A stretch of DNA of 64,000 bases from assembly GCA_964624065.1 (NCBI GenBank), contig CAZUWF010000003.1, positions 89,471-153,470 of the forward strand. The letters are read 5' to 3'. Every line of letters begins with the position of its first letter. The stretch's first letter is position 1. The notes beneath the pieces are model-generated. The model did not search any database and was not told the DNA's origin. It saw only the letters and a program-made list of their open reading frames with translations. The position numbers were made by a program, and so were the translations under genes. The stretch comes from an uncultured Bacteroidales bacterium (GTDB lineage Bacteria > Bacteroidota > Bacteroidia > Bacteroidales > UBA7960). Of this stretch, positions 1 to 64,000 are shown one piece after another.

Positions 1-26
1 AACTAAATTACTTGGAGTTGACCCGG

Positions 27-1712
27 ATGTTTAAATATATTGCCCAAAAAATCCTGAAGCAGCTGACTGCCTGCGCTGCCGTAGGTTTATGGTCCTGGCC
101 TATGCTACTTTTGCCGCCGGCATTGGCCCAGCAGGGCAATTATTCTTACGAAGGTCAAACAAGCATCTTGGCAGTTCAGCCGGAGTCAGGAGTGGCCTAT
201 GCCTGGCAACTGTATAACCAAGTTGAAGGGATTAATCTAGCGAGAGTTCCTGGCAATTGCCCAGCAAACCAGGCTTTCTTTGTAGGAGGTGTAAATGTTG
301 GCGATGCGGTGGAAGTGAAGTGGTTGAGGGCAGGGTTTTATTATTTCAAGGTAACAGCCACGACCGAATGTACCAATAACCTTAGGTTGGGCAAAATGGA
401 GGTCCGAGAATTTCCATCTGCGGATTTGCTCAAGCCCGATCCCGTTTGTTCGGGCGAGGTGGCAACCGTAACAATTGAACTAATAAAAGGGGCAAGGCCA
501 ATGGTTGTTACCATATCTGATGGAATCAACACATGGACTTTCGACAGCATTACAGAGACATTCCAGAGCTTCCCATTGGTTCCAACACCAACCGAGCCAG
601 GCGATCATATGCTAATGGTTACCTCTGCCACTGATGTTTTCGGAATGACCAACGACACCATCAGGGATCCGGTTCCCCTTACGATTTTTCCCTTGCCACA
701 TTTAGAGGCAGTACCGTCGTATGGGCCGTTTTGTATCTATGACGCTCCCGTTGTATTTAAAGAAACCGACGGCGTTTTTACCTACAACGGCAATGTAATT
801 TCAGGTTGGGATCCGAGAAATTCTGGTTCGGGTATTCATAATGTTTACTATACGGTGACAGACCCAGAAACCGGATGTAAAAACACCTGGTTGGTTGAAA
901 TAACCGTATATCCATTGCCAACATTTTCATGTCCTTCTTACGGGCCTTTATGTTTGGGAGATCCTCCGATTTCGTTCACCGAAAAAGGTATGTTTACCCA
1001 TAATGGCAAGGTTATTTATGGTTGGAATCCTGACAAAGAGGGTGTTTTTGTAATTAGGCACCTTTATATCGATGATCAAACTGGTTGCGAAGGTTGGTGT
1101 GAGTTTGAGATTGAGGTTCAGAAAGCGGTACTAGCAGATGCGGGCATCGACCAATTCATTAGGTTGCAGGTGCCGCCAAACACATCTACCCCAATGTCCG
1201 TTAATATATGGCTTCAAGGAAACAACCCGCGTCCCGTTACCGGTCATTGGACGTTTGAATCGGGACCTGAAAACTCCACCGCGCCAATTTTAAACAATCC
1301 TTCAATGCACTACACACAAGCAACCTGGCCTAAACCTTCAAATGGTGTTTATGTATTCAGGTGGACCGTGAACAACATAGCCTGCCCGGTTAGCCGCGAT
1401 GAAACAACCGTTGAGCTTATTCTTCAACCACTCGTTCCTGACGGATTTACACCTGATGGTGATGGAGTGGGCGATGTGTGGACACTTTCTGGTCTAGAAC
1501 ACTACCCCGACCACGTGGTAAGAGTTTACAATCACTGGGGCACGCTTGTTTACGAAGCTGCACCGTATGACAAACCATGGGACGGTGTGGCAAATTCAGG
1601 ACACGTGATTAGCGGAAAAGGTCAAAAGCTACCAGCTGGAGTTTATTTCTTTGTATTAACACTTGAACAAGGCTTGCCACCTTTGACGGGCGCCGTGCAT
1701 TTGTTCTATTAA
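27..1712 (+). CDS. Secreted repeat-domain protein with a T9SS type-B (gliding-motility-associated, CHU_C-like) C-terminal sorting domain
   Basis: ORF 12..1712. The ATG at 27 gives a signal-peptide-like N-terminus (..WSWPMLLLPPALAQ). The C-terminus (DGFTPDGDGVGDVWTL..VYNHWGTLVYE..WDG..GVYFFVL) fits the type-B CTD pattern. A PorP/SprF gene follows 24 nt downstream. Confidence 0.8.
   Translation: MFKYIAQKILKQLTACAAVGLWSWPMLLLPPALAQQGNYSYEGQTSILAVQPESGVAYAWQLYNQVEGINLARVPGNCPANQAFFVGGVNVGDAVEVKWLRAGFYYFKVTATTECTNNLRLGKMEVREFPSADLLKPDPVCSGEVATVTIELIKGARPMVVTISDGINTWTFDSITETFQSFPLVPTPTEPGDHMLMVTSATDVFGMTNDTIRDPVPLTIFPLPHLEAVPSYGPFCIYDAPVVFKETDGVFTYNGNVISGWDPRNSGSGIHNVYYTVTDPETGCKNTWLVEITVYPLPTFSCPSYGPLCLGDPPISFTEKGMFTHNGKVIYGWNPDKEGVFVIRHLYIDDQTGCEGWCEFEIEVQKAVLADAGIDQFIRLQVPPNTSTPMSVNIWLQGNNPRPVTGHWTFESGPENSTAPILNNPSMHYTQATWPKPSNGVYVFRWTVNNIACPVSRDETTVELILQPLVPDGFTPDGDGVGDVWTLSGLEHYPDHVVRVYNHWGTLVYEAAPYDKPWDGVANSGHVISGKGQKLPAGVYFFVLTLEQGLPPLTGAVHLFY
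690..1118 (+). repeat. Two tandem ~70-aa domain repeats inside the T9SS cargo CDS
   Basis: Hand alignment of PLPHLEAVPSYGPFCIYDAPVVFKETDGVFTYNGNVISGWDP...TGCKNTWLVEITVY with PLPTFSCPSYGPLCLGDPPISFTEKGMFTHNGKVIYGWNP...TGCEGWCEFEIEV. Shared columns are PSYGP-C, F-E--G-FT-NG-VI-GW-P and TGC. Confidence 0.6.
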
Positions 1713-1736
1713 AAAACTTTTTAAAGTCCACAAGCC

Positions 1737-2678
1737 ATGAAAAAGAGCACAGTTTTTTTAGCAGCCGTTGCAACAGCACTTCTTACCATAAATGTTGGTG
1801 CACAGCAAATGCCAATGTACGGGCAGTACCTTTTTAACAGTACAATAATTAATCCGGCACAAGCTGGATCAAGCAACTGTAGCGCCGTTGGTGTGGTAGG
1901 TCGCCAGCAGTGGGTAGGGTTGAAAGGAGCGCCCCGAACTTTTGCAGTGTACGGTAACTTTAGGTTGCCAGCAAATCTTGGTTTGGCTGGCGGTATTTAC
2001 CAGGATAATATTGGAAAGATAAAAGAACTCAACCTGCAGGTGGATGTTGCTTACCATTTAAGGCTGACGCGCACAATGGCCCTCGGAGTTGGGATTAGGG
2101 CGCAAACTAATGGAACTAGCATTGATTTGACCGACTTTCAGTTTGCTGAAACATCAGATCCATGGTACGGCAAAATTACCGAAAACAAGCGGTTTTTCAA
2201 CACCGGAATAGGTTTACTGTTATATAGCCCATCGTTTTATATTGGATTTTCGGTTCCAAAGATATTGCGAAACGTATTTGCCGAAGACGCTACCCTTGGA
2301 AGGCTTGCCTCGGAATTACACATTTTTTCCTACGGAGGGGCCAATCTTTCGTTTAACCAGGCTCTGGTTTTTAAGCCAAGTTTTTTGCTAAAGTATGCAC
2401 ACAAATCTCCCCTGCAGACCGATTTAAACATGGTTTTTGGATTCAACGAAAGGTTGGATTTTGGAGCAATGGCCCGTACTGATTTTTATAGAGGACTAGA
2501 TGCTGTTGGATTGCTATTTGGAATTACAATTGGGGAATCAATACATTTCGGATACAAATACGAGTATCCAATGAACCACCTTAACCTGGTATCAAGGCAA
2601 ACCCACGAAGTTTCGCTGCGATACAAATGGTGTGCCGGAAGGAAGCACAAAATTGCCTCTCCCCGATATTTTCTTTGA
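1737..2678 (+). CDS. PorP/SprF family type IX secretion system membrane protein
   Basis: 313 aa with a signal peptide. The N-terminal QQMPMYGQYLFNSTIINPAQAG motif is typical of PorP/SprF. The rest looks beta-barrel-like, and the gene lies directly after a type-B CTD cargo gene. Confidence 0.85.
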   Translation: MKKSTVFLAAVATALLTINVGAQQMPMYGQYLFNSTIINPAQAGSSNCSAVGVVGRQQWVGLKGAPRTFAVYGNFRLPANLGLAGGIYQDNIGKIKELNLQVDVAYHLRLTRTMALGVGIRAQTNGTSIDLTDFQFAETSDPWYGKITENKRFFNTGIGLLLYSPSFYIGFSVPKILRNVFAEDATLGRLASELHIFSYGGANLSFNQALVFKPSFLLKYAHKSPLQTDLNMVFGFNERLDFGAMARTDFYRGLDAVGLLFGITIGESIHFGYKYEYPMNHLNLVSRQTHEVSLRYKWCAGRKHKIASPRYFL

Positions 2679-4675
2679 CCCTTTTAATTTTAAAGTGCGA
2701 ATTTGAGGGAAATTAATTGACCTGATTTGACTATGAATACTTTTGAAATGACAACTAGAGAAAAAAATATTTAAAGAGATGGGTTTAGAGCCCTGCAGAT
2801 TGTTAAGTTTTGTTTGTTATCCCTTCACAAATTATTGCCCTCCAAACCGAAAAGAAGCAACGGGCGAGTTACCGTATAAAGGCAAAAATGATTAATCAGT
2901 GAACGCCTCGGGGCAAAAATTACTTTACTCAAATCGACATAGAACTGCGTTTCAAGAAACCCGAACGCTTTTCAGCCTTTTCTAGGTCGATAAAAATGAC
3001 ACACTTTTAAGATTATACTGAGATTTTGTTCGAATCGCGGAACCGAATCCCTTCAGCATCGATCCGTAATTTTGCAATTTCTCCGCACTAGAGACCTTAT
3101 TGTAGATATGAAGTGGCTTCGAACTTCAGGTTGGGCCACATAAACTTTCGCTTGAGTCTCTTCTGAGTTAAGAAGTATTGCTATTGTGGACAGCAGGGGG
3201 ATTAACCCTATGGTTAACGCGAGACGGTTGCTCAAATCAATCACCTACAACCCGCTGCTAACAGCAACGTACCTCCAAGGCGCTTCCAATTTGCAAGAGG
3301 AAGCCAAGAATGGGCTGGAAGGCGGGCTTTTGAAAGTGACCAAGTTGGCATTATCGTTACAATTGGTTACTCCAAAAAGGTAATTATGGGAAGCTGCTAA
3401 GACCATCGCCCACAATATGGCTGGCAATGCAAATATCTACGCACCTTATGGAACAATAAAGGTTCGCATTAATTTGTGAGAAACAGAAATGGGCAGCATT
3501 TTTAAGCCTATAATTGGGGACCAAGGAATTGGAATTCAAGTAAAACCTCCCGCCAAATTGTTGGATTCGTACAGCCAAGATGAACGAAAGGGGCAGTACA
3601 ATCATTTCGGTGTTGGGCTTGGCTTTTTACCTCTAAAAAGAAATTGCAAAACTCCCCAAACGAAAAATAAACCTTAAGAGCAAGATTGGCGCAGGCAATA
3701 GTGTTTTCTTTGAACGATAACTTGAACGTATTTTGAAACAATAGGAGCAAAAACACCCAAAATCATCCAAAAATGAAAGCGCAGTCAAAAATCTTTTAAT
3801 TTCTGCCTGCCATCCAATTGTTTGAAGGGGCAATAAAGTATGTTCTCCGAAAGGATAGACCAGGGAAATTTCTGTCACGCCAGACCACTTGCCGAAACCT
3901 TTGAATTCCTGAAAAGGGAGAGCATTGGCTTGCTCTTTTGAGATATGTACTTCCTCTACGGGAACAATATTGAGTTAACCGACCAATTTTCACCCAGATA
4001 TCCCGAACTTAATGTTGTTGTTTTTTCGGGAATGGATGCAATTATTAATGCACCACCGGTTTTGAGACCGGGTGCAGATTGCTGAATTAACAAGTTATGC
4101 TGTCCAGGTGCATTGAAAAGCACAATAGATCAAATTCTTTAATGTGAGCATTTATCTCTGAGGAACCGCTGCCACAATTGAAGTATAACAAAAGAATAAA
4201 ACCCCAAGATTCGCCGTCTGACAATGAACAGGAGGTTTTAAGGTTGCCCAAGTACGGTGGCGGAATCCTCGAAAAGAAAAACACACTTTCTTTGCAAAGG
4301 CTACAAATTGCCCAATTTATTGAGGATTAAAGAAAAACCATATGTTGAGGACACGTTCCAAACGATGAAATTTTTCGAAAATAGTTTATAATGAAATAGC
4401 CTCAAAAACAATAAAGGGGCTGCATTTTTGAATATGTGTTCGATTTCGGCACACTTTTTGCTCTGATTACATAGCAAATATTTTCTATCATAGTTTTTTC
4501 TTGTTGTTTGGTTTGACCAGGGTTTGTAAACACAAACCCTGGTTTTTGTTTGGTCCGAAAAAGGTTTGAGAAGCAACCCCAAAACTCTTACCTTTGCCTG
4601 GGCCTTCATTGGCTGTTTCGACACTTGGTTCCACTTTGCTTCGATGCTTTATAATTTTTGTCTTTAAAACCCTAC
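2679..4675. other. About 2.0 kb ORF-poor tract (possible decayed genes and/or a non-coding transcript)
   Basis: The six-frame track shows only overlapping 60-107 aa ORFs in all frames, none with recognisable motifs. The tract appears lower in G+C than its neighbours by eye. It lies between sprF-like and polA. Confidence 0.4.
4517..4547 (+). terminator. Rho-independent terminator-like hairpin (11-bp perfect stem, 4-nt loop, T5)
   Basis: CCAGGGTTTGT-aaac-ACAAACCCTGG followed by TTTTT. There is no credible CDS upstream of it. It sits about 130 nt before the polA ATG. Confidence 0.6.
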
Positions 4676-7468
4676 ATGAACAAAAAGCTCTTTTTACTGG
4701 ATGCAATGGCGTTGATTTATAGAGCCTACTACGCCTTTAACAAGAACCCGAGGATAAACTCCAAGGGTATGAACACATCAGCCGTATTCGGCTTTGCCTC
4801 GACTCTCCTCGAATTGCTAAAAAGTGAAAAACCCACGCACATTGCTGTTGCCTTCGACTCGAAAGGGCCGACCATTAGACACGACCAGTATGCAGATTAC
4901 AAGGCCAATAGGCAAGAAGCCCCCGAAGACATCATATTGTCAATTCCATACATCAAGAAACTTATTGAGGGCTTCAACATTCCGGTAGTTTCCCTTGACG
5001 GCTACGAAGCAGATGATATTATCGGCACCTTGGCCAAAAAGGCCGAAGCCCAAGGTTTTGAGGTATATATGTTAACGCCCGACAAAGATTTCGGACAATT
5101 GGTTTCAGAAAAAATTTTCATGTACAAACCTTCCAAGTTTGGAGGTGGTTACGAAAAATGGGGACCTGCCGAGGTTTGCGAAAAATTTGGAATAGACCAC
5201 CCCGAGCAGGTTAAAGATATTCTTGGCCTCTGGGGTGATGCTTCCGACAATATTCCGGGTGTACCTGGAATTGGAGAGAAAAAGGCCAAGTTACTTGTAA
5301 AAGAATTTGGTTCAATAGAAAACCTGCTAAACAACCTTGAAAAGGTCAGGGAAAAAAGGAGCGCCGAATTGATTAGGAACAATCACGAAATGGCCACACA
5401 CTCCAAAATGCTCGCGACAATTATTCTTGACGTGCCAGTGGAACTCGACCTTGATTCAAAAAAAGTATCCGAACCAAATTTTGGGCTACTGAAGCCATTA
5501 TTCGAAGAGCTGGAGTTTAAAACATTTGCGCGGAGGTTTTTTGCAGAGCACAGCTTGGAGTCAAATAATACCGCCAAAATGGGTGTGACAGAAATCAAGC
5601 AGATGGATTTATTTGGCCAGGTGGGTTTGTTTGAAGAGGTTTCGCTGGAAGATAAAATTGAAAACCTCAAAAAAAACAACAACTACAAAACAATTACTTC
5701 TAAGGATGAAATAGAAGACCTTTTCTCTCAATTGGTCAAGGCACGAAACTTCTGCTTCGACACCGAGACAGATAGCCTGGAGCATATTGACGCCAACTTG
5801 GTCGGTATTGCTTTTTGCCTCCAACCAGGAACGGCTTTCTACTTGCCCCTGCCTGACAATAAAAATGAAGCCACCAAAACACTCAAGCTGCTGCAACCCG
5901 TTTTTGAAGATTCCGAGATTGAAAAAACCGGCCAAAACCTGAAGTACGACATAGGTGTGTTGGCAAATTATGGAATTTCTGTCAACGGCCGGCTTTTCGA
6001 TACCATGCTGGCTCACTATCTCCTTCAACCCGACATGCGACACAATATGGATGTGCTGGCACGCTCCTATCTCGGCTACACCCCAGTTGGGATCGAAGAG
6101 ATCATTGGAAAAAAGGGGGCGTTGCAAAAAAGTATGAGATCCATTCCGGTTGACGTGGTTTCGGCCTATGCCTGTGAAGATGCCGACGTAACCATGAAGC
6201 TTCGAAAAGTGTTCGAGCCAATGCTTAAGGAACAAGACTTGCTCGAGCTTTTCTTTTCGTTAGAGACTCCTCTTGTGCCAGTGCTTACACTTATGGAGCG
6301 AAACGGGGTTTGCATCAACGAAAATGCCCTTGAGGAATACTCAAAGGTGCTTGAAGGAGAGATTTCAAGGATTGAGGCAGAAATATACACTATGGCCGGC
6401 ACGAGTTTCAACGTTTCCTCGCCAAGGCAACTTGGCGAAATTTTATTCGAAAGGCTGAAGATTTCCGACAACGCAAAAAGGACCAAAACCAAGCAATACA
6501 GCACCAATGAAGAGATTTTGGTCAATTTGAGCCACAAGCATCCAATTGTTGGCAAGGTGCTTGATTATCGCTCCCTTTCCAAACTTAAGTCAACTTACGT
6601 TGATTCGCTTCCAAAGCTGGTAAATCCATCCACAGGTAGAATTCACACGTCTTACAACCAGGCGGTGGCTGCCACAGGAAGGCTTTCGTCAAACAATCCC
6701 AACCTACAAAACATACCCATCAGAACCGACCAGGGTAGGTTAGTTAGGAAGGCATTCGTAACCTCTGGCCCTTCTTACAAGTTGCTCGCTGCCGACTACA
6801 GTCAAATAGAACTTAGGATAATTGCCTCCCTGAGTGGCGACAGAGGTATGATAGAAGCCTTTGAAAAAAATCATGACATTCACACTGCAACAGCATCAAA
6901 GGTTTACGGCGTGGCCATGGACGACGTGACGAAGGATATGCGCAGAAATGCAAAAACGGTGAATTTTGGAATTGTTTACGGAATTTCGGCCTTTGGGCTT
7001 TCGCAGAGGATAAACATTCCAAAGGCCGAGGCAGCAAGGATAATCAACCAGTATTTCGAAAAGTACCCGGGAATAAAGAACTATATGGACCAAACCATTG
7101 CTTTTGCCAAAGAGCATCAATACGTTAAAACCATTTTGGGCCGCCGTAGGTATATAAGCGACATTAACAGCGCCAATGCCATGCTAAGGGGCTACGCTGA
7201 GCGCAACGCAATCAACGCACCGGTTCAGGGCACTGCCGCAGATATGATCAAACTGGCAATGATATCGATTTATGACGAAATGAAAAAACTAAATCTTCGC
7301 TCCAAAATGCTAATGCAAGTGCATGACGAACTTGTTTTCGAGGCACACGTTGACGAAATTGAAGTTTTGAAAAACATCGTTGAAGAAAAAATGAAAAATG
7401 CCGTAAAATTGAAGGTGCCAGTAGTGGTGGAGGTAAATGTTGGCGAAAACTGGCTGGATGCTCATTAG
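4676..7468 (+). CDS. polA: DNA polymerase I
   Basis: 5'-nuclease N-terminus (LFLLDAMALIYRAYYAF), 3'-5' exonuclease motif FDTETDSL, and polymerase motifs DYSQIELR, RRNAKTVNFGIVYG and QVHDELVFE. The start is taken at the MNKKLFLLD ATG. Confidence 0.97.
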   Translation: MNKKLFLLDAMALIYRAYYAFNKNPRINSKGMNTSAVFGFASTLLELLKSEKPTHIAVAFDSKGPTIRHDQYADYKANRQEAPEDIILSIPYIKKLIEGFNIPVVSLDGYEADDIIGTLAKKAEAQGFEVYMLTPDKDFGQLVSEKIFMYKPSKFGGGYEKWGPAEVCEKFGIDHPEQVKDILGLWGDASDNIPGVPGIGEKKAKLLVKEFGSIENLLNNLEKVREKRSAELIRNNHEMATHSKMLATIILDVPVELDLDSKKVSEPNFGLLKPLFEELEFKTFARRFFAEHSLESNNTAKMGVTEIKQMDLFGQVGLFEEVSLEDKIENLKKNNNYKTITSKDEIEDLFSQLVKARNFCFDTETDSLEHIDANLVGIAFCLQPGTAFYLPLPDNKNEATKTLKLLQPVFEDSEIEKTGQNLKYDIGVLANYGISVNGRLFDTMLAHYLLQPDMRHNMDVLARSYLGYTPVGIEEIIGKKGALQKSMRSIPVDVVSAYACEDADVTMKLRKVFEPMLKEQDLLELFFSLETPLVPVLTLMERNGVCINENALEEYSKVLEGEISRIEAEIYTMAGTSFNVSSPRQLGEILFERLKISDNAKRTKTKQYSTNEEILVNLSHKHPIVGKVLDYRSLSKLKSTYVDSLPKLVNPSTGRIHTSYNQAVAATGRLSSNNPNLQNIPIRTDQGRLVRKAFVTSGPSYKLLAADYSQIELRIIASLSGDRGMIEAFEKNHDIHTATASKVYGVAMDDVTKDMRRNAKTVNFGIVYGISAFGLSQRINIPKAEAARIINQYFEKYPGIKNYMDQTIAFAKEHQYVKTILGRRRYISDINSANAMLRGYAERNAINAPVQGTAADMIKLAMISIYDEMKKLNLRSKMLMQVHDELVFEAHVDEIEVLKNIVEEKMKNAVKLKVPVVVEVNVGENWLDAH

Positions 7469-7754
7469 AGCGGAGAAAGGTTACAAGCTAAGAGGCAAGG
7501 GCTAAGGGTGAGGAAACGGAAATTTCGAATTGCAAGGTGAGAATTAAAGGTTGTTTTACCAATCAACAATAAATGAGTGTTTACTATTAAGGACTGTTAT
7601 GTTTTTACCAAATCCTTGCTGTCGCTATAACTCCTTGTTGGGTTCGCTATTTTTGCTTCGCATCTACCCCAAAACCCGCTAACCCTCACAACGCCTAAAG
7701 CCTTAAACCCATAAACCTGCAAACCTATCCACATCTCAACTTCCCAACCTATGT

Positions 7755-9182
7755 TTATTCCTTAACTATATTCCTATAGTGCACGTATCGTCTCCATACT
7801 TCCATAACGTGGTTGTAAGTTTCCCAGCCCCTAAGATATCCGTGCCGCACCACATCATCTCGATAATACTTTGATTTATTTCTAATGTAGTAATCAACGC
7901 TTCCGATCCACTTTGCAGGATCTTTGCCATACTTTTCTGCAAGCTTTATTGCGTCAATTATATGCCCAGGGCCCGAATTGTACGCACCCAACACGAAACT
8001 TATCCGTTCGAGGGAGTCATCAACAAACTTTTGAAGGGTTTTATCAAGGCTTTTCAAGTACCTAATTCCTGCCTTAATGTTGTCTTCGATGGTCGAAAGC
8101 GAATCTAACCCTAAACCCTCGGCCGTTGAAGGCATTATTTGCATTATGCCCCTTGCTCCAGCCCAAGATGCCGTGTCGTGTACAAACCTTGACTCTTGGT
8201 AAACCAAGGATGCAATCAATCTCCAATCCCAACCGATTATTCCAGCGTGCTTCTTTAGGTAATCATCATACGGTGAAATTTTGCTCCCGAAAAGAGAGTG
8301 AAATTTGCCGCCAGCCCTAAAAACACGGGGAGGCGACTCAAAATACCTACTGAAAATGGATCTGTATTCTTTCGTTTTGGTAAATTCATCAAGCCATTGA
8401 TTAATTGCTTTCAATAGTTTTGGAGTTTTTTTTCTAACAGCCCAAGTCAAGCCCAATTGACCAGTTAGGGCATTCTCAAGGTCAAGAAATGGGAAAAATG
8501 CCCTGTTGGGCCGAGCAATAATTTCGTCGCAAACGGTGTAATCAATTTCGCCATCAGCCACCATTCTTATCAGCTCTTCCTCGTTTAGGTCTAATTCTAC
8601 AGCCCTTATGGTAATTCCAAGCGCCCTGCTCAAGCTGTCAATGGTTTCCTTGTAAGATGCCCCTGCTTGAACAAAAATTGTGTGACCATCAAGGAATGAA
8701 AAGTCAGGCCCTTTCTCATTTTCGGTAATCCTTGCGGCCGGGTTGGTTTTTTCCTGATTCATACGCTGCACCAAAATATGCCTCGAAAAGGCATAGGGCC
8801 TTGTAAAGTCAACTTTCTCGTTTCGCTCGTGGGTTCGATTGAACCTCAAGGCAAGAATGTCGCAATCCCCCTGATTAACCAAACAGTCAAGTTTACTGTC
8901 AATACTGTTTTCAGGCTTGATTTCCAAGAGTATTCTCAGGTGTTTGCAAAATGCCGCAAGCATTTCGAGTTGAAACCCCCTTGGCTCCGCCCGATAAACA
9001 AAATAGCTTGATGGGCTGTGGTTTGTGGTTGCATAAAGTACCCCCCTTTCAATTATTTCGGGCAGGTCAACAATATCTTTTCGTGCTTGGTGTCGAGAAT
9101 CCAAAATCACAAATAAAAAGGCAACCGCCGAGGCCACAAAAAAGCCCCCGTTCACGCTAAAATTCGTTAATTTTGTCCCCAT
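7755..9182 (-). CDS. mltF: Membrane-bound lytic murein transglycosylase F-like protein (solute-binding family 3 domain plus SLT domain)
   Basis: N-terminal TM/signal segment, a periplasmic-binding-like domain, and a C-terminal SLT signature (LVYQESRF..SWAGARGIMQIMPSTA..AYNSGPG). Confidence 0.75.
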   Translation of the reverse strand: MGTKLTNFSVNGGFFVASAVAFLFVILDSRHQARKDIVDLPEIIERGVLYATTNHSPSSYFVYRAEPRGFQLEMLAAFCKHLRILLEIKPENSIDSKLDCLVNQGDCDILALRFNRTHERNEKVDFTRPYAFSRHILVQRMNQEKTNPAARITENEKGPDFSFLDGHTIFVQAGASYKETIDSLSRALGITIRAVELDLNEEELIRMVADGEIDYTVCDEIIARPNRAFFPFLDLENALTGQLGLTWAVRKKTPKLLKAINQWLDEFTKTKEYRSIFSRYFESPPRVFRAGGKFHSLFGSKISPYDDYLKKHAGIIGWDWRLIASLVYQESRFVHDTASWAGARGIMQIMPSTAEGLGLDSLSTIEDNIKAGIRYLKSLDKTLQKFVDDSLERISFVLGAYNSGPGHIIDAIKLAEKYGKDPAKWIGSVDYYIRNKSKYYRDDVVRHGYLRGWETYNHVMEVWRRYVHYRNIVKE

Positions 9183-9336
9183 ATTATCAAAAAATTAATT
9201 TTCACGAAGTTAGGAAAAATTTTCGCAAGGAAGTACCCTTAGGTTTTTTCTCGAAACCTATTCGGAAATATTTTCCTAACCTCCGCATTATGCAAGGAAA
9301 AAGGATATTACAATTCTAAATTAACAATGGGTTACA

Positions 9337-10491
9337 ATGTACTTTAAGGATGTAGTAGGGCACAAGGGCCTAAAAGCCAAATTAATTGCCAGTGTACTGA
9401 ACAAGCGCATTAGCCACGCACAGTTATTCCTAGGCCCTGAGGGTACTGGAAGTTTGGCATTGGTAGTGGCCTATTCGCGTTTTATTCTTTGCAAGAACCC
9501 TGGTGAAAATGAGGCTTGTGGTACGTGCAGCTCCTGTAAGAAGATGGACGGCCTTGCACACCCTGACCTTCATTTTTTCTTCCCAACCTACAAAACCAAA
9601 ACTGAAGGGGAAGCCAAGAATGAGCAGCCCACAAAGGTATTTCACAAATTATGGCGCGAAATGCTTTTGGAAACAGCATATCCAACTTTTGGCCTGTGGC
9701 TTGAAAAAATTGGAGTGCAAAACCAGCAGGCAACTTTTTATGCATCAGATTGCAACGAAATTATTAGAAGCACCTCGTTGAAGCCCTTCGAAAGCTCCCA
9801 CAATGTTGTTGTTGTGTGGTTGGTCGAAAAATTAAAAGCAAGCGATGCTTCAAGGTTGCTCAAAACCCTTGAAGAACCTCCAGGACAAACGGTTTTTCTG
9901 CTTCTGTCAGAAAACAAGGATGATATTGTAAAAACTGTCTTGTCGAGAACACAAATTTCATCAGTTCCTTTTCTCCAAGACCATGAAATTGCCGGTTTTT
10001 TGGTTAATAATTATGGAATTGTGCCTGAGAATGCAAGAAGGCTTGCCTTTCTTTCGGGTGGAAAATTTTCAGAAACCCTGCTTATGATGCAGGGCGAGTA
10101 TGACCCAATGGCGGAGTTTGTGGACTTCAGAAACTGGATGAGGCTTTGTTTTGACAAAAATAAATCAATGATTGACTTGCTTAAATGGGTAGATAATTTT
10201 GCCAAAGAAGGAAGGGAGAGGCAAAAGTCCATGCTTCAAAAGGGGCTGGCAATAGTAAGGAGGTGTGTTCTGTACAACTATCATGCCGAAAGAGCAATTC
10301 GGGTTGATAATGAAATCATAGATTTCATTATCAAGTTTTCGCCATTTGTAAATCACAACAACACTCTCGAAATTGTTGAAAAACTCAACAATGCGGTTTT
10401 CCATATTGAGAGAAACGCCAACCCCAAAATACTTTTTGCGGAATTGTCTTTTACGCTTGCCGGCTTGCTGAAAAAAAGACCGATAGCCTAA
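9337..10491 (+). CDS. holB: DNA polymerase III subunit delta prime (clamp-loader AAA+ protein)
   Basis: HAQLFLGPEGTGSLALVVAY (degenerate P-loop), Zn-module CGTCSSCKK..HPD, and SRLLKTLEEPP. Confidence 0.85.
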   Translation: MYFKDVVGHKGLKAKLIASVLNKRISHAQLFLGPEGTGSLALVVAYSRFILCKNPGENEACGTCSSCKKMDGLAHPDLHFFFPTYKTKTEGEAKNEQPTKVFHKLWREMLLETAYPTFGLWLEKIGVQNQQATFYASDCNEIIRSTSLKPFESSHNVVVVWLVEKLKASDASRLLKTLEEPPGQTVFLLLSENKDDIVKTVLSRTQISSVPFLQDHEIAGFLVNNYGIVPENARRLAFLSGGKFSETLLMMQGEYDPMAEFVDFRNWMRLCFDKNKSMIDLLKWVDNFAKEGRERQKSMLQKGLAIVRRCVLYNYHAERAIRVDNEIIDFIIKFSPFVNHNNTLEIVEKLNNAVFHIERNANPKILFAELSFTLAGLLKKRPIA

Positions 10492-10652
10492 CTTGATCTA
10501 CCCTCAACAATCCGCAACAAGGTAATTGCAATAAGATTTTTGTTAACTTTGTATGAGGTTTTCCCAAAAAAACCTTGACGGGGTATCTTTGAAACCGTTC
10601 GATTTGGGAATTATTCTCAGGGTATTTTGTCACAATATTAACCATACTGGCA

Positions 10653-11837
10653 TTGAAAGATAAAACCAACTCCAATATTTTCTCTACAAGAGGGTGCCGC
10701 GCGAGTTCGGGAGACAACCCCCGCGACATACCCTCTTGCAGCCATTCCTGCTGCAAGCTTGGATCGCACAATTGGCTCAATAAGCTACCACAATCAACTG
10801 ATGGTCGAAATTTAGAGTTTGTAGAGGTTCGGTTCAAAAATGGCCGCAAAGACATCATGAAATTGCCCGAGGGGCTAACCCTCGACGAGGGTGACGTAGT
10901 TGCAGTGGAGGGCTCACCGGGTCACGACCTAGGTATTGTGTCAATGTCGGGGCCCCTGGTATTGATTCAAATGAAGGCCAAAAAAGTAAATCCAAAATCA
11001 AACGATATTCGCAAGGTGTACCGTAAGGCGAAAATTGCCGACATTGACAGGTGGGCCTCGGCTATTAGACAGGAAGAGCACACCATGCTTCGCTCCCGCG
11101 AACTGGCGGCCAATCTTAACCTTGATATGAAGATTAGCGATGTGGAGATCCAGGGCGATAAAACCAAGGCAACCTTCTATTACACCGCCGACGAAAGGGT
11201 TGACTTCAGGGAGCTTATTCGCATTCTGGCCGAAACGTTTTCAGTAAGAGTAGAAATGCGACAGGTTGGTATGAGGCAGGAGGCGAGCAGGGTTGGAGGA
11301 ATCGGCACTTGTGGACGGGAGCTGTGTTGTTCAACCTGGCTCACCAACTTTAGATCCGTATCCACGAGTGCTGCGAGAAATCAGCAGCTCTCACTCAATC
11401 CATCAAAACTCTCGGGTCAGTGCAACAAGTTGAAATGTTGCATCAATTTTGAAAGCGAGAGCTACGCCGAGCAAATAAAATCGATTCCTGACGACATCCA
11501 AGAACTTTTTACCAAAAAGGGATCGGCATTTCTTCAAAAAACCGATGTTTTGAGGGGTTTGTTGGGCTATGCCTACAAGGACAATCCAGGCAAAATTTTT
11601 ATGATTTCTGTTGAAAGGGCAAAGGAAATCCGTGACGCCAACATACGCAGGATTCGGCCCGAAGATTTTTTGGACCAGGAGCAACCGGCCGCGCCAAGAA
11701 GCGAACATCAGGGCTCTCAAGCAGAAATCAAGAATGACCTGGAGGGCAACCTAAATCGCTTTGACAACCATAACAATAAGGGTTTGCAAAAAAACCGACG
11801 CAAAAAGAACAAGTTTAGAAACAATTCGGGCAATTAA
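10653..11837 (+). CDS. PSP1 domain protein (RicT/YaaT-like)
   Basis: PSP1 core: KATFYYTADERVDFRELIRILAETFSVRVEMRQVGMRQEASRVGGIGTCGRELCCSTWL. There is no in-frame ATG before the conserved VEVRFKNGRKD, so a TTG start at 10653 is assumed and the start is uncertain. Confidence 0.8.
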   Translation: MKDKTNSNIFSTRGCRASSGDNPRDIPSCSHSCCKLGSHNWLNKLPQSTDGRNLEFVEVRFKNGRKDIMKLPEGLTLDEGDVVAVEGSPGHDLGIVSMSGPLVLIQMKAKKVNPKSNDIRKVYRKAKIADIDRWASAIRQEEHTMLRSRELAANLNLDMKISDVEIQGDKTKATFYYTADERVDFRELIRILAETFSVRVEMRQVGMRQEASRVGGIGTCGRELCCSTWLTNFRSVSTSAARNQQLSLNPSKLSGQCNKLKCCINFESESYAEQIKSIPDDIQELFTKKGSAFLQKTDVLRGLLGYAYKDNPGKIFMISVERAKEIRDANIRRIRPEDFLDQEQPAAPRSEHQGSQAEIKNDLEGNLNRFDNHNNKGLQKNRRKKNKFRNNSGN

Positions 11838-11848
11838 TAAATCTGCCT

Positions 11849-12322
11849 ATGCCGACCAAAACCCCAAATCTCCTATTTACGGTGATTACCCTAGCTGCCG
11901 CAATGGTGGCATGCTCCGGCAATATGGTTTTTGACAGCAACCAATCTTTGCCTGCCGAGGGTTGGACACAAGACCATAGGGTGGTTTTTGGTATTGAAAT
12001 AGCCGATACGCTTGTCCTTCACGATATGTACGTGAATGTAAGGAACACTACCTCATATCCCTATAGCAATTTGTTTTTGTTCCTCGATATTACTTTTCCT
12101 GACGGAAAGGCGGTTCGCGACACATTGGAGTGCATTATTGCCGATGCCTCGGGGCAATGGACAGGCAAAGGGGGAGGCAGGATTAAGAGCAATCGGTTCC
12201 TTTTTCGAACCAATGTTTGGTTTCCCCGAATTGGAACCTATAATTTTTCGTTCCAACAGGCAATGCGAACATCCAATCTAGAAGGCATTTCTGACATTGG
12301 CATTGCCATTGAGAGAAAATAA
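11849..12322 (+). CDS. gldH: Gliding motility lipoprotein GldH
   Basis: 157 aa with lipobox ..MVACSG. Family-typical pattern: W..D..V.F...I.D......MYVNVRNTTSYPYSNLFLFL...PDG......LEC.IAD..G.W.GKG.G. It sits between the PSP1 and PBP1A genes, which I recall as a conserved arrangement. Confidence 0.75.
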   Translation: MPTKTPNLLFTVITLAAAMVACSGNMVFDSNQSLPAEGWTQDHRVVFGIEIADTLVLHDMYVNVRNTTSYPYSNLFLFLDITFPDGKAVRDTLECIIADASGQWTGKGGGRIKSNRFLFRTNVWFPRIGTYNFSFQQAMRTSNLEGISDIGIAIERK

Positions 12323-12348
12323 GTTTTTTTATACAACGTTACCCAATT

Positions 12349-14619
12349 ATGTTTTTCGGATTTGTAAAAAATACCTTTTATAGGCAATCGAAGCTGATCA
12401 GACGGTTTTGGATCGGGTTTTTTGGCTTTGTAATTTTCGTGTTTTTATTTTTCTCTAGTATGTCATTGGGTCTTTTGGGTTTTATGCCTTCGTTCGAAGA
12501 ACTTGAAAACCCTAGGAGCAATCTGGCAAGTGAAGTATATTCGTCCGACGGGGTTCTGCTTGGCACGTTTTTCATTGACAACCGGTCGCCGGTCAAGTAT
12601 GCTGAGATCTCGAAAAATATGGTGAATGCCTTGTTGGCAACAGAAGACGTAAGGTTTTACCACCATGCAGGCATTGACACCCGAAGCATTATGAGGGTTG
12701 TTCTAAGAAACATAGTGGGAGGGAAGCGAAGTGCTGGAGGCGGAAGCACAATCACCCAGCAGCTTGCCAAGAATCTTTTTCCTCGAAAGGAAAATGCTTC
12801 CATTTTTTACACGGTGTTCGTGAAGCTTAAGGAATGGGTTACGGCGGTAAAGCTCGAGCGAAACTACACCAAGGAGGAAATCATTGCAATGTACCTTAAT
12901 ACTGTTGATTTTGGAAGCCAATCCTTCGGTATTAAAATGGCCGCCAAGACTTACTTTGATAAAACTCCTGCGGACCTAACCATTGAGGAATCCGCGATGT
13001 TGGTGGGTATGCTTCAAGCCCCGTCTTGGTTTCACCCGGTGCGCAACCCTGAAAGAGCCGTGAAAAGAAGAAACGTTGTTTTGGGACAAATGTTCCGATA
13101 CGGGCGCCTTCATCCACTTGAATTTGACTCGATAAGGAGGCTGCCGTTGGATGTCAGCAAGTTTAGGGTGCAGGACCACACCTCCGGATTAGCAACATAT
13201 TTCAGGGAGTTCATTAGACTGGAACTAAACGAATGGAGCAAGGAGCACAAAAAACCTGACGGCACCCATTACAACATATACAAGGATGGTTTGAAAATAT
13301 TTACCACCATTGATTCTCGAATGCAACGCTATGCCGAAGAGGCTGTTAGAGAGCATATTGGCGGATATCTCCAGGGTGAATTTTTCAAGCACTGGAAAGG
13401 TTTTCAAAACGCTCCATTCGGGCGCGACTTGAGCAAGCAGCAAATTCAGACCAGCATTGAATCCTCAATAAGGAGGAGTGACAGGTACAGAGAAATGCTA
13501 AAGGGCGGTGCTCGGGAGGAGGCCATATTCGAGGCCTTCAATGAGCCAGTTCGAATGAAGGTTTTTTCTTGGAAGGGAGAAATTGACACGATTATGTCGC
13601 CGATGGATTCGATATGGTATTACAAGCACTTTCTCAACACCGGACTTATTTCAATCGAACCGCAAACCGGACACGTGAAGGCCTACGTAGGCGGAATTGA
13701 CTACAAGCATTTTAAATACGACCACGGAGCGGTTGCACGCAGGCAGGTGGGCTCTACCTTCAAGCCATTTGTTTATACCGTGGCAATGCGCGATGGCGAG
13801 TACGGACCACAATCTATGGCACCCAACGTACCCATTACCATCGAAAACACGGGAAGTCCGCCCTGGACACCAAAGAACAGCTCGGACTACAAAGAGGGGG
13901 AATTGGTTGCACTTAACGATGCCCTAGCCAATTCAATAAACAGGGTTACGGCTTACTTAATTAATAAGTTTCCTCCCCAAACAGTAATTAATCTTGTTAG
14001 GCGCTTGGGCATCACCTCGCCAATTGACCCGGTTCCTTCCATTGCACTTGGTTCGGCCGACATTTCGGTTAAGGAAATGACAGCGGCATTTGCGGCATAT
14101 GCCAACAAAGGTGTTTACATTGAACCCGTTTTCATCACGAGAATTGAGGACAGAAATGGGTTGCTAATTCAAACTTACGCTACAAAACAGGAAGAAGCAA
14201 TGAGCGAATCAAATGCTTTTGTAATGTTGGAGTGTATGAAGGCTGTGGTTGAAATGGGCACAGGTGGCAGAATACGTGGAAGGTACGGCCTGACCAATCC
14301 GATTGCTGGCAAAACCGGCACCACTCAAAACAACTCCGATGGCTGGTTCATGGGCATTACTCCTAACCTGGCCACAGGCGTTTGGGTGGGCGGCGAAGAC
14401 AGGGGCATTAGGTTTAGGTCAACAGCCTTGGGTCAGGGTGCAAATATGGCCTTGCCGGTTTGGGCATTGTATATGAAACGAGTTTACAATGACGAAACAA
14501 TTGGTCTTTTTAAGGGAGATTTCGAAAGACCCTCAAAATTCGAGTTTAAGCAAAATAGTTTTGAAGATGTTGGTTCCCAAAAAGAAATTACCAACGATTT
14601 TCGCGAAAACATCTTTTAG
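12349..14619 (+). CDS. mrcA: Penicillin-binding protein 1A (bifunctional glycosyltransferase/transpeptidase)
   Basis: GT51 motifs EDVRFYHHAGID and GGSTITQQLAKN. Transpeptidase motifs STFKPFVY (SxxK) and KTGTTQN (KTG). Confidence 0.92.
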   Translation: MFFGFVKNTFYRQSKLIRRFWIGFFGFVIFVFLFFSSMSLGLLGFMPSFEELENPRSNLASEVYSSDGVLLGTFFIDNRSPVKYAEISKNMVNALLATEDVRFYHHAGIDTRSIMRVVLRNIVGGKRSAGGGSTITQQLAKNLFPRKENASIFYTVFVKLKEWVTAVKLERNYTKEEIIAMYLNTVDFGSQSFGIKMAAKTYFDKTPADLTIEESAMLVGMLQAPSWFHPVRNPERAVKRRNVVLGQMFRYGRLHPLEFDSIRRLPLDVSKFRVQDHTSGLATYFREFIRLELNEWSKEHKKPDGTHYNIYKDGLKIFTTIDSRMQRYAEEAVREHIGGYLQGEFFKHWKGFQNAPFGRDLSKQQIQTSIESSIRRSDRYREMLKGGAREEAIFEAFNEPVRMKVFSWKGEIDTIMSPMDSIWYYKHFLNTGLISIEPQTGHVKAYVGGIDYKHFKYDHGAVARRQVGSTFKPFVYTVAMRDGEYGPQSMAPNVPITIENTGSPPWTPKNSSDYKEGELVALNDALANSINRVTAYLINKFPPQTVINLVRRLGITSPIDPVPSIALGSADISVKEMTAAFAAYANKGVYIEPVFITRIEDRNGLLIQTYATKQEEAMSESNAFVMLECMKAVVEMGTGGRIRGRYGLTNPIAGKTGTTQNNSDGWFMGITPNLATGVWVGGEDRGIRFRSTALGQGANMALPVWALYMKRVYNDETIGLFKGDFERPSKFEFKQNSFEDVGSQKEITNDFRENIF

Positions 14620-14632
14620 AAAAATACCCCAA

Positions 14633-17002
14633 ATGAGTAATCAAAGCAAGGAGTCAGTTTTTATATTAGGCTTGCTTGTCCTTGCCAACATATTTTCCCT
14701 TCCAAATCAAGTGTTTTCTCAGGGTCTTGCGGTGGGGCAATGGAGGCATCATTTACCCTCAAGCCAAGTTGTTGCCGTAACCGAAACCCCAGCCAAAATC
14801 ATAGGTGCAACACCATACGGATTGGTAGTATTCAACAAGGAAGACAAAAGCCTTGAAAAGATCGACAAGGTTAAGGGGCTATCAGGTTTTGGCATTACGA
14901 GCATCGCCTACTCCCAGCAGCTTGACGCTGTTGTTTTGGGGTATTCCGATGGTGCCATTGACGTTGTGAAGGACGGTCAAGTTTCCAACATTGTGGACAT
15001 TTCAATGTCGTCAATAATTGGAAGCAAGAAAATTAATAAGATTACGATTCAGGGAACCAGGGCTTTTCTGGCCTGCGACTTTGGGATTGTAAACCTTGAT
15101 TTGGAAAATAACCTAATTCGCGATTCGTACTTCATCGGGCCTTTCGGGAGTTTTGTTGAGGTTCGGGAAGTCGCCTTTTCCGCCACACATATCTTTGCTG
15201 CCACCAACGCCGGTATGATGTACGCACCAGTTCAGGATGTTAATCTGGCCGACTTCCAGGTTTGGCAAAAGGTGGTAGTTTCGGGAAACACGTCCGAAAA
15301 AGTGATGGCAGTTTCTCAATACGGCAATAATGTTTTGGCAGTTGTTAGGGTTGCCAACACTGACAGGTTGTTCTTCAGGCAAGCAGGGGGTTGGCAACCA
15401 GTGACCCTTGGGGCAAACCCGTACAACTATCCAGAGATTTACAGGATTAGGGAAAGCAAGGGCAAGCTATTGGTTTCGACTGCTTGGTTGCTCGATGTCT
15501 TGAATTTTGACGGTGCAACCCACCAATTCGTTAGGGAGGAGTACGTTCAGGTTTACCCAGGAGGAGAGGAGGTTCGTGCCTTGGATATGCTAATTGACAA
15601 TAGCCAGCAACTGTGGATTGCCGACAACAACGTTGGATTGGTTCGACGTGTCTCCTTGTCTTCTTACGAACGGATATTGTTGAATGGCCCAAGAACCAAC
15701 AGGGCCTTTGGCTTGGCGTCAGGTGGCGGCAACCTTTGGGTTGCCCCCGGAGCTATTCTTTCTGACGGCAATAACACTTGGAATAGCGATGGGGTTTTCG
15801 TTTTTGGAAACGAATCGTGGAAAAATTTTCACCGCTCTGCATTTCCTTTGATGCAACCCTTGCTCGATATTATCAGAATCGCGGTTGACCCCACAAACCC
15901 CGAAAAGGTGTATGCCGCGGCGACTTCAGAAGGATTGCTTGAATTCAAAAACCAGCAGCCTCACACCGTTTGGGGTGAATCGAACAGCCCGCTTCAAAGG
16001 ATTAATGGAATACCGGGTAAACCGCCCATCAGGTTGGGAGGATTGGCAGTGGACAATAGTGGAAACCTTTGGGTTACAAACTCCCACTCAACCAACCCTG
16101 TAGTTGTAAAGAAACCCAACGATCATTGGCTCGGTTTTGTGAGCAACGGGCTTGTAGTGCTCAACCAGATGGGTAAAATTGCCATTGACCGTAACGGGCA
16201 AAAGTGGGTTCTAATGCCCCGAAACGGCCTTTACGTAATGAAGGAAAACAATCTCAACAATGCCTCGGGATTTGCCGAGAGGAGGCTTAATACGGCACCG
16301 GGAAACGGTGGATTACCATCCAATAACGTGTTTTCGATTGCAGTTGACCACGATGGTTACGTTTGGGTGGGCACCGATCAAGGGGTTGTGGTATTCTATT
16401 CTGCCGGGCGGGTTCTTTCTACTCAACCTGTTGATGCCACCCGTTTGATTGTTCAAGAGGGGAACTTTGCCGGGTATCTCCTGGAAAATGAAACGGTGAA
16501 CACTATTGCCGTTGACGGATCGAACAAAAAGTGGTTTGGAACCACCAGGTCGGGCGCATTCCTGCAAACTTCGGATGGAAGGCGCAACATACTGCATTTT
16601 ACAAAGGAAAACAGCCCTTTGCCATCAAACAACGTTCTTGATATTGCAATTAATGGAGAAACGGGCGAGGTGTTTTTTGCCACCGACCAAGGGTTGGTGT
16701 CCTTTAGGGGGTTTGCCACCGAGGCTCCTCAGGTCCATACCGATGTGTACGCCTTCCCCAATCCCGTAAGACCAGGATATACCGGTTACATTTCGGTAAA
16801 AGGACTTGTAAGGAATTCTAGAATTAAAATTACCGACATTGCCGGAAATCTGGTTTACGAAACAATAGCCGAGGGTGGGCAGGCAATTTGGGACGGCAAG
16901 GATCTTTTCGGAAGAAGACCGGCCACAGGGGTTTATCTTGTGTTTTCTTCAAATACCGACGGCAGTCAAACCGAGGTAACAAAGATATTTTTTGTAAACT
17001 AG
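14633..17002 (+). CDS. Beta-propeller (two-component-regulator-propeller-like) protein with a T9SS C-terminal domain; PorZ-like candidate
   Basis: The ATG at 14633 gives signal peptide MSNQSKESVFILGLLVLANIFSLPNQVFSQ. Repeated N..W(V/I)(A/G)T..G propeller-blade motifs are present. The C-terminus is AFPNPVRPGYTGYISVKGL..IKITDIAGNLVYE..WDGKD..GVYLVF. The PorZ assignment itself is an inference (about 0.45). Confidence 0.7.
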   Translation: MSNQSKESVFILGLLVLANIFSLPNQVFSQGLAVGQWRHHLPSSQVVAVTETPAKIIGATPYGLVVFNKEDKSLEKIDKVKGLSGFGITSIAYSQQLDAVVLGYSDGAIDVVKDGQVSNIVDISMSSIIGSKKINKITIQGTRAFLACDFGIVNLDLENNLIRDSYFIGPFGSFVEVREVAFSATHIFAATNAGMMYAPVQDVNLADFQVWQKVVVSGNTSEKVMAVSQYGNNVLAVVRVANTDRLFFRQAGGWQPVTLGANPYNYPEIYRIRESKGKLLVSTAWLLDVLNFDGATHQFVREEYVQVYPGGEEVRALDMLIDNSQQLWIADNNVGLVRRVSLSSYERILLNGPRTNRAFGLASGGGNLWVAPGAILSDGNNTWNSDGVFVFGNESWKNFHRSAFPLMQPLLDIIRIAVDPTNPEKVYAAATSEGLLEFKNQQPHTVWGESNSPLQRINGIPGKPPIRLGGLAVDNSGNLWVTNSHSTNPVVVKKPNDHWLGFVSNGLVVLNQMGKIAIDRNGQKWVLMPRNGLYVMKENNLNNASGFAERRLNTAPGNGGLPSNNVFSIAVDHDGYVWVGTDQGVVVFYSAGRVLSTQPVDATRLIVQEGNFAGYLLENETVNTIAVDGSNKKWFGTTRSGAFLQTSDGRRNILHFTKENSPLPSNNVLDIAINGETGEVFFATDQGLVSFRGFATEAPQVHTDVYAFPNPVRPGYTGYISVKGLVRNSRIKITDIAGNLVYETIAEGGQAIWDGKDLFGRRPATGVYLVFSSNTDGSQTEVTKIFFVN

Positions 17003-17119
17003 GGTCCGAATTGCAAATTTCCAATTTTTCACAAATAAACTCAGATACGCCATAATTTGAAAGGTATTCACCAATCTTCCAAATTGCGATTCACTTATTA
17101 CAACTTTCAATCCGAAATA

Positions 17120-17845
17120 ATGCTAAGTAAATCAGAAGGTTTGGTGCTGCGCTACCTAAACTATTCCGAAACTTCGATCATTGCCATTGTACTCACTCGC
17201 GAGTCAGGTTTGCTGTCGTTTTATGTTAAGGGTGCCAAGAAATCGCGTGCCAAATTTCGTCTCGCCATATTCGAACCTCTAACCATAGTAGAATTGGTTT
17301 ACTACAAAAAGGAATCCACTAATTTGCATTTTATCAAAGAATTGACCTGCAAGGAACCTTACAAGGGCATCCCTTCAAATTTAGCCAAAACCGCAGTTTC
17401 CCTATTCTTGGCCGAAATACTTCTTGCCGCCTTAAAACAATCGGAGTCAACACCAATAATGTACGACTACATAAGGAACGCCCTATGTTTCCTTGACAAA
17501 ACCGAGGAAGGGGTGGCAAACTTTCATCTGGTGTTTTTAATGCAACTTACAAGGCACCTTGGTTTTTTCCCGCACAACAACTTTGACGCGAAAAACTGCT
17601 ACTTTTCTATCAAAGAGGGTTGTTACATTCCATGTAAGCAAGACAGTCAGCCGTGTCTTGACAAGGAGAGTAGCGAAGTCTTCTGGAAGGTTTGTATGGC
17701 CGGACTTGAAGATGCGAATCATCTTGAAATTGACCCTGCCACCAGAAAACTATTCGTTGAAAAAATTGTAGAATTCTACGGCTTCCACCTTCAAGGAATG
17801 AAAGAGATAAAATCCCACAAAGTTTTGGAGGAAGTTTTGAGATGA
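17120..17845 (+). CDS. recO: DNA repair protein RecO
   Basis: The N-terminal OB-fold-like region (SEGLVLRYLNYSETSIIAIVLTRESGLLSFYVKGAKKS) and the ~240 aa length fit RecO. The start is taken at the internal ATG, 17120. Confidence 0.8.
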   Translation: MLSKSEGLVLRYLNYSETSIIAIVLTRESGLLSFYVKGAKKSRAKFRLAIFEPLTIVELVYYKKESTNLHFIKELTCKEPYKGIPSNLAKTAVSLFLAEILLAALKQSESTPIMYDYIRNALCFLDKTEEGVANFHLVFLMQLTRHLGFFPHNNFDAKNCYFSIKEGCYIPCKQDSQPCLDKESSEVFWKVCMAGLEDANHLEIDPATRKLFVEKIVEFYGFHLQGMKEIKSHKVLEEVLR

Positions 17846-17873
17846 TTGTTAGGCTGCAGCTTCCAGCCCTTGA

Positions 17874-18470
17874 CTATATTGCCGCCGAAGTTTTACCGAA
17901 GACTCCAGAAAAAACCACATCAGAAAGGGCCTTGCGGCTTCTATCGCCTTTTTCGAGGTCGTAAAGGGGTTTCGGGAGTTTATCGGCAACGTCTTGGTAT
18001 CCCAGTGCAGAAACGCTCAACGGGTAGTAATTTTCTGGCAAGCTGAACACCTCAATGATTTTGCCCGGATCGAACCCACCCATTTGATGCATTACCAACC
18101 CATCGGTGTAGGCCTGAATTGTAAGGTATGCAACCGCCTGGCCCACGTCGTATTGCCACGAGAGGTTCGCATCCCCGCTCGCCTCACGCGCGGTGGCTCC
18201 AACTGCAACAACCAGAACAGGGGCGTTAACTGCCCACATTTGGTTGAATTCAACCAGTGAATCATAAATCTTTTGCCAAGTTTCATCGCCTTTTAATCCA
18301 ACGATGAACCTCCATGGTTGTTCGTTGTACGCACTTGGTGACCAACGGGCCGCCTCAAAAAAATGTTGGATCTTTTCTTTTTCAACTGACTTGTCCAAAA
18401 AAGACCTTGGGCTCCACCTGTTTTTAATTATTGTGTTTATTTTCAAGTTAGTTATTGCTTTCTTTTCCAT
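17874..18470 (-). CDS. Nitroreductase family protein
   Basis: RWSPRSF..EAARWSPSAYNEQPWRFIV is the signature N-terminal nitroreductase pattern. 198 aa. Confidence 0.85.
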   Translation of the reverse strand: MEKKAITNLKINTIIKNRWSPRSFLDKSVEKEKIQHFFEAARWSPSAYNEQPWRFIVGLKGDETWQKIYDSLVEFNQMWAVNAPVLVVAVGATAREASGDANLSWQYDVGQAVAYLTIQAYTDGLVMHQMGGFDPGKIIEVFSLPENYYPLSVSALGYQDVADKLPKPLYDLEKGDRSRKALSDVVFSGVFGKTSAAI

Positions 18471-18598
18471 TTTGAAATCAAAATTAGTTTATCCCTTAAA
18501 CAAGGATTGCGTTGCAATGTTCAGCCTTTAATTTGTTTCGTTACACAAAATATCTCTTTCAATTGTATTCAAATTACCTAGGCGATCAGGTATTCCTA

Positions 18599-18632
18599 CC
18601 AAAAAAAAGAAACCTGCTTGTTGGCAGGTTTC
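18599..18632 (-). terminator. Rho-independent terminator closing the sulfur/Hdr-like operon
   Basis: On the minus strand: GAAACCTGC-caacaa-GCAGGTTTC followed by T8. It lies 24 nt after the stop of the QmoC-like gene. Confidence 0.75.
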
Positions 18633-18655
18633 TGGCTGTATAACATATTAGCCAC

Positions 18656-19705
18656 CTATGTTGTAGTTTTCAATTTTTCGAAATACATTGCAAAGGACCT
18701 ATACAAGAAGTGCGTCCATTTGCCGAAAGGGACTATAATTAGAGCCCACTGAACAAGTACCGTCAAATGAAAAAGGTATAGCCAAATATTGGTTTCAATA
18801 AGGTTTAAATCAATCATGGTTCTGACCAAGAAAGCCGAGAAAGCCATCATAAGCAACCAAATAACGAAAAACCAATCTGATGGCTGCGAGAACTTGCTCT
18901 GCTCCTTGTTTTTCTTTATGCGGTCTTTGACAAAAACGGCGGTGAGGCCGAAAAGAGTAATGCTCATAACGTACCCCAAAAGAACAACAAAGGTATTTGT
19001 AGTTCTGAACCAATCTAGTGCTACCGTAGTAAGCAGTAGTCCAAGATAACCCAGCACTATAATCAAGTGCATGAGCCACCGCGAATAGCTATCGTTGCAC
19101 TTTAGGGTTCTTTTTTGGGTAAACATATGCTCGATCAAGTCTTTGAAACCCAGAATATAGTTCGACAACTTGATTTTTATGCCAGGTTTAAGTATGATAA
19201 AGTACCACATACGAGCTAGGTTGGGGATGAATATTAGAGTAAAAACACCAATTATCGCCCACATTTCAAATTTATGTCCTGCGCCTATAATTGCATCAGG
19301 GTCAAAGTTTTTTGACGAAGCAAAGAAAACAACCCCAATTGCAACCAGCAAGAAAGCCACGATTGTAAGGGGAAGTGATTTGTATAGGAGGCCAGAAAGC
19401 CCGGTCCAGTCGTATTTTGCAGTTAGCCAGCGGCGTATTGCCATCATCAATTCTCCCGGATTGGCCTCCCTGGGGCAATTGGATGCGCAATCGCCGCAGT
19501 AATAGCAGAGCCAGGGATCAAGCGATGATTTTAACTGATTTTCCAGACCCAAAACAGAGTATCTGACAAGAGAGCGAGGGTATGCGTGGTTTTTATCTGT
19601 AAGAGAACAAATGGCAGTGCAGTTACCGCAATTATAACAAGCATTGAAATCATTGGCGCCAAACTTTCTTAATTCTTCGCCAAAATATGGGTTAACTATT
19701 GACAT
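18656..19705 (-). CDS. QmoC/HdrE-like membrane subunit: N-terminal 2x[4Fe-4S] ferredoxin module fused to a ~6-TM (NarI/HdrE-like) domain
   Basis: CYNCGNCTAICS and CYYCGDCASNCPREA cluster motifs, followed by six hydrophobic helices carrying His residues (AGHKFEMW, RWLMHLII, LYLFHLTV, KWTHFLY). The start lies 4 nt after the upstream stop. Confidence 0.7.
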   Translation of the reverse strand: MSIVNPYFGEELRKFGANDFNACYNCGNCTAICSLTDKNHAYPRSLVRYSVLGLENQLKSSLDPWLCYYCGDCASNCPREANPGELMMAIRRWLTAKYDWTGLSGLLYKSLPLTIVAFLLVAIGVVFFASSKNFDPDAIIGAGHKFEMWAIIGVFTLIFIPNLARMWYFIILKPGIKIKLSNYILGFKDLIEHMFTQKRTLKCNDSYSRWLMHLIIVLGYLGLLLTTVALDWFRTTNTFVVLLGYVMSITLFGLTAVFVKDRIKKNKEQSKFSQPSDWFFVIWLLMMAFSAFLVRTMIDLNLIETNIWLYLFHLTVLVQWALIIVPFGKWTHFLYRSFAMYFEKLKTTT

Positions 19706-19709
19706 GGCT

Positions 19710-21908
19710 CTATTTTTTCATTTTGTAGGTGTAGTACTCTTCGTCTTCGTCCATTCCATCGGGCACAACAAGGCTGTACTTGTTCATCGTCATTAGGTGG
19801 TACATAACCGTTTGCTTGTCTATGCCAGTATTTTCTGCAATCTCTGATACCGTTTTGCTCGAACCATTGATTGCTCCTGAAATGGCTTTCCAAACCTGCG
19901 GGTATTCCTTCATGCTCAAGGCCTCTTCTATCAATCCATCTTCTGCAGATTTCTGGGTTTCTGATAATTCAACCATACCTGCAAAGCCGTCAATCATTCC
20001 TTCTATTTCCTTGTTGGTGTATTGAATGATTTCTATTGCATCTTCGGGGCAGACGGGGGCACAAATGCCGCACCCAGAACAGGTTGCCTTGTTTACCGTT
20101 GCAATTTCCTTGTCGTTTACAAGGGTTCTCTTCAACGAGTCGTAGTCGCACACCTCGGCACACTTGCCGCACCAGGCACATTTGTCTGAATTAATTCTTG
20201 CTATAACCGGAGGGATTGAAATGGTTCCGGTTTTAATCAAGGAACTTATCTTGGAAGCCGCCGCCAATGAAGATTGGACCGATTCGGTAATGTTGCGGGG
20301 CCCTTGGCACGAACCGCCAATAAACACACCTTTTATTACCGTTTCCACCGGTTTTAGTTTCGGGTGTATTTCGTTGAAGAACTTGTCGTTGCCAATTGGA
20401 ATCTTGAAAATTTCCGATATTTCTTGGCTGTCTTGCCGTGCAACCATCCCTGTTACCAAAACTACCAAGTCGGCTTCAAGCTCAATCTCCATTTTTGAGG
20501 TAAGGTAATCCTTTACTTTTATTGAAATGGAATTGCCTTTTGATACGAGTTTCGGAGGTTCTTTTTCTTCGAATTTTATGAAAATATCGCCTTGCGAAGA
20601 GGCCTTTTGGTATAGAAGTTCTTGTTTTCCGTAAGTTCTTACATCCCTGAAAAGGTGGAAGGATTTCAATCCCGGAAATTTTTCGATCGAAATTAAGGAC
20701 GAATGGATTGCAGCCGAGCAGCAATAACGCGAACAATGCTTGTTTTCGCCATTGGTTTGCCTGTTGCCAACACAATATATGTAAGCCACCCTTTTTATTT
20801 CCCTGTTTTTATATTTTAGCGAAACCTCGCTAACTTCGAGCAACCGCCGGTAGTGGGGAAGTGTGATCACATTGTCTAGTTCCTCATACCCGAATTCGCC
20901 TTTGGCAGGAAGGTAGCTGTCAAAACCGGTAGTTACCAAAACTGTACCTGCAATCAGGCTGAGATGTTCTACCCTTTGGTGAATGTTAATGCAATTGGAA
21001 TACTTGTCGAGGTATTCTTTTTCGTCCTTCAAAGCCTCGGCGTCAACCACGGGAATATCGGGCAGGGCCTCCGAATAGTTCTTGTAAATTGCCTTGCGGG
21101 TAGTTAATCCGAAATTGAAAGGGTCGGGTAGGTTTACCGGACAATCCTCAATGGCTTGGTTTATGTCGCAGCCATCCTTGTGCCAGGTAACGTACCTTGG
21201 CCTAATACTAATGTTGACGTTGAAAGAACCAAGGCTTCCGGTAACCTTTTCGATTTTTGCACCGGTAAAAAGGCTAATGTTCTTCTCGGCCTTCATTTCG
21301 TCGTAAAGGCGTTTTATTACTTCCTTCCCTTGTTGGTCACCCATAAAAAGCTTTCCAACCTGTGCAACCGGACCCCCAACAAAGTGGTCTTGCTCTATTA
21401 CGTAAACCTCGTTGCCAAGGCGAGCCAGCGATACGGCAGCACGCATTCCGGCAACACCAGCGCCTACTACAAGTACGGATTTCTTGGCAGGAACCTCAAT
21501 GTTTTCTAACGATTCCGAATGAGACACCCTGTTTATTCCGGCCCGGATGAGCCCCACTGCCTTTGTGCTGGCATCCATTGGCCTGTCGGAATGGGGCCAC
21601 GAACATTGCTCCCTAATATTTACCTGAACGTAGTTGGAGGGATTCAGACCCGCCCTTTCGGCCACGTTTCTAAATGTATGGAGGTGCAGCTTGGGAGAGC
21701 AAGAGGCCACCACTATTCCATCAAGTTTTTTTTCCTTAATGTCGTTTATCATTATGTTTTGGCTTGAATCGGCGCAAGCAAACATAATATCTGTTGATAC
21801 TTCAACTCCTTGATGATCTTTCAACAACCTTCCAATTTCCTCCACCCTAACGTAGTCGGATATGTTTCCCCCGCAATGGCAAATGTAAACTCCAATTTTT
21901 TCTTTCAT
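19710..21908 (-). CDS. HdrA-like (QmoB-like) flavo-iron-sulfur protein with C-terminal 2x[4Fe-4S] and a terminal winged-helix-like segment
   Basis: HdrA N-terminal domain IGVYICHCGGNISDYV..VVASCSPKLH..NIREQCSWPH, FAD fold VLVVGAGVAGMRAA, and CSRYCC. Ferredoxin motifs CAWCGKCAEVC and CSGCGICAPVCP. The C-terminal tail SKTVSEIAENTGIDKQTVMYHLMTMNKYSLV resembles an ArsR/MarR-type wHTH. Confidence 0.75.
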   Translation of the reverse strand: MKEKIGVYICHCGGNISDYVRVEEIGRLLKDHQGVEVSTDIMFACADSSQNIMINDIKEKKLDGIVVASCSPKLHLHTFRNVAERAGLNPSNYVQVNIREQCSWPHSDRPMDASTKAVGLIRAGINRVSHSESLENIEVPAKKSVLVVGAGVAGMRAAVSLARLGNEVYVIEQDHFVGGPVAQVGKLFMGDQQGKEVIKRLYDEMKAEKNISLFTGAKIEKVTGSLGSFNVNISIRPRYVTWHKDGCDINQAIEDCPVNLPDPFNFGLTTRKAIYKNYSEALPDIPVVDAEALKDEKEYLDKYSNCINIHQRVEHLSLIAGTVLVTTGFDSYLPAKGEFGYEELDNVITLPHYRRLLEVSEVSLKYKNREIKRVAYIYCVGNRQTNGENKHCSRYCCSAAIHSSLISIEKFPGLKSFHLFRDVRTYGKQELLYQKASSQGDIFIKFEEKEPPKLVSKGNSISIKVKDYLTSKMEIELEADLVVLVTGMVARQDSQEISEIFKIPIGNDKFFNEIHPKLKPVETVIKGVFIGGSCQGPRNITESVQSSLAAASKISSLIKTGTISIPPVIARINSDKCAWCGKCAEVCDYDSLKRTLVNDKEIATVNKATCSGCGICAPVCPEDAIEIIQYTNKEIEGMIDGFAGMVELSETQKSAEDGLIEEALSMKEYPQVWKAISGAINGSSKTVSEIAENTGIDKQTVMYHLMTMNKYSLVVPDGMDEDEEYYTYKMKK

Positions 21909-21930
21909 GATAATTCTTATGTTCGTTGGA

Positions 21931-24696
21931 TTATACGGGTATTTCTCTTTCTACCAGCTTCATGTAGCTCGCTGCTTCGGTGGCGGCGCATCCTGCCGAG
22001 AGGATCGAATCGGGAATGTCTCGTGGACCGGCAACCGTTCCAGCCATGAAAACACCTTCAATGGAAGTGCGGGAAGGGCTGACAAGTTCATCAACCTGTT
22101 TCACGTAATTTAGTTCGTCCAGCTCAAGGGTTTGCTTTTTGAAACTGCTTGCAATCTCATTGTTTGGTAATGCACCAATTGACAAAACTACAAGGTCATG
22201 TTTTGCTTCCTTTAGCTTGCCAGTAGTTACATCTTCGTACCTCAAAACAAGGTCGCCACTACCGTCTTCCTTTTCATTGATTTGTGCAATCTTACCCTTG
22301 ATCATATTAACTCCCATCCGTTTTGATTGCTGCATGAATTCTTCGTAACCCTTGCCGAATGCGCGAAGGTCTATGTAGTAAATGGTAATGTCGGCAAGGG
22401 GTAGGGCACCCATCAAAAGCTGCGCCTGCTTTATGGAATACATGCAGCAAACCTGTGAGCAAATTGGATTATTGGTGCATTCGCTGCTACAAGGTCTGCT
22501 GTTTTCGATTGACACATCGCGCGAGCCGGTGCAAAGCACGTAGGCTACGTTGCTTGGAACCTTTCCATCGCCAGGTCTCAAAACGTTGTTGAATGGTCTT
22601 GTTGGGGCAATTAGCCTTTCCATTTGAAGGGCGTCAATCACGTTGGGATAAGTGCCAAATCCATACTCTTTTTTTCCCGACGGTGGAAATAACCTAAAGC
22701 CTGAGGCCAAGATTACCGACCTGACGTCAACGTCGTGGATTTCGGTTTTTTGGGAGAAGTCAATGGCTTCGGCCGGGCAAGCGGCGATGCATTGGTGACA
22801 TTCGCGACAGTTGCTGCAATCGAGGCACCTGCTTGTGCTATCGAGAACCTCGACCTCGGTAAAGGTGCTTTCAACTTCATCAAAATCTTTTATGCGCACG
22901 GCAGGGTCGCGGTGCGCCTGTTTTGTTTGTGGCTTGAATTGAATGTTGGGACGGCTCAAAACCTTTGCGGTATCAACCGCAGGCAGCTTGTCCCCAGCTT
23001 CGTAATCTTCGATGTTTAGGCCTGCCAGGAACTTATCGATGTAAAATGCCGCCTTCTTTCCCAGTCCGGCTGCTTCGATGATTGTTGAGGCTCCAGTAAC
23101 AGAGTCGCCGCCTGCAAAAACATAGGCGAGTGATGTTTGAAGGGTTTTTTCGTTTACTACAATGGTGCCGTTTTTGTTGAGGTTTAGCTCGCTTTCGAAA
23201 ACATCGGTTGAGGGGTTAAGTCCCACCGCCTCGATAACCCAATCTACTTTCTCTGTGTATTCGGAACCTTTAACTTGAACCGGTCTCCTCCTACCACTTT
23301 CATCGGGTTGGCCAAGTTCCATCTTAGCCAGGGTTACCCCTTCAAGTTGCCCGTTTTTGCCCAAGAATCTTATTGGATTTCGCAGGAGCAATAGCTTTAC
23401 ACCCTCTTCTTCCGCCTCTTTTATTTCGGGGGCAAAGCAAGGCATTTCTTCACGGCTACGGCGGTAAACCACCGTAACTTCGGCCGCACCGAGACGCACC
23501 GAGGTCCTGGCGGCATCAATTGCTGTGTTTCCACCACCGATAACCATAACTCGCTTGCCCTTTAGCGCGTTGGTTTTCTCTTGTATGGAGTCACGCAAAA
23601 AGTCGAGGCACGAGACCACCCCGTTCAATTCCTGCCCTTCTATGTTTAGCTTTGTGGTTTTGTGGGTTCCCACAGCAACGAATACCGCATCGAACCCATC
23701 TTTTTTCAACTTTTCTATACTTTCTACCTTGTGGTTTACCACAGTTTGGACTCCAAGGGATGTTACGTTTTTTACATCCCTTTCAACAATGTTTTTCGGA
23801 AGCCTGAACTCGGGCAGGCTCAAACTCAACATTCCTCCCAGAATGGGAGCCGCCTCAAAAATTTTAACCTGATGACCTTTTAAGGCCAAGTGGTAGGAGG
23901 CTGTCAATCCTGATGGCCCTGAGCCGATTACTGCAATTTTCTTACCTGTTGGTTCTTTCTTTTTAACTGCTGGTGGTTCGGGATACTTTTGGTAAAAATG
24001 GTCTGCGAAGAAACGTTTGGTTTTGCGTATGTCAACCGTGCCCTCGAGCAGGCTACGGGTGCATGACGACTGGCAAGGCGCGTAGCAAGCCCTCCCGAGG
24101 CTGCCCGGAATAGGAATGTCTTCCATGTGCAGCTTCATGGCCTCATCGTACTGGCCGTTTCGAACCAACGAAACATAACCGTAAGCCTTTGTACCCCCGG
24201 GGCATCCGCCAATGCAAGGTGCGGAGGTGTCTTGCCTGTCTATGTTGGCAATTCGCGGGTTTGCAAGGTTGAATGGTATGTAAGCCACCTTGCGAGCCGA
24301 AAGGTTCAGGTTGTAATCATCGGGTCTTACCTCTGGGCATACTATTTCGCAACTTTCGCACCCCGTGCAATTTTCGGCAATCACGTACCTTGGCTTCTTA
24401 ATTGCTCTTACCTTGAAGCCCGATTCGGTTTTTTCCACCTCTTCAACAGTGCTGTTAAGCATTGTGGTAATATTTGGATGCCTGGCTGTTTCCGACATTT
24501 TCGGGGTGGTAATGCAGGCTCCGCAGTCGAGGGTTGGAAAAACCTTGCTCAATTGAATCATTTTTCCACCAATCGACAACTGCTTTTCTACCAGAAGCAC
24601 TTTGTAATCCATTTGGGCAAGGTTGAGAGCCGCCTCTTGTCCGGCCACACCGCCGCCAATCACCAGGGCGTCAAATTTTGTCTTTTTTGTCAGCAT
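21931..24696 (-). CDS. HdrA-like flavoprotein with an embedded GltD/NfnB/SudA-like NAD(P)H-binding oxidoreductase module
   Basis: HdrA part: ALVIGGGVAGQEAA..KVFPTLDCGACI..CTGCESCEIVCP ... CSQVCCMYSIK..IDLRAFGKGYEEF..GVFMAGTVAGPRDI. Inserted part: KKIAVIGSGPSGLTASYHLA..GGML..LPEFRLPK, KRVMVIGGGNTAIDAART..YRRSREEMP and VFAGGDSVTGASTII, typical of glutamate synthase small-subunit-like proteins. Confidence 0.8.
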   Translation of the reverse strand: MLTKKTKFDALVIGGGVAGQEAALNLAQMDYKVLLVEKQLSIGGKMIQLSKVFPTLDCGACITTPKMSETARHPNITTMLNSTVEEVEKTESGFKVRAIKKPRYVIAENCTGCESCEIVCPEVRPDDYNLNLSARKVAYIPFNLANPRIANIDRQDTSAPCIGGCPGGTKAYGYVSLVRNGQYDEAMKLHMEDIPIPGSLGRACYAPCQSSCTRSLLEGTVDIRKTKRFFADHFYQKYPEPPAVKKKEPTGKKIAVIGSGPSGLTASYHLALKGHQVKIFEAAPILGGMLSLSLPEFRLPKNIVERDVKNVTSLGVQTVVNHKVESIEKLKKDGFDAVFVAVGTHKTTKLNIEGQELNGVVSCLDFLRDSIQEKTNALKGKRVMVIGGGNTAIDAARTSVRLGAAEVTVVYRRSREEMPCFAPEIKEAEEEGVKLLLLRNPIRFLGKNGQLEGVTLAKMELGQPDESGRRRPVQVKGSEYTEKVDWVIEAVGLNPSTDVFESELNLNKNGTIVVNEKTLQTSLAYVFAGGDSVTGASTIIEAAGLGKKAAFYIDKFLAGLNIEDYEAGDKLPAVDTAKVLSRPNIQFKPQTKQAHRDPAVRIKDFDEVESTFTEVEVLDSTSRCLDCSNCRECHQCIAACPAEAIDFSQKTEIHDVDVRSVILASGFRLFPPSGKKEYGFGTYPNVIDALQMERLIAPTRPFNNVLRPGDGKVPSNVAYVLCTGSRDVSIENSRPCSSECTNNPICSQVCCMYSIKQAQLLMGALPLADITIYYIDLRAFGKGYEEFMQQSKRMGVNMIKGKIAQINEKEDGSGDLVLRYEDVTTGKLKEAKHDLVVLSIGALPNNEIASSFKKQTLELDELNYVKQVDELVSPSRTSIEGVFMAGTVAGPRDIPDSILSAGCAATEAASYMKLVEREIPV

Positions 24697-24713
24697 TCTG
24701 TGTTCCTGTTAGA

Positions 24714-25157
24714 TTAGTTATCAATTGCCTTAATCCCGCCTGCCATTTCTGTTTCAATATCGCCCAGCTCGAGCAATATTTCGCTGAAGGCCTCCATATG
24801 TCCGGCAAACGGAACCGCGCAAACAGAGCAAATGGCTGCCATTCTGATCCGCTTCGGACTAATGTTGTTCTGTTTCATTATAGCCTGAGATCGGGTAATG
24901 ATATCGTTTGTGAAATCAGGACATTTATGGCTGTATGAGCATTCATGACCATCGGCGGCAATGAAAACACCATCGAATTTTTGCTTGAAAGCGTGCATGA
25001 TCCACCTTGTTTTTATACCTGAGGAGCAGGGCAGGTTGATCACGTAAACTGACGGTGAATAGTGTACCTTGCGCAAACCTGCCAGGTCTATTCCGGGATC
25101 AGAAATCTTATCGGTCGAAAAAACCAATATTCTGGGTTTATAACTTTTGTCGGCCAT
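24714..25157 (-). CDS. MvhD/FlpD-like iron-sulfur subunit (methyl-viologen-reducing hydrogenase delta-subunit family)
   Basis: 147 aa. ILVFSTDKISDPGIDLAG..VINLPCSSGI..FDGVFIAADGHECSY and the overall Cys pattern fit the FlpD/MvhD family. It lies immediately upstream of an HdrA-like gene. Confidence 0.75.
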   Translation of the reverse strand: MADKSYKPRILVFSTDKISDPGIDLAGLRKVHYSPSVYVINLPCSSGIKTRWIMHAFKQKFDGVFIAADGHECSYSHKCPDFTNDIITRSQAIMKQNNISPKRIRMAAICSVCAVPFAGHMEAFSEILLELGDIETEMAGGIKAIDN

Positions 25158-25220
25158 AATGCTTGTTTATGAAATGAACTATTGTCGATAATCAGAATGG
25201 AAGCCAGAAACTGCTTGCAA

Positions 25221-25472
25221 TTAAGCTTTTCTAAGGTACAGCCGCGAAAAACTGTCCTCGTCAACAAAGCCAAGAAACTCGTGATCCATCTTTTGGCACC
25301 ATTTGGGTATGTCTCTTTTTGTCCCGGCATCGGCCGAGAGTACCTCCATCACCTCGCCCGATTCAATGTCGCCAATTCCTTGTTTTGCTGCCAGTAGTGG
25401 TCCTGGGCAGGCTGTTCCTCTTGCGTCGATTTGTTTTGCTACTGTTAGTGCTTTTAATTCTTGGGATGTCAT
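25221..25472 (-). CDS. TusA/SirA-family sulfurtransferase (cytoplasmic sulfur carrier)
   Basis: 83 aa. IDARGTACPGPLLAAKQ carries the CPxP active-site Cys motif. GEVMEVLSADAGTKRDIPKWC is family-typical. Confidence 0.85.
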   Translation of the reverse strand: MTSQELKALTVAKQIDARGTACPGPLLAAKQGIGDIESGEVMEVLSADAGTKRDIPKWCQKMDHEFLGFVDEDSFSRLYLRKA

Positions 25473-25504
25473 TTTTTGTTTTTTTAGTTTGAAAACTTGT
25501 TTTT

Positions 25505-25918
25505 TTAGACCAAAAAGTGGACGTCGGCTTCTTTTACCGCATCAATATATTCGCCAATTCCGATGATATCGTCAACCATATCAATGAAATCTTCGATCTT
25601 TGAGCCTCCCCAAATTCGGCCGGCAAGGCTGCAAACGTAAATTTTTACGTTTGTCATCTCCCTGGCCATTTCGAAGTACTCCTTCCAGGTAGGGCTGTTT
25701 AGTTCCTTGAGCTTGTCAATGCAGGCTTGAAGGTTTTCGTTGTCTTCGCTAAGGTACTCCCTGCCGTTTTCGTTACCTTTTACAAACCATTGAGCCGCTT
25801 TTAGGTGAACGTAAACTTCCACATCCATATCTTCGGCTGCGGCCCCGCTTAGCAAAACACCAGCGAAGGTTAGCTTGTCAAGCCCACCCGAAAACAATCC
25901 TATACACATTTTTGCCAT
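25505..25918 (-). CDS. DsrE/DsrF/DsrH-like family protein
   Basis: 137 aa. MCIGLFSGGLDKLTFAGVLLSGAAA and the conserved-Cys segment VKIYVCSLAGRIWG fit the DsrE-like family. Confidence 0.65.
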   Translation of the reverse strand: MAKMCIGLFSGGLDKLTFAGVLLSGAAAEDMDVEVYVHLKAAQWFVKGNENGREYLSEDNENLQACIDKLKELNSPTWKEYFEMAREMTNVKIYVCSLAGRIWGGSKIEDFIDMVDDIIGIGEYIDAVKEADVHFLV

Positions 25919-25943
25919 TTTACTGAAATTTAATTGTTGTCAT

Positions 25944-26444
25944 TTAATCTCCACATCCACCTGATGCCTTTTGTGTGGGTGCGCTAGCTTGTTGAGAACC
26001 TGACCCTACTTCAACCTTTTCGGGAAAAGAAAGCTGCCAGTTTTCAAATCCTCCTTCAAGCACCCTTACATCGCCATATTTCATTAGCCTTAGGTTTTTT
26101 GCCGAAAGGGCCGATCGTTGATGGGTGTTGCTGTATAGCACCACGGTTTGTCTCCTGTTCGAAAGAAGTTTCGAGAACTCCAGGGTTCCCCTTGGAATGT
26201 TTATTGCTCCAGGAATATGCCCTGCTTCAAACTCCTCGGGTTCTCGCACATCTATTACTGATAATGGTGCCGTGCCCAATTCCATCAATTGGTTCACCTC
26301 TTCGGCCACAACAAAATCAACGTCTTTCAATGCGGCTTCGAGCATAGTATTTGTGTTGCTGTAAACGGTTTTGTCTGGATTGAAGCATCCGGACAACACA
26401 AATGTCAAGATAACCGCCGACAGGATTAAATTTAGATTTTTCAT
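25944..26444 (-). CDS. Rhodanese-like lipoprotein lacking the canonical active-site Cys but ending in a ...ASGGCGD tail
   Basis: Lipobox VLSGC. Rhodanese fold (VIDVREPEEFEAGHIPGAINIPRG). The active-loop position reads VVLYSNTHQRS, with Ser where Cys is expected. A low-complexity linker precedes the C-terminal SGGCGD-stop (nt 25947-25964). Confidence 0.75.
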   Translation of the reverse strand: MKNLNLILSAVILTFVLSGCFNPDKTVYSNTNTMLEAALKDVDFVVAEEVNQLMELGTAPLSVIDVREPEEFEAGHIPGAINIPRGTLEFSKLLSNRRQTVVLYSNTHQRSALSAKNLRLMKYGDVRVLEGGFENWQLSFPEKVEVGSGSQQASAPTQKASGGCGD

Positions 26445-26464
26445 CTTGTCAAGATTTTGAAGAC

Positions 26465-27283
26465 CTATTTTGTTTTATACTCGTTCCAGCCCCCGTCGTA
26501 TATCTTAATGTTACGATAGCCAAGACCCTTCAAAGCAAGGTAAACAGTGCCCGTTCGCGCACTAGAAGTACAATAAAGAATTATCTCCTTATCTTTGACG
26601 ATCTTGCTGTCTGCCAAAACTTTTTCGATTTCAGCTTTGGTTTTCAGCTGAGATTTTGCTTCGTTAATGAAGCTTTTGTTTTCCACATTAATTGAACCAG
26701 GGATGTTGCCAGCCTTGTGTTCGTTAGGTGCCGAAACATCGATAATTATGGTGCCGGGATTATTTAGCTTCCCATTTACATAAGCGTATTCGACAAATAT
26801 TGACGGCTTCAACTTTGGAGTTAAGGTTATGGGCGTGGGGGTTACGGGGTTCCGCCCTACCGCCCCACGGGCTTCCCTCCAAGCCGTCATATGACCATCA
26901 AGAATCTTGACCTTATTGTACCCGAGATAGTCGAGCACCCAATACAGGTAGGTTGAGTAAACATACCTTCCATTGTCGTAGATAATTATGGTTTTTGCAG
27001 GATCCACTCCCTTCGTGCCAAGGACTTTTGCAAGCTCGGCAGGGCTATTGAGCAAACCTTCAATTGTTCCGGGCTTGCATAGGGCTTTGTATTCGATGTT
27101 AACCGCATTTTGAATGTGCACTTTTGCAAAGTCTTGCGCGCTTACGGTGGCAACAAAAACAGTGTTGGCATCGCCAACCAGCTTAACTGCATCACGGGCA
27201 GAAATTATGTCAAACTGAGCATTTGCCGAGGCAAGGGCCAACACCAAGATTATTGTGTTTCCAAATTTTCTTAAATTGTCCAT
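26465..27283 (-). CDS. Exported tandem-rhodanese sulfurtransferase (thiosulfate sulfurtransferase-like)
   Basis: Signal peptide ..ALASANAQ and two rhodanese domains. Catalytic loop ILYCTSSARTG in the second domain. GHIQNAVNI/GNIPGSINV motifs. Confidence 0.8.
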   Translation of the reverse strand: MDNLRKFGNTIILVLALASANAQFDIISARDAVKLVGDANTVFVATVSAQDFAKVHIQNAVNIEYKALCKPGTIEGLLNSPAELAKVLGTKGVDPAKTIIIYDNGRYVYSTYLYWVLDYLGYNKVKILDGHMTAWREARGAVGRNPVTPTPITLTPKLKPSIFVEYAYVNGKLNNPGTIIIDVSAPNEHKAGNIPGSINVENKSFINEAKSQLKTKAEIEKVLADSKIVKDKEIILYCTSSARTGTVYLALKGLGYRNIKIYDGGWNEYKTK

Positions 27284-27295
27284 TTCAAAAATCGA

Positions 27296-28315
27296 TTAAA
27301 ATTTTGCTTGCAATTGAACCACAAAACGGTCATTATTTATCTCAGTGGGTTTTTCTGCCTTGTACAGGTAGTTGACTTGCAATCTCGTCCAATCGTTGAA
27401 GAAGTAGTTTAGGCCGAAAGTCATAGTGCTTTCCTTGTAGTTTTGGTCGTTACCCGAGTCGAAGAAATCAAATTTAAAAACCGGTTCAACGTTCCATTTT
27501 GTTTTGTATGAAACTGCCGCCCATCCACCATTTCTTTCTTCTCCAAGTACAATGAGCTCGCCCCCGCATCCACCGCCTAGGTCCCTGTTGTAGTCGCCCT
27601 TGTCGTAAATGTACTCGCCCATCAACGAAAACCCTTGGTATTGAGCCTTAAGTTCGGCACCAATTGTTGTGCGGGTGTCGGTATTGTTGTTGTACGAAGG
27701 GTACGAGCCGCGAAAGCTACCTCCAACTTGGACAAAGTCAAGTGGCCTGAACAACACTCTTGCCACCAAATCCTTTTTTTGGTTGTTGTCAAAGCGCTTC
27801 AAGCCACTTCCGTTCATTATGCCCAATTGATACTGCAGTTTAGTGGAGTTGTCACCCCCCATAAAAACCAAACCGAAATCGCGAAACGGCGCCACGGTTT
27901 GCAACACTGCGGTAGAGCGGAAAATTGTTGGCATATCGTTACAGGCAAGGTTGGTCTCAAATCCGAAAGGAGTTTTGAAGGTACCCACCGAAACCCTGGC
28001 CCATTTAAACCTGTTGTAAGAAATGAAGGCATCCAGCAGGTAGGGGTTGTTGTTAGCGTCCAAGAATGGGCTTAGCTCAACAACGGCATAAAAGGAAAAG
28101 TCGTAGGGGATTGCTCCCTGAACGCCAAGCCTAACCCTTTCGAAAGAAAAGGAAGTTGTAGTTTTCGGGTCTTTTACCACCGCATCAAATTGAGATTGTA
28201 TGAACCCAAACACCGTAACGCCTTCTTCCGAGGGTGCGTCTCCGCACCCTTGTGCCGAAATTCTCGGTACTGCAAAGGCCGAAAGCAAGAGTATAACCAG
28301 CAGTGTTTTTTTCAT
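27296..28315 (-). CDS. Outer-membrane beta-barrel porin (porin O/P-like)
   Basis: The ATG at 28315 gives MKKTLLVILLLSAFAVPRISAQ. Alternating amphipathic beta-strand pattern throughout, with a C-terminal ..VVQLQAKF (terminal Phe). Confidence 0.7.
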   Translation of the reverse strand: MKKTLLVILLLSAFAVPRISAQGCGDAPSEEGVTVFGFIQSQFDAVVKDPKTTTSFSFERVRLGVQGAIPYDFSFYAVVELSPFLDANNNPYLLDAFISYNRFKWARVSVGTFKTPFGFETNLACNDMPTIFRSTAVLQTVAPFRDFGLVFMGGDNSTKLQYQLGIMNGSGLKRFDNNQKKDLVARVLFRPLDFVQVGGSFRGSYPSYNNNTDTRTTIGAELKAQYQGFSLMGEYIYDKGDYNRDLGGGCGGELIVLGEERNGGWAAVSYKTKWNVEPVFKFDFFDSGNDQNYKESTMTFGLNYFFNDWTRLQVNYLYKAEKPTEINNDRFVVQLQAKF

Positions 28316-28345
28316 TTTTCGAAGGGAATTTAAAATGTTATGCTG

Positions 28346-28353
28346 CAAATTTA
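28346..28353 (-). promoter_or_regulatory. Bacteroidota-type -7 promoter element (TAAATTTG) upstream of the porin gene
   Basis: The minus strand reads TAAATTTG (TAnnTTTG consensus) about 30 nt upstream of the porin ATG. No clear TTTG -33 element is present. A C8/T6 tract lies just upstream. Confidence 0.3.
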
Positions 28354-28393
28354 TTGGTTAAAAAAGGGGGGGGCGTTAATATGGCCCATTGAT

Positions 28394-29359
28394 TTAATTG
28401 GTTACGAAGGGTAGGTTTCTTGGCACTTCTGTACCGTGACCCCAACGATTTTCGGTCCAAGTTGAACTGGAGTGGTTAAGCTTGTTCATGCCAAACACCA
28501 TACTGTGGGCATTGTATCCAATTACCCTCAAAAAGGCAGAAACCGCTCCTGATGTTTGACCTGTATAGCAGTAAGTTACAACTGATTTTGCTGGGTTATT
28601 AAACTTAACCGTGTTATCGCCAACAAGCATTGGGCGTATTCTGAAAGATCCGGCAATGTGTCCGAAACCCAAAAAATGATTTTCGGGGAAGTAGTTGTTA
28701 ATAAAGTAGTTTGAAGGGTTGGCAAGCACCGCTTCTGGAGTTACGCTTTTGAATCCTTCGGCCAATACTGCTGCAACTCTGTTATTTAGAATTGTGGCCG
28801 GATCAGTGGAGTTGGAGGTAAATGTTGGGCTTGGATAGGTTAAATTTGTTGGTGCGGCGGCGGTAGACCAGTTGGCATGACCAGCTGAAATATTGCCAGT
28901 TAGGCTGTTCCATCCTCTGGGGTGGTTTGCAAATGTTGTATGCCAGGAGCTCATTCCCCACTTTAACGCTTGGGCTGTTAAATATCCTCTAAGTCTTAGT
29001 AGGCCTACCAAATAAGTTGCCTGGTTGCCAGAATAACAAACGACCAAAATTGGTTTGTCAGCAATGGCTGCCTCTGCCAGAACGTTGTTCCAGGCCACGT
29101 TTTTGGCGCCCTGAATTCTTCCTTGTGCAAAATCGGCGGGATCCCGAACGTCAATAATGTACCTTCCACTTAAATTGCCATCAGCGGGAGGCATTATTAC
29201 AAAGCCGCTAATAATTGTGTTGATGTCGAGGTTTTGAGCAACCAAATAGTCTGTTAATGCTTTTTGCGCATCAAATGTAGGGCCCTCGTCTTTACATCCG
29301 GTGAAAACAAAAGTTGCCACCAGGATGATTGTTAAAAAACTTGCTTTTAATTTTTTCAT
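28394..29359 (-). CDS. Double rhodanese-like lipoprotein, probably surface exposed
   Basis: The ATG at 29359 gives MKKLKASFLTIILVATFVFTGC-KDEG (lipobox followed by K-D-E). Two rhodanese-like domains have Cys loops VVCYSGNQA and TYCYTGQTS. Confidence 0.75.
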   Translation of the reverse strand: MKKLKASFLTIILVATFVFTGCKDEGPTFDAQKALTDYLVAQNLDINTIISGFVIMPPADGNLSGRYIIDVRDPADFAQGRIQGAKNVAWNNVLAEAAIADKPILVVCYSGNQATYLVGLLRLRGYLTAQALKWGMSSWHTTFANHPRGWNSLTGNISAGHANWSTAAAPTNLTYPSPTFTSNSTDPATILNNRVAAVLAEGFKSVTPEAVLANPSNYFINNYFPENHFLGFGHIAGSFRIRPMLVGDNTVKFNNPAKSVVTYCYTGQTSGAVSAFLRVIGYNAHSMVFGMNKLNHSSSTWTENRWGHGTEVPRNLPFVTN

Positions 29360-29448
29360 TTTAGTAGGTTTTAGGTTGGGTTCGTAAATTTTTTTGTGTT
29401 GGCTTGGAAATTCGCAGAACCCTTTAATCAAATCTCCTCGCTGTTTTT

Positions 29449-29937
29449 TTAGTCTCCGCAGCCTCCGCTTGTTTTGGCGGCAGGTTCATTTTTTTCTATC
29501 TCGGGATCCCAACTAATTATTCCACCTTCAAGGTTTTTGACGTTGGTGTAGCCTAGTTGTTTGAGGGTTAGGGCTGCAAGAATTCCCCTAAAGCCCTTTT
29601 GGCAATAAATGATTATTTCGTTACCTCTTTCGGGTTCGTAGAAAAATTCACCCTCCCAGTAGATGCTGTCGTTTATTTTGAATTCTAGCAACCCCCTTGG
29701 GATGTTAAACGCTCCGGGGATGGACACTTGCTCGAATTCCTTTACTTGCCTCACATCTATAAGGTAAAAGTCTTCTCCAGTGTCAATCTTTTCCCGCAGG
29801 TCAACAACGGTAATTTGCTCCACGAGCGATTTGTGTGCGTTAGCAATTTCTTCACCGTTTTCGAAAATGGCCGTGCAGGAGCCTGCAATTAGCGCCACCA
29901 AGGCAAGGCCGATTAGTATTTTTGTGGTATTCTTCAT
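29449..29937 (-). CDS. Rhodanese lipoprotein with a catalytic Cys and a ...TSGGCGD C-terminal tail
   Basis: Lipobox IAGSC. LIDVRQVKEFEQVSIPGAFNIPRG. Catalytic loop IIYCQKGFRG. A linker precedes the C-terminal SGGCGD-stop (nt 29452-29469). Confidence 0.8.
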   Translation of the reverse strand: MKNTTKILIGLALVALIAGSCTAIFENGEEIANAHKSLVEQITVVDLREKIDTGEDFYLIDVRQVKEFEQVSIPGAFNIPRGLLEFKINDSIYWEGEFFYEPERGNEIIIYCQKGFRGILAALTLKQLGYTNVKNLEGGIISWDPEIEKNEPAAKTSGGCGD

Positions 29938-29950
29938 CTGGAGTCTTGTT

Positions 29951-31165
29951 TTAGTAAGCAGTGAACCTTCCGGTTTTCTCGTTCCACTTTACAAACCAGT
30001 ACCATATCAACAAAATGCAAACAACCACCCCAAAAGCACCGGAGTAGCCTATGTAATCTGGCAAGAACATTTTGAAGCCAGCCTGATGGGGGATTATTTT
30101 ATTGACTAGCGGCACTATTGCCTTGTTTGATAAAGGCATTATTAGAATAAATGCCAATGCCGAGAACCAAAGCTTAACCTGACCCTCGCCAACGCGCCAA
30201 AGGGTTCCAGCAGCGCAACCCCCTGCTACGGTCATTCCTAGCCCGAATATGAAACCTCCTATCAAGGCCTTCGCCCAGAAATGGGAGAAAACCCAAGTCA
30301 TTTCCTGAGTTCTAATTCCGGCATCTCCAATGCCAATTCCGAAGTACTTGATGGCAGTGAAGCCAAAAAGGGTAACCACCATACCGGCAATTATCCCTGT
30401 AGCTCCCGATGCCTCGCCGGTCATGAACGGATCGCGGAAGGCTTTGACGATACAAAAGCGTGATCTCTGGCTAATCAATCCCATTAACAGCCCGATAATT
30501 ATGTACCAAGACATAATTGGATTATTGGGAGCGTATGTGTAAGATAAAATTAAAATAAGTGCAAACACTACCCATCCTATATAAACCTGAGTTTTGCCCT
30601 TGGCGGGTTTTGCAGCGAGCCACGTGTAGCTTTTGCCCGAACTAAGCATCGGGAAGCGCTCCATTTCCCACATAAGGTACTTTAGAGCAACTATAACTCC
30701 AACAAAAAGTCCAACGGTAAAAATTATAGCCCCTCCCGAAAGTGCAGGAACTCCGCTAAAAAACGATGCTACGGTGCAACCCAAACCTACGGTTGCACCG
30801 ATGGCCATCAACCCACCGCCGATAAAACCCTTTGCCATTTCACCCTTTGGAGGCACCCTCAGGGCAAATTCTTTTGAGAAAAGTGCTCCGATAAATGAGC
30901 CTACGATAAGCATTAAGGCTAGCATGGCAAAGATGCTGGAGCCCATTGGTGTGGTGCCTTCAAAGGCCGAAAAGCCAAGAAGCCCGTAAAGGTTCTCACC
31001 CCAGTTGTTTATCCCTCCACTGGCACCCCAGGGGCTGTTAATGGCAAAAAGCACAATATTAAGCGCCCCAAGAATTACGGCTCCAACCCAAACAGGCCAG
31101 TGTTTTGCAAAGAAAGTGGCCCAAAGGTGACCGAAAATCCCCGTTTCCTTAGGTTTTTCTGACAT
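29951..31165 (-). CDS. YeeE/YedE family inner-membrane sulfur (thiosulfate) transporter
   Basis: 404 aa and polytopic. Two half-repeats carry conserved Cys-containing Gly-rich segments (GATVGLGCTVASFFSG and TVAGGCAAGTLWRVGEG). It is adjacent to a TusA-like gene, as in known YeeE-YeeD/TsuA-TsuB pairs. Confidence 0.85.
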   Translation of the reverse strand: MSEKPKETGIFGHLWATFFAKHWPVWVGAVILGALNIVLFAINSPWGASGGINNWGENLYGLLGFSAFEGTTPMGSSIFAMLALMLIVGSFIGALFSKEFALRVPPKGEMAKGFIGGGLMAIGATVGLGCTVASFFSGVPALSGGAIIFTVGLFVGVIVALKYLMWEMERFPMLSSGKSYTWLAAKPAKGKTQVYIGWVVFALILILSYTYAPNNPIMSWYIIIGLLMGLISQRSRFCIVKAFRDPFMTGEASGATGIIAGMVVTLFGFTAIKYFGIGIGDAGIRTQEMTWVFSHFWAKALIGGFIFGLGMTVAGGCAAGTLWRVGEGQVKLWFSALAFILIMPLSNKAIVPLVNKIIPHQAGFKMFLPDYIGYSGAFGVVVCILLIWYWFVKWNEKTGRFTAY

Positions 31166-31174
31166 AGTTGCCTC

Positions 31175-31411
31175 CTAGTTCTTTTTTATAAGGTACCTGA
31201 ACACTCCGCCTTCCAATGTTTCTCTCAACAAAAGGTCGTTTCCGTATTTTTCGCACCATTTGGGCAGGTCAGAATTGGTGCCGGGGTCGGTTCCAAGCAT
31301 CTCAAGCACCTCGCCCGAAGACAAACCCTTCATGGTTTTTGCTAGCTTTAGCATTGGCATGGGGCAGCTTAGACCTTTACAGTCAAGCGTTTGGTTGATT
31401 TGAATTTCCAT
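31175..31411 (-). CDS. TusA/YeeD-like sulfurtransferase, first gene of the operon
   Basis: The ATG at 31411 gives MEIQINQTLDCKGLSCPMPMLKLAK (CPxP motif) and GEVLEMLGTDPGTNSDLPKWC. 78 aa. It ends 9 nt upstream of yeeE. Confidence 0.85.
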   Translation of the reverse strand: MEIQINQTLDCKGLSCPMPMLKLAKTMKGLSSGEVLEMLGTDPGTNSDLPKWCEKYGNDLLLRETLEGGVFRYLIKKN

Positions 31412-31532
31412 CTTTTGGGTATTTTGTGTTGTTAAAAAATTCACAACATGAAATTCCTGCAACTTTTTTAATTGGGCAATTTTTTTTCATTGTTTTGCAA
31501 CCATATGGCAGGCTGATTTGTTATAACAAAAA

Positions 31533-31550
31533 AATTGACGACGGTCAATT
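31533..31550. promoter_or_regulatory. Perfect 7-bp inverted repeat AATTGAC-gacg-GTCAATT (FNR/FixK-like TTGA-N6-TCAA box)
   Basis: Read directly from the 216-nt divergent intergenic region between the operon (tusA ATG 31411) and the Crp/Fnr gene (ATG 31679). Confidence 0.55.
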
Positions 31551-31678
31551 AAAAACTTGATTCAGCAACGTTTTTTCATCAAAAGATCGCTCAATTGAAT
31601 ATTTTTTGTAACTTAGCAAACATAATGCACTTAAAGCAGGTGTGTTTTTTAAATATGCCCAACCAACCTTGACCATAA

Positions 31679-32374
31679 ATGGAGTATTCGATTTTTGCCA
31701 ATAGTTGCAAGAATGTTGTTCCCAGCTGCAGGTGTTTTGATAAACTCACGCCTCCGGAAATGGACCTGATTCTTGCCAATCAAGTGGAATTGTCTTTTAA
31801 AAAGGGCGAAATTATTTGCAAGCAGGGTTCTTTAGCCCCGCATATAATTCTTCTAACCAAAGGCTTGGTTAAGGCCTATATCGAAGGGGGTAATTCCAAT
31901 TTGGTGCTTAAAATCATTTCGGGCGGGAAATTCATTGCCCTCTCTTCTGCCATGGAGGGGAATAGCGTTTTTAATTATACCGCCCAGGCCTATGTTGATA
32001 GCACAGTAATGTTTATAGACATAAATGTTTTTAGGGGAGTTTTAAAGTCAAACCCCCTTTTTGCTACCGAAATATTCAATGTTCAAAGTGGAAATGCTAG
32101 GCAAATCTATGGTCGGTTTTTTTGCCTGACCAAAAAGCAAAGTTATGGCCGCCTCGCCGACTTGCTGCTTTGTCTGGCCGACAGTGTCTATTACAAAACC
32201 GTTTTTGAACTGGAGCTAACCAGAAAAGAGCTTGCCGAGCTATCAGGATTGTCGCAGGAGAGTGTGGTTAGAATACTCAAAAACTTTAAGGACGATAGGC
32301 TAATCGGAACCAGCGGAAAGCAAATAGAAATTATTGAGTACGAGAAATTGCAGCGAATTAGCCAAAAGGGCTAA
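31679..32374 (+). CDS. Crp/Fnr family transcriptional regulator with an N-terminal Cys cluster
   Basis: A cNMP-binding-like beta-roll (FKKGEIICKQG...LVKAY) and a C-terminal HTH (TRKELAELSGLSQESVVRILKNFKDDRLI). N-terminal Cys residues C10, C17 and C19 (NSCKNVVPSCRCF). Confidence 0.85.
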   Translation: MEYSIFANSCKNVVPSCRCFDKLTPPEMDLILANQVELSFKKGEIICKQGSLAPHIILLTKGLVKAYIEGGNSNLVLKIISGGKFIALSSAMEGNSVFNYTAQAYVDSTVMFIDINVFRGVLKSNPLFATEIFNVQSGNARQIYGRFFCLTKKQSYGRLADLLLCLADSVYYKTVFELELTRKELAELSGLSQESVVRILKNFKDDRLIGTSGKQIEIIEYEKLQRISQKG

Positions 32375-32514
32375 CACGTAAAGCTTTTGCAATTTTCTAA
32401 GGCTTATTCCCAATATCACATTCCAAGTAATCAGCAGGGAATTTCTTTAGCCGCTTCTTAACTGCTTGGTAAATTTTTCTTATTTTTGAATTCAAATTTC
32501 AAAACTTCAAGAAA

Positions 32515-33129
32515 ATGAACCATTACAAACCTACCGCGGAAGAAAGGATTTTGGCTGCTGCCAAAAGCAACTTTATTATGAAAGGCTACACGGGTGCCCG
32601 CATGCAAGAAATTGCAAACTCCGCAGGTGTAAACAAGGCATTACTGCATTATTATTTTGAAAACAAGGAATTACTTTTTTGTCATGTGATGGAAAACATT
32701 CTCGAAAGCATTTCAGGGCTATGTATGGTACTTGCCAACAAGGAGGCCGGGACTCTCCATCAAAGGTTTAGGCTAGTGGTTCAAAAATTCTTGCAACTTA
32801 TGCTTCGAGAGCCTTTCTTGCCCGGCTTCGTTTTGCACGAGGCTCAGAAGAATCCAGAAATAATGTACCCGCTTTTGCAAAAATACCAAGCACGATTTGG
32901 TGATGTGCAAACTGAAATTGACGCTGAATCTAATGCAGGACGAATGCAATGGGTGGATGCAAGGCACTTGGTTGTAAATGTATTCTCTGTAGCTCTGTTC
33001 CCTTTTTTGTCAATGCAGGTGGCAGGGTCAGTTGTTTTTCACAACAATCAAGAAGAACTTGGCAATATGCTTGACCAACGACAGGCAGCCGTTGAAGAGT
33101 TGGTTTTCAGCAAGGTTTTCTTTTCCTAA
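32515..33129 (+). CDS. TetR/AcrR family transcriptional regulator
   Basis: The N-terminal HTH FIMKGYTGARMQEIANSAGVNKALLHYYFENKE is the classic TetR signature. Confidence 0.85.
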   Translation: MNHYKPTAEERILAAAKSNFIMKGYTGARMQEIANSAGVNKALLHYYFENKELLFCHVMENILESISGLCMVLANKEAGTLHQRFRLVVQKFLQLMLREPFLPGFVLHEAQKNPEIMYPLLQKYQARFGDVQTEIDAESNAGRMQWVDARHLVVNVFSVALFPFLSMQVAGSVVFHNNQEELGNMLDQRQAAVEELVFSKVFFS

Positions 33130-33156
33130 ATATTTTTCAAAAAGTAAAAATAGATT

Positions 33157-33549
33157 ATGACGCTTTCCATTGAAACCCCTGCTTTGTTGTTTTCTGCAAC
33201 GTCGCTTATCTTGTTGGCCTACACAAATAGGTTCTTGACAATAGCCCAGATAATTAGAGGCTTGAAAACCAGCTACGAGCAGCAAAAAACCACAAGCATT
33301 TTGTTGCAAATCGAAAACTTGCGTAAAAGGGTGAAACTAATCAAGGATATGCAATTAGTCGGGGTGGCGAGCTTGTTTTTTTCGGTGCTTGCCATGCTTT
33401 TAATATTTATGGAGCAAAACACTGCAGGGATTGTGTTTTTCGGGTTAAGCCTTGCCACCTTATTGTTTTCTCTTGGCCTTTCAATGTACGAAATAAGCAT
33501 TTCGGTGGTTGCCCTTCAGCACCACCTGGACGATTTGAGCGAGAATTAG
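33157..33549 (+). CDS. DUF2721 domain membrane protein
   Basis: TPALLFSATSLILLAYTNRFLTIAQIIRGL plus two further TM segments match the DUF2721 pattern as I recall it. Confidence 0.7.
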   Translation: MTLSIETPALLFSATSLILLAYTNRFLTIAQIIRGLKTSYEQQKTTSILLQIENLRKRVKLIKDMQLVGVASLFFSVLAMLLIFMEQNTAGIVFFGLSLATLLFSLGLSMYEISISVVALQHHLDDLSEN

Positions 33550-33740
33550 TCAAATAAACCGTGTCTGGAAGCGTAGGTTTTAAGATCCCCAAATACTCTT
33601 CCATTGACTTTGGCTTATTGACTTTACTACGGGTGACTGCTGAGGTTCTGCCCCCTTAAAGGGCAGGGAGGTTTTTGTGGCTATAAAATTTGCATCCGTT
33701 CAAAACTATTATACAAATAAACTCATAAACAAATTTTATT

Positions 33741-35780
33741 ATGAAGAATATAAGCTTATTTCTTTTTGCTGTTTGGCTTTTTCCGGTTGGATTAAACCGC
33801 CTCATTGCATCCGAAAAGGTTGCCATTACCCCCGAGATGCTTTGGGAAATGAAGCGTGTTGGAAACCCCGAGGTTTCGCCCGACGGACAGTGGTCGGCAA
33901 TAGTGGTTACGGAGTTTGACGTAAAGGCCAACACCTCGTCGTCCAATATTTTTGTAGTTAACAATAGCGATGGAAGTGTACGGCAGCTCACCCACAGCGG
34001 CAAGGATGGTTCGCCTGCATGGAGTCCTGATGGCAAGGAGCTTGCCTTCGTGTCCAGGCGTCATAACGGGCCTGGCCAACTTTACATTTTGCCCATTGAT
34101 GGCGGCGAAGCCCAAAAGGTAACCGATCTGCCGGTGGGGATTTTTGCACCCAAGTGGTTTCCCGACGGCAAGCGAATTGCATTTGGAGCAAACATCTTTC
34201 CTGAATATGGCGGCGATTGGAAGAGGCTGGAGCAAATTCAAAAGGAAAGAAAGGATTCTAAAGTTACGGCAAAGGTAACCGAGAACACGACCTTCAGGTT
34301 TTGGGACCGGTGGCTTACCGATGGCGACTACCCAAGGCTTTTCAGCATTGACCTTCCCTCGAAAATAGTAACTGACCTCATGCCAAACACCAATAACTAT
34401 TTTGAAATGATGGGTGGCGTGGGCTACGACATTTCGCCCGATGGTAAAACCATTGCGGTGAGCATGAATGTTACCGAACCTCCATACGACTACATAAACA
34501 ATGACGTTTTCTTGCTCCAAACCGATGGTAGCGGTAAAATGATCAACCTCACGCCCTACAACAAGGCGGGCGATTCAAACCCGGTTTTCAGTCCCGATGG
34601 TCAGCTCCTGCTTTACGGCAGACAAAACATTTACCACTTTTATGCCGACAACGTGGAAATGGTGGTTTTTGATTTGGGTTCGGGTACACATAGGGAGTTA
34701 ACTGCCGGTATTGACTTGTCGTGCCAGGGTTGGTTTTGGAGCACCGATGGTCAAAATGTTTTTTTTCTTGCAGAGGATAATGCAATGCAGTCTATTTTCA
34801 GTATACCCTCAGGCGGAGGTCATCATGAAAGGTTGTTTCACAAAGGTACTAACAGTGGGGCAGCAATGACGGGTTCTAATAGAATTGTGTTCAGCCACGA
34901 CAATCTGAATAGCCCCGCGGAGCTTTACACGCTTACCTTGGGCGTTGGTGGCGGAGCGAGAAAGCTTACTGGTTTTAACGATACAACCTTGGCAAAAATT
35001 AATTTCGGGCGCATCGAAAATGTCACCTACAAGGGTGCAAACGATGCCGATGTTCAGATGTTTATAAACTACCCACCCGATTACGACCCATTACAAAAGT
35101 ATCCCTTGGTGGTTATGATTCACGGTGGCCCGCACGGTACCTTTGGCGACAACTGGCACTACCGTTGGAACAGCCAGCTTTTCTCGGCTCCTGGATACAT
35201 ATCGATATTGCCTAACTTCCACGGCTCTACAAGCTTCGGGAAAGATTTTGCCATCAGCATACACGGCGAACACGCAAACAAACCGTACATTGACATTATG
35301 AATTCGGTTGATTACATGATTGACCGTGGACTGGTTGACCCGGGTCGTATGGTCGCAGCCGGTGGCAGTTATGGCGGATTTATGGTTAGCTGGATTGCCG
35401 GGCACACCGACAGGTTTGCCGCCCTTGTAAACCACGCAGGGGTTTATGATCTGCACCTGCAGTTTGCATCAGATTACGGTGCAAACAGGGGCTACCAATA
35501 CGGGGGTACGCCATGGAAAAACTTAGATGTGCTCAACAGCCAAAATCCGGCACAATTTTCCGCAAACTTCAAGTCGCCGATGCTGGTAATTCACGGTGAG
35601 CTCGATTACAGGGTGCCCGTTGCCCATGCGTTCTTGGTGTATAGTATTTACAAGAGTATGGGGCTAGAGTCAAGACTGGTATATTACCCCAACGAAAATC
35701 ACTGGATATTAACCCCACAAAACTCCATTTTTTGGTACAAAGAGTTACACGGTTGGTTAGAGAGGTGGATGAAAAAGTAG
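33741..35780 (+). CDS. S9 family serine peptidase (beta-propeller plus prolyl-oligopeptidase-type hydrolase domain)
   Basis: Signal peptide and TolB-like repeats (SPDG..., FSPDGQ...). Catalytic-domain nucleophile elbow GGSYGGFM, with downstream HGELDYRVP and ENHW. Confidence 0.9.
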   Translation: MKNISLFLFAVWLFPVGLNRLIASEKVAITPEMLWEMKRVGNPEVSPDGQWSAIVVTEFDVKANTSSSNIFVVNNSDGSVRQLTHSGKDGSPAWSPDGKELAFVSRRHNGPGQLYILPIDGGEAQKVTDLPVGIFAPKWFPDGKRIAFGANIFPEYGGDWKRLEQIQKERKDSKVTAKVTENTTFRFWDRWLTDGDYPRLFSIDLPSKIVTDLMPNTNNYFEMMGGVGYDISPDGKTIAVSMNVTEPPYDYINNDVFLLQTDGSGKMINLTPYNKAGDSNPVFSPDGQLLLYGRQNIYHFYADNVEMVVFDLGSGTHRELTAGIDLSCQGWFWSTDGQNVFFLAEDNAMQSIFSIPSGGGHHERLFHKGTNSGAAMTGSNRIVFSHDNLNSPAELYTLTLGVGGGARKLTGFNDTTLAKINFGRIENVTYKGANDADVQMFINYPPDYDPLQKYPLVVMIHGGPHGTFGDNWHYRWNSQLFSAPGYISILPNFHGSTSFGKDFAISIHGEHANKPYIDIMNSVDYMIDRGLVDPGRMVAAGGSYGGFMVSWIAGHTDRFAALVNHAGVYDLHLQFASDYGANRGYQYGGTPWKNLDVLNSQNPAQFSANFKSPMLVIHGELDYRVPVAHAFLVYSIYKSMGLESRLVYYPNENHWILTPQNSIFWYKELHGWLERWMKK

Positions 35781-35860
35781 GGGGTTTGGTTTGCTTGCAA
35801 ATTCTTTGAAAAAAGCCCGATGCAGTTGTAGCGCCGGGCACTTGAGTCTTTTACAAACCT

Positions 35861-36052
35861 TTAATCAACAACCGGGAGGCTCAAACCCTCCTTGCTTACA
35901 AGGTCTGTGTTTCTTTGAACAATTTGGTTAAATGGTTTGAAGCCATTAACCATTTTGCCCTGTCTTTTACTTTGTGGCAACCAAAAAAATCCTTTTTCTT
36001 TTATCAACAATTTGTCTTGAATCTCACTTTGAATTTCCGGTTCAAATCTCAT
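35861..36052 (-). CDS. Small hypothetical ORF (63 aa), second of two tandem small ORFs
   Basis: ATG-initiated ORF. Three nt upstream lies a 38-codon GTG-initiated ORF (36056..36172). I recognise no motif, so coding status is uncertain. Confidence 0.2.
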   Translation of the reverse strand: MRFEPEIQSEIQDKLLIKEKGFFWLPQSKRQGKMVNGFKPFNQIVQRNTDLVSKEGLSLPVVD

Positions 36053-36631
36053 AATTCAGTTCATTGCTTCTTCAATTATTCCAACTTTCCTTTCAAATCC
36101 TCGCCCCAGCACCTTGTTAGTCTGGCAATGGTAAAAACTCCGGTTATGTCCAAGAAACTCGAAAATCCACACTAATGAGGTTTTGTTTCCAATAAATAGT
36201 TCTTTGCTTCAAACCCATAAACCGAATGGTTGAATTTGCCTGTGCTTTCAATGAAACAAGGGTTTGAGAGGGTTCAATGGGAAGCTAACCTACATTTATA
36301 TTTAATAACTCCCGCGGGTTGCAATAAGGTTGAAAATAATTTTTGGCTCATTCTGCAACAGTCAGGGTTAATTAAATTGAAATCAGGAAATCAATAATAC
36401 AGTCATACCCGAAACCTTCAGAAACAACCGAGCCTATGGCATAAAGCCTTTAAATGTAAAGGTCTTGGCATTGTGCCGTCTAGTCAGCTTTGCTGCTAAA
36501 TAATAATTGCCCCTTAATGGTTTTTTAAAACGGAAATAATTATTCAAACAAACCCAGCTAATTATGTAACACCGAAAGGATTCATTGCCTGGGCGAACCC
36601 CATTTTGCTTGACTTGAAGAGACGGCTCCCA

Positions 36632-37978
36632 TTACAGTTTTGACAATTCGCTTTTTGGAATTCTTAAATAATAGTTTTTGGCATTTGGATATGAAGTGTT
36701 ATCTCCGCAAAGCAGCAAAATATCAATGAATTCCGACGAAATGCTTGTGCCGCCTCGTGGTGCTGCCAAATAAGGGTAGATTCCTTTCATTTTTGGAATA
36801 TCTATTCTTTTGAACGCCCCTTCCATACCCTTCTTTAGGTATAGCTTGTCCCAAGCTGCGCAGAAGTAATACATTTGACCTCCTACCTCTATCATTCGCA
36901 TCCAGTTGGTTTTGTCATCGGTTGTGGGTACAGGCCTTTGATTCCAGGCAGAGCCTGCACGGGTGACCTGCACGAACGAATTTTGCCATTCATTTTCGGG
37001 CGTCAACCTTGTTGCATACAAAAGATGGATGGTTCCTGACGAATCTTGGTAAATGTCAACATTCTCCAAAAGTTGGGGCCGGGTTGGGGCCAAGGGGTGC
37101 GATTGAAGGTCAACAATGTTTTCGTGGCTCCAAATGCCATTTCTTTTTTCAAAGTAATGCGATTTTTGATAAGTGCTGGGAACATTGGGCCCCACCCATT
37201 TGTTTTGAACTGCCAAAATGCTAATACCCGAATTTGTACCCTGAACGTAGGGATAATAATAGTCGCTACCCAGGTTCGAACCAGCAATTTCGTGCTGCCA
37301 CTTGATTCCGTTTCTTTCAAAATAACAAACCCTATGGGTTTGGTTCAAACCAAATGATACCACGAGTAGATCATTAGGACCAACCGATGCTCCAAGCCTA
37401 ATATTCACTGTTTCGCCCTGCGACACCCCATCGTTATCGATTATTACAGTCTGATTATAGGTTGTAATATCACCCCCATTGCTATTGGGAAACCAGTAAT
37501 GTTTAAGCCTGCCGAAAGAACCATTTTCAGAAGGTTGGGTGTAAGTGGGTTCGAAAACAAAAATGTGGACAACACCTTGAGAAGTAACAAGAATATTGCC
37601 AGGTCTTGATGTGTTGAACTGGGCTCCCTTTTGCCATTGACCATCGCCCTCCTTTCGATAAACAGTCATTTTTGAAGGGTTGGAAGCATTAGGGTGTGAA
37701 TTGATGTCAATGTTTTCGTTTTCAACCACATACATATAAACCGCATTTCCAAAGCGAACGATCTTGCTTTGGTTGTAACCCCACCAGGTACCGTTGGGCC
37801 CGTGATTCTTGCTCCCGGGTATTTGTTCGAAAAAAATACTTATTGGTGCAATTTCAATTTTGTTGCACCCTGCAAAAGCAAATATTCCGAAAAATACACT
37901 TACTAACCACCAAGCCCGATAAGATTTAAATCTATGCAGGGCATAATTTTTGTGCCAAGCAGAAATTGGAGGTTTCAT
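36632..37978 (-). CDS. Hypothetical lipoprotein (no family recognised)
   Basis: The internal ATG at 37978 gives ...WWLVSVFFGIFAFAGC (lipobox). 448 aa and rich in W/Y/N/G, suggesting an all-beta fold. No catalytic motif identified. Confidence 0.6.
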   Translation of the reverse strand: MKPPISAWHKNYALHRFKSYRAWWLVSVFFGIFAFAGCNKIEIAPISIFFEQIPGSKNHGPNGTWWGYNQSKIVRFGNAVYMYVVENENIDINSHPNASNPSKMTVYRKEGDGQWQKGAQFNTSRPGNILVTSQGVVHIFVFEPTYTQPSENGSFGRLKHYWFPNSNGGDITTYNQTVIIDNDGVSQGETVNIRLGASVGPNDLLVVSFGLNQTHRVCYFERNGIKWQHEIAGSNLGSDYYYPYVQGTNSGISILAVQNKWVGPNVPSTYQKSHYFEKRNGIWSHENIVDLQSHPLAPTRPQLLENVDIYQDSSGTIHLLYATRLTPENEWQNSFVQVTRAGSAWNQRPVPTTDDKTNWMRMIEVGGQMYYFCAAWDKLYLKKGMEGAFKRIDIPKMKGIYPYLAAPRGGTSISSEFIDILLLCGDNTSYPNAKNYYLRIPKSELSKL

Positions 37979-38244
37979 AAAAAAACTTTTATGGTTGTCG
38001 GATAGGCCTAAATCAAAACTATGGGTGCAAATTACTATTGGAGGCAACCAAGCACAGGTTAGAATCAACAAAAATGAAAAAGAAAAAACCGGTTTCAAAA
38101 TAAGCAAAAAATATTTTGCCGTGCAATCAGGCTTTTTAAACTACGTGCAAGTTGTGTCAGGACAATAAATTTGGATCAATTGATCATCGAAACATTGTGT
38201 GACAATGTAGAAAACCTCGGGGGTGTGCAGCAAAGTTAGAAATA

Positions 38245-39012
38245 TTAATCCAAAAACTCACTAACAGCATAAATAAATCCAGATGGGTTGTCGGAGTGCA
38301 CCAAGTGCCCGGCGTTGGAAACGGTTTTTATCAATGCCGTGGAAAAATGCTTTTTTACGAGTGTCTCGTCGTGTGGCATAATGTAGTTTGAGTTTTCGCC
38401 CTTGACGAAAAGGGTGGGCTTTTCGAATTTGCCCGGAGGAAGCATTTCGACCATAATCTCCGAAATATTTTCCTTAATTGCGGGTAGGTTGCACCTCCAG
38501 GCCAAAGTTTTGTGATGGGTAAGCACAATGTTTTTCAAAACCAAGTGCTCGATGAAATTGCCGCCGAAAATTTTCCTAACAGCTTGTTCCAGCTCACTTC
38601 GGGTTGTGAAATGTGGCAAGTCAATGGCCAACATCCGGTCAATAATGTTTTGGTGTTGGGTGGTGTTGGTGTAGGCCGCGGGGCTAATGTCCACCACAAT
38701 AAGCTTCTCCACCAAACCGGGATTGTCGTACGCGAACTTCATTGCCACCTTGCCCCCCATGGAGTGGCCAATGATTGAAACCTTGTAAAGGTTTAGCTCC
38801 TCAACCAATTCAAGCAGGTCATCAGCCATTGCATCGTAGCAAAAAATCGGATTGTGACCGGAGCGCCCATGGTTACGTTGGTCCACCAATACAACCCTTT
38901 GCTTTATGCCTAGCACGCGCGCCACCGACATCAGGTTGTCCGACATTCCAAGCAACCCGTGGAGCATTATTAACGCTGGCCCATGGCCTATTTCGCGATG
39001 GAATAATTTCAA
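38245..39012 (-). CDS. Alpha/beta hydrolase (YbfF-like esterase)
   Basis: PALIMLHGLLG and nucleophile elbow GHSMGG. C-terminal NAGHLVHSDNP. The apparent start codon at 39012 is TTG. Confidence 0.85.
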   Translation of the reverse strand: MKLFHREIGHGPALIMLHGLLGMSDNLMSVARVLGIKQRVVLVDQRNHGRSGHNPIFCYDAMADDLLELVEELNLYKVSIIGHSMGGKVAMKFAYDNPGLVEKLIVVDISPAAYTNTTQHQNIIDRMLAIDLPHFTTRSELEQAVRKIFGGNFIEHLVLKNIVLTHHKTLAWRCNLPAIKENISEIMVEMLPPGKFEKPTLFVKGENSNYIMPHDETLVKKHFSTALIKTVSNAGHLVHSDNPSGFIYAVSEFLD

Positions 39013-39158
39013 TTGGCATTAATCTTGGTTGCAAATCTAAATTTTTTTATCCGAATTGGGCCACAGTGATTTAATTGTATTTAACTCGAATCAGGTCCAT
39101 CAAACAAATTTCATCGGTTTTAGTTTATTCGTTAATTTCACGCCTCAAATCGGGTTTT

Positions 39159-40166
39159 ATGAAAAAAATTTTTTCCCTTTTGCTGTTGTCTTTTTTAAGT
39201 TTAACCGTTGTCAGGAGCCAAACTCCACTTACTTTGGCCAAAGATTTTAAAGTTGTTGACGTACGCGGTGTGGTTCATTCATTGTACAATTATCTCGAAA
39301 ACGGCAAACTTGCTCTAATAATGTTTACTTCGGTTGGCTGTGGAAGTTGTGCTTCAACTTACCCTATTGTGCAGAGCAACTTGGAGCTATTTGGTTGCAA
39401 TTTTGGGAACGTGGTTTTTTTCAAGGTAAGCCGCACGCACTCCCATAGCGACTTTTCGGCTGCTCCTTTCACAACTTTTGGGAGTTACATGATCGCCAAA
39501 AACCACGGAACATCAATATTTGAAAGCTATCAGGTTTTTGCCAGCCCAACCCTTGTTATCATCAAACCAGATCGGTCAATTGCCGAACAGGATATTTGGC
39601 CAGTAAGCCACGAAATATTGCAAGAAAAGATTTTGGAGCATGGAGGCACCCTCATGCAATGCCCGGAGGTTCAAACCTTCGAGGTTTCGGTTGAGGTTAT
39701 ACCCCCTGGTGCCGCCATAATTAGGGGAACTGGCAATCACGTGCCAGGCAATCAAGTGGAGCTCGAAGCCCTGCCCAACCAAGGCTGGGTTATTGACAAT
39801 TGGAGGGATCATTCCGGACTGGTTGTTTCCAACACACTTTATCATAACTTTGTGGTTGGAGCCGAAAATTTTTCATTCAAGGCCAATTTCAAATCATCTT
39901 TATCTGCAAGTAATATTCATGTTGCTAACGGTAGTCTTTCAGTTTTCCCGAACCCCACGAGAAACTCAATATCAATTTTTACAAAAGGTGATGCTCGAAT
40001 TGATCAAAGAGCAGAGTTTCAAATAATTGATGCTAGTGGAAGGGTGGTGCTAATGGATTTTTTGGACAGAACGCAAACCCAAATTGATGTTTCAGGGCTT
40101 GAAAGGGGCGTTTATTTTGTGAGGGTTGAAAACATACCCCAAGTGGTCAAGTTGGTGAAGGAATAA
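39159..40166 (+). CDS. Thioredoxin-fold (TlpA/redoxin-like, CGSC motif) protein with a T9SS type-A C-terminal sorting domain
   Basis: Signal peptide MKKIFSLLLLSFLSLTVVRSQ. LALIMFTSVGCGSCAS (CxxC). C-terminus LSVFPNPTRNSISIF...GVYFVRVEN..VKLVKE. Confidence 0.75.
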   Translation: MKKIFSLLLLSFLSLTVVRSQTPLTLAKDFKVVDVRGVVHSLYNYLENGKLALIMFTSVGCGSCASTYPIVQSNLELFGCNFGNVVFFKVSRTHSHSDFSAAPFTTFGSYMIAKNHGTSIFESYQVFASPTLVIIKPDRSIAEQDIWPVSHEILQEKILEHGGTLMQCPEVQTFEVSVEVIPPGAAIIRGTGNHVPGNQVELEALPNQGWVIDNWRDHSGLVVSNTLYHNFVVGAENFSFKANFKSSLSASNIHVANGSLSVFPNPTRNSISIFTKGDARIDQRAEFQIIDASGRVVLMDFLDRTQTQIDVSGLERGVYFVRVENIPQVVKLVKE

Positions 40167-40248
40167 TTTGAAAAAACCGGTGCAACCCCCAAATATTCTA
40201 ACTTTGCCGTCACAAACCATTATTTTATCACCCAAAAATCCTTGCCCG

Positions 40249-42306
40249 ATGAAAAAAACAATCCTTAAGGTGCTTGCCCTAGCCCTGATCTTGTGGGGAT
40301 GTGGTACCAGAAACCAAAAACAAATCCAAGACAACATGCTTTATTTATCCAAAGAAAAACTCGATTCAATTGTTGACCAGCTTACCGTAAAACACGGCAA
40401 GGATATACAAGATTTGGCTCGTAGGGGGGTAATGCAAATTGCCGCCCTGTGGAAAGAATCGGACGGAACCTTCGAAGAGTTCGAAAAATTCAGCATCGAA
40501 AACTTTATAGGTGACGCCGCCGAGCGCCACAAATTGTTTGAAAAGCTTTCAATAAACTACGAAACAATTTGGGGGCACCTGCACCAGATAAATGTTGACT
40601 TCAGCAAGGGAGTACACCTGGATAGAGAGCCCATGACCCCGGTTGACCTGATGTTTGCAAGCTACTCGCCTTACGCCCACCTGGCCGAGGATTTTTTCAG
40701 AACCAAGATTGCCTTTGTTACAGTGTTAAATTTCCCCTTTTTTACTTTGGACGAAAAAAACCAATTGGGCCAAAGTTGGAGCCGAAAGGAATGGGCCTAT
40801 GCACGTATGGGCGATATCTTTACCTCAAGGGTGCCCTCGGAGATTAACCAGGAGAATGCCAGCATTTCTACCAAATCAGAAAGTTACATTTCGGAATACA
40901 ACATTATAATGGACAACTTGCTCGACGACGAGGGAAATCAAATTTTTACCGGTGGCAGGAAACTCATTTCCCACTGGGGGCTTCGCGATGAGCTAAAGAG
41001 TCATTACGGAAATGCCGAAGGTCTTGCAAATCAAAGGATGATTTACCAGGTAATGAAGCGCATAATTGCCCAGGACATACCCGTTCAGGTAATAAACAAC
41101 GATGGATATAAATGGAATCCATACACCAACGAGGTTTTTGATTTGACCGGCAGTAGAGCACAGGCTACTCCTGAGCCAGACACCAGGTACCAACACCTTT
41201 TGAACAGTTTCTTGGTGGGCAAAAAAGCCGATAATTACTCTCCCAACTATCCCACGGCAATCGAAAGGGCCTTTAATCAAGGCTTGGAGATGACCCTTGA
41301 AGAGGTGGAGGCCATTTTCATTGAGTTGGTTTCTTCGCCGGTAGTTGCCGAGGTGGGCAAGCTTGTTAGCAGTCGCCTGGGGCGGCCATTAGAACCATTT
41401 GACATTTGGTACGACGGTTTCAAGCCAAGGAGCCTCATTTCTGATGAATTGCTTTCCAAGGCCGCTAACAAGAGGTATCCTTCGGCCCTAGCCCTTGAAA
41501 ATGATTTAGCAACCATTCTGAAAAAATTTGGCTGGACTGGTGAGAGGGCTCAATCTATTGCATCCAAAATCATTGTTGAAGGTTCGAGGGGTCCGGGACA
41601 TGCCTGGGGGGCTCGTATGAGGACCAACCAACCCTCGTACCTAAGAACCCGCATTGGTGCCAATGGTATGGACTACAAGGGCTACAACATAGCAATGCAC
41701 GAATTGGGGCACAACGTGGAGCAAACCATAACCCTGCACGATGTTGACTATTACATGATGAACGGGGTGCCTAATACAGCCTTCACCGAAGCCCTTGCTT
41801 TTATTTTTCAAGTGCGCGACCTTGCCTACCTTGGTTTCACAAACACCGACCCGAACCAAAAACACCTTGCGGCCCTTGACGTTTTCTGGGGGACATACGA
41901 AATCATGGGGGTTTCGCTTGTGGATATGGCCGTGTGGAAATGGATGTACCAAAATCCAAACGCAACAGCCGCCCACCTAAAAGAAAACGTCATAAGAATT
42001 GCCACCGAAATCTGGAACAAGTACTTTTATCCGGCCTTTGGAGTCAAGGACTCGCCAATACTTGCTATCTACTCACACATGATTAACTACCCCTTGTACT
42101 TAAGTGCCTATCCACTTGGCCACTTGATAGAGTTTCAGCTCGAGGCAAAGATAACCGGGCTTAATATCGGTGCCGAAATGGACCGGGTGTTTGGTGTTGG
42201 AAAGTTGACGCCCAATGCCTGGATGCAGAATGCAGTTGGAGGTCAAGTTTCGGCAAGACCTATGATACAGGCAATCGAAAAAGCGTTGGTGGCGAAGTTT
42301 GACTAG
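40249..42306 (+). CDS. Lipoprotein with an HEXXH zinc-metallopeptidase motif (gluzincin-like)
   Basis: Lipobox LILWGC. YNIAMHELGHNVEQ, with a Glu about 30 residues downstream (FTEALAF). The family assignment is uncertain. Confidence 0.6.
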   Translation: MKKTILKVLALALILWGCGTRNQKQIQDNMLYLSKEKLDSIVDQLTVKHGKDIQDLARRGVMQIAALWKESDGTFEEFEKFSIENFIGDAAERHKLFEKLSINYETIWGHLHQINVDFSKGVHLDREPMTPVDLMFASYSPYAHLAEDFFRTKIAFVTVLNFPFFTLDEKNQLGQSWSRKEWAYARMGDIFTSRVPSEINQENASISTKSESYISEYNIIMDNLLDDEGNQIFTGGRKLISHWGLRDELKSHYGNAEGLANQRMIYQVMKRIIAQDIPVQVINNDGYKWNPYTNEVFDLTGSRAQATPEPDTRYQHLLNSFLVGKKADNYSPNYPTAIERAFNQGLEMTLEEVEAIFIELVSSPVVAEVGKLVSSRLGRPLEPFDIWYDGFKPRSLISDELLSKAANKRYPSALALENDLATILKKFGWTGERAQSIASKIIVEGSRGPGHAWGARMRTNQPSYLRTRIGANGMDYKGYNIAMHELGHNVEQTITLHDVDYYMMNGVPNTAFTEALAFIFQVRDLAYLGFTNTDPNQKHLAALDVFWGTYEIMGVSLVDMAVWKWMYQNPNATAAHLKENVIRIATEIWNKYFYPAFGVKDSPILAIYSHMINYPLYLSAYPLGHLIEFQLEAKITGLNIGAEMDRVFGVGKLTPNAWMQNAVGGQVSARPMIQAIEKALVAKFD

Positions 42307-42445
42307 AGGATGAAAGGGGACGGGTGGATTTACGAGGTGCGATTGAATTTTAATGCGAATTTATCCGAGATCCACCAGTGTTGGAGAAGGGGGGGGCTAG
42401 GGTTTTGACCGAAAGAACTGCTGGCAGCTTCCGGCTAAATCAATC

Positions 42446-43036
42446 CTAAACAACCTCCCTTAAAACCAGCTCCTCCACAATCCTTGGATAATGTTCGTAT
42501 TCTAGCTTTTTGATCTTGAGGGCCAGAGTTTCGGGTGTTTCCCCATCCGAAATCTTGGTTTTGGCCTGAAAGATAATCTTCCCCTTGTCGTACTCCCGGC
42601 TTACTTCGTGAATGGTAATCCCGCTCTTGCTCCCTCCTGCTTCGATAACCTTTTGGTGCACTATGTCACCGTACATGCCTTTTCCGCCAAACTTGGGCAA
42701 CAAGGCAGGATGAATGTTAACTATTCGGTTGGGATATTCTTCAATTAGGTATTCTGGGATCAGCAGCAGGAAGCCCGCCAGCACTATAAAATCTATCTCG
42801 CTTAGCCTGAATAAACCCAAAACGTGATTTTTGTCTTTCCATTCATCATTGCGTATCACCAGATGCGGGATTTTAGAGTTCGAAGCTCTTTTTAGCACCG
42901 CCGCATCGGGATTGTTTGAAATCACCAGCGCAACCTCAATTGTTTTATGTAGCCTGAAGTACTCTATAAAGTTGGCCACGTTGGTTCCTTGCCCTGAGGC
43001 AAGCATTGCGATTTTTATCCTTGGGGACGACTGCAT
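42446..43036 (-). CDS. purN: Phosphoribosylglycinamide formyltransferase
   Basis: IAMLASGQGTN, IDFIVLAGFLLLIP, NIHPALLPKFGGKGMYG..VH and GITIHEV. The start is taken at the ATG (43036); the ORF extends to a TTG at 43063. Confidence 0.9.
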   Translation of the reverse strand: MQSSPRIKIAMLASGQGTNVANFIEYFRLHKTIEVALVISNNPDAAVLKRASNSKIPHLVIRNDEWKDKNHVLGLFRLSEIDFIVLAGFLLLIPEYLIEEYPNRIVNIHPALLPKFGGKGMYGDIVHQKVIEAGGSKSGITIHEVSREYDKGKIIFQAKTKISDGETPETLALKIKKLEYEHYPRIVEELVLREVV

Positions 43037-43209
43037 TGGGTCAAAAGATTTTTTGTTTTGCAAAGTTTAGCTTTTTTTCAATTCGCAATTGGCTTTCTCG
43101 CAAAAAAGAAATTTATCAAAATATCAAACCCAATTTTTAGGGGCTGCGCAAAGCCCTATAAAACAACTCTTTGTGTAATATTTTTTGAAATTCTGCTTAA
43201 AAAAGTTGT

Positions 43210-43237
43210 TTTGGTATTTAATTGTACTTTATCTTTG
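43210..43237 (+). promoter_or_regulatory. Bacteroidota sigma-A-type promoter candidate (TTTG -33, TATCTTTG -7) for acpP-fabF-rnc
   Basis: TTTG at 43210-43213 and TAnnTTTG (TATCTTTG) at 43230-43237, about 30 nt upstream of the acpP ATG. Confidence 0.5.
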
Positions 43238-43268
43238 CAGTCCGTTTTAAATCAAAAAAATAGAAACT

Positions 43269-43505
43269 ATGTCAGACATTACAGCAAGAGTAAAAGCTAT
43301 TATCGTTGATAAGCTTGGAGTTGACGAGAAGGAAGTGACCCTTGAAGCAAGTTTTACTAATGACCTTGGGGCCGACTCACTTGACACCGTTGAACTAATC
43401 ATGGAATTCGAGAAAGAATTCAACATGGCTATTCCTGACGACCAGGCTGAGAAAATCAGCACAGTGGGTGATGCTATCAATTACATCCATGAAAATCAGA
43501 AGTAA
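43269..43505 (+). CDS. acpP: Acyl carrier protein
   Basis: 78 aa. [20 protein letters not shown] contains the phosphopantetheine-attachment Ser. Confidence 0.97.
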
Positions 43506-43523
43506 AACCTAAAACGCTTGATA

Positions 43524-44777
43524 ATGCAACTCAAGAGAGTAGTAGTTACAGGGTTAGGCGCACTTACACCAATTGGCAATACTGTTCCAGAGTTCTGGAA
43601 CAGTTTGCTTAATGGTGTCAGCGGTGCTGCGCCAATTACAAGGTTTGACTCGGAAAAACACAAGACCAAATTTGCCTGCGAAGTCAAAAATTTGGACAAG
43701 ACCCAATTCTTTGACAGAAAAGAGATAAAGAAGTACGACCCCTATTGCCAATATGCCCTCATTGCCGCCAAAGAAGCAATTGCGGATGCACAAATTGATC
43801 CGGAAAAGCTTGATGTTGACCGAATTGGAGTTGTTTGGGGATCGGGGATTGGCGGTATAGAAACATTTCAAGAAAATATTTTGGATTTTGGCAGGGGAGA
43901 CGGAACCCCCCGTTTCAGTCCGTTTTTCATTCCCAAAATGATTGCCGACATTGCTGCAGGCCATATTTCTATGAATTATGGTTTCAGGGGTCCCAACTTT
44001 ACCACTACCTCGGCTTGCGCCTCGGCTGCCAATGCCATAATTGACGGCTTCAACATTATTAGGCTGGGAAAGGCAAACATTATTGTGACCGGCGGTTCCG
44101 AGGCTGCAATTATTGAAGGCGGCATTGGCGGGTTCAATGCCATGCACGCCCTTTCGGTAAGGAACGACGATCCTGCAACAGCCTCACGCCCTTTCGACAA
44201 AGACCGCGATGGGTTTGTTATGGCCGAGGGTGCAGGATGCCTCATCCTCGAAGAGCTCGAGCACGCGCTAGCCCGCGGTGCAAAAATCTACGCCGAAGTT
44301 GTTGGCGGCGGAATGTCGGCCGATGCATACCACATTACAAGTCCACATCCCGATGGGCTTGGTGCCAAAAACGTTATGAAGTATGCCGTGGAGGATGCCG
44401 GAATGAAACTAGAGGATGTTGATCACATCAACACTCATGGCACTTCAACCCCAGTGGGCGACATTGCCGAACCAAAGGCAATAGTTTCGCTTTTTGGAGA
44501 GCACGCTTACAAAATTAGCATAAATGCAACGAAATCAATGACCGGTCACTTGTTGGGTGCGGCTGGGGCGGTTGAAGCAATTGCAACAATCCTTTCAGTG
44601 GTAAACGATATTGTTCCACCTACCATAAACCATCAAACTTTCGACCCCGAAATCGACAATAACCTCGATTTCACCTTTCACAAGGCCAAAAAACGTACTG
44701 TTAACTTTGCCTTGAGCAACACGTTTGGTTTTGGAGGCCACAATGCTTGCGTTGCAATAAAGAAATTTGCAAAGTAA
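43524..44777 (+). CDS. fabF: Beta-ketoacyl-ACP synthase II
   Basis: RVVVTGLG, active-site TTSACASAANAI, HGTSTPVGD, GHLLGAAG and the C-terminal NTFGFGGHN. Confidence 0.95.
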   Translation: MQLKRVVVTGLGALTPIGNTVPEFWNSLLNGVSGAAPITRFDSEKHKTKFACEVKNLDKTQFFDRKEIKKYDPYCQYALIAAKEAIADAQIDPEKLDVDRIGVVWGSGIGGIETFQENILDFGRGDGTPRFSPFFIPKMIADIAAGHISMNYGFRGPNFTTTSACASAANAIIDGFNIIRLGKANIIVTGGSEAAIIEGGIGGFNAMHALSVRNDDPATASRPFDKDRDGFVMAEGAGCLILEELEHALARGAKIYAEVVGGGMSADAYHITSPHPDGLGAKNVMKYAVEDAGMKLEDVDHINTHGTSTPVGDIAEPKAIVSLFGEHAYKISINATKSMTGHLLGAAGAVEAIATILSVVNDIVPPTINHQTFDPEIDNNLDFTFHKAKKRTVNFALSNTFGFGGHNACVAIKKFAK

Positions 44778-44789
44778 TAACAGAAGGTT

Positions 44790-45521
44790 TTGCGATTCTT
44801 TTCCAGTTACTTTAGACGGAGGGCCTCCGAAAAAAAAACCAAGGAGACCATTAGGAATCTATTTGGATATGTTCCCGGAAACGTGTCGTTATATCGACTT
44901 GCCCTGCGGCACCGTTCTCTTTCGGGGCAGGACCCAAACTGTATTGTTGACAGCAACGAAAGGCTCGAATATTTGGGCGATGCCGTCCTTGGTGCCATTG
45001 TGGCCGACTTCCTTTACCGAAAGTTTCCGTACAAGGGCGAGGGGTTCTTGACAGAGGTTCGTTCGAAGATTGTTTGCAGGTCTTATCTAAACAACCTTGC
45101 CCGAAAAATGGGACTGGACAAGCTGATACAGACCAACAATGACCAAAAACTTTCTACATCCTCTATCCTGGGAGATGCATTTGAAGCTCTAGTTGGTGCA
45201 ATGTTTTTCGATAAGGGATACGCTTTTACATACGAAGTGGTGGTAAAAAGAATAATACCCTGCCATATTGATATTGAGGAGATAATAGTCAGTGAAAGCA
45301 ATTTCAAGAGTCGACTTTTAGAGTGGGTTCAGAAAGAAAAGCTTTCTCACGATTTCGTTCTGGTCAACGAAGAGGAAAACGGAAAAACCAATCGATTGTT
45401 TTCGGTTGACTTGGTAATTGATGGAGCGGTTTTGGGCAAGGGTCGGGATTATTCGATAAAAAAAGCAGAACAAAAAGCAGCCCAACAGGCCTTGGAGAAA
45501 ATTGTTGAAAAGCAAGGGTGA
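44790..45521 (+). CDS. rnc: Ribonuclease III
   Basis: Signature ERLEYLGDAVLGAIVADFLY and GDAFEALVGAMF, with a C-terminal dsRBD (GKGRDYSIKKAEQKAAQQAL). There is no in-frame ATG before the conserved core, so a TTG start at 44790 is assumed. Confidence 0.9.
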   Translation: MRFFSSYFRRRASEKKTKETIRNLFGYVPGNVSLYRLALRHRSLSGQDPNCIVDSNERLEYLGDAVLGAIVADFLYRKFPYKGEGFLTEVRSKIVCRSYLNNLARKMGLDKLIQTNNDQKLSTSSILGDAFEALVGAMFFDKGYAFTYEVVVKRIIPCHIDIEEIIVSESNFKSRLLEWVQKEKLSHDFVLVNEEENGKTNRLFSVDLVIDGAVLGKGRDYSIKKAEQKAAQQALEKIVEKQG

Positions 45522-45688
45522 TTGTTTATTTGTGTTCCGCACGGCCTGGACAGCCATTTTGCTTAGCCCGCATTTGTATTTATCCTTCTTAGATTTTTCA
45601 TTCAACATTTGGCCTTGTTTATCATTTGACACCTTGATCAGCACTTTTGCAATAAAAGCGCACCGGCAAATTACCAAATTCTCAAACA

Positions 45689-46156
45689 ATGGCAGCAAAG
45701 CTCTCCCTGAAACTCGAATACCATTCGCCATTTGTAAGCATTGCCTTGCACAGTAGCCTTAAGGGGTACTCCATGGCATGGACCATAAATAAGCAGTTTG
45801 GTTTGGACCTGGAACGAACCAAGGATTTTCGGTTCTTAATAAACCAAAATGAGGTTGGTTTTGCAATTTACGGATATTATTGCCACAGGTTTAGGATGAA
45901 CTTTTTCTTGGTTGAGAATAAAAATCCTGAAGGGATTGTAATCAATAGGCACCCAGTACCAGATTTTCTGTTGTTGATCTGGAAAAAAAGCGAGTTTTTC
46001 GATGTTGGGATGTTTCAAAAGGAGTTGAAAAAGTGCCCAGGGTTGCAAGCCACATACATCATGGACGAGAAGTTGGAGCAGAAAAACCAAGCGTTTTTCC
46101 ACGATCTGGAACTCTTTTTGGAAGGAACCCCCCAAGAGGTCTTTACTTTAAAATAA
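45689..46156 (+). CDS. IPExxxVDY-family protein (Bacteroidota-specific, function unknown)
   Basis: 155 aa directly downstream of rnc. The pattern F..I.L.S....Y.MAW.IN...G..L.....F ... Y......F.L..NK ... P.PDFLLLI resembles the family as I recall it. Assigned from memory, not from a search. Confidence 0.55.
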   Translation: MAAKLSLKLEYHSPFVSIALHSSLKGYSMAWTINKQFGLDLERTKDFRFLINQNEVGFAIYGYYCHRFRMNFFLVENKNPEGIVINRHPVPDFLLLIWKKSEFFDVGMFQKELKKCPGLQATYIMDEKLEQKNQAFFHDLELFLEGTPQEVFTLK

Positions 46157-47347
46157 CCCGAAGTACCACAATCCTTCCACAGTTTTTGACTCGCCATTTT
46201 CTGCTAACACTAAATTCAACCCAATTTGAAGAAGTGCGGTGCATAGTCAACCGAAAATCGGTGTTGCCCATCTTCGAGGTCACCCGTTAAAATGTACCGC
46301 CCCACCCACTCCCTTGAATTGGCCAAAGCAAATTTGGGGTTGGAATTAGCTTGATCCTGACCGAAACCCAAGTTGAATTTTGAATTCGAGGGATTTAGAA
46401 ACCACTAAATGCCCATTTGTGGAAAATGATTAGGTGTTTCCGATGGCTGAAAAGCGGGGATCAAATGCCTCGCTGACAATCTACTCGGATGTGCATTGGG
46501 ATTTCCGGCAAGGCCTGCTTCCTCAATACCCAGAAAAGGTTGTTTGGATTGACTGAATTAAGCCGCAGGATTTGGAACACCACAAATAAAGGGGGATTCA
46601 TACCTGAACAAAAAGTGGGTTTCATCCAAGTTGTTCAAAACACAAGGCGTTCCGCCCCTTGAATAGATACAAACCACCCATTAATAGAAGCCTGGGCAAA
46701 ACAACGGCGAAGGGGCTTCGAATGCAAATCAAAGGTTGCCAAAAACGGTTTGGATTTGCCGGAAAATGTTATTAGTGGAATCCATTTTGCCCTGCATTGT
46801 GAGTAAAGGTGGCACCCCTCGCGCATAGCGCCCAAGGTTTCCGGCAGGGGTGTTGTTTGCTTCGGTGGCAGTAGCTGCAATGGTAGGAATGGCTTGCCCA
46901 AAATACAACGATTGCTTGCTCGCAAAAAGGTTGGAAGAAATGGGGCAATCCGATTTTGACCTTAGAGCTCCAAACCTTTTGTTAATAAAGGCGTGATTGT
47001 GATTGAAAGGCATTTTTCTGGCAACCGGATTCCTAATGCAAGGCCCTGCACCGCCTCAAAACTCCAAGGCCCGGGGTTGTTCTGACTTACCTGTTTTCTG
47101 GCAACCTGGTTGTCCTGGCACCGCATATTGTCTCACCCTAAGTGTAAGGTTCATAGTTTTGCGAAGGGGAACGGTCGTGTTTTCAACGAGGTTACTCCTG
47201 GTTATTTGCGGCGAAGTTTCAGGAAATCCAACCGCCGCGGTGCTTTGGAGGGATGGGTTCGAGAGAAATTGCCATTTTCAACGACCGCAACATTATCAGG
47301 CTTACAAATACTTCTTCGCCACACCCAAGCTCAACGACACAAATATT
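46157..47347. other. About 1.2 kb ORF-poor tract downstream of the ABC permease (possible pseudogene remnants)
   Basis: Only overlapping 85-140 aa ORFs in several frames, for example 46729..47013(-), 46635..46925(-) and 47003..47425(+). The two minus-strand ORFs overlap in different frames, as expected for a frameshifted remnant. No motif recognised. Confidence 0.35.
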
Positions 47348-48532
47348 TTACCTCAGCACGTGTGTCTCCTTGCCGAACCATTTCACGCAGAAAATTACCG
47401 AAACCAAAGCGTATGTAATCATTGAAAAGATTGTAAGCAGCATTAAAGGCAGTTGGGCCGTTCCTGCAATAATTTCTTTTGAGGCCAACGAGATGTTTAC
47501 TATTGGAATAAGAGCTGTGGCGGTAGTGAGTTCGATTCCTGGCATCAAACCGATGATTGCCGGGATTATTACCACAAAATTGAGCGGTGTAATTATGCTT
47601 TGCGCCTCCTTGAAAGACTTTGCGTAAATTGCTATTGGAATCAACAAACCTGCAAAAAAAATGGTAAGTGGGAGCAACATACTAACCATTAGTGCCACGA
47701 AGGTCATTGATAGCATTGCAGAAATGATGCTCGAGAAAATGTCTGGGATACCATAAAGGGTTTGGGTGGCCAGAAAAAGGCCAAAAATAGCAAGCAGCGC
47801 TGACGCCAAACCCGTTATTACCACAACCACCATCTTGCCCAGTAAGATTTCTAGCCTCGAAACAGGTGCTGTCAGTAGCGTTTCGAGGGTTTTTCGTTCC
47901 TTTTCGCCTGTAAATAGGTCAATTGCAGGATACATTGCCCCCAAGAAGCAGAACAGTATGAAAATGTAAGGCAAGAAGCCTCCCGCAAGCTTGCCGACAA
48001 TTTCTTGCTGGGTAGCCACGTTTACGTATGAAGGTTCAACCGGTATGCTAAACTGCTGGTCGAACCCGTGGTCTGCAAGCCTCTGCATCAGAGCCTTGTT
48101 TGCAAACCCGCTCATAATATGCTCAAACCTTTCCTTCACGGTAAGTTTCGTTGCACTATAAATAATCTTAACTTTCCCGCTCTGCAGGTCGGCAATGGAC
48201 TGGGCAAAGCCCTCGGGCACCACAACCCCCACCTGAAGGCTATCGCTCCTAACAAACGATTCAAGATTGGCTTCGTCGGAAATCTTAACGAGCTTCACTC
48301 CGGGGTGTTCAAAAAGATGTTCGGCAAGCAGGTTGCTGTTATCTTTATTCACCAAACCAACCACCAAAGGTTTTTCTTGCTCCTTTTTCATGGCTGAATT
48401 TTGGAGATTGCTCACGATGGTAAGTATCAACGGAAACACCAGGAGGGGTATCACCACCATCATAATTAGTGTACGCTTGTCGCGAAGCGTGTCGATCATT
48501 TCCTTTGCCGCAACGGTAATTATGTTTTTCAT
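47348..48532 (-). CDS. ABC-2 type transporter permease (NatB-like)
   Basis: 394 aa. N-terminal TM, a large extracytoplasmic loop, then five C-terminal TM helices. It lies immediately downstream of an ABC ATPase. Confidence 0.8.
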   Translation of the reverse strand: MKNIITVAAKEMIDTLRDKRTLIMMVVIPLLVFPLILTIVSNLQNSAMKKEQEKPLVVGLVNKDNSNLLAEHLFEHPGVKLVKISDEANLESFVRSDSLQVGVVVPEGFAQSIADLQSGKVKIIYSATKLTVKERFEHIMSGFANKALMQRLADHGFDQQFSIPVEPSYVNVATQQEIVGKLAGGFLPYIFILFCFLGAMYPAIDLFTGEKERKTLETLLTAPVSRLEILLGKMVVVVITGLASALLAIFGLFLATQTLYGIPDIFSSIISAMLSMTFVALMVSMLLPLTIFFAGLLIPIAIYAKSFKEAQSIITPLNFVVIIPAIIGLMPGIELTTATALIPIVNISLASKEIIAGTAQLPLMLLTIFSMITYALVSVIFCVKWFGKETHVLR

Positions 48533-48604
48533 CTTTCTTGATAGTTTTTTTGAAATAGTGCTTTTCCCAAAATCGAGAAAATTGCTTTTGTGAAACCAAA
48601 AGAT

Positions 48605-49372
48605 CTAACCTTCACTTTCGGTTACAAGCCTTATGAATTCCTTGGTTAGGTTGTCGGCCTTCATCGTTAGCCTGAAATTTTGCATGGTATCCTGATAAAT
48701 TATCCTTCCTTTGTGTATTATGGCCAGGTCATCGCAAAGCAAGTCAACCTCGCTCATGATGTGCGACGAGAATATAACAGTTTTCCCTTGTTCCTTGCAG
48801 TCGAGGATGAGTTTTATTATGTTCTCGGCGGTGATTACGTCTAGGCCGGAGGTAGGTTCGTCAAATACGATTACCTCTGGGTCGTGTATAATGGTTCGTG
48901 CAATGCTTACCTTTTGCTTCATTCCCGTTGACAGTTTGCCAATGCGCTTATTTGCAAACTCGCTGATTCCCAGGAGGTCGAAAAGGTATCTTTTTCGCTC
49001 AAAGAGCGCTTTTTTTTCCACACCATTAAGTTGACCGAAGTAAGTAACCACTTCATCGGGAGTGAGCCTCTCGTAAAGACCCGTTGAGCCAGTCAAGAAG
49101 CCTATTCGCCTTCTTGCCTCCATACTGTTGGTAACCACATCGTATCCACAAATACTGGCACTGCCACCGGTTGGAGCAAGAATGGTTGATATAATCCTGA
49201 GCGCGGTAGTCTTTCCGGCCCCGTTGGGTCCCAACAGGCTGAAAATTCTGCCCGATTGGCAAGAAAAGGTTACGCTGTCGAGAACCTTTACGGTACTCGA
49301 TACAACCCCCATTTCGGATTGCTGTTTCCGCGAAAGCGCGAAGACTTTATCGAGATTTCTTACTTCTATCAT
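48605..49372 (-). CDS. ABC transporter ATP-binding protein (NatA-like)
   Basis: Walker A GPNGAGKTT, signature LSTGMKQKV and Walker B VIVFDEPTSGLD. Confidence 0.93.
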   Translation of the reverse strand: MIEVRNLDKVFALSRKQQSEMGVVSSTVKVLDSVTFSCQSGRIFSLLGPNGAGKTTALRIISTILAPTGGSASICGYDVVTNSMEARRRIGFLTGSTGLYERLTPDEVVTYFGQLNGVEKKALFERKRYLFDLLGISEFANKRIGKLSTGMKQKVSIARTIIHDPEVIVFDEPTSGLDVITAENIIKLILDCKEQGKTVIFSSHIMSEVDLLCDDLAIIHKGRIIYQDTMQNFRLTMKADNLTKEFIRLVTESEG

Positions 49373-49530
49373 TGGTTAGAGGTTTTTGAACGGCAAAATT
49401 ATTGAATTTGACTATCAAAGCGACAACATTTTTTGTAATTTTGTGCCTCTGGAAAGATTTCATAATTTTGAAAGAAAATTACCGTTAGTTTGTTTTGTAC
49501 CTTACATTAACCCACTTAAATTATCCAAAC

Positions 49531-50403
49531 ATGAAAAAAGCCATTATTGCTTCCTTGTTGGCCGTGTTCTTGTTTTCGTGCAACACCAAGCTAAAAGAGG
49601 AAAAGGAGCAGCTTGAAAAGGCAAATATCGAGCTCAAGGATCAGCTTAGCACTCAAGAGAACACATTGAATGATTTTTTGGGATCCCTGAACGAGATAGA
49701 GACAAACCTCGGCACCATAAAGGAAAGGGAAAAAATGATTACGCGCTCCCAGCTTGAAGGTCGTCCTAACCGAATGGATTTGATAAAAGAGGACATCAAG
49801 GCCATTGACGAGTTGCTTGAAAAAAACCGAAAGTTAATAGCGCGCCTCAATCGCGACCTTCGTAACTCGAACTTAAAGATCACGGAGTTTGATGAAATGG
49901 TTAAGAGGCTAAACCTTCAGGTGGAAGAAAAGGAGCAGCAGATAGTAATTCTTAGGGCCCAGCTCGATAATATGACTACCCAGGTAAGATCTCTTACCGC
50001 CAAGGTTGAAGATTTGGAGGATTTCAAGGGGTTTCTAGAGGAAGAAACCCGCCAACGCGATTTGATCATAGAGCAAAAAACCTCTGAACTCAACACCGTT
50101 TTCTACACGACGGGAACTCTTAAAGATTTGCGGGACAGGGGTGTGGTTAGCAGGTCGGGAGGTTTTTTGGGAATTGGTAGGTCCACAAATCTCGAAGCCA
50201 ATTTTGATGATTCGAGTTTTACCCGAATTGACAAAACTACAACCCAGTCGATTCCACTTCTAGGCAAAAAGTTTGAATTGGTTACCAAACACCCTTCGGG
50301 CACTTCGCAGTTTGTGGAGGAAGATGGTGCCTGGTACTTGGTCATTAACGATCGAGCAAGGTTTTGGAGCACCTCCAAATACCTTGTTGTCCTTATAAAG
50401 TAA
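49531..50403 (+). CDS. Coiled-coil lipoprotein (hypothetical)
   Basis: The ATG at 49531 gives MKKAIIASLLAVFLFSC (lipobox). This is followed by about 170 aa of heptad-like E/K/L-rich sequence. Confidence 0.65.
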   Translation: MKKAIIASLLAVFLFSCNTKLKEEKEQLEKANIELKDQLSTQENTLNDFLGSLNEIETNLGTIKEREKMITRSQLEGRPNRMDLIKEDIKAIDELLEKNRKLIARLNRDLRNSNLKITEFDEMVKRLNLQVEEKEQQIVILRAQLDNMTTQVRSLTAKVEDLEDFKGFLEEETRQRDLIIEQKTSELNTVFYTTGTLKDLRDRGVVSRSGGFLGIGRSTNLEANFDDSSFTRIDKTTTQSIPLLGKKFELVTKHPSGTSQFVEEDGAWYLVINDRARFWSTSKYLVVLIK

Positions 50404-50548
50404 ATGCAGGGTTTTTGGGGTAAATATTTGAAGCCGTTTTGAGGGTTGATTTAGAAGTATTTGGTCGGTAGTCGCATTTAGCCCATCCTAAAGGTCCTCC
50501 GCCCCACGCTCCCTACATTTCGTCACTCCAGAACACTACTCCTAATCT

Positions 50549-50586
50549 AGCCAGGCTCATTTCATATTAACGGGCCTGGCTTTTTC
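50549..50586 (+). terminator. Weak terminator-like hairpin after the coiled-coil lipoprotein gene
   Basis: AGCCAGGC-(17-nt loop)-GCCTGGCT followed by TTTT. The large loop and short T tract lower confidence. Confidence 0.35.
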
Positions 50587-51374
50587 GTTGTCGTTGAAAA
50601 TGGAAACTACCTGCATTTTGACGTGTCGGCAGCTGGCGTATTCAATACTTATCTTGGTTGTTTGGCGCGAATGTCTAAAAGAATCCGGTTGCCATGTCGA
50701 AAATCGCCCAAAAGGCACCAGTCCTGGAGCCATGACCTATTTTGGTGGCCCTGCAACAGAGGCAAAGACCGGCGTTTGGGTGCCAACAGCGGAGACAACC
50801 CCTCTAGATGATTTATTCGTAACCCAATCAAAACTTACCTTACCAAGGTCGTTTTGTGGTTGGCCAGCGCCCTCGCCGTGGCTTGGGTGTTGCTGTGAAC
50901 CTTCTTGCCAGGCCTACAAGCCCTTCAAGAACATAACAGCTGCAATGACCGTAAGCCGCTCCGTAATGCTATAATTGCAGGTATGGAAATGTTCGAAAAA
51001 ACCCGGCAAGAGACCATTGGTATAAACAATTTGAATCTTTGTGTGCTGGTGGGCGAGGCGAATAGGATGGATTCAGCGCCGAAAATTATGGGCTGCCTTC
51101 TATTGTTGCCGGAAGATTACGTTTGGCTGCCATAACTATGGTTTAAAAACCATCAGTATGTTTATCTTGAAACAGTCTGTTTCTTACTAAGAATTCCCAT
51201 AGTCCAACACGGCGAGGCCCTTTACAGTTTCTTGGCGAAATATGCCACCAGGGACTTTTTGTACTAAAAAAGTCAGGTATCAAAAGTAAACTGCAAAAAG
51301 ATGCAAGTAGAAAGTGGTTTTTGGCAATTAACGAAAGGTGGATGATGGGTAATATACGTTTCCCCGCCCATAAA

Positions 51375-52376
51375 TTAATTTCTATTTTTAATCAATCCAT
51401 TCTCGACGAGCAACCTCGCTATTTGCACGGCATTGGTGGCGGCTCCCTTGCGAAGATTGTCGGAAACAATCCAAAGGTCGAGTCCGTTTTCCACAGAAGT
51501 ATCGCGTCTTATGCGGCCAACGAAAACATCGTTTTTGCCCATTGCGGTAAGGGGCATTGGATATAAGTTTTCCTTGGGGCTGTCTTGAATTACAACTCCC
51601 GGCATAGCTTCAAGTAATTTTATAACTTTTTCAAGCTCAAATTGGTTTTCGAACTCAATGTTAACTGACTCGGAGTGTCCTCCCATAACTGGAATGCGAA
51701 CAACTGTTGCTGTAATTTTCATTGATGGAGCACCAAAAATCTTCCGTGTTTCGTTCACGAGCTTCATCTCTTCTGTTGTGTAACCGTTTTCGCAGAAATC
51801 GCCGCCGTGTGGGAAGCAGTTCAGGTCAATTTGATGGGCATAGGCTCTTTCCCCGTCAACACCCATCCTTTCGTTTTCAAGTTGATTAACAGCCTTAACA
51901 CCCGTGCCGGTTACTGATTGATATGTTGAAATTACAAGTCTTTTAATTCCGTAAGCCCTATGCAGGGGAGCAATAGCCAGAACCATTTGTATGGTGCTGC
52001 AATTGGGGTTGGCAATTATCTTGGTTTTTTCGGTGATTGTGTGCGGGTTTACCTCAGGCACTACAAGCGGAACGTTTTCATACATTCGCCAGGCACTCGA
52101 ATTGTCAATAACGAATGAACCCTTTGCGGCAAATTTTTCGGCCCAAGTCAACGAAACAGATCCGCCCGCCGAAAATATGGCAATATCGGGTGAGGCATTT
52201 ACCGCATCGTCAAGGCCAACAACCTTGTAAGACCTTCCTTTAAAATGCACCTCTTTGCCAACTGACCTCGCTGAGGCCGCCGGAATGAACTCAGAACACG
52301 GAAAATCAAACTCCTCCAGCACCTTTGCCATAATGCCGCCAACGAGTCCCGTGGCTCCTACAACTGCAATTTTCAT
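51375..52376 (-). CDS. asd: Aspartate-semialdehyde dehydrogenase
   Basis: MKIAVVGATGLVGG, active-site IANPNCSTIQM and SVTGTG. The length fits the ~330 aa Asd type. Confidence 0.92.
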   Translation of the reverse strand: MKIAVVGATGLVGGIMAKVLEEFDFPCSEFIPAASARSVGKEVHFKGRSYKVVGLDDAVNASPDIAIFSAGGSVSLTWAEKFAAKGSFVIDNSSAWRMYENVPLVVPEVNPHTITEKTKIIANPNCSTIQMVLAIAPLHRAYGIKRLVISTYQSVTGTGVKAVNQLENERMGVDGERAYAHQIDLNCFPHGGDFCENGYTTEEMKLVNETRKIFGAPSMKITATVVRIPVMGGHSESVNIEFENQFELEKVIKLLEAMPGVVIQDSPKENLYPMPLTAMGKNDVFVGRIRRDTSVENGLDLWIVSDNLRKGAATNAVQIARLLVENGLIKNRN

Positions 52377-52434
52377 ATTTATTTTCGTTAAATCGTGCAA
52401 AATTACTACATTTATGGTTTGAAATTTTATATCA

Positions 52435-55035
52435 ATGAAAGCACTTAGATTATTATTAATGGTGTTGGCACCAATTTTAGCACAGGGACAATTCTCGGAT
52501 GATTTTAGCGATGGAAATTTTACTCAAAACCCTATGTGGGTGGGCGAAACCGATAAGTTTATGGTCGAAAACCAAATTTTAAGACTTAACGACAACGTAG
52601 CCGGCCAATCTTACCTGGCCACCCAAAGCAGTGTTTCGCTCAACACCCAATGGGATTTTTGGGTTCGTATAGCTTTTACTCCTTCAAATAGCAACCATCC
52701 TCGTATTTATTTGGTCAGCAATCAACAAAACCTCAAGGGCAGCCTAAACGGCTATTACCTGCAAATTGGCAGGGACGGAACCGACAACAAACGAATATAC
52801 CTGGTTAGACAGGATGGAACCAACCATATTGAATTATTGAGGGGTGCACAAAATCTTGCTTCGGCCTCCAATAACTTGATTAGGATTAGAGTAACCCGAA
52901 CCCAAGAAGGCAGATGGGATGTGCTGGCCGATGGAACAGGCGGAGTATTTTTTTCGTCGCAAGGAACGGTAACGGACTTGACCCACACAACCACCTCTTG
53001 GTTTGGTGCGGTTTGCACATATACGGTTTCCAATGCCAACAGGTTTTACTTCGACGATTTGGTTGTTGGGCCAATTATTGTTGACACAACTCCACCAAAG
53101 GTCCAGGCAGTGGAATTGGTTAACCCAACGACCCTCAACATTGTTTTTGACGAGCCTGTCAGCACTCAGTTGGCGCAAAATCCTGCCAATTACACCGTAA
53201 ACAAGAGTGTGGGACACCCCGTTTCGGCCACTCAACTGCCCATCACGCCCCATATTGTTACCTTGGTTTTCGGGCAGAATTTTGCCGAAAACGTGATTTA
53301 CGAAATAGATGTAAAAAACATCCAAGACCTTGCTGGAAACCCCATGCACAATTACAAGGGTACCTTTGTAAATTATGTTGTTCAAATGCATAGCGTGGTT
53401 TTCAATGAGTTAATGGTGAGGCCTTCGCCGGTGGTAGGCCTTCCTGCAAATGAATTCATTGAGCTTTTCAATACCTCCGAATTCCCCATAAATCTTACTG
53501 GCTGGATTTTTCAGCACGGAAGCACACGTCGCACCATTCCTGGAGGCATTATCGAGCCCTTTGGCTACGTGCTGCTTTCTACTGTGGGTGCTGCCCCTTC
53601 GTTGCTACAGTACGGTAACGTAATCGGTGTGCCAGGCCTCTCGGCTACGGCCCTTACCGACGGCGGGACCAGCCTTTTGCTTTTAAGCCAAACCGAGAAG
53701 TTGATTTCTTTCGCAAACTACACCGACCAATGGTACAGAAACCCAGCAAAGGGCAATGGTGGATGGTCGCTCGAAAAAATTGATCCATTCAACTTTTGCG
53801 GAGCTTCTGAAAACTGGAACGCGAGCATAGACCCAAGAGGTGGAACTCCCGGTCAGCAAAATTCCGTGAAGGCTAACAATCTCGACCAGACCCCGCCGGA
53901 GCTTGCAAGAATTGGTTTTGAAAATACCATTACCATTACCCTTCATTTTTCAGAATCGATGAACCCTGACAGGCTACTGTCTTTGGCGGGTCAAAATTTA
54001 GGTGCGGGAGCAGTTACCGCAGTGGTTCCGATGCTGCCTGATTTTAGAAGGGCACTCCTCACCTTGGCAACACCCCTTGTTGCAAATCAAACTTTCGAAA
54101 TTACCCTTCCTCCAACCCTGACTGACTGCGCCGGAAACGCCATTTCGCGACGTACCGGAAAAGTGGCAATTCCCCAACCCGCAGGGGCTTTTGATGTGGT
54201 AATCAACGAGGTGCTTTTCAACCCGCCAAGTGGAGGCAGCAGGTACGTTGAAATCTACAATCGCTCAAACAAAGTAATTGAGCTAAAGGACCACACGATT
54301 AGTTCCAAAGACACAATAACCGGTTTTTTGACCAGCATTAGGGAAATAACCGCCGCAAGCTTTTTGTTTTTCCCGGGCGATTACGTTGTGCTTACCGAAA
54401 GTCCAAGTGCCGTGCAAAAGACCTACCTGACCAGCAATTCAAATGGGTTCATTCAACTGGCCACAGCACCTTCAATGACCAACACCAGCGGAATACTTGT
54501 TTTAGCAAACAAAAGCTTGGTAGAGATTGATCTGTTCGCGTATCACGAAAGTATGCAATTTGCACTTCTTGCTTCAACAAAAGGAGTTGCACTCGAAAGG
54601 ATCAACTACCACCGTCCAACCCAAGACCGATCTAACTGGCACTCTGCTGCCCAAGGGTCTGGCTTTGGAACACCCGGATTCAAAAACTCGCAATACAGTA
54701 ACCTTACCATTCCCGTGGTAGGCGAGATCGAAGTTTACCCCGAAGTTTTCTCGCCCGATGGCGATGGGGTGGACGATTTCCTAACCATTTCATACAAACT
54801 TGAGAACTCTGGTTACGTAGCAACGGTGAGAGTATTTGATAGCCGCGGCCGACTTATCAAAAACTTGGTTAAGGCCGAGCTTCTGGGTATGGAAGGTGGA
54901 TTTACATGGGATGGCACAACCGACAATAATCTTAAAGCTACTATTGGAATATACATGATGTTGGTTGAAATAACTGGCATTGATGGCTCGGTAGTCCGTC
55001 ACAGGAAAACCGCGGTGCTTGGAGGAAGGTTTTGA
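52435..55035 (+). CDS. Large secreted protein with two lamin-tail (LTD) domains, Ig-like repeats and a type-B-like C-terminal domain
   Basis: Signal peptide. LTD-like segments VVFNELMVRPSP..NEFIELFNTSEFPINLTGW and VVINEVLFNPPSGGSRYVEIYNRS. C-terminus YPEVFSPDGDGVDDFLTISY..VRVFDSRGRLIK..WDG. Confidence 0.7.
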   Translation: MKALRLLLMVLAPILAQGQFSDDFSDGNFTQNPMWVGETDKFMVENQILRLNDNVAGQSYLATQSSVSLNTQWDFWVRIAFTPSNSNHPRIYLVSNQQNLKGSLNGYYLQIGRDGTDNKRIYLVRQDGTNHIELLRGAQNLASASNNLIRIRVTRTQEGRWDVLADGTGGVFFSSQGTVTDLTHTTTSWFGAVCTYTVSNANRFYFDDLVVGPIIVDTTPPKVQAVELVNPTTLNIVFDEPVSTQLAQNPANYTVNKSVGHPVSATQLPITPHIVTLVFGQNFAENVIYEIDVKNIQDLAGNPMHNYKGTFVNYVVQMHSVVFNELMVRPSPVVGLPANEFIELFNTSEFPINLTGWIFQHGSTRRTIPGGIIEPFGYVLLSTVGAAPSLLQYGNVIGVPGLSATALTDGGTSLLLLSQTEKLISFANYTDQWYRNPAKGNGGWSLEKIDPFNFCGASENWNASIDPRGGTPGQQNSVKANNLDQTPPELARIGFENTITITLHFSESMNPDRLLSLAGQNLGAGAVTAVVPMLPDFRRALLTLATPLVANQTFEITLPPTLTDCAGNAISRRTGKVAIPQPAGAFDVVINEVLFNPPSGGSRYVEIYNRSNKVIELKDHTISSKDTITGFLTSIREITAASFLFFPGDYVVLTESPSAVQKTYLTSNSNGFIQLATAPSMTNTSGILVLANKSLVEIDLFAYHESMQFALLASTKGVALERINYHRPTQDRSNWHSAAQGSGFGTPGFKNSQYSNLTIPVVGEIEVYPEVFSPDGDGVDDFLTISYKLENSGYVATVRVFDSRGRLIKNLVKAELLGMEGGFTWDGTTDNNLKATIGIYMMLVEITGIDGSVVRHRKTAVLGGRF

Positions 55036-55128
55036 TCGAATTGGGTATTTGAGGTATTTGGGATTGAACATATCAAGTGCCGGGCTTCTGATTCTTTTGC
55101 AAGTCAACAATATTCAAAAGCTTAAAAA

Positions 55129-57462
55129 ATGAAAACAATTTTGACAACCTTGATTGTTATTGCACCCCTCGTGCAATTTGCCCAAAAACTTCCTCCGGAA
55201 ATGTACTATTCTGCCGATGGAAAGATTATCCATACTGGAGGGATTGTGCAAACCGAAGGCTTTTATAACAAAAATGAAATAAAAACAGTACATTTAGCAT
55301 TCAGCCAACCCAATTTTTGGACCCTCCTCACAAACAACTACGCCTCGGAGACCTTGCTGGAAGCAACACTGGTTTATGACGGGATAACCTATCCGGGTGT
55401 TGGAGTGAGGTTTAGGGGAAACACGTCATACACACAAATTGGGAGCTCGCAAAAAAAGTCGTTTGCCATAGAAACCGATCTTGTTTCTCCCGACCAAAAA
55501 ATACTGGGTTATAATGATTTAAAATTTAACAATGCCCATTTAGATGCCACATTTATGCGTGAGGTTTTATATGCAAGGATGGCGTCTAAATATATGCCAA
55601 TTGCAAAAGGAAACTACATCCGATTATTCATTAACAACGAAGACTGGGGAATTTATCCAAACATTCAGGCAATTGACAAGTCGTTTCTTAGGGAATGGTT
55701 TTTGAGCAATGATGGTGCTAGATTTCGAGCAACCGTTGATGGTACTTCCGGACCTACCCAGTGGGGCGACGGTACTGCGGCCATGAATTACCTTGGCCCC
55801 AACATTGCAACCTATCAACTGTATTATTCGCTTAAATCCAACGATATAGTCATAGACCCTTGGCAAATGTTAATAAACGCCTGCTACGCCCTATCGGTTG
55901 CCAACGCCAATGAACTAACCGCATTGAAAGAAAAAATCGATGTGGATAAGGCGCTATGGTTTCTGGCCTGCGAAAATATTTTTACCGATGAGGACGGGTA
56001 CGTAATGAAGGGAAAAATGGACTATATGATTTACTACGAACCCGAGACAGGCAGAACAACGCCTTTGGAGTACGATGGTAATTCAACCTTTGTTGTAAAC
56101 CTAGCCACTAGTCCAACCTGGGGGCCTTTTAAAAATGTTTCGAACGTAAATTACCCTCTTTTAAATAAGTTGATCAACATTCCCGAACTAAGGCAACGTT
56201 ATTTGGCGCATTATAGAACTATTCTAAATGAAACCTTTACGACGGCCAACGCCAATTCGTTGATAGATGAGCTAAACTCACAAATATCTTCTTTGGTGGC
56301 CTCGGATCCCAAAAAACTTTATTCCACAACAGCCTACATTCAAGGAATACCTACACTAAAAAATTTTGTAACCAATAGAAGAAACTACTTGATGGCAAAT
56401 TCAGAAGTTGCTCAAGTTGGGCCGACCATTTCATCTGCAAAGTTTTACAATGCCGCAAATCAAGAGAATGAGGCGCCGCTGGCCAACCAAATATGTCACA
56501 TCAAAACCGCCGTAGCATCATCCTCAGGAATTTACAAGGTCTATTTGTATTTCGGAAAAGGTTTGGTTGGCAATTTTACAAGGGTGGAAATGTTTGATAA
56601 CGGAAACCACAACGATGGTATTTCGGGAGACGGTGTTTTTGGGGCTTCGATCCCCGGTTTCCCTGCGGGCACTCTGGTTCGTTTTTACGTAGAGGCAATC
56701 TCAAACAACACTGCCAAGTCCGCATCATACCTGCCTCAAGGGGCCGAACATGACATTTTTGTATATCGAGTAGCCACTGTAAACTCTTCATTAGGAGTTG
56801 TGATAAACGAACTTGTTGCACAAAACACAAATGGTACAAAAGACGAAGCCGGTGATTTCGAGGACTGGATTGAGCTATACAATTTGAATGAATATCCTGT
56901 TAATCTAGGGGGGTTTTACCTTAGTGACAACATGAATAACCTTACAAAGTGGCAGTTTCCGCCCGGGTCGGTAATACCGGCAAAGGGATTTATGATCATT
57001 TGGGCTGATGAGGAACCCAACGAAGGGCCTTTACACGCCTCCTTCAAACTTGCAGTTGGTGGAGAGTCAGTAACGTTATCCGGTCCTGACCAAGGTCTTG
57101 TTGACCAAGTAATCTTTGGGCAGCAACAAACCAATATGGGTTACGCAAGAGTACCCAATGGTACCGGAAATTTTGTAATCCAACCCCCAACTTTTAACGC
57201 CAACAATTCCCCAACAACAACAGTAAAGCCTTTGCCGGTTAGAGATTTTATCATTTTTCCTAACCCCGCCAAACAAGAGGTCAGGTTTTCTTTCCCGCAA
57301 GATTTACAAAACGAAGAAATGCTCATATTCAATCCTTTAGGGCAATTGGTTTATAGCAATATTTCCAAAGAAGGAATGACAATAAACGTGGGCAACCTTG
57401 CACCTGGTATTCATGTAGTTCGAGTGAAAAACATAATGAAAAAATTGGTGGTGCCAAGGTAA
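55129..57462 (+). CDS. CotH kinase-family protein with a lamin-tail domain and a T9SS type-A C-terminal sorting domain
   Basis: CotH-like core (YPGVGVRFRGNTSY..KKSFAIE.., FLACENIFTDEDGY). LTD segment VVINELVAQNTNG..EDWIELYNLNEYPVNLGGFYLSD. C-terminus IIFPNPAKQEVRFSF..GIHVVRVKN..KLVV. Confidence 0.75.
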   Translation: MKTILTTLIVIAPLVQFAQKLPPEMYYSADGKIIHTGGIVQTEGFYNKNEIKTVHLAFSQPNFWTLLTNNYASETLLEATLVYDGITYPGVGVRFRGNTSYTQIGSSQKKSFAIETDLVSPDQKILGYNDLKFNNAHLDATFMREVLYARMASKYMPIAKGNYIRLFINNEDWGIYPNIQAIDKSFLREWFLSNDGARFRATVDGTSGPTQWGDGTAAMNYLGPNIATYQLYYSLKSNDIVIDPWQMLINACYALSVANANELTALKEKIDVDKALWFLACENIFTDEDGYVMKGKMDYMIYYEPETGRTTPLEYDGNSTFVVNLATSPTWGPFKNVSNVNYPLLNKLINIPELRQRYLAHYRTILNETFTTANANSLIDELNSQISSLVASDPKKLYSTTAYIQGIPTLKNFVTNRRNYLMANSEVAQVGPTISSAKFYNAANQENEAPLANQICHIKTAVASSSGIYKVYLYFGKGLVGNFTRVEMFDNGNHNDGISGDGVFGASIPGFPAGTLVRFYVEAISNNTAKSASYLPQGAEHDIFVYRVATVNSSLGVVINELVAQNTNGTKDEAGDFEDWIELYNLNEYPVNLGGFYLSDNMNNLTKWQFPPGSVIPAKGFMIIWADEEPNEGPLHASFKLAVGGESVTLSGPDQGLVDQVIFGQQQTNMGYARVPNGTGNFVIQPPTFNANNSPTTTVKPLPVRDFIIFPNPAKQEVRFSFPQDLQNEEMLIFNPLGQLVYSNISKEGMTINVGNLAPGIHVVRVKNIMKKLVVPR

Positions 57463-58078
57463 CGTAATAAACGAAGTTACCTATAAGTTCGCTTTGTTTT
57501 TGTGGTTTGCCCTGCGCTATGGTAATGCCGGACCTTTAGTCTCGACCCGAAGAAAAATTTTAGCTCAGGTTTATGGTTTTAGCTTAATCCTTACCACAAT
57601 TGAGGGAATGACCGTTTCTACTAATTCGGGGTGCAAGCAAAGCGACTCATCGGATTTGGCCAAAGTCATTGTACCAATTTGGGTTAGGAGTTTAACAAGG
57701 ATCGCCGCACAAGAGGTTGTATTCTTGTGTTTTCAAAGCCAAACATTGTCAGATGTTTCGCTGACAGCTTGCGAGCAAGCAAATTTCGAGCGATACCGAC
57801 CAACTAAACTTAAGCTCGCCATGTATGGCTCACAAGGGACCATTAAGCTTGCAGGTCCATAGGAACCTTGGTGAAAAGAAGCAAAGATCCTTAAGGATTT
57901 ATTCGGTAAGCCCAAAATGGGAAGTAGTTTTAATGCAAATGGTTTCGTTTGGTATTTCACCATTTTCGACACCTATAATGTCGAGAGAAGTTTTTCAGCA
58001 CCTGTAAATGTGGAGGGAAATGGCACTGGTCAGTAAAAAAAATTAGAAGCAATTGATTCTGTTTGGGCATTAGGGCGG

Positions 58079-59179
58079 CTACACCTCCTTGCAACCTGCC
58101 TTTAACCACAAACCCATAAAATCGACCAAATCTTTCCTGGATGCCGATTTGCCGTGGCGTACGTAGTAGCCCGAAGAACAAACACCAACAGCCAGGCATT
58201 GTGCAGGAGACAACCCCCCAATCCAAGCATTACAAAAACCAGCGTTGAAGTTATCGCCGGCTCCGGTGGTCAGTTTTGGCTTGGCAGCGAAAGGTCCGTC
58301 GATCCACTCCGACTCGTTGGCGTGAGAAACGGCCGCACCTTTAACAGGATGAATAACCACGGCCTCAATTTTCATTTCCTGCCTAATTAGGTCGGCACGC
58401 TTAACTACATCGTCTTCATTAATGCCAAGGGCAAGGCTTATTAGTGCTGACTCGCTCAGGTTCATACTAAGAACCGATTTGCAAGGCAGGCCTGAAATAA
58501 GCCTCAACACCTCTATAACGTCCTCGGTTGTTCTTTTCTTGGGGTCGGCAAGGTCAATGAAAACACGAGGCTTGATTTTGAGCCCCTTCATTATTTTGCC
58601 AAATTCAATCAAAATAGAATTAAGATTCGAAAGCATTGTCCAATTGGTAAATGCAACCAAACTCACCTCCCCCAAAAGAATCTCAAGCTCTTTCAAAGAA
58701 ATCTTTTCAAGCAATTTTTGGAAGCTTACCTCGGCAAGATCAATCTTGCCAAGCATAATTTTGCCATCCAAAAACTCTAGAGCATCGGTGTGCCCGGGAT
58801 TGGCAACGCTGATTACATTTTTGCATTTTTCAACAAACTCGTTAAAGACAGGATGAATTGTTTTCTTTCCAAGGGCACCCATGTAGGTTACCTCGAAACC
58901 TTGCGCTATTAGGGCATTTGCCATAATGGGTCCGTTTCCGCCAAGCTTTACCTGAGTGGGGACAAGCTCAATGTTGGCACTTAACCCAGCTGCCGAGGCA
59001 ATGCGCTCGCTAAACCCTTTAATAGTTTCGATTCTTTGGTATTCATCAGGGCCATTACGAGTAGCAACAACGTGAATAATCTCGTCAACGAACCCATCGA
59101 ATCCAACCAGCAAGTGGCGGCTCTCATTCCATTTTTCCATTTCGGCCATTGCCGATTTTACTATTGCAAGTTGTTTCAT
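58079..59179 (-). CDS. Ribokinase-superfamily (PfkB / ADP-dependent-kinase-like) sugar kinase
   Basis: KLGGNGPIMANAL near the N-terminus and TTGAGDNFNAGF near the C-terminus (anion hole/catalytic Asp motif). Confidence 0.7.
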   Translation of the reverse strand: MKQLAIVKSAMAEMEKWNESRHLLVGFDGFVDEIIHVVATRNGPDEYQRIETIKGFSERIASAAGLSANIELVPTQVKLGGNGPIMANALIAQGFEVTYMGALGKKTIHPVFNEFVEKCKNVISVANPGHTDALEFLDGKIMLGKIDLAEVSFQKLLEKISLKELEILLGEVSLVAFTNWTMLSNLNSILIEFGKIMKGLKIKPRVFIDLADPKKRTTEDVIEVLRLISGLPCKSVLSMNLSESALISLALGINEDDVVKRADLIRQEMKIEAVVIHPVKGAAVSHANESEWIDGPFAAKPKLTTGAGDNFNAGFCNAWIGGLSPAQCLAVGVCSSGYYVRHGKSASRKDLVDFMGLWLKAGCKEV

Positions 59180-59449
59180 AACCTAATCAATTTTTTTCGA
59201 ACCTACTTTTGGGGCCCAAATCAGATAAAAACAAATAAATATTGAGAGTATTGAAAACCATCAGAATGTTTCTGGACGTGTTCGTTAGGCGCCCCAGTTA
59301 AAGAACTGCAGCTCAAAGTTTTCAAAAGGTAAACAATAACCCTCAAAAGGCAACCAATTGCCACTAGGGCCCCATCATCAGTACAAGGCCATTTCTTTCA
59401 AATCGAAAATAGCAAAAAGGTAATTCCAAAGCCATAATCCCCTTGGCTT

Positions 59450-60943
59450 TTACCTTCCATATAGTTTTGTTAGTTTTAACAACTTCTTGACATGTCGGCT
59501 TTTTAGGTCATCTTTTTTGAACCGCCACATCCAGTTCCCGGCGGCCTTGCCAGGGAAATTCATCCTTGCCTCACTCCCAAGTCTCAACAAATCTTGAAGC
59601 GGGGCAATGGCCACATTCGCCACTGAGCTCCAGGCAAGCTTAACAAACGACCAGGCAGGGTCTTTGGTGTCAAGGTCGAAGTACTCTTTCATAAGCTTTC
59701 GGTCTGATGGTCGTACCGACCCATATTGGCCAAGGGTGGTGTCATTGTCGTGGGTGCCAGTGTAAACCACACAGTTTTTTACGAAATTGTGGGGCATAAA
59801 GTCGTTTTCCTCGCCCGAATCGAAGGCAAACTGAAGAATTTTCATACCGGGTAGGTTGAAGCCATCTCGAAGTTCTTCAACGTCGGGTGTAATAACCCCC
59901 AAGTCCTCGGCTATTATGGGTACATCTCCTAGTCCGCTGATAATTGCTTGCATTAGCTCCCTGCCTGGAGCGGCAATCCACCGGCCGTTTATTGCGGTTT
60001 CTTCGCCAAAAGGCACGGCCCAAAATGCCGCCAGTCCCCTAAAGTGATCAATTCTGATAATGTCGTAAAGAATCAGGTTGGCCTTTACCCTTTCGACCCA
60101 CCAGGCAAATCCATCTTGCTTGTGAACGTCCCATTTGTAAATGGGGTTGCCCCAAAGTTGACCCGTAACGCTGAAGTAATCAGGTGGAACGCCGGCAACC
60201 GTTATGGGGTTTAGGTCCTGGTTGTAGTCAAACAGTTGCGTGTTGGCCCAAGCATCGGAGCTGTCGGCGGCAACGTAAAGGGGAATGTCGCCTATTATGC
60301 TTATTCCCTTGTCATTGGCGTACTTTTTTAGTGCCTGCCATTGGGCAAAGAAAGCGTACTGAACGAAATAATAGAACATAATTTGGTCGTGGAGTTGTTG
60401 CCTGTAATTTAGCATTGCATCCATTTTACGGGTCTTTATATCATAGCTCCACTGCGCCCAGGATTTGCCTCCAAAATGATCTTTCAAGGCCATAAAAAAG
60501 GCGTAATCATCAAGCCAGAACTTGCTTTCCCAAACAAACCTGTTGTATTCCTCCTTGATTTTTTGATCATGGTTCTGTGTAAATAGCCTGAAGGCTTCAC
60601 GGAGTATTGGGTACTTGCATGTAAACATCCTGCCAAAGTCAACTTTATCGTGGTCAAAGTGTTTTTTTTTTTTTGCAGGAAAGTGCGATTTATTGAGGAG
60701 CCCGTTCTTGGCCAAAAGGTCAAGATCAATTAAAAGAGGGTTTCCGGCGAAAGCCGAAAAGCACTGGTAGGGCGAATCGCCGTAACCGGTGTGCCCAAGT
60801 GGAAGTATTTGCCAAATTTTTTGTCCTGCCTTTTCAAGAAAATCGACAAAAGCGTAGGCCTCCTTGCCCATAGTACCAATCCCGTATTTCCCCGGCAGGG
60901 ATGTAATGTGCAGCAACAAGCCGCTCGAACGTTTATTTTTCAT
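59450..60943 (-). CDS. malQ: 4-alpha-glucanotransferase (amylomaltase, GH77)
   Basis: SSGLLLHITSLPGKYGIGTMG..AYAFVDFL..WQILPLGHTGYGDSPYQCFSAFAGNPLLIDL, IRIDHFRG, GDVPIIAEDLG and YTGTHDNDT. Confidence 0.93.
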   Translation of the reverse strand: MKNKRSSGLLLHITSLPGKYGIGTMGKEAYAFVDFLEKAGQKIWQILPLGHTGYGDSPYQCFSAFAGNPLLIDLDLLAKNGLLNKSHFPAKKKKHFDHDKVDFGRMFTCKYPILREAFRLFTQNHDQKIKEEYNRFVWESKFWLDDYAFFMALKDHFGGKSWAQWSYDIKTRKMDAMLNYRQQLHDQIMFYYFVQYAFFAQWQALKKYANDKGISIIGDIPLYVAADSSDAWANTQLFDYNQDLNPITVAGVPPDYFSVTGQLWGNPIYKWDVHKQDGFAWWVERVKANLILYDIIRIDHFRGLAAFWAVPFGEETAINGRWIAAPGRELMQAIISGLGDVPIIAEDLGVITPDVEELRDGFNLPGMKILQFAFDSGEENDFMPHNFVKNCVVYTGTHDNDTTLGQYGSVRPSDRKLMKEYFDLDTKDPAWSFVKLAWSSVANVAIAPLQDLLRLGSEARMNFPGKAAGNWMWRFKKDDLKSRHVKKLLKLTKLYGR

Positions 60944-60979
60944 ATTTTATAATTCTAATCAGAGTGCTTTTGAGATTAT

Positions 60980-62518
60980 TTAGGACAATGCCTTTTTGAT
61001 AATTTCCTCGTCCTTATCGTCAACAAATAACACGGTTATTGCCGAAACGAACATTGAAAAACCACCGAGTACCAGGGCGTAAATTGGCTTTCCGCCAGCA
61101 ATTGTAGTAACAAAAAGCCCAAGAATGCTGGCTGCGAGTATTTGTGGAATAACTATGAAGAAATTGAAGATTCCCATGTAGGTGCCCATTTTGTGTGCCG
61201 GCAAGGAGCTTGTTAGCATGGCGTATGGCATAGAAAGGATGCTTGCCCAGGCAACCCCCACGCCAAACATTGATATAATCAATAGGTGGGGATTCTTGAA
61301 AAAGTAAATGGAAATCAGCCCCAGTCCGCCCAAAAACAAAGCTCCCATATGCGTTATTCGCCTGTTGGTAAGTTTTGCAAAAACAGGTAGAAGGAATGCA
61401 ACCAATGCCGCGAAGCCATTATAAGACGCAAACATAACCCCGACCCAGTCGGCTCCTTGGTTGTACAATTCGGATGTAGTGTCGTTGGTACCGTAGACGT
61501 GAGATGTTATGGAAGAGGTTGTGTAAATCCACATTGAGAAAAGGGCGAACCAAGAAAAAAACTGAACCACCGCAAGTTGGGCCATGGTTTTGGGCATTTT
61601 GAAAAGGTCATTGACCACAATAACGAATCCATTTTCCGTCTTGTTTGACCTAACAAAATGGCCAACAAAATACTGGATTAATCCAAAAACGAGAAACCCA
61701 CCAGACAAAATGTATAACTCCCCTTTCAATTTTAAATAATATATGGCAAGAGAGCCCAATAGGCCTAAGAGGGTCCAAATGGGTGCAAATTTTAAAAAAC
61801 GACCTGAGGGAAGGATCTTGTCACTCCTTCTTGAGTCTTCGGCCTTTTGGTTCGATTCAAGTTTTTCGAACTCGGCAAGTTGTTCTGGTGTGTATTCTTT
61901 GGTTCGAAAAACGGTCCAAGCCACAGAGCAGAAAAAGACCACAGCACCAATGTAGAACGAGAACCGGACCGAAGGTGGTATGCTCTGGCCAACCTCAACG
62001 TTAGCAACGTTAGAAATTCCCAACCAATTTGACATTATGTAAGGCAAGGCACTGGCAACCACCGCACCAACACCTATAAAGAAGCTTTGCATCGCAAAAC
62101 CCGAGGTTCTCTGCTCAGGGGGCAGCATGTCCCCAACAAAAGCCCGAAAAGGCTCCATCGAAATGTTGATGCTTGCATCCAGAATCCAAAGCATCCCCAC
62201 GGCAACCCATAACATGGGGCTGTTGGGCATTATCAAAAGGCATATTGATGCTAATATTGCCCCAACCAAAAAGTATGGCCGGCGGCGCCCAAACCTAGTC
62301 CATGTATTATCGCTTAGGTACCCTATAATGGGTTGAACGATGAGCCCTGTAAGTGGTGCAGCAAGCCAATAAAATGCCAGGTTGCCAACATCAGCACCCA
62401 AGCTTTCAAAAATCCGGCTAACATTTGCATTTTGCAGAGCAAAGCCAAACTGAATTCCCAAAAATCCGAAACTCATATTCCAGATTTGCCAAAAGCTTAA
62501 CCGCGGTCTTTGTTTCAT
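60980..62518 (-). CDS. MFS/GPH-type sugar transporter (SLC45-like; putative maltose/maltodextrin uptake)
   Basis: About 12 TM segments. N-terminal SDNTWTRFGRRRPY (GPH/SLC45-type RxGRR motif). It is adjacent to malQ. Confidence 0.75.
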   Translation of the reverse strand: MKQRPRLSFWQIWNMSFGFLGIQFGFALQNANVSRIFESLGADVGNLAFYWLAAPLTGLIVQPIIGYLSDNTWTRFGRRRPYFLVGAILASICLLIMPNSPMLWVAVGMLWILDASINISMEPFRAFVGDMLPPEQRTSGFAMQSFFIGVGAVVASALPYIMSNWLGISNVANVEVGQSIPPSVRFSFYIGAVVFFCSVAWTVFRTKEYTPEQLAEFEKLESNQKAEDSRRSDKILPSGRFLKFAPIWTLLGLLGSLAIYYLKLKGELYILSGGFLVFGLIQYFVGHFVRSNKTENGFVIVVNDLFKMPKTMAQLAVVQFFSWFALFSMWIYTTSSITSHVYGTNDTTSELYNQGADWVGVMFASYNGFAALVAFLLPVFAKLTNRRITHMGALFLGGLGLISIYFFKNPHLLIISMFGVGVAWASILSMPYAMLTSSLPAHKMGTYMGIFNFFIVIPQILAASILGLFVTTIAGGKPIYALVLGGFSMFVSAITVLFVDDKDEEIIKKALS

Positions 62519-62570
62519 AAAAATTGGTCTTTAATGAATATGTCAAGAATGATTTCTGAAGGTTGCGTTT

Positions 62571-63236
62571 TCAAACATTCAGGTACTTCATGAGCGCCTC
62601 GTACCGGTTATTCAACAGCTCGTCGAGCTTGCTTTCTTCCGAGTAACTTGCCAAAACTAAATAATTGTACCGGTTAAAAGTTTGAATTATTGCAGATGTG
62701 TCAATTTTGTTTACCTTTATTGTAACCTCAATGCGAGTGCTATCGGAAAAGGAATTAATGTACGAACTCAGAACCTTTGCATCGTTGCTTTCTACAATCC
62801 TTGAAATTTCGCTAAGGGCATAATTATGCTGACTTACTTCCACAACAATTATGCTGCCAGGTTGCTGAAATGAGGTTGATTTGGCAAATTCAAAAACAAG
62901 AGTCTTAAGTGTAATGCAGCCAAGAAAGGATTCGTTTTGATCAACCACGGGAAGAAGGGTGAGCTTATTGTCGGCCATTAGGCGCACCACGTCAAACATA
63001 TGCTGCGACTCCAAAGCCCGACAGCCCGCAACAAGTAAGGTGTGGTGGCTGATAGGCTCTTCTAGGGCATTTTTCCCAATCAGTTCCTCTTCCGAAACAA
63101 GACCCAATAACTTACCATCAACAACTACGGGAGCATGTTCCACGTGCATTTCGTCCAACCAGGCCAAAGCGTTTACGGCCTCCTCGGTTGGAGCCAGTGG
63201 AGGTATGGTAAGACTAATAAGATCTCTGGCAAGCAT
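62571..63236 (-). CDS. CBS domain-containing protein
   Basis: Two CBS-like modules (HAPVVVDGKLLGLVSEEELI and LLPVVDQNESFLGCITLKTLV) followed by an ACT-like tail. Confidence 0.7.
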   Translation of the reverse strand: MLARDLISLTIPPLAPTEEAVNALAWLDEMHVEHAPVVVDGKLLGLVSEEELIGKNALEEPISHHTLLVAGCRALESQHMFDVVRLMADNKLTLLPVVDQNESFLGCITLKTLVFEFAKSTSFQQPGSIIVVEVSQHNYALSEISRIVESNDAKVLSSYINSFSDSTRIEVTIKVNKIDTSAIIQTFNRYNYLVLASYSEESKLDELLNNRYEALMKYLNV

Positions 63237-63407
63237 AGAATTAACTTTTGAAGGTCAAATTTAGAATATTTTTTTTGTTCGATCAATTTTGTTGGTAAAA
63301 GCAGTAAAGATTTTTGCCCGTCAACACCTCATCATTTTTACCCAAAGAATCTTCATTTGCCAATATTTTGTATTTTTGACGGTAGTTTAAAACCAAAATC
63401 AATACTT

Positions 63408-64000
63408 ATGAAAATCTTTACCTGCCTTTCTAGATTCCTGATTTATGTGCTTTTGACAACCACCCTTTTGCAACCAAAGGCATTTGGATGGTCGGAGCAT
63501 CCTCTTATGGTTTATCCCGTGTTGAAAAACATTCCTAGGGTGGCCAACGCCCAACCAGTGGAGGTGAAAACCCTAATGCAGTTTTTGATGGAAGAGGAAA
63601 AGGGGATTGCGGCACTTTTGGCAAATCAAGAGGAGTGGTCCAGAACCAATCTCAAATCATACGCGCCGCGTCCCGAAGGGCTTGCATTTATCGCCACCGG
63701 AAACCCAGGCGATATTGTTTTGCGTTTTCTTTCCGCAATTAGGGTTAATCCCAATATAAAACTAGCCCTGTATTACCACTTACCACCTGGGGTTGATAAT
63801 CCTGGTCGGGATACTCTAAGCTTCAGGCTTCTAACCACACTCGACAGCTCCAGCGAAATGGAGGCTGCCACGTACTTAGGGTTAAACGCGGGGGATCTCA
63901 TAGAGCCCCTCTTCGTGCTAACCTCCGCCAACAACGAGCCCGATTACGGGTTAGACCTTGGCCTGTTCGTAGACAACAACACCACTTGGGGTAGAAAGTA
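63408..64000 (+). CDS. Hypothetical exported protein, 3'-truncated by the window end
   Basis: Not in the ORF track because no stop falls in the window. I read it by hand from the ATG at 63408 (MKIFTCLSRFLIYVLLTTTLLQPKAFGWSEHPLMVYP...), and it stays open for 197 codons to the window end. Confidence 0.55.
   Translation, partial: MKIFTCLSRFLIYVLLTTTLLQPKAFGWSEHPLMVYPVLKNIPRVANAQPVEVKTLMQFLMEEEKGIAALLANQEEWSRTNLKSYAPRPEGLAFIATGNPGDIVLRFLSAIRVNPNIKLALYYHLPPGVDNPGRDTLSFRLLTTLDSSSEMEAATYLGLNAGDLIEPLFVLTSANNEPDYGLDLGLFVDNNTTWGRK

Follow-up and report, generated by a model that had tools for sequence, protein, structure and literature searches.

The window, a 64-kb stretch of DNA (64,000 nucleotides) from an uncultured Bacteroidales bacterium, carries 13 minus-strand ORFs running from 31411 to 18656. 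All of them were confirmed, and Pfam and NCBIfam profile annotation assigned the domains that had been read from the letters in the original prediction. The starts of TusA1 (31411), the double rhodanese (29359), and the porin (28315) were corrected, which gives intergenic gaps of 4-89 nt. A divergent Crp/Fnr gene and a palindrome upstream and a hairpin with T8 downstream, which had also been predicted, were located as follows.

31679-32374, plus strand: divergent Fnr/Crp-family regulator (cNMP_binding and HTH_Crp_2; N-terminal C-x6-C-x-C motif)
31535-31548: FNR-box-like palindrome TTGAC-N4-GTCAA, ~130 nt upstream of the first gene
31175-31411, minus strand: TusA1 (PF01206, 1.1e-22; active-site CPMP), a YeeD/TsuB-like importer partner
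29951-31165, minus strand: YeeE/YedE-family inner-membrane sulfur importer (PF04143, Sulf_transp, 9.5e-46)
29449-29937, minus strand: RhdL1, small rhodanese lipoprotein (Rhodanese, 4.6e-18) with a catalytic Cys and a C-terminal SGGCGD tail
28394-29359, minus strand: double-rhodanese lipoprotein, two rhodanese domains, each with a Cys
27296-28315, minus strand: 16-strand OprO/P-type porin (Porin_O_P)
26465-27283, minus strand: periplasmic tandem rhodanese (Rhodanese, 2e-33) with a type I signal peptide
25944-26444, minus strand: RhdL2, rhodanese-fold lipoprotein (Rhodanese, 1e-21) lacking the catalytic Cys, with a C-terminal GGCGD tail
25505-25918, minus strand: DsrE-family sulfur carrier (DrsE_2 and DsrE; Cys in Y-V-C-S-L-A-G)
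25221-25472, minus strand: TusA2 (CPGP; PF01206, 1.5e-20)
24714-25157, minus strand: MvhD/FlpD-type iron-sulfur connector (PF02662, 2.1e-24)
21931-24696, minus strand: HdrL, an HdrA core whose ferredoxin domain carries an inserted NADPH-FAD-[4Fe-4S] module of the NfnB/GltD type
19710-21908, minus strand: HdrA (residues 3-638 align to M. wolfeii HdrA) with a C-terminal winged helix (~641-732)
18656-19705, minus strand: QmoC-like membrane subunit, an HdrC-like 2x[4Fe-4S] domain and six TM helices (predicted hydrophobic segments)
18633-18608, minus strand: intrinsic terminator downstream of the operon, a hairpin with a 10-bp stem, AGAAACCTGC-CAACAA-GCAGGTTTCT, and T8

The palindrome is present as a single exact copy in the 64-kb window, and the hairpin is the sole strong terminator. 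The other 20 terminators all lie within coding sequence, a count close to the shuffle expectation of 18.4.

Among the capture and import genes, the CPMP Cys of TusA1 is conserved among orthologues. The YeeE/YedE protein has a Cys at each of the positions matching C22, C91, and C293 in YeeE of S. thermophila (6LEO), and it scores under the NCBIfam cut-offs for TsuA and also for YedE/FdhT. The GGCG(D/G) tails of RhdL1 and RhdL2, flexible and SoxY-like cysteine tails, are invariant among orthologues; RhdL2 has Ser or Gly at the active-site position in all of them, and RhdL1 homologues in Otr-type loci terminate in ...GGC. In the tandem rhodanese, the N-domain is inactive (Asp) and the C-domain is of the active type (CTSSAR), with the motif conserved. 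K-(D/E)-(D/E), the Bacteroidota lipoprotein export signal, directly follows the lipobox Cys in all orthologues of the double-rhodanese lipoprotein, and this protein is probably surface-exposed. Three Cys of the porin, C35, C136, and C261, do not vary among 120 homologues with identities as low as 48%. The AF2 model of the porin (pLDDT 82.5, 16 strands; Foldseek matches to Omp32, OmpT, and OprP) places one in the N-terminal tail, one in an L3-like loop, and one in the long loop that connects strands 11 and 12. In this model, the L3-like loop is predicted to be of the constriction type and the loop between strands 11 and 12 to be an outer loop.

The closest NCBIfam matches of this cassette are selenium-labelled. 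The importer matched YedE/FdhT (5.8e-41) ahead of TsuA (2e-25), and the porin and the tandem rhodanese matched ExtI (7e-13) and ExtH (2.9e-13) of a Geobacter selenite/tellurite operon. These matches are nevertheless far under the curated cut-offs (141 vs 350, 48 vs 150, and 50 vs 200 bits), and the reductases that partner the cassette, described below, are of the tetrathionate and thiosulfate/polysulfide types. Among the window ORFs, Pfam annotation showed neither selD nor another Sec-related gene, and the distribution of the system is wider than a trace element would explain. It is thus very unlikely that the operon captures and reduces selenite or tellurite, or handles selenide traffic, instead of sulfur.

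The ligand residues of the carriers and the redox core are strongly conserved. The Cys of Y-V-C-S-L-A-G is conserved in the DsrE-family carrier, C22 of TusA2 is invariant in 82/82 sequences, and five Cys of MvhD are invariant in 84/84. The HdrL insert comprises an NfnB module of almost full length: NfnB-type chains in the PDB match it at 1e-78 to 1e-112, and its GxGxxG and GxGxxA motifs are invariant. This bears out the predicted NAD(P)H linkage; the HdrA/GltD fusion has been named HdrL before (PMC2702500). HdrL retains cysteines equivalent to C194/C197 as well as the eight Cys of the inserted ferredoxin, and it lacks the N-terminal and C-terminal domains. HdrA, a full-length match to 5ODC (1.1e-116), lacks C194/C197 and the inserted-ferredoxin clusters. 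The two ligand sets are complementary across 72-84 loci, and these complementary cluster-ligand losses imply a HdrL/HdrA heterodimer, which would be equivalent to the HdrA dimer of methanogens. In other phyla, and in two related loci (L086 and L087), the winged helix of HdrA is encoded by its own ORF of ~88 aa, and a search for a specific fold match found none. Of 54 sequences of the QmoC-like subunit, 53-54 conserve eight Cys, H213, H313, H332, M166, and C203; these residues include Fe-S ligands and candidate haem ligands.

The complex resembles QmoABC in having two HdrA paralogues and an HdrC/HdrE-type membrane protein, and some orthologues are annotated as QmoC by JGI. However, MvhD is here a protein of its own, an NfnB insert is present in HdrL, and a full-length HdrA serves as the second subunit. 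The QmoC-like subunit scores 147 against the NCBIfam qmoC equivalog cut-off of 300. The core is always linked to TusA/DsrE and not to apr, and an Apr-type protein was not found in the window annotation. The cultured carriers are fermentative Bacteroidales and not sulfate reducers. A canonical QmoABC serving AprAB-Sat encoded elsewhere in the genome is therefore extremely improbable. The complex is also neither sHdr, which likewise pairs TusA/DsrE with Hdr-like proteins but operates in the oxidative direction, nor methanogenic Hdr. 'Type II Qmo' proteins have previously been noted in organisms without Apr/Dsr (PMC10504309).

Pfam annotation of the other window ORFs showed no classic sulfur enzyme. 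A six-frame phmmer search of the 64 kb, seeded from related loci, likewise yielded no CCG/HdrB, Otr, PsrABC, SQR, or DsrC. The absence of a classic terminal sulfur enzyme, as originally predicted, was thus confirmed. The layered architecture that had been proposed, with outer-membrane/periplasmic capture, an importer, a cytoplasmic relay, and a Qmo/HdrA-like module, was also correct. The original prediction had overlooked the GGCG(D/G) tails, the three-cysteine porin, the surface-export signal of the double rhodanese, the complementary Fe-S ligand losses of HdrL and HdrA, and the HdrA winged helix.

The suggested neighbourhood search recovered the same gene order in six other contigs (L004, L005, which is contig-truncated, L030, L087, L096, and L148), with 59-82% identity in HdrL and ~47-67% in the porin. 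The 13-gene order is more than chance, because it recurs in these six contigs with flanking genes that differ from those of the window. The layers had been described as hard-wired; they do form one operon with a recurring order, but two separable cassettes, each widespread alone, are fused in it and joined by the TusA/YeeE importer and an extra carrier lipoprotein. The redox cassette (DsrE-TusA-MvhD-HdrL-HdrA-winged helix-QmoC) was verified in ~85 genomes of >10 phyla and is common in Bacteroidales, including Tenuifilum, Paludibacter, Labilibaculum, Ancylomarina, and Lentimicrobium. We found no paper describing the 13-gene system or a characterised system of such composition, in agreement with the original prediction, but the redox core is far from exceptional in Bacteroidota. 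Composition, synteny, cofactor-ligand conservation, module swapping, and regulator type were all observed directly.

TusA and MvhD are each present in 75/75 redox-core loci with upstream sequence, and a DsrE-family gene in 61/66 related loci. QmoC is present in 53/73 loci, and HdrC+HdrB(CCG) takes its place in 18/73. An HdrA that has a ferredoxin domain at its C-terminus would, together with the NfnB module and the quinone subunit, suffice for NADPH/ferredoxin/menaquinone coupling with no sulfur substrate, so that MvhD-HdrL-HdrA-QmoC could be a bifurcating or confurcating complex of fermentation with TusA/DsrE as modulators or passengers. We consider such a general redox hub quite unlikely, given the constancy of TusA and DsrE over >10 phyla, the sulfur-sensor-like regulators, and the specific recruitment of the Bacteroidales core behind a sulfur capture/import cassette.

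The capture cassette has other partners elsewhere. Among 41 informative Cys-porin loci, the partner was Otr in 22, a Psr/Phs-type enzyme in 17 (one locus has both), and Hdr/Qmo in 2; one had none. Otr-type loci encode an octahaem tetrathionate reductase (577 bits vs an NCBIfam cut-off of 375; 1SP3 match 4e-128) and a cytochrome b, and the molybdoenzyme of Psr/Phs-type loci is PhsA-like. One Fnr-like regulator subfamily and FNR-type boxes are common to all three types of capture operon. The regulator of the window belongs to this subfamily (200-340 bits to those of Otr- and Psr-type operons, vs just 110-130 bits to those of core-only loci). TTGAT-N4-ATCAA boxes lie at the equivalent promoter position in most related capture loci, whereas core-only loci have TGTGA-N6-TCACA.

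In most genomes the redox core occurs without any capture cassette, and its regulators in other phyla are either ArsR-type, sharing a two-Cys pattern with the persulfide sensors SqrR/BigR, or CsoR/CstR-type. This would suit a non-respiratory role, in which thiosulfate or polysulfide is scavenged for assimilation and reactive sulfur in the cytoplasm is controlled by a housekeeping persulfide reductase that is not energy-linked. E. coli-type YeeE/YeeD imports thiosulfate for cysteine synthesis, and for the enzyme there is a precedent in an NADH-dependent CoA-persulfide reductase that CstR controls. YeeE with the TusA-like YeeD is a solved thiosulfate-uptake complex (8J4C). However, a 13-gene apparatus that includes a quinone module in the membrane and an HdrA pair of the bifurcation type looks heavy for assimilation, and Fnr-type control and interchangeability with respiratory reductases favour a dissimilatory role. 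We regard the non-respiratory role as unlikely.

The original prediction had left the substrate, direction, and catalytic site unexplained; these have been narrowed by the comparative data, and we infer the substrate identity, the direction of electron flow, the S-S cleavage site, and any electron bifurcation. In our main reading, which we give a probability of roughly 50%, the Hdr/Qmo-like complex is itself the "missing" terminal enzyme and reduces TusA/DsrE-bound sulfane sulfur with NADPH and menaquinone. The replacement of QmoC by HdrC+HdrB in relatives points to a reductive role, HdrB(CCG) being the disulfide-reducing subunit type, and so does the capture cassette, which otherwise serves known quinone-linked sulfur reductases. 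The carrier cysteines of TusA, DsrE, YeeE, and the rhodaneses are conserved. HdrABC/HdrL/MvhD of S. fumaroxidans were made only with sulfate present (PMC5947623). Under anoxia, sulfane sulfur derived from thiosulfate, polysulfide, or tetrathionate would be captured at the cell surface, cross the anion-type, 16-strand porin, and be carried by the C-terminal cysteines of the small rhodaneses. Import by YeeE would then load TusA/DsrE with persulfide or thiosulfonate. This carrier-bound sulfur may be the 'heterodisulfide' that HdrL/HdrA reduces to free sulfide, with wiring to NADPH via the NfnB insert and to the menaquinone pool via QmoC.

Several points stand against a reductive role. The window version has no CCG/HdrB and so no known S-S-cleaving site, and menaquinol alone is too weak for persulfide or thiosulfate, so NADPH/ferredoxin co-input or electron bifurcation is needed. 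The NADPH module is absent from L086, L087, L096, and L148. Psr-type enzymes are reversible, and Psr-type capture loci also encode a type III SQR. The operon has no provision for sulfite, should thiosulfate be the substrate.

By established redox potentials, electron transfer from sulfide to menaquinone is downhill and from menaquinol to persulfide uphill. The complex could therefore run in reverse, oxidising sulfide or thiols to carrier-bound sulfane sulfur and passing electrons in an SQR-like manner to menaquinone and fumarate reductase, while YeeE, the periplasmic carriers, and the porin export the sulfur. Carriers of the system inhabit sulfidic habitats, and persulfide-sensor-type regulators, as found in other phyla, normally govern sulfide-oxidation regulons. 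The SQR of the Psr-type loci would fit this direction, and the best-studied pairing of TusA/DsrE with an Hdr-like complex, sHdr, is oxidative (PMC11094781). The one comment on these genes in the literature proposes a role in sulfide detoxification (PMC11129491). On the other hand, the usual partners of the capture cassette are reductases (Otr, Psr/Phs), with regulation of the Fnr type. Characterised YeeE is an importer, and surface-exposed rhodanese and porin fit uptake better. The HdrB-containing variants resemble disulfide reductases, and the NADPH input module would have no obvious role. The reverse direction is conceivable, though doubtful. These results suggest that sulfane sulfur reduction is the better account of the operon, and that imported sulfur is probably reduced to sulfide by a widespread flavin/iron-sulfur membrane complex in this anaerobic Bacteroidota bacterium.

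Annotation of the window by ORF listing, Pfam and NCBIfam bore out the original prediction of 13 consecutive same-strand genes with the domains claimed for them. The intergenic gaps between these genes, measured from revised starts, were 4-89 nt, and the divergent Crp/Fnr gene, the upstream palindrome and the downstream hairpin followed by T8 were all found.

Genes of the operon and flanking signals in the window (gene assignments from Pfam/NCBIfam)
31175-31411, minus: TusA1, TusA protein with a CPMP active site
29951-31165, minus: YeeE, YeeE/YedE protein
29449-29937, minus: RhdL1, rhodanese lipoprotein
28394-29359, minus: Rhd2x, double-rhodanese lipoprotein
27296-28315, minus: porin of the Porin_O_P family
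26465-27283, minus: RhdT, exported tandem rhodanese
25944-26444, minus: RhdL2, rhodanese-fold lipoprotein
25505-25918, minus: DsrE-family protein
25221-25472, minus: TusA2, TusA protein with a CPGP active site
24714-25157, minus: MvhD, FlpD/MvhD protein
21931-24696, minus: HdrL, 921-aa HdrA with an internal GltD/NfnB module
19710-21908, minus: HdrA, 732 aa
18656-19705, minus: QmoC-like protein, 2x[4Fe-4S] plus membrane domain
31679-32374: Crp/Fnr-family gene, divergent from the operon
31535-31548: palindrome TTGAC-N4-GTCAA
18633-18608: terminator, 10-bp hairpin followed by T8

No second exact copy of the TTGAC-N4-GTCAA palindrome was found within the window, and the terminator-like matches other than 18633-18608 were intragenic, their count being near the shuffle expectation. 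A nitroreductase-family gene (17874-18470, minus) lies on the same strand just 3' of the terminator. With the strong terminator and 185 nt lying between the two, it is probably unrelated to the operon. The remainder of the window consists of housekeeping and type IX secretion genes. Secretion components (PorP/SprF, GldH, PorZ-like) lie at 1737-2678, 11849-12322 and 14489-17002, and cargo proteins with CHU_C or Por_Secre_tail sorting domains at 12-1712, 39075-40166, 52435-55035 and 55129-57462. The source organism is assigned to Bacteroidota by these type IX secretion genes, and the nearest homologues lie in Bacteroidales. In the ~2 kb between PorP/SprF and polA (2679-4657), the longest ORF is at most 107 aa. 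No Rfam family, tRNA or repeat was found there and the short minus-strand fragments gave no Pfam match; the stretch may represent the remains of a gene or non-coding DNA that is not annotated. Two large ORFs at 36632-38107 (minus, 491 aa) and 40168-42306 (plus, 712 aa) had no Pfam match at E<=0.01.

The claim that the 64 kb hold no classic sulfur enzyme was also upheld by Pfam annotation and a six-frame phmmer scan. The scan, for which related loci supplied the seeds, found no CCG/HdrB, Otr, PsrABC, SQR or DsrC-like protein in the 64 kb. Pfam showed no Apr-type protein or Sat among window ORFs of at least 120 aa, and no glycine-cleavage-H/LbpA-type domain among the annotated window ORFs.

The 13-gene order was also found in related loci from other genomes or metagenomes, namely L004 (HdrL 80% identical), L030 (HdrL 59% identical), L087, L096 and L148, and in truncated form in L005. 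The neighbouring genes outside the operon vary among the contigs with this order. Since the order is the same and the flanks differ, chance juxtaposition is excluded. The layered sulfur operon proposed originally was accurately described and is real; however, two separable cassettes are fused in it, a capture cassette (rhodanese lipoproteins, porin and tandem rhodanese) and a redox core (DsrE-TusA-MvhD-HdrL-HdrA-QmoC), with the TusA/YeeE importer at their junction.

Homologues of the 921-aa HdrL were plentiful in Bacteroidales at ~70% identity. A scan of one genome per species gave at least 596 candidate core stretches, of which the best 80 were all full-length matches. The core was verified in ~85 genomes from more than 10 phyla, including Bacteroidota, Spirochaetota, Gemmatimonadota, Acidobacteriota, Actinomycetota, Chloroflexota, Bacillota (with the cultured Desulfofundulus thermobenzoicus), Desulfobacterota, Kiritimatiellota and Ignavibacteriota. 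Core genes were counted on seed-based phmmer neighbourhood maps of 86 non-redundant loci. In core loci where upstream sequence was available, both TusA and MvhD were always present (75/75 each); a DsrE-family gene was found in 61/66. These counts speak against the rival explanation ranked third, a redox hub independent of sulfur. A QmoC-like gene was found in 53/73 core loci; in 18/73, about a quarter, it is replaced by HdrC (~105 aa) and an HdrB-type CCG protein, as confirmed by Pfam. A 432-aa version of HdrL without the NfnB module occurs in L086 (a locus matched to Labilibaculum euxinus), L087, L096 and L148, and these four loci indicate that NADPH input is optional.

Regulators differed among the core loci. 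Bacteroidales core-only loci have a divergent Crp-type gene and TGTGA-N6-TCACA boxes. An ArsR-type regulator was found in 23/66 core loci and is the usual type in most non-Bacteroidales phyla. These regulators have one Cys in 29/32 sequences, and many have a second Cys at a position that we take to be typical of SqrR/BigR persulfide sensors. CsoR/CstR-type regulators were found at two Bacillota core loci. In the Tenuifilum osseticum locus L001, a separate cluster (17124-22151) lies 1.3 kb 3' of the core, past an opposite-strand gene. It encodes an Fe-S protein, a CCG protein, a 337-aa pyridine-nucleotide-disulfide oxidoreductase, a ferredoxin and a 612-aa Fe-S/CCG protein, and may supply the core module with a distinct HdrB-type partner. 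In the Paludibacter sp. locus L003, a SAM-dependent methyltransferase gene (8237-8806) lies between two DsrE-family core genes.

The anatomy of the two flavoproteins was then compared with that of methanogen HdrA. Residues 3-638 of the window HdrA aligned with M. wolfeii HdrA (5ODC) at 1.1e-116. In HdrL, residues 1-150 and 625-917 matched HdrA and 155-560 matched NfnB/GltD. This insert corresponds to an NfnB-type module at almost full length (1e-78 to 1e-112), in which the FAD- and NAD(P)H-binding glycine motifs are invariant. HdrL is the name given to an HdrA/glutamate-synthase-type fusion in Desulfobacterium autotrophicum (HdrL1-3; PMC2702500, Strittmatter 2009). Judged by its HdrA and NAD(P)H-binding GltD/NfnB domains, with mvhD directly upstream, the protein in the window operon is a genuine HdrL. 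Cluster ligands were compared by aligning 72 HdrA and 84 HdrL sequences to methanogen HdrA. The N-terminal cluster and the C-terminal ferredoxin domain are kept in HdrA and missing from HdrL. C194/C197 and the inserted ferredoxin clusters (eight Cys) are kept in HdrL, where the NfnB module is spliced into the domain, and are missing from HdrA; the C386/C399/C403/C404 site is kept in both. The two ligand sets were strictly complementary across these sequences, which indicates that HdrL and HdrA together rebuild one asymmetric HdrA 'dimer', and an HdrL/HdrA heterodimer is predicted.

The last ~90 residues of the window HdrA form a winged-helix domain, which is a separate small gene in other phyla. 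For this domain, Pfam, Foldseek and an AF2 model (pLDDT 66) yielded generic wHTH matches alone, all with E above 0.001. A DsrD- or DsrC-like role was considered and rejected, as the domain lacks cysteine and matched neither family. In the QmoC-like protein there are eight cluster Cys and six hydrophobic segments, and M166 and C203 are conserved. Its H213, H313 and H332, conserved in 53-54/54 sequences, are candidate haem ligands. Against the NCBIfam qmoC equivalog NF038018, it scored 147.1 bits over the full length, with a cut-off of 300.

The module resembles QmoABC of sulfate reducers and Chlorobi in having two HdrA-derived flavoproteins and an HdrC-like 2x[4Fe-4S]/six-helix membrane subunit, in linking the quinone pool to cytoplasmic sulfur chemistry, and in a membrane domain of the haem-b type, haem binding being predicted here. 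In canonical QmoABC, a short HdrA-like flavoprotein (QmoA) is joined by an HdrA-like protein that ends in an MvhD-like domain (QmoB). In the window, by contrast, MvhD is a separate protein, the first flavoprotein (HdrL) carries an NfnB-type NADPH module, and the second flavoprotein is HdrA at full length, with cluster domains at both termini and the winged helix. The core is flanked by TusA and DsrE, no aprBA linkage was seen among the Pfam-annotated window ORFs, and the qmoC equivalog cut-off was not reached. By its domain architecture, its Fe-S ligand patterns and its score under the NCBIfam cut-off, the module differs from canonical Qmo, and a canonical Qmo serving AprAB encoded elsewhere ranks last among the rivals. 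The window module is probably the 'type II Qmo' of Neukirchen et al. 2023 (PMC10504309), which is nearer HdrA, occurs in organisms with or without Dsr/Apr and has no function assigned.

Similar mixtures of likeness and difference were seen with the other Hdr systems. The HdrABC/HdrL-MvhD clusters of D. autotrophicum (PMC2702500) and Syntrophobacter fumaroxidans (Sfum_0819-0824; PMC5947623) also have HdrL beside mvhD and a second HdrA, with NAD(P)H as presumed donor, and resemble the relatives of the window module that bear HdrC and HdrB. They were discussed in relation to DsrC and sulfite reduction, and a TusA/DsrE linkage was not found in these two papers. Unlike these clusters, the window has a QmoC-like subunit in place of HdrBC, and sulfate reduction is not expected of its host, to judge by the host's relatives. 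The methanogen MvhAGD-HdrABC complex (5ODC) shares the full-length HdrA alignment and the MvhD partner, and its dimer logic is kept as HdrL/HdrA. Its HdrA is a homodimer with a complete ligand set, whereas here the Fe-S domains are split over two polypeptides, NADPH and quinone modules are added, and the hydrogenase and the HdrB catalytic subunit with CCG domains are missing from the window. The sHdr-LbpA system (PMC11094781) likewise has Hdr-like genes directly linked to tusA and dsrE-family genes, and ArsR-type regulators are frequent in loci related to the window. In the window, DsrE-TusA lies immediately upstream of mvhD-hdrL-hdrA, an order kept across phyla. However, sHdr has a short sHdrA, two HdrB, two HdrC and a lipoate-binding protein, none of which is present here, lacks MvhD, HdrL and QmoC, and oxidises sulfur. 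On these protein features the module appears Qmo/Hdr-like, yet outside canonical QmoABC, methanogenic HdrABC and sHdr. A description of the TusA-MvhD-HdrL-HdrA-QmoC/HdrBC-DsrE module was not found in the literature.

The contexts of the capture cassette, defined as small rhodanese, double rhodanese, porin and tandem rhodanese, were obtained by a metagenome scan and classification of 82 loci, of which 41 were informative. An octahaem cytochrome and cytochrome b lay beside the cassette in 21/41 loci, a PsrABC/PhsABC-type molybdoenzyme in 16/41, both the octahaem cytochrome and the Psr/Phs type in 1/41, and the Hdr/Qmo-like core in 2/41; no enzyme was seen in 1/41. The octahaem cytochrome is a true member of the tetrathionate-reductase family (TIGR04315 577 bits, cut-off 375; 1SP3 4e-128), and the cassette-linked molybdoenzyme was closest to PhsA. 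Loci of the Psr/Phs type also carried a split YeeE, type III SQR, a DsrC-like protein and DsrE2. In L142 (1440-16093), L129, L169 and ~13 like loci, marine metagenome loci with a PhsA/PsrABC-like enzyme, the split YeeE was accompanied by two small and two double rhodaneses, the Cys-porin and a Crp gene, and then by the SQR (647 bits, above cut-off), the DsrC-like protein and DsrE2. In L088 (6159-11872), L089 and 20 further metagenome loci (L090-L138), the cassette was found with an Fnr-like regulator, the octahaem cytochrome and a PhsC-like cytochrome b, with a cultured example in Carboxylicivirga sediminis. These look like an uncharacterised periplasmic sulfur-compound respiration operon. In Wolinella Sud-PsrABC, the Shewanella octahaem tetrathionate reductase (1SP3) and Geobacter ExtH/ExtI, as in the cassette loci, rhodanese-type carriers and a dedicated porin stand beside a quinone-linked reductase, whereas the window has import and a cytoplasmic Hdr/Qmo-like complex in place of a periplasmic reductase.

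One Fnr-like regulator subfamily is common to the window and the cassette operons (200-340 bits, against 110-130 bits for core-only regulators), and TTGAT-N4-ATCAA boxes lie at the same promoter position in cassette operons. These results indicate that the window palindrome is an FNR-type box that arrived with the capture cassette. The exact palindrome TTGACNNNNGTCAA had no match in 87 related loci; a relaxed dyad search found FNR- and CRP-type boxes at the equivalent position.

The cassette proteins carry conserved cysteines. In the porin family (759 homologues), all three Cys were invariant in the best 120. The porin model (pLDDT 82.5) is a 16-strand barrel like the anion-selective and general porins Omp32, OmpT and OprP, and places the invariant Cys in a disordered mature N-terminus (QGC), a long L3-type loop and a glycine-rich GGGC loop between strands 11 and 12. 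In every Rhd2x orthologue the lipobox Cys is followed by K-(D/E)-(D/E), presumably the Bacteroidota signal for surface exposure of lipoproteins. RhdL1 and RhdL2 end in GGCG(D/G), and Otr-type homologues in ...GGC. Since RhdL2 has lost its catalytic Cys in all orthologues, the tail Cys is its only candidate active residue. SoxY also has a Cys on a glycine-rich C-terminal tail (GGCGG); the window tails are on rhodanese folds, and the likeness is one of sequence motif alone. In the literature searched, neither the three-cysteine porin nor the rhodaneses with GGCG(D/G) tails were found described.

In the window YeeE, the three Cys that align with C22, C91 and C293 of the YeeE of known structure are retained, and a TusA-like partner stands beside it, an arrangement shared with the YeeE-YeeD complex. 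The pair thus resembles TsuA/TsuB (6LEO, 8J4C) in its Sulf_transp protein and adjacent TusA-like protein with a CPxP Cys, but there is little identity, the alignment of the two halves is crosswise, and the pair lies inside a 13-gene operon. The likeness to the YTD cluster of sulfur disproportionators, a YedE-TusA-DsrE trio, is in gene content alone. Against NCBIfam TsuA, YeeE scored 89.8 and 71.7 bits (cut-offs 400 and 645); its best NCBIfam match was YedE/FdhT with 140.9 bits (cut-off 350). Selenium-labelled names among the NCBIfam matches would suit selenium handling, the rival ranked fourth, but it is ranked low because every score is far under its cut-off.

The original prediction, which had left substrate, direction and catalytic site unexplained, was right about a layered architecture with an Hdr/Qmo-like module, and these points are now narrowed. 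The simplest account of the comparative pattern is that the Hdr/Qmo-like complex itself acts as terminal enzyme, with carrier-bound sulfur as substrate. This reading is suggested because the cassette is elsewhere joined to quinone-linked tetrathionate or thiosulfate/polysulfide reductases under the same anaerobic-type regulator. It is also suggested because the core is always accompanied by TusA and nearly always by a DsrE-family gene, often with persulfide-sensor-type regulators outside Bacteroidales, and because the membrane subunit can be swapped for HdrC and HdrB, the classic disulfide-reducing pair. From this pattern we propose that a sulfur compound would be captured at the cell surface, pass the porin, be carried by tail cysteines and be imported by YeeE; TusA/DsrE would then be loaded and sulfide released reductively. 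Electrons may come from NADPH (NfnB insert) and/or the menaquinone pool (QmoC). The only published comment on these Bacteroidales genes is a passing suggestion of sulfide detoxification (PMC11129491). A non-respiratory role in assimilation or detoxification ranks second among the rivals.

The QmoC variant has no known S-S-cleaving site, and the operon has no provision for sulfite. Menaquinol alone is energetically unable to reduce persulfide or thiosulfate. The rival ranked first is the reverse direction, in which sulfide is oxidised to exported sulfane sulfur. For the reductive direction, we speculate that bifurcation, with electrons passing from NADPH to menaquinone and a low-potential sulfur acceptor, would resolve the energetics; by sequence, HdrA-type and NfnB-type FAD modules and their cluster ligands are present. 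A more novel reading joins this idea with the porin. MvhD-HdrL-HdrA-QmoC would be a molybdenum-free, flavin-based electron-bifurcating NADPH:menaquinone/carrier-persulfide (or thiosulfonate) oxidoreductase, in which downhill menaquinone reduction would pay for low-potential S-S cleavage on TusA/DsrE. Sulfane sulfur would cross the outer membrane bound covalently to cysteines of the three-Cys porin and the GGCG-tailed rhodaneses, making a cysteine relay through a porin. We consider this joint reading unlikely as a whole, at a probability of about 0.15.

The system is widespread and uncharacterised, and is related to known Hdr/Qmo-type complexes and sulfur relays. The module is a candidate for cytoplasmic handling of thiosulfate, polysulfide and sulfane sulfur in anaerobes without Dsr, Apr, Sox or sHdr, a process that is poorly known. 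How such compounds cross the outer membrane was called unknown in PMC13490349. A 2026 proteomics paper called outer-membrane thiosulfate import unresolved and reported a tetrathionate-reductase homologue beside an OprO/P-like porin in a Desulfobacterota species. The Cys-porin and rhodanese cassette is a concrete candidate for this step. Since several carriers are in culture, namely Labilibaculum, Ancylomarina, Tenuifilum, Carboxylicivirga (Otr variant) and Desulfofundulus (HdrBC variant), the proposal is directly testable. A possible role is offered for 'type II Qmo' and HdrL, both so far without function, and the system could reveal an Hdr-type reductase working without HdrB, or NADPH/quinone bifurcation. 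If the bifurcating reading is true, the module would represent a new kind of cytoplasmic thiosulfate/polysulfide reductase, spread over more than 10 phyla, and would account for the occurrence of 'type II Qmo' where Apr/Dsr are absent.

Follow-up and report, generated by a model that had tools for sequence, protein, structure and literature searches.

HdrA flavoproteins are central to one of the principal families of electron-bifurcating enzymes and, to our knowledge, no HdrL-type protein has been biochemically characterized. A design in which a GltD module is nested within HdrA has already been published for HdrL (2009), for the HdrA9-11 proteins of ANME-1 (2022) and for type III HdrA (2025). 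HdrL of Desulfobacterium autotrophicum and other Desulfobacterota was described as a fusion of HdrA with the glutamate synthase small subunit (Strittmatter 2009; Pereira 2011). In type III HdrA and ANME-1 HdrA9-11, the inserted ferredoxin domain is split by an insert of ~500 aa that resembles NfnB/GltD (Chadwick 2022; Microbiol Spectr 2025), and the role proposed for this insert is to pass NAD(P)H electrons along what was once the ferredoxin branch.

We analyzed a stretch of 64,000 nucleotides from an uncultured Bacteroidales bacterium (the window), which encodes a bacterial member of the HdrL/type III HdrA class on its minus strand (P0001; 21931..24696). The frame is uninterrupted over its 921 aa and contains the motifs GGGVAGQEAA, FPTLDCGACI, CTGCESCEIVCP, IAVIGSGPSGLTASY, VMVIGGGNTAIDAAR, YRRSREEMP, FAGGDSVTG, CSQVCCMYSIK, DLRAFGKGYEEF and GVFMAGTVAGPRDI. 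A reading of the letters by themselves (the sequence-only reading) had proposed that the protein starts as HdrA, switches to a GltD-like middle and returns to HdrA, and the quoted motifs, a colinear HdrA alignment and the predicted folds all agree. Pfam profiles match as FAD_oxidored (9-46), Fer4_20 (158-236), Pyr_redox_2 (253-541, E 5e-51) and Fer4_7 (629-652), while NCBIfam returns PRK12771 (155-657) and HdrA2 (623-913 plus an N-terminal stretch). Among PDB sequences, aa 9-154 align to residues 153-298 of the HdrA 8rvu and aa 625-917 to its residues 296-577, in colinear order, and aa 156-559 match NfnA, StnC and NfnB. When aa 155-624 are excised, the remainder matches the HdrA2 profile as one contiguous stretch (7-443 vs 139-561). 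The AlphaFold (AF2) model (pLDDT 89.6, pTM 0.85) resembles in Foldseek both HdrA 8rwn_A (TM 0.91 on target) and NfnB 5jca_L/4ylf_B (TM 0.79–0.80 on target).

HMM profiles and structure prediction, the check that had been suggested for the domain boundaries, define an insert of aa 155-624 (22825..24234, minus strand) with Fe-S, FAD and NADPH folds. The insert first placed at 22896..24204 (aa 165-600) is real, and only its limits have moved. Ahead of it, aa 1-154 (24235..24696, minus strand) make up the FAD-binding start of HdrA, with GxGxxG at 14-19, FPTLDC58xxC61 and the first ferredoxin motif, C110/113/116/120. Behind it, aa 625-921 (21934..22824, minus strand) begin with the second ferredoxin motif, C630/633/636/640, and continue with the rest of the HdrA thioredoxin-reductase-like domain, including the cluster motif C722...C746/C750/C751. 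The HdrA FAD domain with FPTxDCxxC and CxGSRD...CSxxCC is recognized by the 8rvu and 5odc alignments and by the 8rwn_A fold, and the GltD/NfnB-type module lies inside its inserted ferredoxin domain. The module had been located correctly at the ferredoxin-domain site; however, it interrupts this domain between its Cys motifs rather than taking its place. Both CxxCxxCxxxCP motifs (C110-C120 and C630-C640) are retained and invariant, so that replacement of the ferredoxin domain is rejected.

In HdrA numbering, the alignments begin at ~146 and stop at ~566-577, and neither the N-terminal domain of HdrA nor its C-terminal 2x[4Fe-4S] ferredoxin domain is present. Canonical methanogen HdrA (type I) has these terminal cluster domains, whereas the window's protein has neither. 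Because both are missing, the core is QmoA-like in its predicted domain layout; no QmoA model is found among the NCBIfam matches to the excised core. All predicted cluster ligands of the protein, including C58, C61, C624, C627 and K227, are invariant in 44 of 44 orthologues, and this conservation, together with the nested architecture, upholds the proposal that an NAD(P)H module and an HdrA core share a single polypeptide.

The insert is a complete GltD-type module with a predicted NAD(P)H site and two Fe-S clusters of its own. Its earlier assignment to this type is borne out by Pfam, NCBIfam and PDB matches and by its fold. The Fe-S subdomain carries C161, C165, C204, C208, C212 and K227, followed by the FAD fold (GSGPSG 258-263), the NADPH fold (GGGNTA 387-392 and YRR 411-413) and FAGGD 527-531; Y411-R412-R413 is conserved in at least 90% of the 44 orthologues. 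We infer NADPH rather than NADH as the cofactor, given GGGNTA, YRR and the homologous NADPH enzymes. That the insert would wire NADPH to the HdrA core is well supported.

At the C-terminal end of the insert lies a displaced GltD N-terminal segment, RIKDFDEVE...SRC624LDC627 (aa 591-627; 22816..22926, minus strand). When aa 591-627 are joined ahead of 157 onward, the alignment becomes contiguous to NfnB 4ylf_B (10-173) and likewise to GltD 7mfm_I (14-189). Because its RCLxC segment is displaced to its end, the insert is by alignment a circular permutant of canonical GltD, and C161, C212, C624 and C627 would together ligate one cluster. The displaced RCLxC (aa 621-627) is shared with StnC and NfnA.

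The sequence-only reading had called the insert GltD/NfnB-like, and two bifurcation sites were earlier suggested for the ANME-1 HdrA-NfnB fusions (Chadwick 2022). The insert could then be an NfnB-like bifurcating flavin site, giving two such sites per polypeptide, and its 40% identity and TM of 0.8 to NfnB are consistent with this. However, the nearest relatives are instead the non-bifurcating StnC and Bfu-type NfnA, which are the top sequence and fold matches (E 1e-108 to 1e-112) with 44–48% identity, compared to ~35–40% for NfnB. With these two the insert shares a predicted Lys cluster ligand, YRR in the second Rossmann fold and a GltD core followed by RCLxC. It departs from NfnB in that Lys227 occupies the alignment column of the NfnB Glu cluster ligand and in that RCLxC is displaced. 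In StnC, the FAD was shown to be non-bifurcating and Lys170 at cluster C7 takes the place of the Glu of NfnB; Bfu-NfnA passes NADPH electrons singly and also has a conserved Lys ligand. Pfam and NCBIfam scans reveal no NfnA-like partner gene in the operon. A bifurcating insert of the NfnB type is therefore disfavored and, in our judgment, improbable.

In their own settings, the StnC module of Sporomusa ovata StnABC and the NfnA module of Bfu-type NfnABC are NADPH-oxidizing, non-bifurcating inputs with the same Lys ligand, YRR and displaced RCLxC. They are fused to a NuoG/Fdh-like domain and feed a HydBC-type bifurcating core, whereas the window's module is nested in HdrA.

Colinear full-length orthologues of 900–950 aa are found in at least 543 species genomes from many phyla, and they come from many independent assemblies and complete chromosomes. 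The sequence-only reading had raised the possibility that an assembly or frameshift error joined separate hdrA and gltD genes. We found no point in support of this explanation; the frame is open, a simple end-to-end misjoin cannot yield a nested order and hundreds of colinear orthologues exclude fused genes, so we reject an artefact with near certainty. The gene was found only in the window's own genome in a phylum-wide sample of 400 genomes, and in 15 of 301 genomes sampled at the order level. The survey of the nested design also shows which partners co-occur with it, namely TusA, MvhD, HdrA′ and a QmoC-like subunit. Across 80 related loci, TusA precedes MvhD-HdrL in 73 and MvhD is present in 73, while HdrA′ and the QmoC-like gene lie downstream of hdrL across more than 10 phyla. 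The conserved order is tusA-mvhD-hdrL-hdrA′-qmoC-like, and some genomes carry hdrC and hdrB in place of the qmoC-like gene while keeping the remaining cluster. Cultured carriers of the cluster include Tenuifilum species and Desulfofundulus thermobenzoicus DSM 14055. These counts accord with the earlier suggestion of a connection with sulfur carriers and, at the membrane, with a QmoC-like subunit.

Compared to classical HdrL, the window's protein shares the NAD(P)H site and a gene location beside mvhD, which here lies immediately upstream. Classical HdrL is larger, with one class of ~1110–1140 aa that keeps the HdrA N-terminal domain and another of ~1500 aa with a second HdrA core, and it is encoded beside dsr, fdh or hdrABC, while the trimmed 921-aa form lies beside tusA, hdrA′ and the qmoC-like gene. 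Type III HdrA is archaeal, derives from full-length type I HdrA, is encoded with hdrBC, mvhADG or fdh genes and has been argued to use NADH. In contrast, the window's HdrL is bacterial, has the NADPH-type GGGNTA and YRR, and is associated with a quinone-linked partner and TusA.

The next gene of the cluster, hdrA′ (19710..21908, minus strand), encodes 732 aa with an N-terminal Cys domain, an FAD domain and a C-terminal 2x[4Fe-4S] domain. The HdrA2 profile spans residues 1-640 and an HTH-like tail of ~90 aa follows. [quoted passage not shown] In HdrA, Cys197 ligates the N-terminal-domain cluster of the partner subunit, and an ungapped alignment (5odc_A 146-290) equates this residue with C61 of the HdrL-type protein. 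In the Cys197 region, Cys is absent from all 45 HdrA′ orthologues compared, each of which keeps the N-terminal Cys domain. Since C61 corresponds to Cys197, HdrA′ lacks that residue and fusions of ~1500 aa join HdrL to a second HdrA core, we propose that HdrL and HdrA′ form a heterodimer in which Cys61 of HdrL would be supplied to the N-terminal-domain cluster of HdrA′.

The cluster ends with the qmoC-like gene (18656..19705, minus strand), whose product combines a 2x[4Fe-4S] domain with six predicted transmembrane helices and conserves His213, His313, His332 and eight Cys; a terminator-like hairpin and T-run (18608..18633, minus strand) close the operon. The subunit matches NCBIfam NF038018 over its full length, scoring 147 bits against a cut-off of 300. 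The locus invites comparison with the QmoABC complex found in sulfate reducers and in green sulfur bacteria, which has short and long HdrA-like flavoproteins, a membrane subunit in which an HdrC-like Fe-S domain is joined to a heme b domain and, in some lineages, HdrBC-type proteins in place of QmoC. QmoA works with AprAB and has its gene in or close to sat-aprBA-qmoABC. The A-like, B-like, C-like order and subunit types would suit a QmoABC variant acting with APS reductase, either in dissimilatory sulfate reduction or in sulfite oxidation. However, the 100%-complete genome contains neither aprA nor dsrA, no apr or sat genes adjoin the cluster and the QmoC-like score is below the cut-off; unlike QmoABC, the window's system has an NADPH module in its A subunit, a separate mvhD gene and a conserved TusA, in a genome without AprAB. 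A canonical Qmo for APS reductase is largely refuted and we reject it as very unlikely.

Upstream of hdrL on the minus strand are mvhD (24714..25157; Pfam PF02662, E 2e-24), encoding a [2Fe-2S] electron-transfer protein of the FlpD family with conserved C44, C73, C79, C110 and C113, and tusA (25221..25472; PF01206, E 1.5e-20), encoding a sulfur carrier whose C22-P-G-P motif has a conserved C22. A dsrE-like gene follows (25505..25918, minus strand; PF13686/PF02635). The hdrL-type cluster here comes after a sulfur-import operon on the same strand, which encodes four exported rhodanese proteins (25944-26444, 26465-27283, 28394-29431 and 29449-29937, within 25944..29937), three with lipoprotein-type signal peptides and one with an ordinary one. 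Flanked by these genes is an OprO/P-type porin (27296-28348), and beyond them lie a YedE/YeeE(TsuA)-like transporter (29951-31165), identified by NCBIfam and transmembrane analysis, and a second tusA (31175-31462), identified by profile match. A divergent gene for a Crp/Fnr-family regulator (31679..32374, plus strand; profile match) adjoins an intergenic region with the palindrome TTGACCGTCGTCAA, and a Crp/Fnr-family homologue is located upstream in most of the Bacteroidota loci examined. In the literature searched, we found no description of Hdr with YedE and rhodanese in Bacteroidales.

A genetic tie between an Hdr-related redox complex and TusA, DsrE and rhodaneses is also seen for the sulfur-oxidizing Hdr-like system sHdr (PMC11094781). 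sHdr contains HdrB1, HdrB2, HdrC1, HdrC2 and lipoate-binding proteins and lacks a GltD insert, MvhD and a QmoC-like subunit; no sHdr-specific part occurs among the genes scanned in the window's operon.

Taken together, we consider it rather likely that the predicted complex works as a Qmo-like machine with three ports, in which flavin-based bifurcation or confurcation would couple NADPH and menaquinone to a third partner. Hydride from NADPH would be taken up by the insert's FAD, a flavin that would serve as a simple dehydrogenase, like those of StnC and Bfu-NfnA, and would not itself bifurcate. Single electrons would then travel through the insert's two [4Fe-4S] clusters and the pair in the split ferredoxin domain to the HdrA flavin system. 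The HdrL core would hold FAD, one [4Fe-4S] cluster on C722/C746/C750/C751 and the inserted 2x[4Fe-4S] ferredoxin domain. One exit would run from the CC-motif cluster to the Fe-S and heme b subunit of the QmoC-like type and into the menaquinone pool. [quoted passage not shown] This sulfur could arrive through the upstream porin-rhodanese-YedE import genes. The HdrA flavin may bifurcate and a thiol/persulfide couple may be a redox partner, as the sequence-only reading had proposed; gene order is what points to a role for TusA in the complex.

The three-port mechanism is supported by published proposals in which a GltD insert turns the ferredoxin branch over to NAD(P)H, by both folds, by the ligand conservation and by the recurrence of the conserved five-gene cluster in hundreds of genomes. 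Several observations weigh against it. A Pfam scan finds no HdrB/CCG subunit in the window's operon, and this version therefore has no recognized site for S-S, persulfide or disulfide chemistry. The insert occupies the low-potential (ferredoxin) branch of methanogen HdrA, a poor fit for NADPH as a mid-potential donor under a classical HdrA scheme. The QmoC-like subunit scores below the curated qmoC cut-off, and the 2025 paper on type III HdrA favors NADH for its archaeal proteins.

The missing HdrB is in keeping with a linear, non-bifurcating NADPH:menaquinone (or menaquinol:NADP+) oxidoreductase, in which both HdrA flavins and MvhD would be wires or structural remnants and TusA a regulatory or assembly accessory. 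Such an enzyme would also agree with the plain NADPH-input modules that are the insert's nearest relatives and with a QmoC-like connection to quinone. However, a second complete HdrA with a C-terminal ferredoxin domain and MvhD would be superfluous for a simple NADPH:quinone enzyme, the five genes remain together across phyla, fusions of HdrL to a second HdrA occur and the membrane subunit can be swapped for HdrC and HdrB with the rest kept. We therefore regard the linear enzyme as unlikely, and favor the three-port machine.

By itself, the domain architecture is an ordinary finding, since this design had been published before. The part still uncharacterized is the widespread TusA-MvhD-HdrL-HdrA-QmoC gene cluster, of which we found no description in the literature searched. 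We tentatively suggest that tusA-mvhD-hdrL-hdrA′-(qmoC-like/hdrCB), which occurs in at least 543 species genomes from many phyla, may encode an unrecognized class of NADPH-dependent bifurcating or confurcating enzymes, with the menaquinone pool (or a disulfide) and TusA/DsrE sulfane sulfur as partners. [quoted passage not shown]

The window provides a compact bacterial HdrL with a clear cofactor inventory and a testable Cys61 heterodimer model, in an unusually explicit genomic context of porin, exported rhodaneses, YedE-type importer, TusA and DsrE. Should the complex indeed connect NADPH, quinone and carrier-bound sulfur, it would explain sulfane sulfur handling in many anaerobes that do not reduce sulfate, and it would speak to an old question, namely how quinol is coupled to a second donor in Qmo-type complexes. 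If the cluster does represent a new bifurcating class, it would be a widespread cytoplasmic route by which fermentative anaerobes reduce sulfur or cycle the redox state of sulfur carriers.

HdrL, the 921-residue protein encoded on the minus strand at 21931..24696, is an HdrA flavoprotein with a GltD/NfnB-like module nested inside it. The sequence-only reading had made this claim correctly and precisely: the motifs it quoted are all present, and Pfam, NCBIfam, PDB sequence searches and a structural model concur. Pfam identified an FAD-binding start (residues 9–46), the Fer4_20 Fe-S domain typical of GltD, DPD and NfnB (158–236), a pyridine-nucleotide oxidoreductase domain (253–541; E = 5e-51) and a ferredoxin motif (629–652). 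The NCBIfam families PRK12771 and glutamate synthase small subunit matched residues 155–657, and HdrA families matched residues 623–913 plus an N-terminal stretch. HdrL 9–154 aligned without gaps to residues 153–298 of HdrA 8rvu, HdrL 625–917 aligned to its residues 296–577, and NfnA, StnC and NfnB aligned to HdrL 156–559. The AlphaFold2 model, calculated with 44 orthologues as input, is confident (pLDDT 89.6, pTM 0.85), and Foldseek matched it both to NfnB (TM 0.79–0.80 on the target, rmsd 2.3–2.8 Å) and to HdrA (TM 0.91 on the resolved 8rwn_A chain).

We set the insert at residues 155–624 (nt 22825..24234), compared with residues 165–600 in the first delineation. When it is excised, the remaining 451 residues match the HdrA2 profile contiguously (7–443 versus 139–561). 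Because one ferredoxin-domain CxxCxxCxxxCP motif (C110–C120) precedes the insert and the other (C630–C640) follows it, the insert occupies a loop of HdrA's inserted ferredoxin domain. The earlier placement at this site holds in that the insert lies within the domain, but the domain is not replaced and both cysteine motifs are kept. Across 44 HdrL orthologues from many phyla, seven of the eight motif cysteines are invariant, and 90% or more of the orthologues retain C630. Separately, a short insertion with two additional cysteines (C736 and C740) lies within the HdrA cluster-motif region (window 22474–22515, residues 728–741); it is unconserved among orthologues, and pLDDT falls below 50 at residues 731–741.

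We found that the nested architecture is recurrent. A homologue search returned thousands of matches, the best 120 of which are 912–954 residues long, share 68–82% identity and cover at least 98% of the query, which refutes an artefactual fusion of separate genes; relatives in at least 543 species (one genome scanned per species) likewise rule out an assembly artefact. The 80 loci retained for comparison, all with near-full-length HdrL matches, come from Bacteroidota, Spirochaetota, Acidobacteriota, Gemmatimonadota, Chloroflexota, Actinomycetota, Bacillota, Ignavibacteria and Proteobacteria. The distribution is patchy: hdrL occurs in 15 of 301 sampled genomes of the order and in one of 401 of the phylum (the window's own), and it was not found in the sampled same-genus genome or in two sampled same-family genomes. 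An all-against-all search of representatives distinguished three forms, namely the window's form (~900–920 residues), one that keeps the HdrA N-terminal domain (~1110–1140 residues) and one that carries a further HdrA core after the nested HdrL (about 1470–1530 residues, order N-G-C-N-C).

Judged from its sequence, the insert is a canonical GltD/NfnB module in circularly permuted form. The canonical proteins open with R..F.EV....EA.RCLxC-x4-C-x3-CP; the HdrL insert instead begins ...TSAPC161IGGC165P and carries its counterpart of that opening (R601 IKDFDEVE...SRC624LDC627) at its C-terminal end. Joining residues 591–627 to residue 157 onward regains the canonical C-x2-C-x4-C-x3-CP spacing and yields contiguous alignments to NfnB (4ylf_B 10–173) and GltD (7mfm_I 14–189). 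C624 and C627 are invariant in the 44 orthologues, which would fit their joining C161 and C212 as the ligands of one cluster, an assignment predicted after DPD and NfnB. The displaced RCLxC segment is also found in StnC of Sporomusa ovata StnABC (8oh5_C) and in both structures of Bfu-type NfnA (9bov_A and 9n5u_A), so the module was probably already permuted when it entered HdrA. The string "permut" does not occur in the text of the Stn structure paper.

The insert also resembles the NADPH-input type of module. Lys227 is invariant in the 44 orthologues, and the same column holds Lys170 in StnC and Glu in NfnB. The FAD of the GltD-type module in StnC was shown to be non-bifurcating (Stn structure paper), and in Bfu-NfnA the FAD oxidises NADPH and electrons are relayed singly via a Lys-ligated cluster. 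The second Rossmann fold of HdrL reads GGGNTA followed by Y411-R412-R413; at least 90% of orthologues keep the YRR, which recurs in the matching region of StnC and both NfnA chains. From these residues we infer that the cofactor is NADPH rather than NADH.

The HdrA core of HdrL is minimal, beginning at the equivalent of 5ODC HdrA residue 146 and stopping near 566–577; with neither the N-terminal nor the C-terminal domain of HdrA, it is QmoA-like. In the solved HdrA complex, Cys197 of one protomer is a ligand to the cluster in the N-terminal domain of the other. HdrL has the equivalent cysteine (C61) and lacks the N-terminal domain; HdrA', the 732-residue HdrA encoded after it, has that domain with conserved cysteines (C10, C12, C45, C70 and C102) and an inserted domain without cluster motifs, and all 45 of its orthologues examined lack a cysteine equivalent to Cys197. 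This complementarity, together with natural HdrL–HdrA fusions (P0124, P0125, P0127, P0134 and other proteins, and the same-order genomes G495 and G571), argues for an obligate, QmoA/QmoB-like heterodimer; the one-polypeptide fusions also support a functional pairing.

HdrA' further carries a C-terminal 2x[4Fe-4S] domain, which in methanogen HdrA is the docking point for MvhD. Its final ~90 residues (640–732; window 19710–19985) have the appearance of a winged helix-turn-helix (TVSEIAENTGIDKQTVMYHLM...), where QmoB has an MvhD-like domain instead; this tail has no Pfam match and few positions at 85% conservation among long orthologues (640–780 residues). In the QmoC-like protein we found two 4-Cys motifs and three conserved histidines, and six helices are predicted.

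The operon, on the minus strand, opens with tusA2 and a YedE/YeeE-like transporter. An OprO/P-type porin follows, with two rhodanese lipoproteins before it and two further exported rhodaneses after it, and then come a DsrE-like gene, tusA, mvhD, hdrL, hdrA', the qmoC-like gene and a terminator. A Crp/Fnr-family regulator gene (31679–32374) is divergent from it, with homologues upstream of the cluster in most Bacteroidota loci, and the intergenic Crp/Fnr-box-like palindrome TTGACCGTCGTCAA (TTGAC-N4-GTCAA; 31532–31545) lies upstream of tusA2, between the operon and the regulator gene. The survey that the sequence-only reading had proposed shows tusA and mvhD ahead of hdrL in 73 of the 80 loci, the rest being mostly cut by contig ends or ORF calls, and hdrA' and a QmoC-like gene after hdrL in most of the loci that extend far enough. 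At least two genomes have, in place of the membrane subunit, an HdrC-like protein (~100 residues) and a CCG-domain HdrB-like protein (315–319 residues): a Bacteroidales locus with the window's extended operon (L036, 13468–14730) and Desulfofundulus thermobenzoicus (L056, 7144–8806), where a DsrE gene follows. Several other loci have ~100-residue HdrC-size matches at this position. Because this pair substitutes for the QmoC-like subunit, the cluster exists in membrane-bound and soluble versions, a parallel to Gram-positive sulfate reducers, in which QmoC is known to be replaced.

Among the 80 loci, the extended import operon is limited to the window, L036 and a third locus, L046. In all three, both small rhodanese lipoproteins (window 25944–26444 and 29449–29937, minus strand; L036 3487–3966 and 6877–7404; L046 4921–5397 and 8312–8815) end in a conserved SGGCG[D/E] tail, reminiscent of the GGCGG arm on which SoxY carries sulfur. 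Since the 166-residue rhodanese has Ser at the usual active-site Cys position (LYSNTHQRS), its functional thiol may be the Cys of the tail. The porin, amid the rhodanese genes (27296–28348), has a Cys directly after its signal peptide (AQGCGD; AQGC is kept in L036 and L046) and a GGGCGG stretch; a porin adjoining sulfur enzymes has been reported in Dissulfuribacter. Elsewhere in the window are genes for a PorZ-like type IX secretion beta-propeller (14489–17002), in keeping with the window's being of Bacteroidota origin, and a class A penicillin-binding protein (12349–14619).

Sequence analysis settles the cofactor-binding inventory, subunit set and conservation, and a route for electrons can be proposed from them. 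NADPH would reduce the FAD of the insert, and electrons would pass via its two [4Fe-4S] clusters and the two of the split ferredoxin domain to the HdrL/HdrA' flavins. They would exit by the CC-motif cluster to the Fe-S centres and haems of the QmoC-like subunit and on to menaquinone, with the HdrA' C-terminal domain and MvhD as a third port. We consider a linear NADPH:quinone enzyme unlikely because a second complete HdrA, MvhD and TusA are conserved together and would be superfluous to it. Our preferred reading, to which we give about an even chance, is a bifurcating or confurcating device with three ports. By gene order, the candidate third partner is sulfane sulfur on TusA/DsrE. APS reductase is ruled out as a partner, since neither aprA nor dsrA was found in the window's genome (2.39 Mb, 100% complete). 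Standard potentials are approximately −320 mV for NADPH, −74 mV for menaquinone and −400 mV for thiosulfate/sulfite + HS−. A thermodynamically sensible scheme would divide the electrons of NADPH, some going downhill to menaquinone and the others to an acceptor of low potential, which could be ferredoxin or a thiosulfate-derived persulfide. The main weakness lies in the QmoC version, which has no recognised sulfur-reactive site because HdrB is absent. Bifurcation involving quinone and a persulfide couple, as first suggested, is a reasonable hypothesis to which synteny lends indirect support.

An HdrA with a nested GltD module is already described in the literature: Chadwick et al. is among the earlier descriptions, the published definition of HdrL was adopted by subsequent papers, and the name type III HdrA comes from a 2025 paper, which modelled these proteins and proposed that the insert bars ferredoxin and that NAD(P)H electrons enter via the ferredoxin clusters. 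The idea of an NAD(P)H site wired to the HdrA flavin in one chain is therefore structurally sound and previously published. Our analysis adds the exact insertion point, the permuted, StnC-like character of the insert, the complementarity between Cys61 and the N-terminal domain, and, for the conserved cluster, its size and its variant forms.

Follow-up and report, generated by a model that had tools for sequence, protein, structure and literature searches.

Cys-tailed exported rhodaneses as candidate sulfur carriers in a Bacteroidales operon

The window analyzed here, a 64,000-nucleotide stretch of DNA from an uncultured Bacteroidales bacterium, encodes two rhodaneses, RhdA and RhdB, which end in the same hexapeptide SGGCGD at the tip of a tether. 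We consider it probable that both are exported, lipid-anchored rhodaneses whose tether-tipped Gly-Gly-Cys(-Gly-x) Cys is a reactive sulfur carrier in a sulfane-sulfur uptake system. Conservation of the tail Cys, loss of the active site, apparent selenocysteine (Sec) and genomic context together make a reactive sulfur-carrying arm the best reading of this residue. No description of a Cys-tailed exported rhodanese was found in the literature searched, in agreement with the original prediction for this DNA.

The two tailed rhodaneses and their operon

The features of the operon and its surroundings are as follows.

18608-18633, terminator-like hairpin closing the operon
18656..25157 (-), Qmo/Hdr-like electron-transfer module of four genes, comprising the next four entries
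18656-19705 (-), QmoC-like subunit with 2x[4Fe-4S] and a membrane domain
19710-21908 (-), second HdrA-like protein
21931-24696 (-), HdrA-like flavoprotein with an inserted GltD-type NAD(P)H module
24714-25157 (-), MvhD/FlpD
25221..25472 (-), second TusA-family protein (profile matches)
25505..25918 (-), DsrE-like cytoplasmic sulfurtransferase directly downstream of RhdB (Pfam)
25944..26444 (-), RhdB, 166 aa: lipobox, rhodanese domain, tether, SGGCGD-stop
26465..27283 (-), Rhd2, two-domain periplasmic rhodanese of SseA/3-MST type (profile matches)
27296..28315 (-), Porin_O_P outer-membrane porin with 16 strands (Pfam)
28394..29359 (-), Rhd2lipo, two-domain rhodanese lipoprotein (Pfam, lipobox)
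29449..29937 (-), RhdA, 162 aa: lipobox, single rhodanese domain, tether, SGGCGD-stop
29951..31165 (-), YeeE/YedE-family inner-membrane sulfur transporter (profile matches, alignment)
31175..31462 (-), TusA-family cytoplasmic sulfur carrier, first gene of the operon (profile matches)
31679..32374 (+), divergent Crp/Fnr-family regulator, which adjoins the system in nearly all related loci

RhdA carries a lipobox-like pattern (IAGS-C21) and a rhodanese domain (Pfam Rhodanese PF00581, 4.6e-18, residues 45-143), followed by a tether of 16 residues after W143. As predicted, its active-site loop is intact (IIY-C112-QKGFR). The C-terminus reads ...EKNEPAAKTSGGCGD-stop, where the tail S-G-G-C160-G-D corresponds to nt 29452-29469 and the Cys160 codon to nt 29458-29460. 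RhdB has a lipobox (LSG-C20), a Pfam rhodanese match (1e-21, residues 47-137) and an Ala/Pro/Gln-rich tether of 28 residues after W136. It ends in ...QQASAPTQKASGGCGD-stop, with the tail S-G-G-C164-G-D at nt 25947-25964 and the Cys164 codon at nt 25953-25955. The alignment places Ser105 (nt 26130-26132, VVLY-S-NTHQR) at the catalytic Cys position, and only two Cys are present in the protein, that of the lipobox and that of the tail. Thus sequence and Pfam agree with the proposed architecture of both ORFs (lipobox, single rhodanese domain, low-complexity linker, SGGCGD), and alignment and Cys count with the claim that the tail Cys is the only non-lipobox Cys of a RhdB that has lost its catalytic Cys. 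Judged by the lipobox pattern alone, both would be exported lipoproteins.

The tail was also expected to be flexible. The AlphaFold2 model of RhdA has a pLDDT above 90 for residues 30-150 and of 43-50 in the tail, which is accordingly predicted to be disordered. RhdA and RhdB are 32% identical overall, yet share their last six residues. The codons for SGGCGD are unlike at 5/6 positions (tca ggt gga tgt gga gat versus agc gga ggc tgc gga gac), which points to selection on the tail peptide rather than to a recent DNA copy.

The porin gene, which the original prediction did not mention, lies between those of RhdA and RhdB. Three Cys of this porin are invariant (retained in 118-120/120 homologues): C24 in the flexible N-terminus (AQG-C), C125 in the long, L3-like β5-β6 loop, and C250 in the GGG-C-G loop between β11 and β12, which is presumably extracellular loop L6. 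The AlphaFold2 model has a pLDDT of 85.8, and its Foldseek matches are Omp32, OprP and OprO (TM ~0.7). In Rhd2lipo, K-D-E comes after the lipobox Cys, resembling the surface-export signal of Bacteroidota lipoproteins, and both domains contain a Cys (VVC-YSG and TYC-YTG). In Rhd2 the A-Q site is of the signal peptidase I type, and the active site reads ILY-C238-TSSAR. Three transporter Cys, C238 (SRF-C-IV), C317 (AGG-C-AAG) and C130 (GLG-C-TV), match the conserved Cys motifs in an alignment to Spirochaeta thermophila YeeE, in which the order of the transporter's two halves is swapped.

Headed by the RhdA-like gene, RhdA-Rhd2lipo-porin-Rhd2 forms a conserved cassette. It is coupled in the window to TusA-YeeE and the Qmo/Hdr-like complex, and in other Bacteroidota, instead of YeeE, to a periplasmic PsrABC or to an octahaem tetrathionate-reductase-family cytochrome with cytochrome b. 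The adjacency of RhdB and the DsrE-like gene is repeated in loci L001-L011.

Conservation of the tail and its apparent exchange with selenocysteine

Conservation of the tail in orthologues had been set beforehand as the first refuting test of the original prediction, which withstands it because the tail is conserved: all 28 RhdA lipoprotein homologues and all 100 RhdB homologues end in (G)GC, GGCG, GGCGG or GGCGD, most orthologues having exactly GGCGG. Gly-Gly precedes the tail Cys in 25/28 RhdA-like sequences and in 84/84 measured RhdB-like sequences. The length of the tether is steady (median 16 in RhdA, 27-29 in RhdB) while its sequence drifts. In the RhdB family (n=100) the catalytic position is occupied by Ser (77), Gly (9), Cys (8), Asp (3), Ala (2) or Asn (1); despite this, the tail Cys is kept in 100/100. 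The RhdA-type proteins of L094 and L095 likewise combine a Ser at the catalytic position with a retained tail.

GGC, GGCG, GGCGG or GGCGD ends were found in ~130 homologues and ~30 further 50%-identity clusters. The tailed set comprises exported rhodaneses of one, two and three domains from Bacteroidota, Cloacimonadota and Krumholzibacteriota; the tail, which also occurs on membrane-anchored forms, is therefore modular. The cytoplasmic 126-aa rhodaneses from the same match lists lack it. The window and 85 fetched loci together contain 5,414 ORFs of at least 60 aa. A terminus matching G[GSA]C(G.)? occurs in 44 of them, namely 42 rhodanese proteins and two unlabelled ORFs with dissimilar ends. 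This near-restriction to rhodaneses, together with the six-residue identity at 32% overall and the differing codons, indicates that the tail is more than a chance resemblance.

In five diverged Cloacimonadota-type lineages (L087, L088, L090, L093 and L094; L091 and L092 are identical to L090 here) an in-frame TGA occupies precisely the tail Cys position; the residues G, D or GS come next, and the reading frame then stops. These lineages are mutually 53-67% identical and are interleaved with Cys lineages. A SECIS-like hairpin of 6-8 bp lies 3′ of the TGA, its apical loop (AGUU, GUU or GGU) beginning 22-26 nt past the UGA. Most Cys-encoding relatives lack a comparable hairpin, L089 having a different one at a similar position. 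The tail hairpins are AU-rich and thermodynamically unexceptional (z-score -0.47 for L087), and no Rfam model matched them. A TGA is also found at the C317 position of YeeE (AGG-C-A) in L016, L089 and L094, with 88 conserved in-frame residues beyond it; this serves as a positive control, since that Cys, the central one in YeeE, is already catalogued as a site of selenoproteins (PMC13188914). At the C250 position of the porin (GGG-C loop), L025, L090 and L096 have a TGA with ~95 conserved in-frame residues beyond. Tail, YeeE and porin TGA codons occur within the same operons. On this sequence evidence, Sec apparently replaces the tail Cys in some relatives, where only one or two codons follow the UGA, and such an exchange would be the signature of a reactive chalcogen nucleophile. 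Because the tail Cys is conserved and apparently Sec in some relatives, the tip is most likely a reactive arm passing sulfur among cell-envelope proteins.

Known systems and alternative readings

Sud of Wolinella succinogenes is a periplasmic polysulfide-sulfur transferase that binds polysulfide sulfur through its active-site Cys and passes it to polysulfide reductase (Psr). We know of no C-terminal Cys tail, lipid anchor or dedicated porin for Sud. RhdA resembles it in being exported and having one rhodanese domain (weak sequence match to PDB 1qxn, E = 1.8e-5) and in that RhdA orthologues adjoin PsrABC in Ancylomarina and Draconibacterium.

The original prediction compared the tail with SoxY, a periplasmic protein whose C-terminal GGCGG Cys bears sulfur intermediates between enzymes on a 'swinging arm' (PMC6067878, PMC11237559). 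Predicted disorder, persistence of the tail beyond that of the active site and the apparent Sec all favour such an arm here. The comparison with SoxY itself holds for the GGCGG motif, which most orthologues reproduce exactly, but not for kinship. SoxY is a β-sandwich unrelated to the rhodanese fold, whereas RhdA and RhdB are lipid-anchored, have a far longer tether (16-28 disordered residues) and belong to a family in which the Cys may be the last residue or Sec. SoxZ, SoxAX, SoxB and SoxCD are absent here, and the setting is anaerobic reduction or uptake of sulfur compounds, not Sox oxidation. RhdA and RhdB are thus not SoxY relatives: they lack a SoxY domain, and neither SoxZ nor Sox enzymes are encoded close by.

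The pairing of a Cys-motif YeeE/YedE with cytoplasmic TusA-like and DsrE-like proteins recalls YeeE/YeeD (TsuA/TsuB), which takes up thiosulfate, and the YTD (YedE-TusA-DsrE) cluster of sulfur disproportionators (PMC12998232). Descriptions of these systems include neither tailed rhodaneses in the periplasm nor a porin of their own. Gene neighbourhoods of the same general kind are on record: lipoprotein rhodaneses, a porin and YeeE have been noted in Desulfurivibrio dismutans, and a Hdr/TST/TusA/transporter cluster in Cloacimonadota MAGs, for which sulfur oxidation was proposed; lipoprotein sulfurtransferases were suggested to aid sulfur import (PMC12142623, PMC8542988). Neither paper mentions a C-terminal Cys tail, porin cysteines or selenocysteine. 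In Geobacter sulfurreducens, the gene for the rhodanese-like lipoprotein ExtH adjoins those for the Porin_O_P-like ExtI and the Sec-using periplasmic polysulfide reductase ExtKL/MccSep (PMC5877670, PMC13510729). The likeness lies in this gene arrangement and in weak NCBIfam matches to ExtI and ExtH, far below equivalog cut-offs; ExtI has a single reported Cys (PMC5877670) as opposed to three invariant ones, and no Cys-tailed rhodanese is described in that cluster.

These Ext matches bear on the possibility that the system handles selenium, tellurium or a thiophilic metal(loid), the tail Cys binding Se as a selenotrisulfide or perselenide en route to a YedE-type importer. The porin and Rhd2 weakly match ExtI and ExtH of the Geobacter 'selenite/tellurite reduction operon' (NCBIfam), ExtI is implicated in selenite reduction (PMC5877670), and the transporter scores 141 bits against the YedE/FdhT selenium-metabolism model compared with 90 bits against TsuA. 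However, the transporter, porin and Rhd2 matches all fall far below family cut-offs, the enzyme of the Geobacter Ext cluster is a polysulfide reductase required for S0 respiration (PMC13510729), and the partners of the tailed rhodaneses are sulfur enzymes (TusA, DsrE, Qmo/Hdr-like, PsrABC, tetrathionate-reductase-family cytochrome). We regard this reading as improbable, and slightly more so than one in which the tail Cys or Sec, instead of carrying sulfur, acts as a nucleophile, resolving or redox, that attacks a persulfide or polysulfide on the active site or a partner and frees sulfide. This latter reading, itself unlikely, draws on the fact that Sec substitution is typical of redox-active residues and that RhdA has both an active-site and a tail Cys. 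The flexible C-terminal Gly-Cys-Sec-Gly (GCUG) tail of mammalian thioredoxin reductase travels between a buried site and an outside partner, conveying reducing equivalents, and Sec forms of the rhodanese tail end in a similar GG-U-G or in GG-U-D. Thioredoxin reductase is, however, of unrelated family and chemistry (electron transfer via a selenenylsulfide) and uses a Cys-Sec pair where the tail has a single residue. RhdB and the RhdA-type proteins of L094 and L095 lack a second Cys for a redox pair, and the operon encodes no periplasmic reductant or partner oxidoreductase.

Less probable still is a structural role, in which the tail Cys would be linked through a disulfide or polysulfide to a Cys of the porin (that of the N-terminal QGC, for example) and would serve as an assembly device by holding the lipoprotein on the porin. 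The invariant porin Cys do lie on flexible segments, and localization of the Geobacter rhodanese ExtH depends on the porin ExtI, according to the title of Jahan 2019 (cited in PMC13510729). Nevertheless, the apparent Cys/Sec exchange at the tail, the porin loop and the central YeeE Cys argues for reactivity over a static link, disulfides would be unstable in the sulfidic, anoxic habitats of the hosts, and tailed rhodaneses occur in L004 and L011 with no porin within the fetched stretch. That the motif serves C-terminal sorting or processing and has nothing to do with sulfur chemistry is hardly credible. Some sorting signals do contain a Gly-flanked Cys, as in MYXO-CTERM, but in such signals the motif has to be followed by a transmembrane helix and a basic cluster, whereas the tailed rhodaneses end 0-2 residues past the Cys. 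T9SS requires a C-terminal domain of ~80 aa, and Sec would serve no purpose in a sorting tag; this reading is largely refuted by the anatomy of the tail.

A possible route for sulfane sulfur

The sulfur-carrying arm would operate in an envelope system that imports polysulfide, elemental sulfur or thiosulfate-derived sulfane sulfur by means of Rhd2lipo (probably surface-exposed), the anion-type three-Cys porin, a soluble periplasmic rhodanese and the tailed rhodaneses. The active-site Cys112 of RhdA would become a persulfide, its sulfur would move to the tail Cys160, and the tail would swing to hand it to a membrane or periplasmic acceptor. In the window this acceptor would be the Cys triad of YeeE, from which sulfur could pass to cytoplasmic TusA and DsrE and be reduced (or oxidized) by the quinone- and NAD(P)H-linked Qmo/Hdr-like complex. 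Having lost its active-site Cys, RhdB may be purely a carrier or adaptor acting through its longer arm. Persulfide loading, the direction of transfer, the partners of the arm and the membrane anchoring each lipoprotein are what we infer.

RhdA and RhdB had been proposed to form a donor/acceptor pair feeding YeeE, which proved too narrow. RhdA-type proteins occur without RhdB-type ones in Cloacimonadota and Krumholzibacteriota; RhdB is restricted to Bacteroidales-type loci and is therefore dispensable for the system in other phyla. Furthermore, PsrABC or the octahaem cytochrome can stand in place of YeeE. RhdA proteins adjoining YeeE always have 1-2 residues after the Cys or Sec, and where no YeeE adjoins, the Cys is the C-terminal residue (Cys-COOH) in all 11 distinct RhdA sequences. 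Phylogeny confounds this correlation of tail end with acceptor, which is also blurred by L011, in which two anchored rhodaneses ending in ...AGGC adjoin split YeeE-like genes and PsrC. The findings are thus best read as supporting a sulfur-carrying arm, but one that is not specific to YeeE.

Two exported rhodaneses with a common cysteine tail

As the original prediction had it, two single-domain rhodaneses with a lipobox end in the same hexapeptide, SGGCGD; the ORFs, the Pfam matches and the tails all agree:

29449..29937, minus strand: RhdA, 162 aa; lipobox-like IAGS-C21, one rhodanese domain, a low-complexity stretch and the end S-G-G-C160-G-D-stop
25944..26444, minus strand: RhdB, 166 aa; lipobox-like LSG-C20, one rhodanese domain, a low-complexity stretch and the end S-G-G-C164-G-D-stop

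Both N-termini are short and hydrophobic and close in the lipobox-like Cys. The rhodanese domain PF00581 was found in RhdA (4.6e-18) and RhdB (1e-21), which places both in the rhodanese family, and the closest PDB sequence match of the rhodanese query was 6mxv (1.8e-25). The loop C112-QKGF-R117 of RhdA is a Cys-X4-Arg loop that carries the catalytic Cys and is invariant in 29 of 29 family members. RhdB lacks this feature of catalytic rhodaneses, with Ser105 in the Cys position (S-NTHQ-R). This difference between the two active sites had been predicted, as had the tail Cys being the only obvious reactive thiol of RhdB: besides Cys164, the protein contains the lipobox Cys and no others. Among 100 members of the RhdB family the catalytic position is occupied by Ser (77), Gly (9), Cys (8), Asp (3), Ala (2) or Asn (1). 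The tail Cys is invariant in this family, although the catalytic Cys is mostly replaced.

The two proteins are 32% identical overall. Their tails are encoded by tca ggt gga tgt gga gat in one gene and agc gga ggc tgc gga gac in the other. Five of the six codons differ, so the identity is kept at the peptide level, and a recent gene conversion or DNA copy is ruled out as the origin of the common hexapeptide. In an AlphaFold2 model of RhdA built from a 32-sequence alignment, the core (residues 30-150) has a pLDDT above 90 and the tail is unstructured (pLDDT 43-50). The tether, counted between the final conserved aromatic residue of the rhodanese domain and the tail Cys, has a median of 16 residues in RhdA-like proteins and spans 27-29 residues in RhdB-like proteins. 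Its length is tightly held; its sequence varies, with E, K, A, P, S and G common. A C-terminal sorting signal (GlyGly-CTERM, MYXO-CTERM, PEP-CTERM or T9SS CTD) was rejected as the reason for the motif. The proteins stop 0-2 residues past the Cys, so that neither a transmembrane helix with a basic cluster after the motif nor a folded CTD of ~80 aa is present, and the 16-28 residues before the tail Cys are of low complexity and disordered.

The tail is conserved in orthologues of both proteins. The RhdA search returned 34 proteins, 28 of which are of the lipoprotein type, down to 39% identity, and end in GGCGD, GGCGG, GGCG or GGC; more distant, non-lipoprotein matches end without such a tail. 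Among the 120 matches listed from 185 RhdB homologues, the 100 of the lipoprotein type all end in SGGCG, SGGCGG or SGGCGD, and the cytoplasmic 126-aa rhodaneses lower in the list carry no such end. Searching 1.84 billion cluster representatives with a profile yielded 45,304 rhodanese-like proteins, and a (G)GC-type tail was found in about 33 of the best 150 clusters. Tailed forms with two or three domains occur among these lipoproteins:

P0275, a protein of the representative search: 401 aa, ends ...SSGGCGG
P0281, from the same search: 312 aa, ends ...EEVGGCG

In the fetched loci, membrane-anchored rhodaneses end in ...RRKKKGAATAGGC and a two-domain tailed rhodanese ends in ...SDGGC. The named sources of tailed proteins are Bacteroidota (Bacteroidales, Rikenellaceae, Lentimicrobiaceae, Paludibacter, Draconibacterium, Ancylomarina euxinus M1P and Carboxylicivirga sediminis), Cloacimonadota and Krumholzibacteriota. 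In a genome scan of Proteobacteria, Nitrospirota, Chloroflexota, Actinomycetota and other phyla (L023, L026-L085), the nearest rhodaneses had no tail. Within the genomes sampled, the tail is limited to FCB-group phyla, and its occurrence is genuine and far from random.

Two of the genomes with tailed rhodaneses contain a further class of GGC-tailed protein. In an apparently separate operon (L011 17377-20477 and L004 19236-20450, both minus strand), a PsrC/NrfD protein and two half-size YeeE-like proteins are encoded with two signal-anchored rhodaneses whose basic tails end in ...RRKKGAAIAGGC and ...KKKSKATAGGC.

In SoxY, the closest precedent in function, sulfur is borne on a swinging arm by the Cys of a C-terminal GGCGG (PMC6067878, PMC11237559). 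The likeness lies in the GGCGD of the window proteins, the GGCGG, GGCG or GGC of their orthologues and the position of the Cys on a tail of low pLDDT. RhdA and RhdB gave only rhodanese-type matches in Pfam and NCBIfam, with no SoxY domain, and neither SoxZ nor Sox enzymes are encoded by the regulator gene or the 13 genes of the operon. Membership of the SoxY family is excluded because the domain and its Sox partners were not found. The predicted SoxY-style arm stands as regards its flexible, GGCGG-type Cys end, and not as regards the SoxY domain, SoxZ or the Sox enzymes. Literal-string searching of the literature returned no description of a Cys-tailed rhodanese, in line with the original remark that this combination of domain and tail was not recognised as a described one.

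The operon, its porin and the alternative sinks

The RhdA and RhdB genes belong to a single minus-strand operon of 13 genes running from 31462 to 18656. The first seven encode TusA, YeeE/YedE, RhdA, the two-domain rhodanese lipoprotein Rhd2lipo, a Porin_O_P porin, the two-domain periplasmic rhodanese Rhd2, and RhdB. Next come the genes for a DsrE-like protein, another TusA, MvhD/FlpD and two HdrA-like proteins, the first of which has a GltD-type NAD(P)H insert, and finally the gene for a QmoC-like iron-sulfur/membrane subunit. A strong terminator-like hairpin (18608-18633) closes the operon, and a Crp/Fnr regulator is divergently encoded upstream. No Rfam family match and no tRNA was found in the window.

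YeeE (29951-31165, minus strand) matches PF04143 Sulf_transp (9.5e-46) and scores under the NCBIfam cut-offs of both TsuA and YedE/FdhT. Its C238, C317 and C130 align with the motifs GRIC-F, AGGC-ASG and AGGC-NIG of S. thermophila YeeE (PDB 6leo). The two halves of the protein are swapped relative to S. thermophila YeeE (query 222-339 aligns with chain 6-113, and query 71-153 with chain 235-316), and it is colinear with the YedE/FdhT model. The first HdrA-like gene (21931-24696, minus strand) reaches 921 aa through its inserted GltD-type NAD(P)H/FAD module (NF009410, 2.4e-147); orthologues at other loci have ~430 aa and no such insert. The last operon gene (18656-19705, minus strand) matches NF038018 from end to end (8.7e-43, under the cut-off), and its product combines 2x[4Fe-4S] with a membrane domain. 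Because this last gene is QmoC-like, the Hdr-like module looks quinone-linked, of the Qmo type.

To compare loci, ORFs in more than 30 related loci were labelled by phmmer against the window proteins. An envelope cassette of tailed RhdA, Rhd2lipo, porin and Rhd2 is conserved across these loci and occurs with three alternative sinks. The first comprises TusA-YeeE together with DsrE-TusA-MvhD-Qmo/Hdr-like genes, and is found in the window, in Bacteroidales, Rikenellaceae and Lentimicrobiaceae (L001-L011), in Cloacimonadota (L016, L025) and in Krumholzibacteriota (L086). The second is a PsrABC-type set of molybdopterin oxidoreductase, FeS subunit and NrfD (Ancylomarina L018 and L021, Draconibacterium L022, and L019). 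Sud of Wolinella is a precedent for a periplasmic rhodanese serving Psr; the sequence match, to 1qxn, is weak. In the third, an octahaem cytochrome c of the tetrathionate-reductase family is paired with a cytochrome b (Carboxylicivirga sediminis L102, and L012); the octahaem cytochromes score 577 and 569 bits against TIGR04315, for a cut-off of 375. In L102 the tailed-rhodanese/porin cassette follows these two cytochrome genes (5159-10872). In L012 a tailed rhodanese alone follows them (7568-10519), and no porin was labelled there. Tailed RhdB was seen solely in Bacteroidales loci of the YeeE/Qmo type, always directly upstream of the DsrE-like gene, and is a lineage-specific addition.

In most loci the lipobox Cys of Rhd2lipo is directly followed by C-K-D/E-D/E or C-S-D-K-E; the window protein (28394-29359, minus strand) has C-K-D-E and orthologues have CKDD, CKED or CSDKE. 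This motif resembles the surface-export signal of Bacteroidota lipoproteins. The resemblance suggests that Rhd2lipo may be a surface-exposed partner of the porin. RhdA and RhdB are without such a motif, and Rhd2 has an A-Q signal-peptidase-I site.

The porin gene lies between those of the tailed rhodaneses:

27296-28315, minus strand: porin with three Cys, AQG-C24, NLA-C125 and GGG-C250-G

In 120 homologues (48-89% identity) the Cys are kept in AQG-C (118/120), NT[AP]-C-[NS]GL (120/120) and GGG-C (120/120). Since a sequence search of the PDB found nothing, a fold search was used. The AlphaFold2 model is a 16-strand barrel (pLDDT 85.8) resembling the anion-selective porins Omp32, OprP and OprO with a TM of ~0.7. 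AQG-C directly follows the signal peptide. The loops were placed by counting strand alternation from the periplasmic N-terminus. On this model, C24 would lie in a flexible periplasmic N-terminal segment (pLDDT <50), C125 in the long b5-b6 loop, corresponding to an L3-type constriction loop, and C250 in the b11-b12 loop, presumably the extracellular L6. Three conserved Cys are unusual for an outer-membrane barrel. A disulfide may join two of them, or the N-terminal one may carry a lipid. A single Cys was reported for the Geobacter porin ExtI, and a low Cys content is said there to be typical of outer-membrane proteins (PMC5877670); the window porin differs from this related protein in having three invariant Cys. 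In Geobacter, a rhodanese lipoprotein (ExtH), a porin (ExtI) and a Sec-dependent polysulfide reductase (MccSep) are encoded together (PMC13510729). The window porin scored 48.1 bits against the ExtI model NF040900, whose cut-off is 150, and Rhd2 scored 49.6 against the ExtH model NF040901, whose cut-off is 200. The same gene neighbourhood has been reported from Desulfurivibrio (PMC12142623) and from Cloacimonadota MAGs (PMC8542988); the tail, the porin cysteines and Sec are mentioned in neither publication.

The end of the RhdA tail was compared with the neighbouring acceptor gene among the orthologues in the window, L001-L025, L086-L096 and L102. RhdA proteins adjoining YeeE always extend 1-2 residues past the Cys or Sec (CG, CGG, CGD, UG, UD, UGS). 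For RhdA not adjacent to YeeE, 11 of 11 distinct sequences end in Cys-COOH; seven of these are in loci with Psr-type genes and two lie beside the octahaem cytochrome. The correlation fits docking of the arm into its acceptor, and phylogeny confounds it. A simple rule by which Cys-COOH denotes Psr and CGG denotes YeeE is weakened by L011, because its rhodaneses ending in ...AGGC adjoin split YeeE-like genes and PsrC.

Candidate selenocysteine in tail, porin and YeeE

One protein of the representative search, P0374, ended in ...APADGG. The DNA reads GGT GGT TGA GGA AGT TAA, that is, GG-U-G-S-stop, and the TGA aligns with the Cys of Cloacimonadota-type proteins ending in ...SSGG-C-G. A metagenome scan with the P0374 subfamily gave four further distinct sequences with TGA in the same tail codon. 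The candidate codons are listed below.

In-frame TGA codons of RhdA, YeeE and porin genes in related loci.
RhdA, L087, 597-608: TGA in place of the tail Cys codon
RhdA, L088: tail GG-TGA-G-TAG
RhdA, L090 (L091 and L092 have the same sequence here): tail SSGG-TGA-D-TAG
RhdA, L093: tail DSGG-TGA-D-TAG
RhdA, L094: tail SSGG-TGA-D-TAA
YeeE, L016 8213-9440, L089 4721-5945 and L094 3-470: GMT(L/I)AGG-U-AVG, followed by 88 conserved residues
Porin, L025 3939-5000, L090 2659-3696 and L096 2458-3510: GGG-U, followed by ~95 conserved barrel residues to the C-terminal ...QVKF

The tail TGA is present in five sequences (L087, L088, L090, L093 and L094), with 1-2 codons between it and the stop; L089 and L095 (identical to L096 there) encode Cys. 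The Sec-type RhdA proteins are 53-67% identical to one another and are interleaved with Cys types, L090 being 83% identical to the Cys-encoding L089, and this divergence and interleaving argue for repeated Cys/Sec switching. Ser occupies the rhodanese active-site position both in a protein with a tail Sec (L094 433-1047) and in one with a tail Cys (L095 3034-3573).

Each tail TGA is followed by a hairpin of 6-8 bp with AGUU, GUU or GGU as its apical loop, which begins 22-26 nt past the U of UGA. The stems differ: AAAAGUG/CACUUUU, GGGUGA/UCACCC, CCACAUA/UAUGUGG and CACAUG/CAUGUG. The putative SECIS regions were folded one by one because the MAFFT alignment was not in hairpin register. Individual folding gave no hairpin at the tail position in the Cys-encoding L095, L025 and L016; in L089, also Cys-encoding, another hairpin lies at about the same place. 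After the porin TGA, UGGU or AGGU loops start at nt 20. Overall, the SECIS-like hairpins have loops 20-26 nt past UGA and unlike stems, and the sole z-score tested against shuffles was not significant. A search of these regions against Rfam gave no matching model.

The sequences strongly suggest that Sec is inserted at the RhdA tail. Taken alone, this case is weaker than those of the porin and YeeE, only 1-2 codons following the UGA; the porin and YeeE forms need read-through to give a complete protein. The YeeE of L016, L089 and L094 looks split when its TGA is taken as a stop. Sec in YeeE/YedE has already been catalogued, with the motif GUxSG (PMC13188914), and the YeeE TGA therefore serves as a positive control for the approach. 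The same 2026 review of selenoproteomes lists five Sec forms of rhodanese, with the motifs UxxS, UxxG, CxU, UxxG and UxxxxU (PMC13188914). Neither a C-terminal GG-U rhodanese nor the word 'porin' appears in that review, and no NCBIfam model reaches its cut-off for the GG-U rhodanese or a Porin_O_P selenoprotein. This suggests two candidate selenoproteins outside the catalogue, the C-terminal GG-U rhodanese and the Porin_O_P form. The apparent exchange of Cys and Sec would mark the tail Cys as a reactive residue and thereby strengthens the reading of the tail as a carrier arm.

Proposed sulfur transfer across the envelope

Of the explanations considered, a carrier that joins the rhodanese fold to a SoxY-style Cys arm has the best support. 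A Gly-flanked, disordered and conserved Cys tips exported rhodaneses and is kept even without an active-site Cys; it apparently exchanges with Sec, and its genes are coupled to those of sulfur-compound transport and reduction. The tailed rhodaneses are classed as the principle of the peptide swinging-arm sulfur carrier on a new scaffold. In the proposed mechanism, polysulfide, S0 or thiosulfate-derived sulfur would enter the periplasm by way of the surface lipoprotein and the porin. Sulfane sulfur would be loaded on Cys112 of RhdA and then handed to the tail Cys160, and the 16-residue arm would deliver it to the acceptor, in the window the Cys triad of YeeE. From there, sulfur would pass to TusA and DsrE and be processed by the Qmo/Hdr-like complex with its quinone and NAD(P)H links. 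RhdB would act as a carrier or adaptor through its longer, 28-residue arm alone. The original proposal of a sulfur-carrying pair that feeds YeeE survives in its carrier arm. The arm itself belongs to a broader cassette with at least three sinks. The picture of a donor and an acceptor is also corrected by the lineage-specific nature of RhdB and by the three-Cys porin, which is also part of the system.

A more radical reading, which we hold to be less likely than not, gives the porin cysteines a role of their own. The operon would be a covalent chalcogen 'bucket brigade' across the envelope and the porin a catalytic thiol/selenol-relay channel rather than a passive pore, so that sulfur from an insoluble or polymeric extracellular source would never be free. 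Sulfur would move from the surface-exposed rhodanese lipoprotein to the Cys or Sec of the extracellular GGG-C loop of the porin, then to the Cys on its constriction loop and to the flexible periplasmic N-terminal Q-G-C. The Cys/Sec-tipped arms of RhdA and RhdB would take it over and pass it to the Cys/Sec triad of YeeE, and from there to TusA, DsrE and the Qmo/Hdr-like reductase. If this were true, the porin of Cloacimonadota would be an outer-membrane selenoprotein.

The carrier-arm explanation bears on an acknowledged gap, namely the route by which anaerobes bring poorly soluble S0 or polysulfide over the outer membrane to their reductases. The path of polysulfide across the outer membrane was described as unknown for Geobacter in the 2026 MccSep paper (PMC13510729), and proteomics of sulfur disproportionators left the outer-membrane step likewise unknown (PMC13490349). 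The tailed-rhodanese system points to an apparatus that is concrete, open to testing and conserved in three phyla of the FCB group. Its parts are rhodanese lipoproteins with a Cys/Sec arm and a porin whose three invariant Cys include one that can apparently be exchanged for Sec, and its sinks are YeeE with the Qmo-like complex, Psr, or the octahaem cytochrome of the tetrathionate-reductase type. Cultured carriers such as Carboxylicivirga sediminis (L102) are available for testing. The 'peptide swinging arm' principle of SoxY would thus also apply to proteins of the rhodanese fold and in reductive sulfur metabolism.
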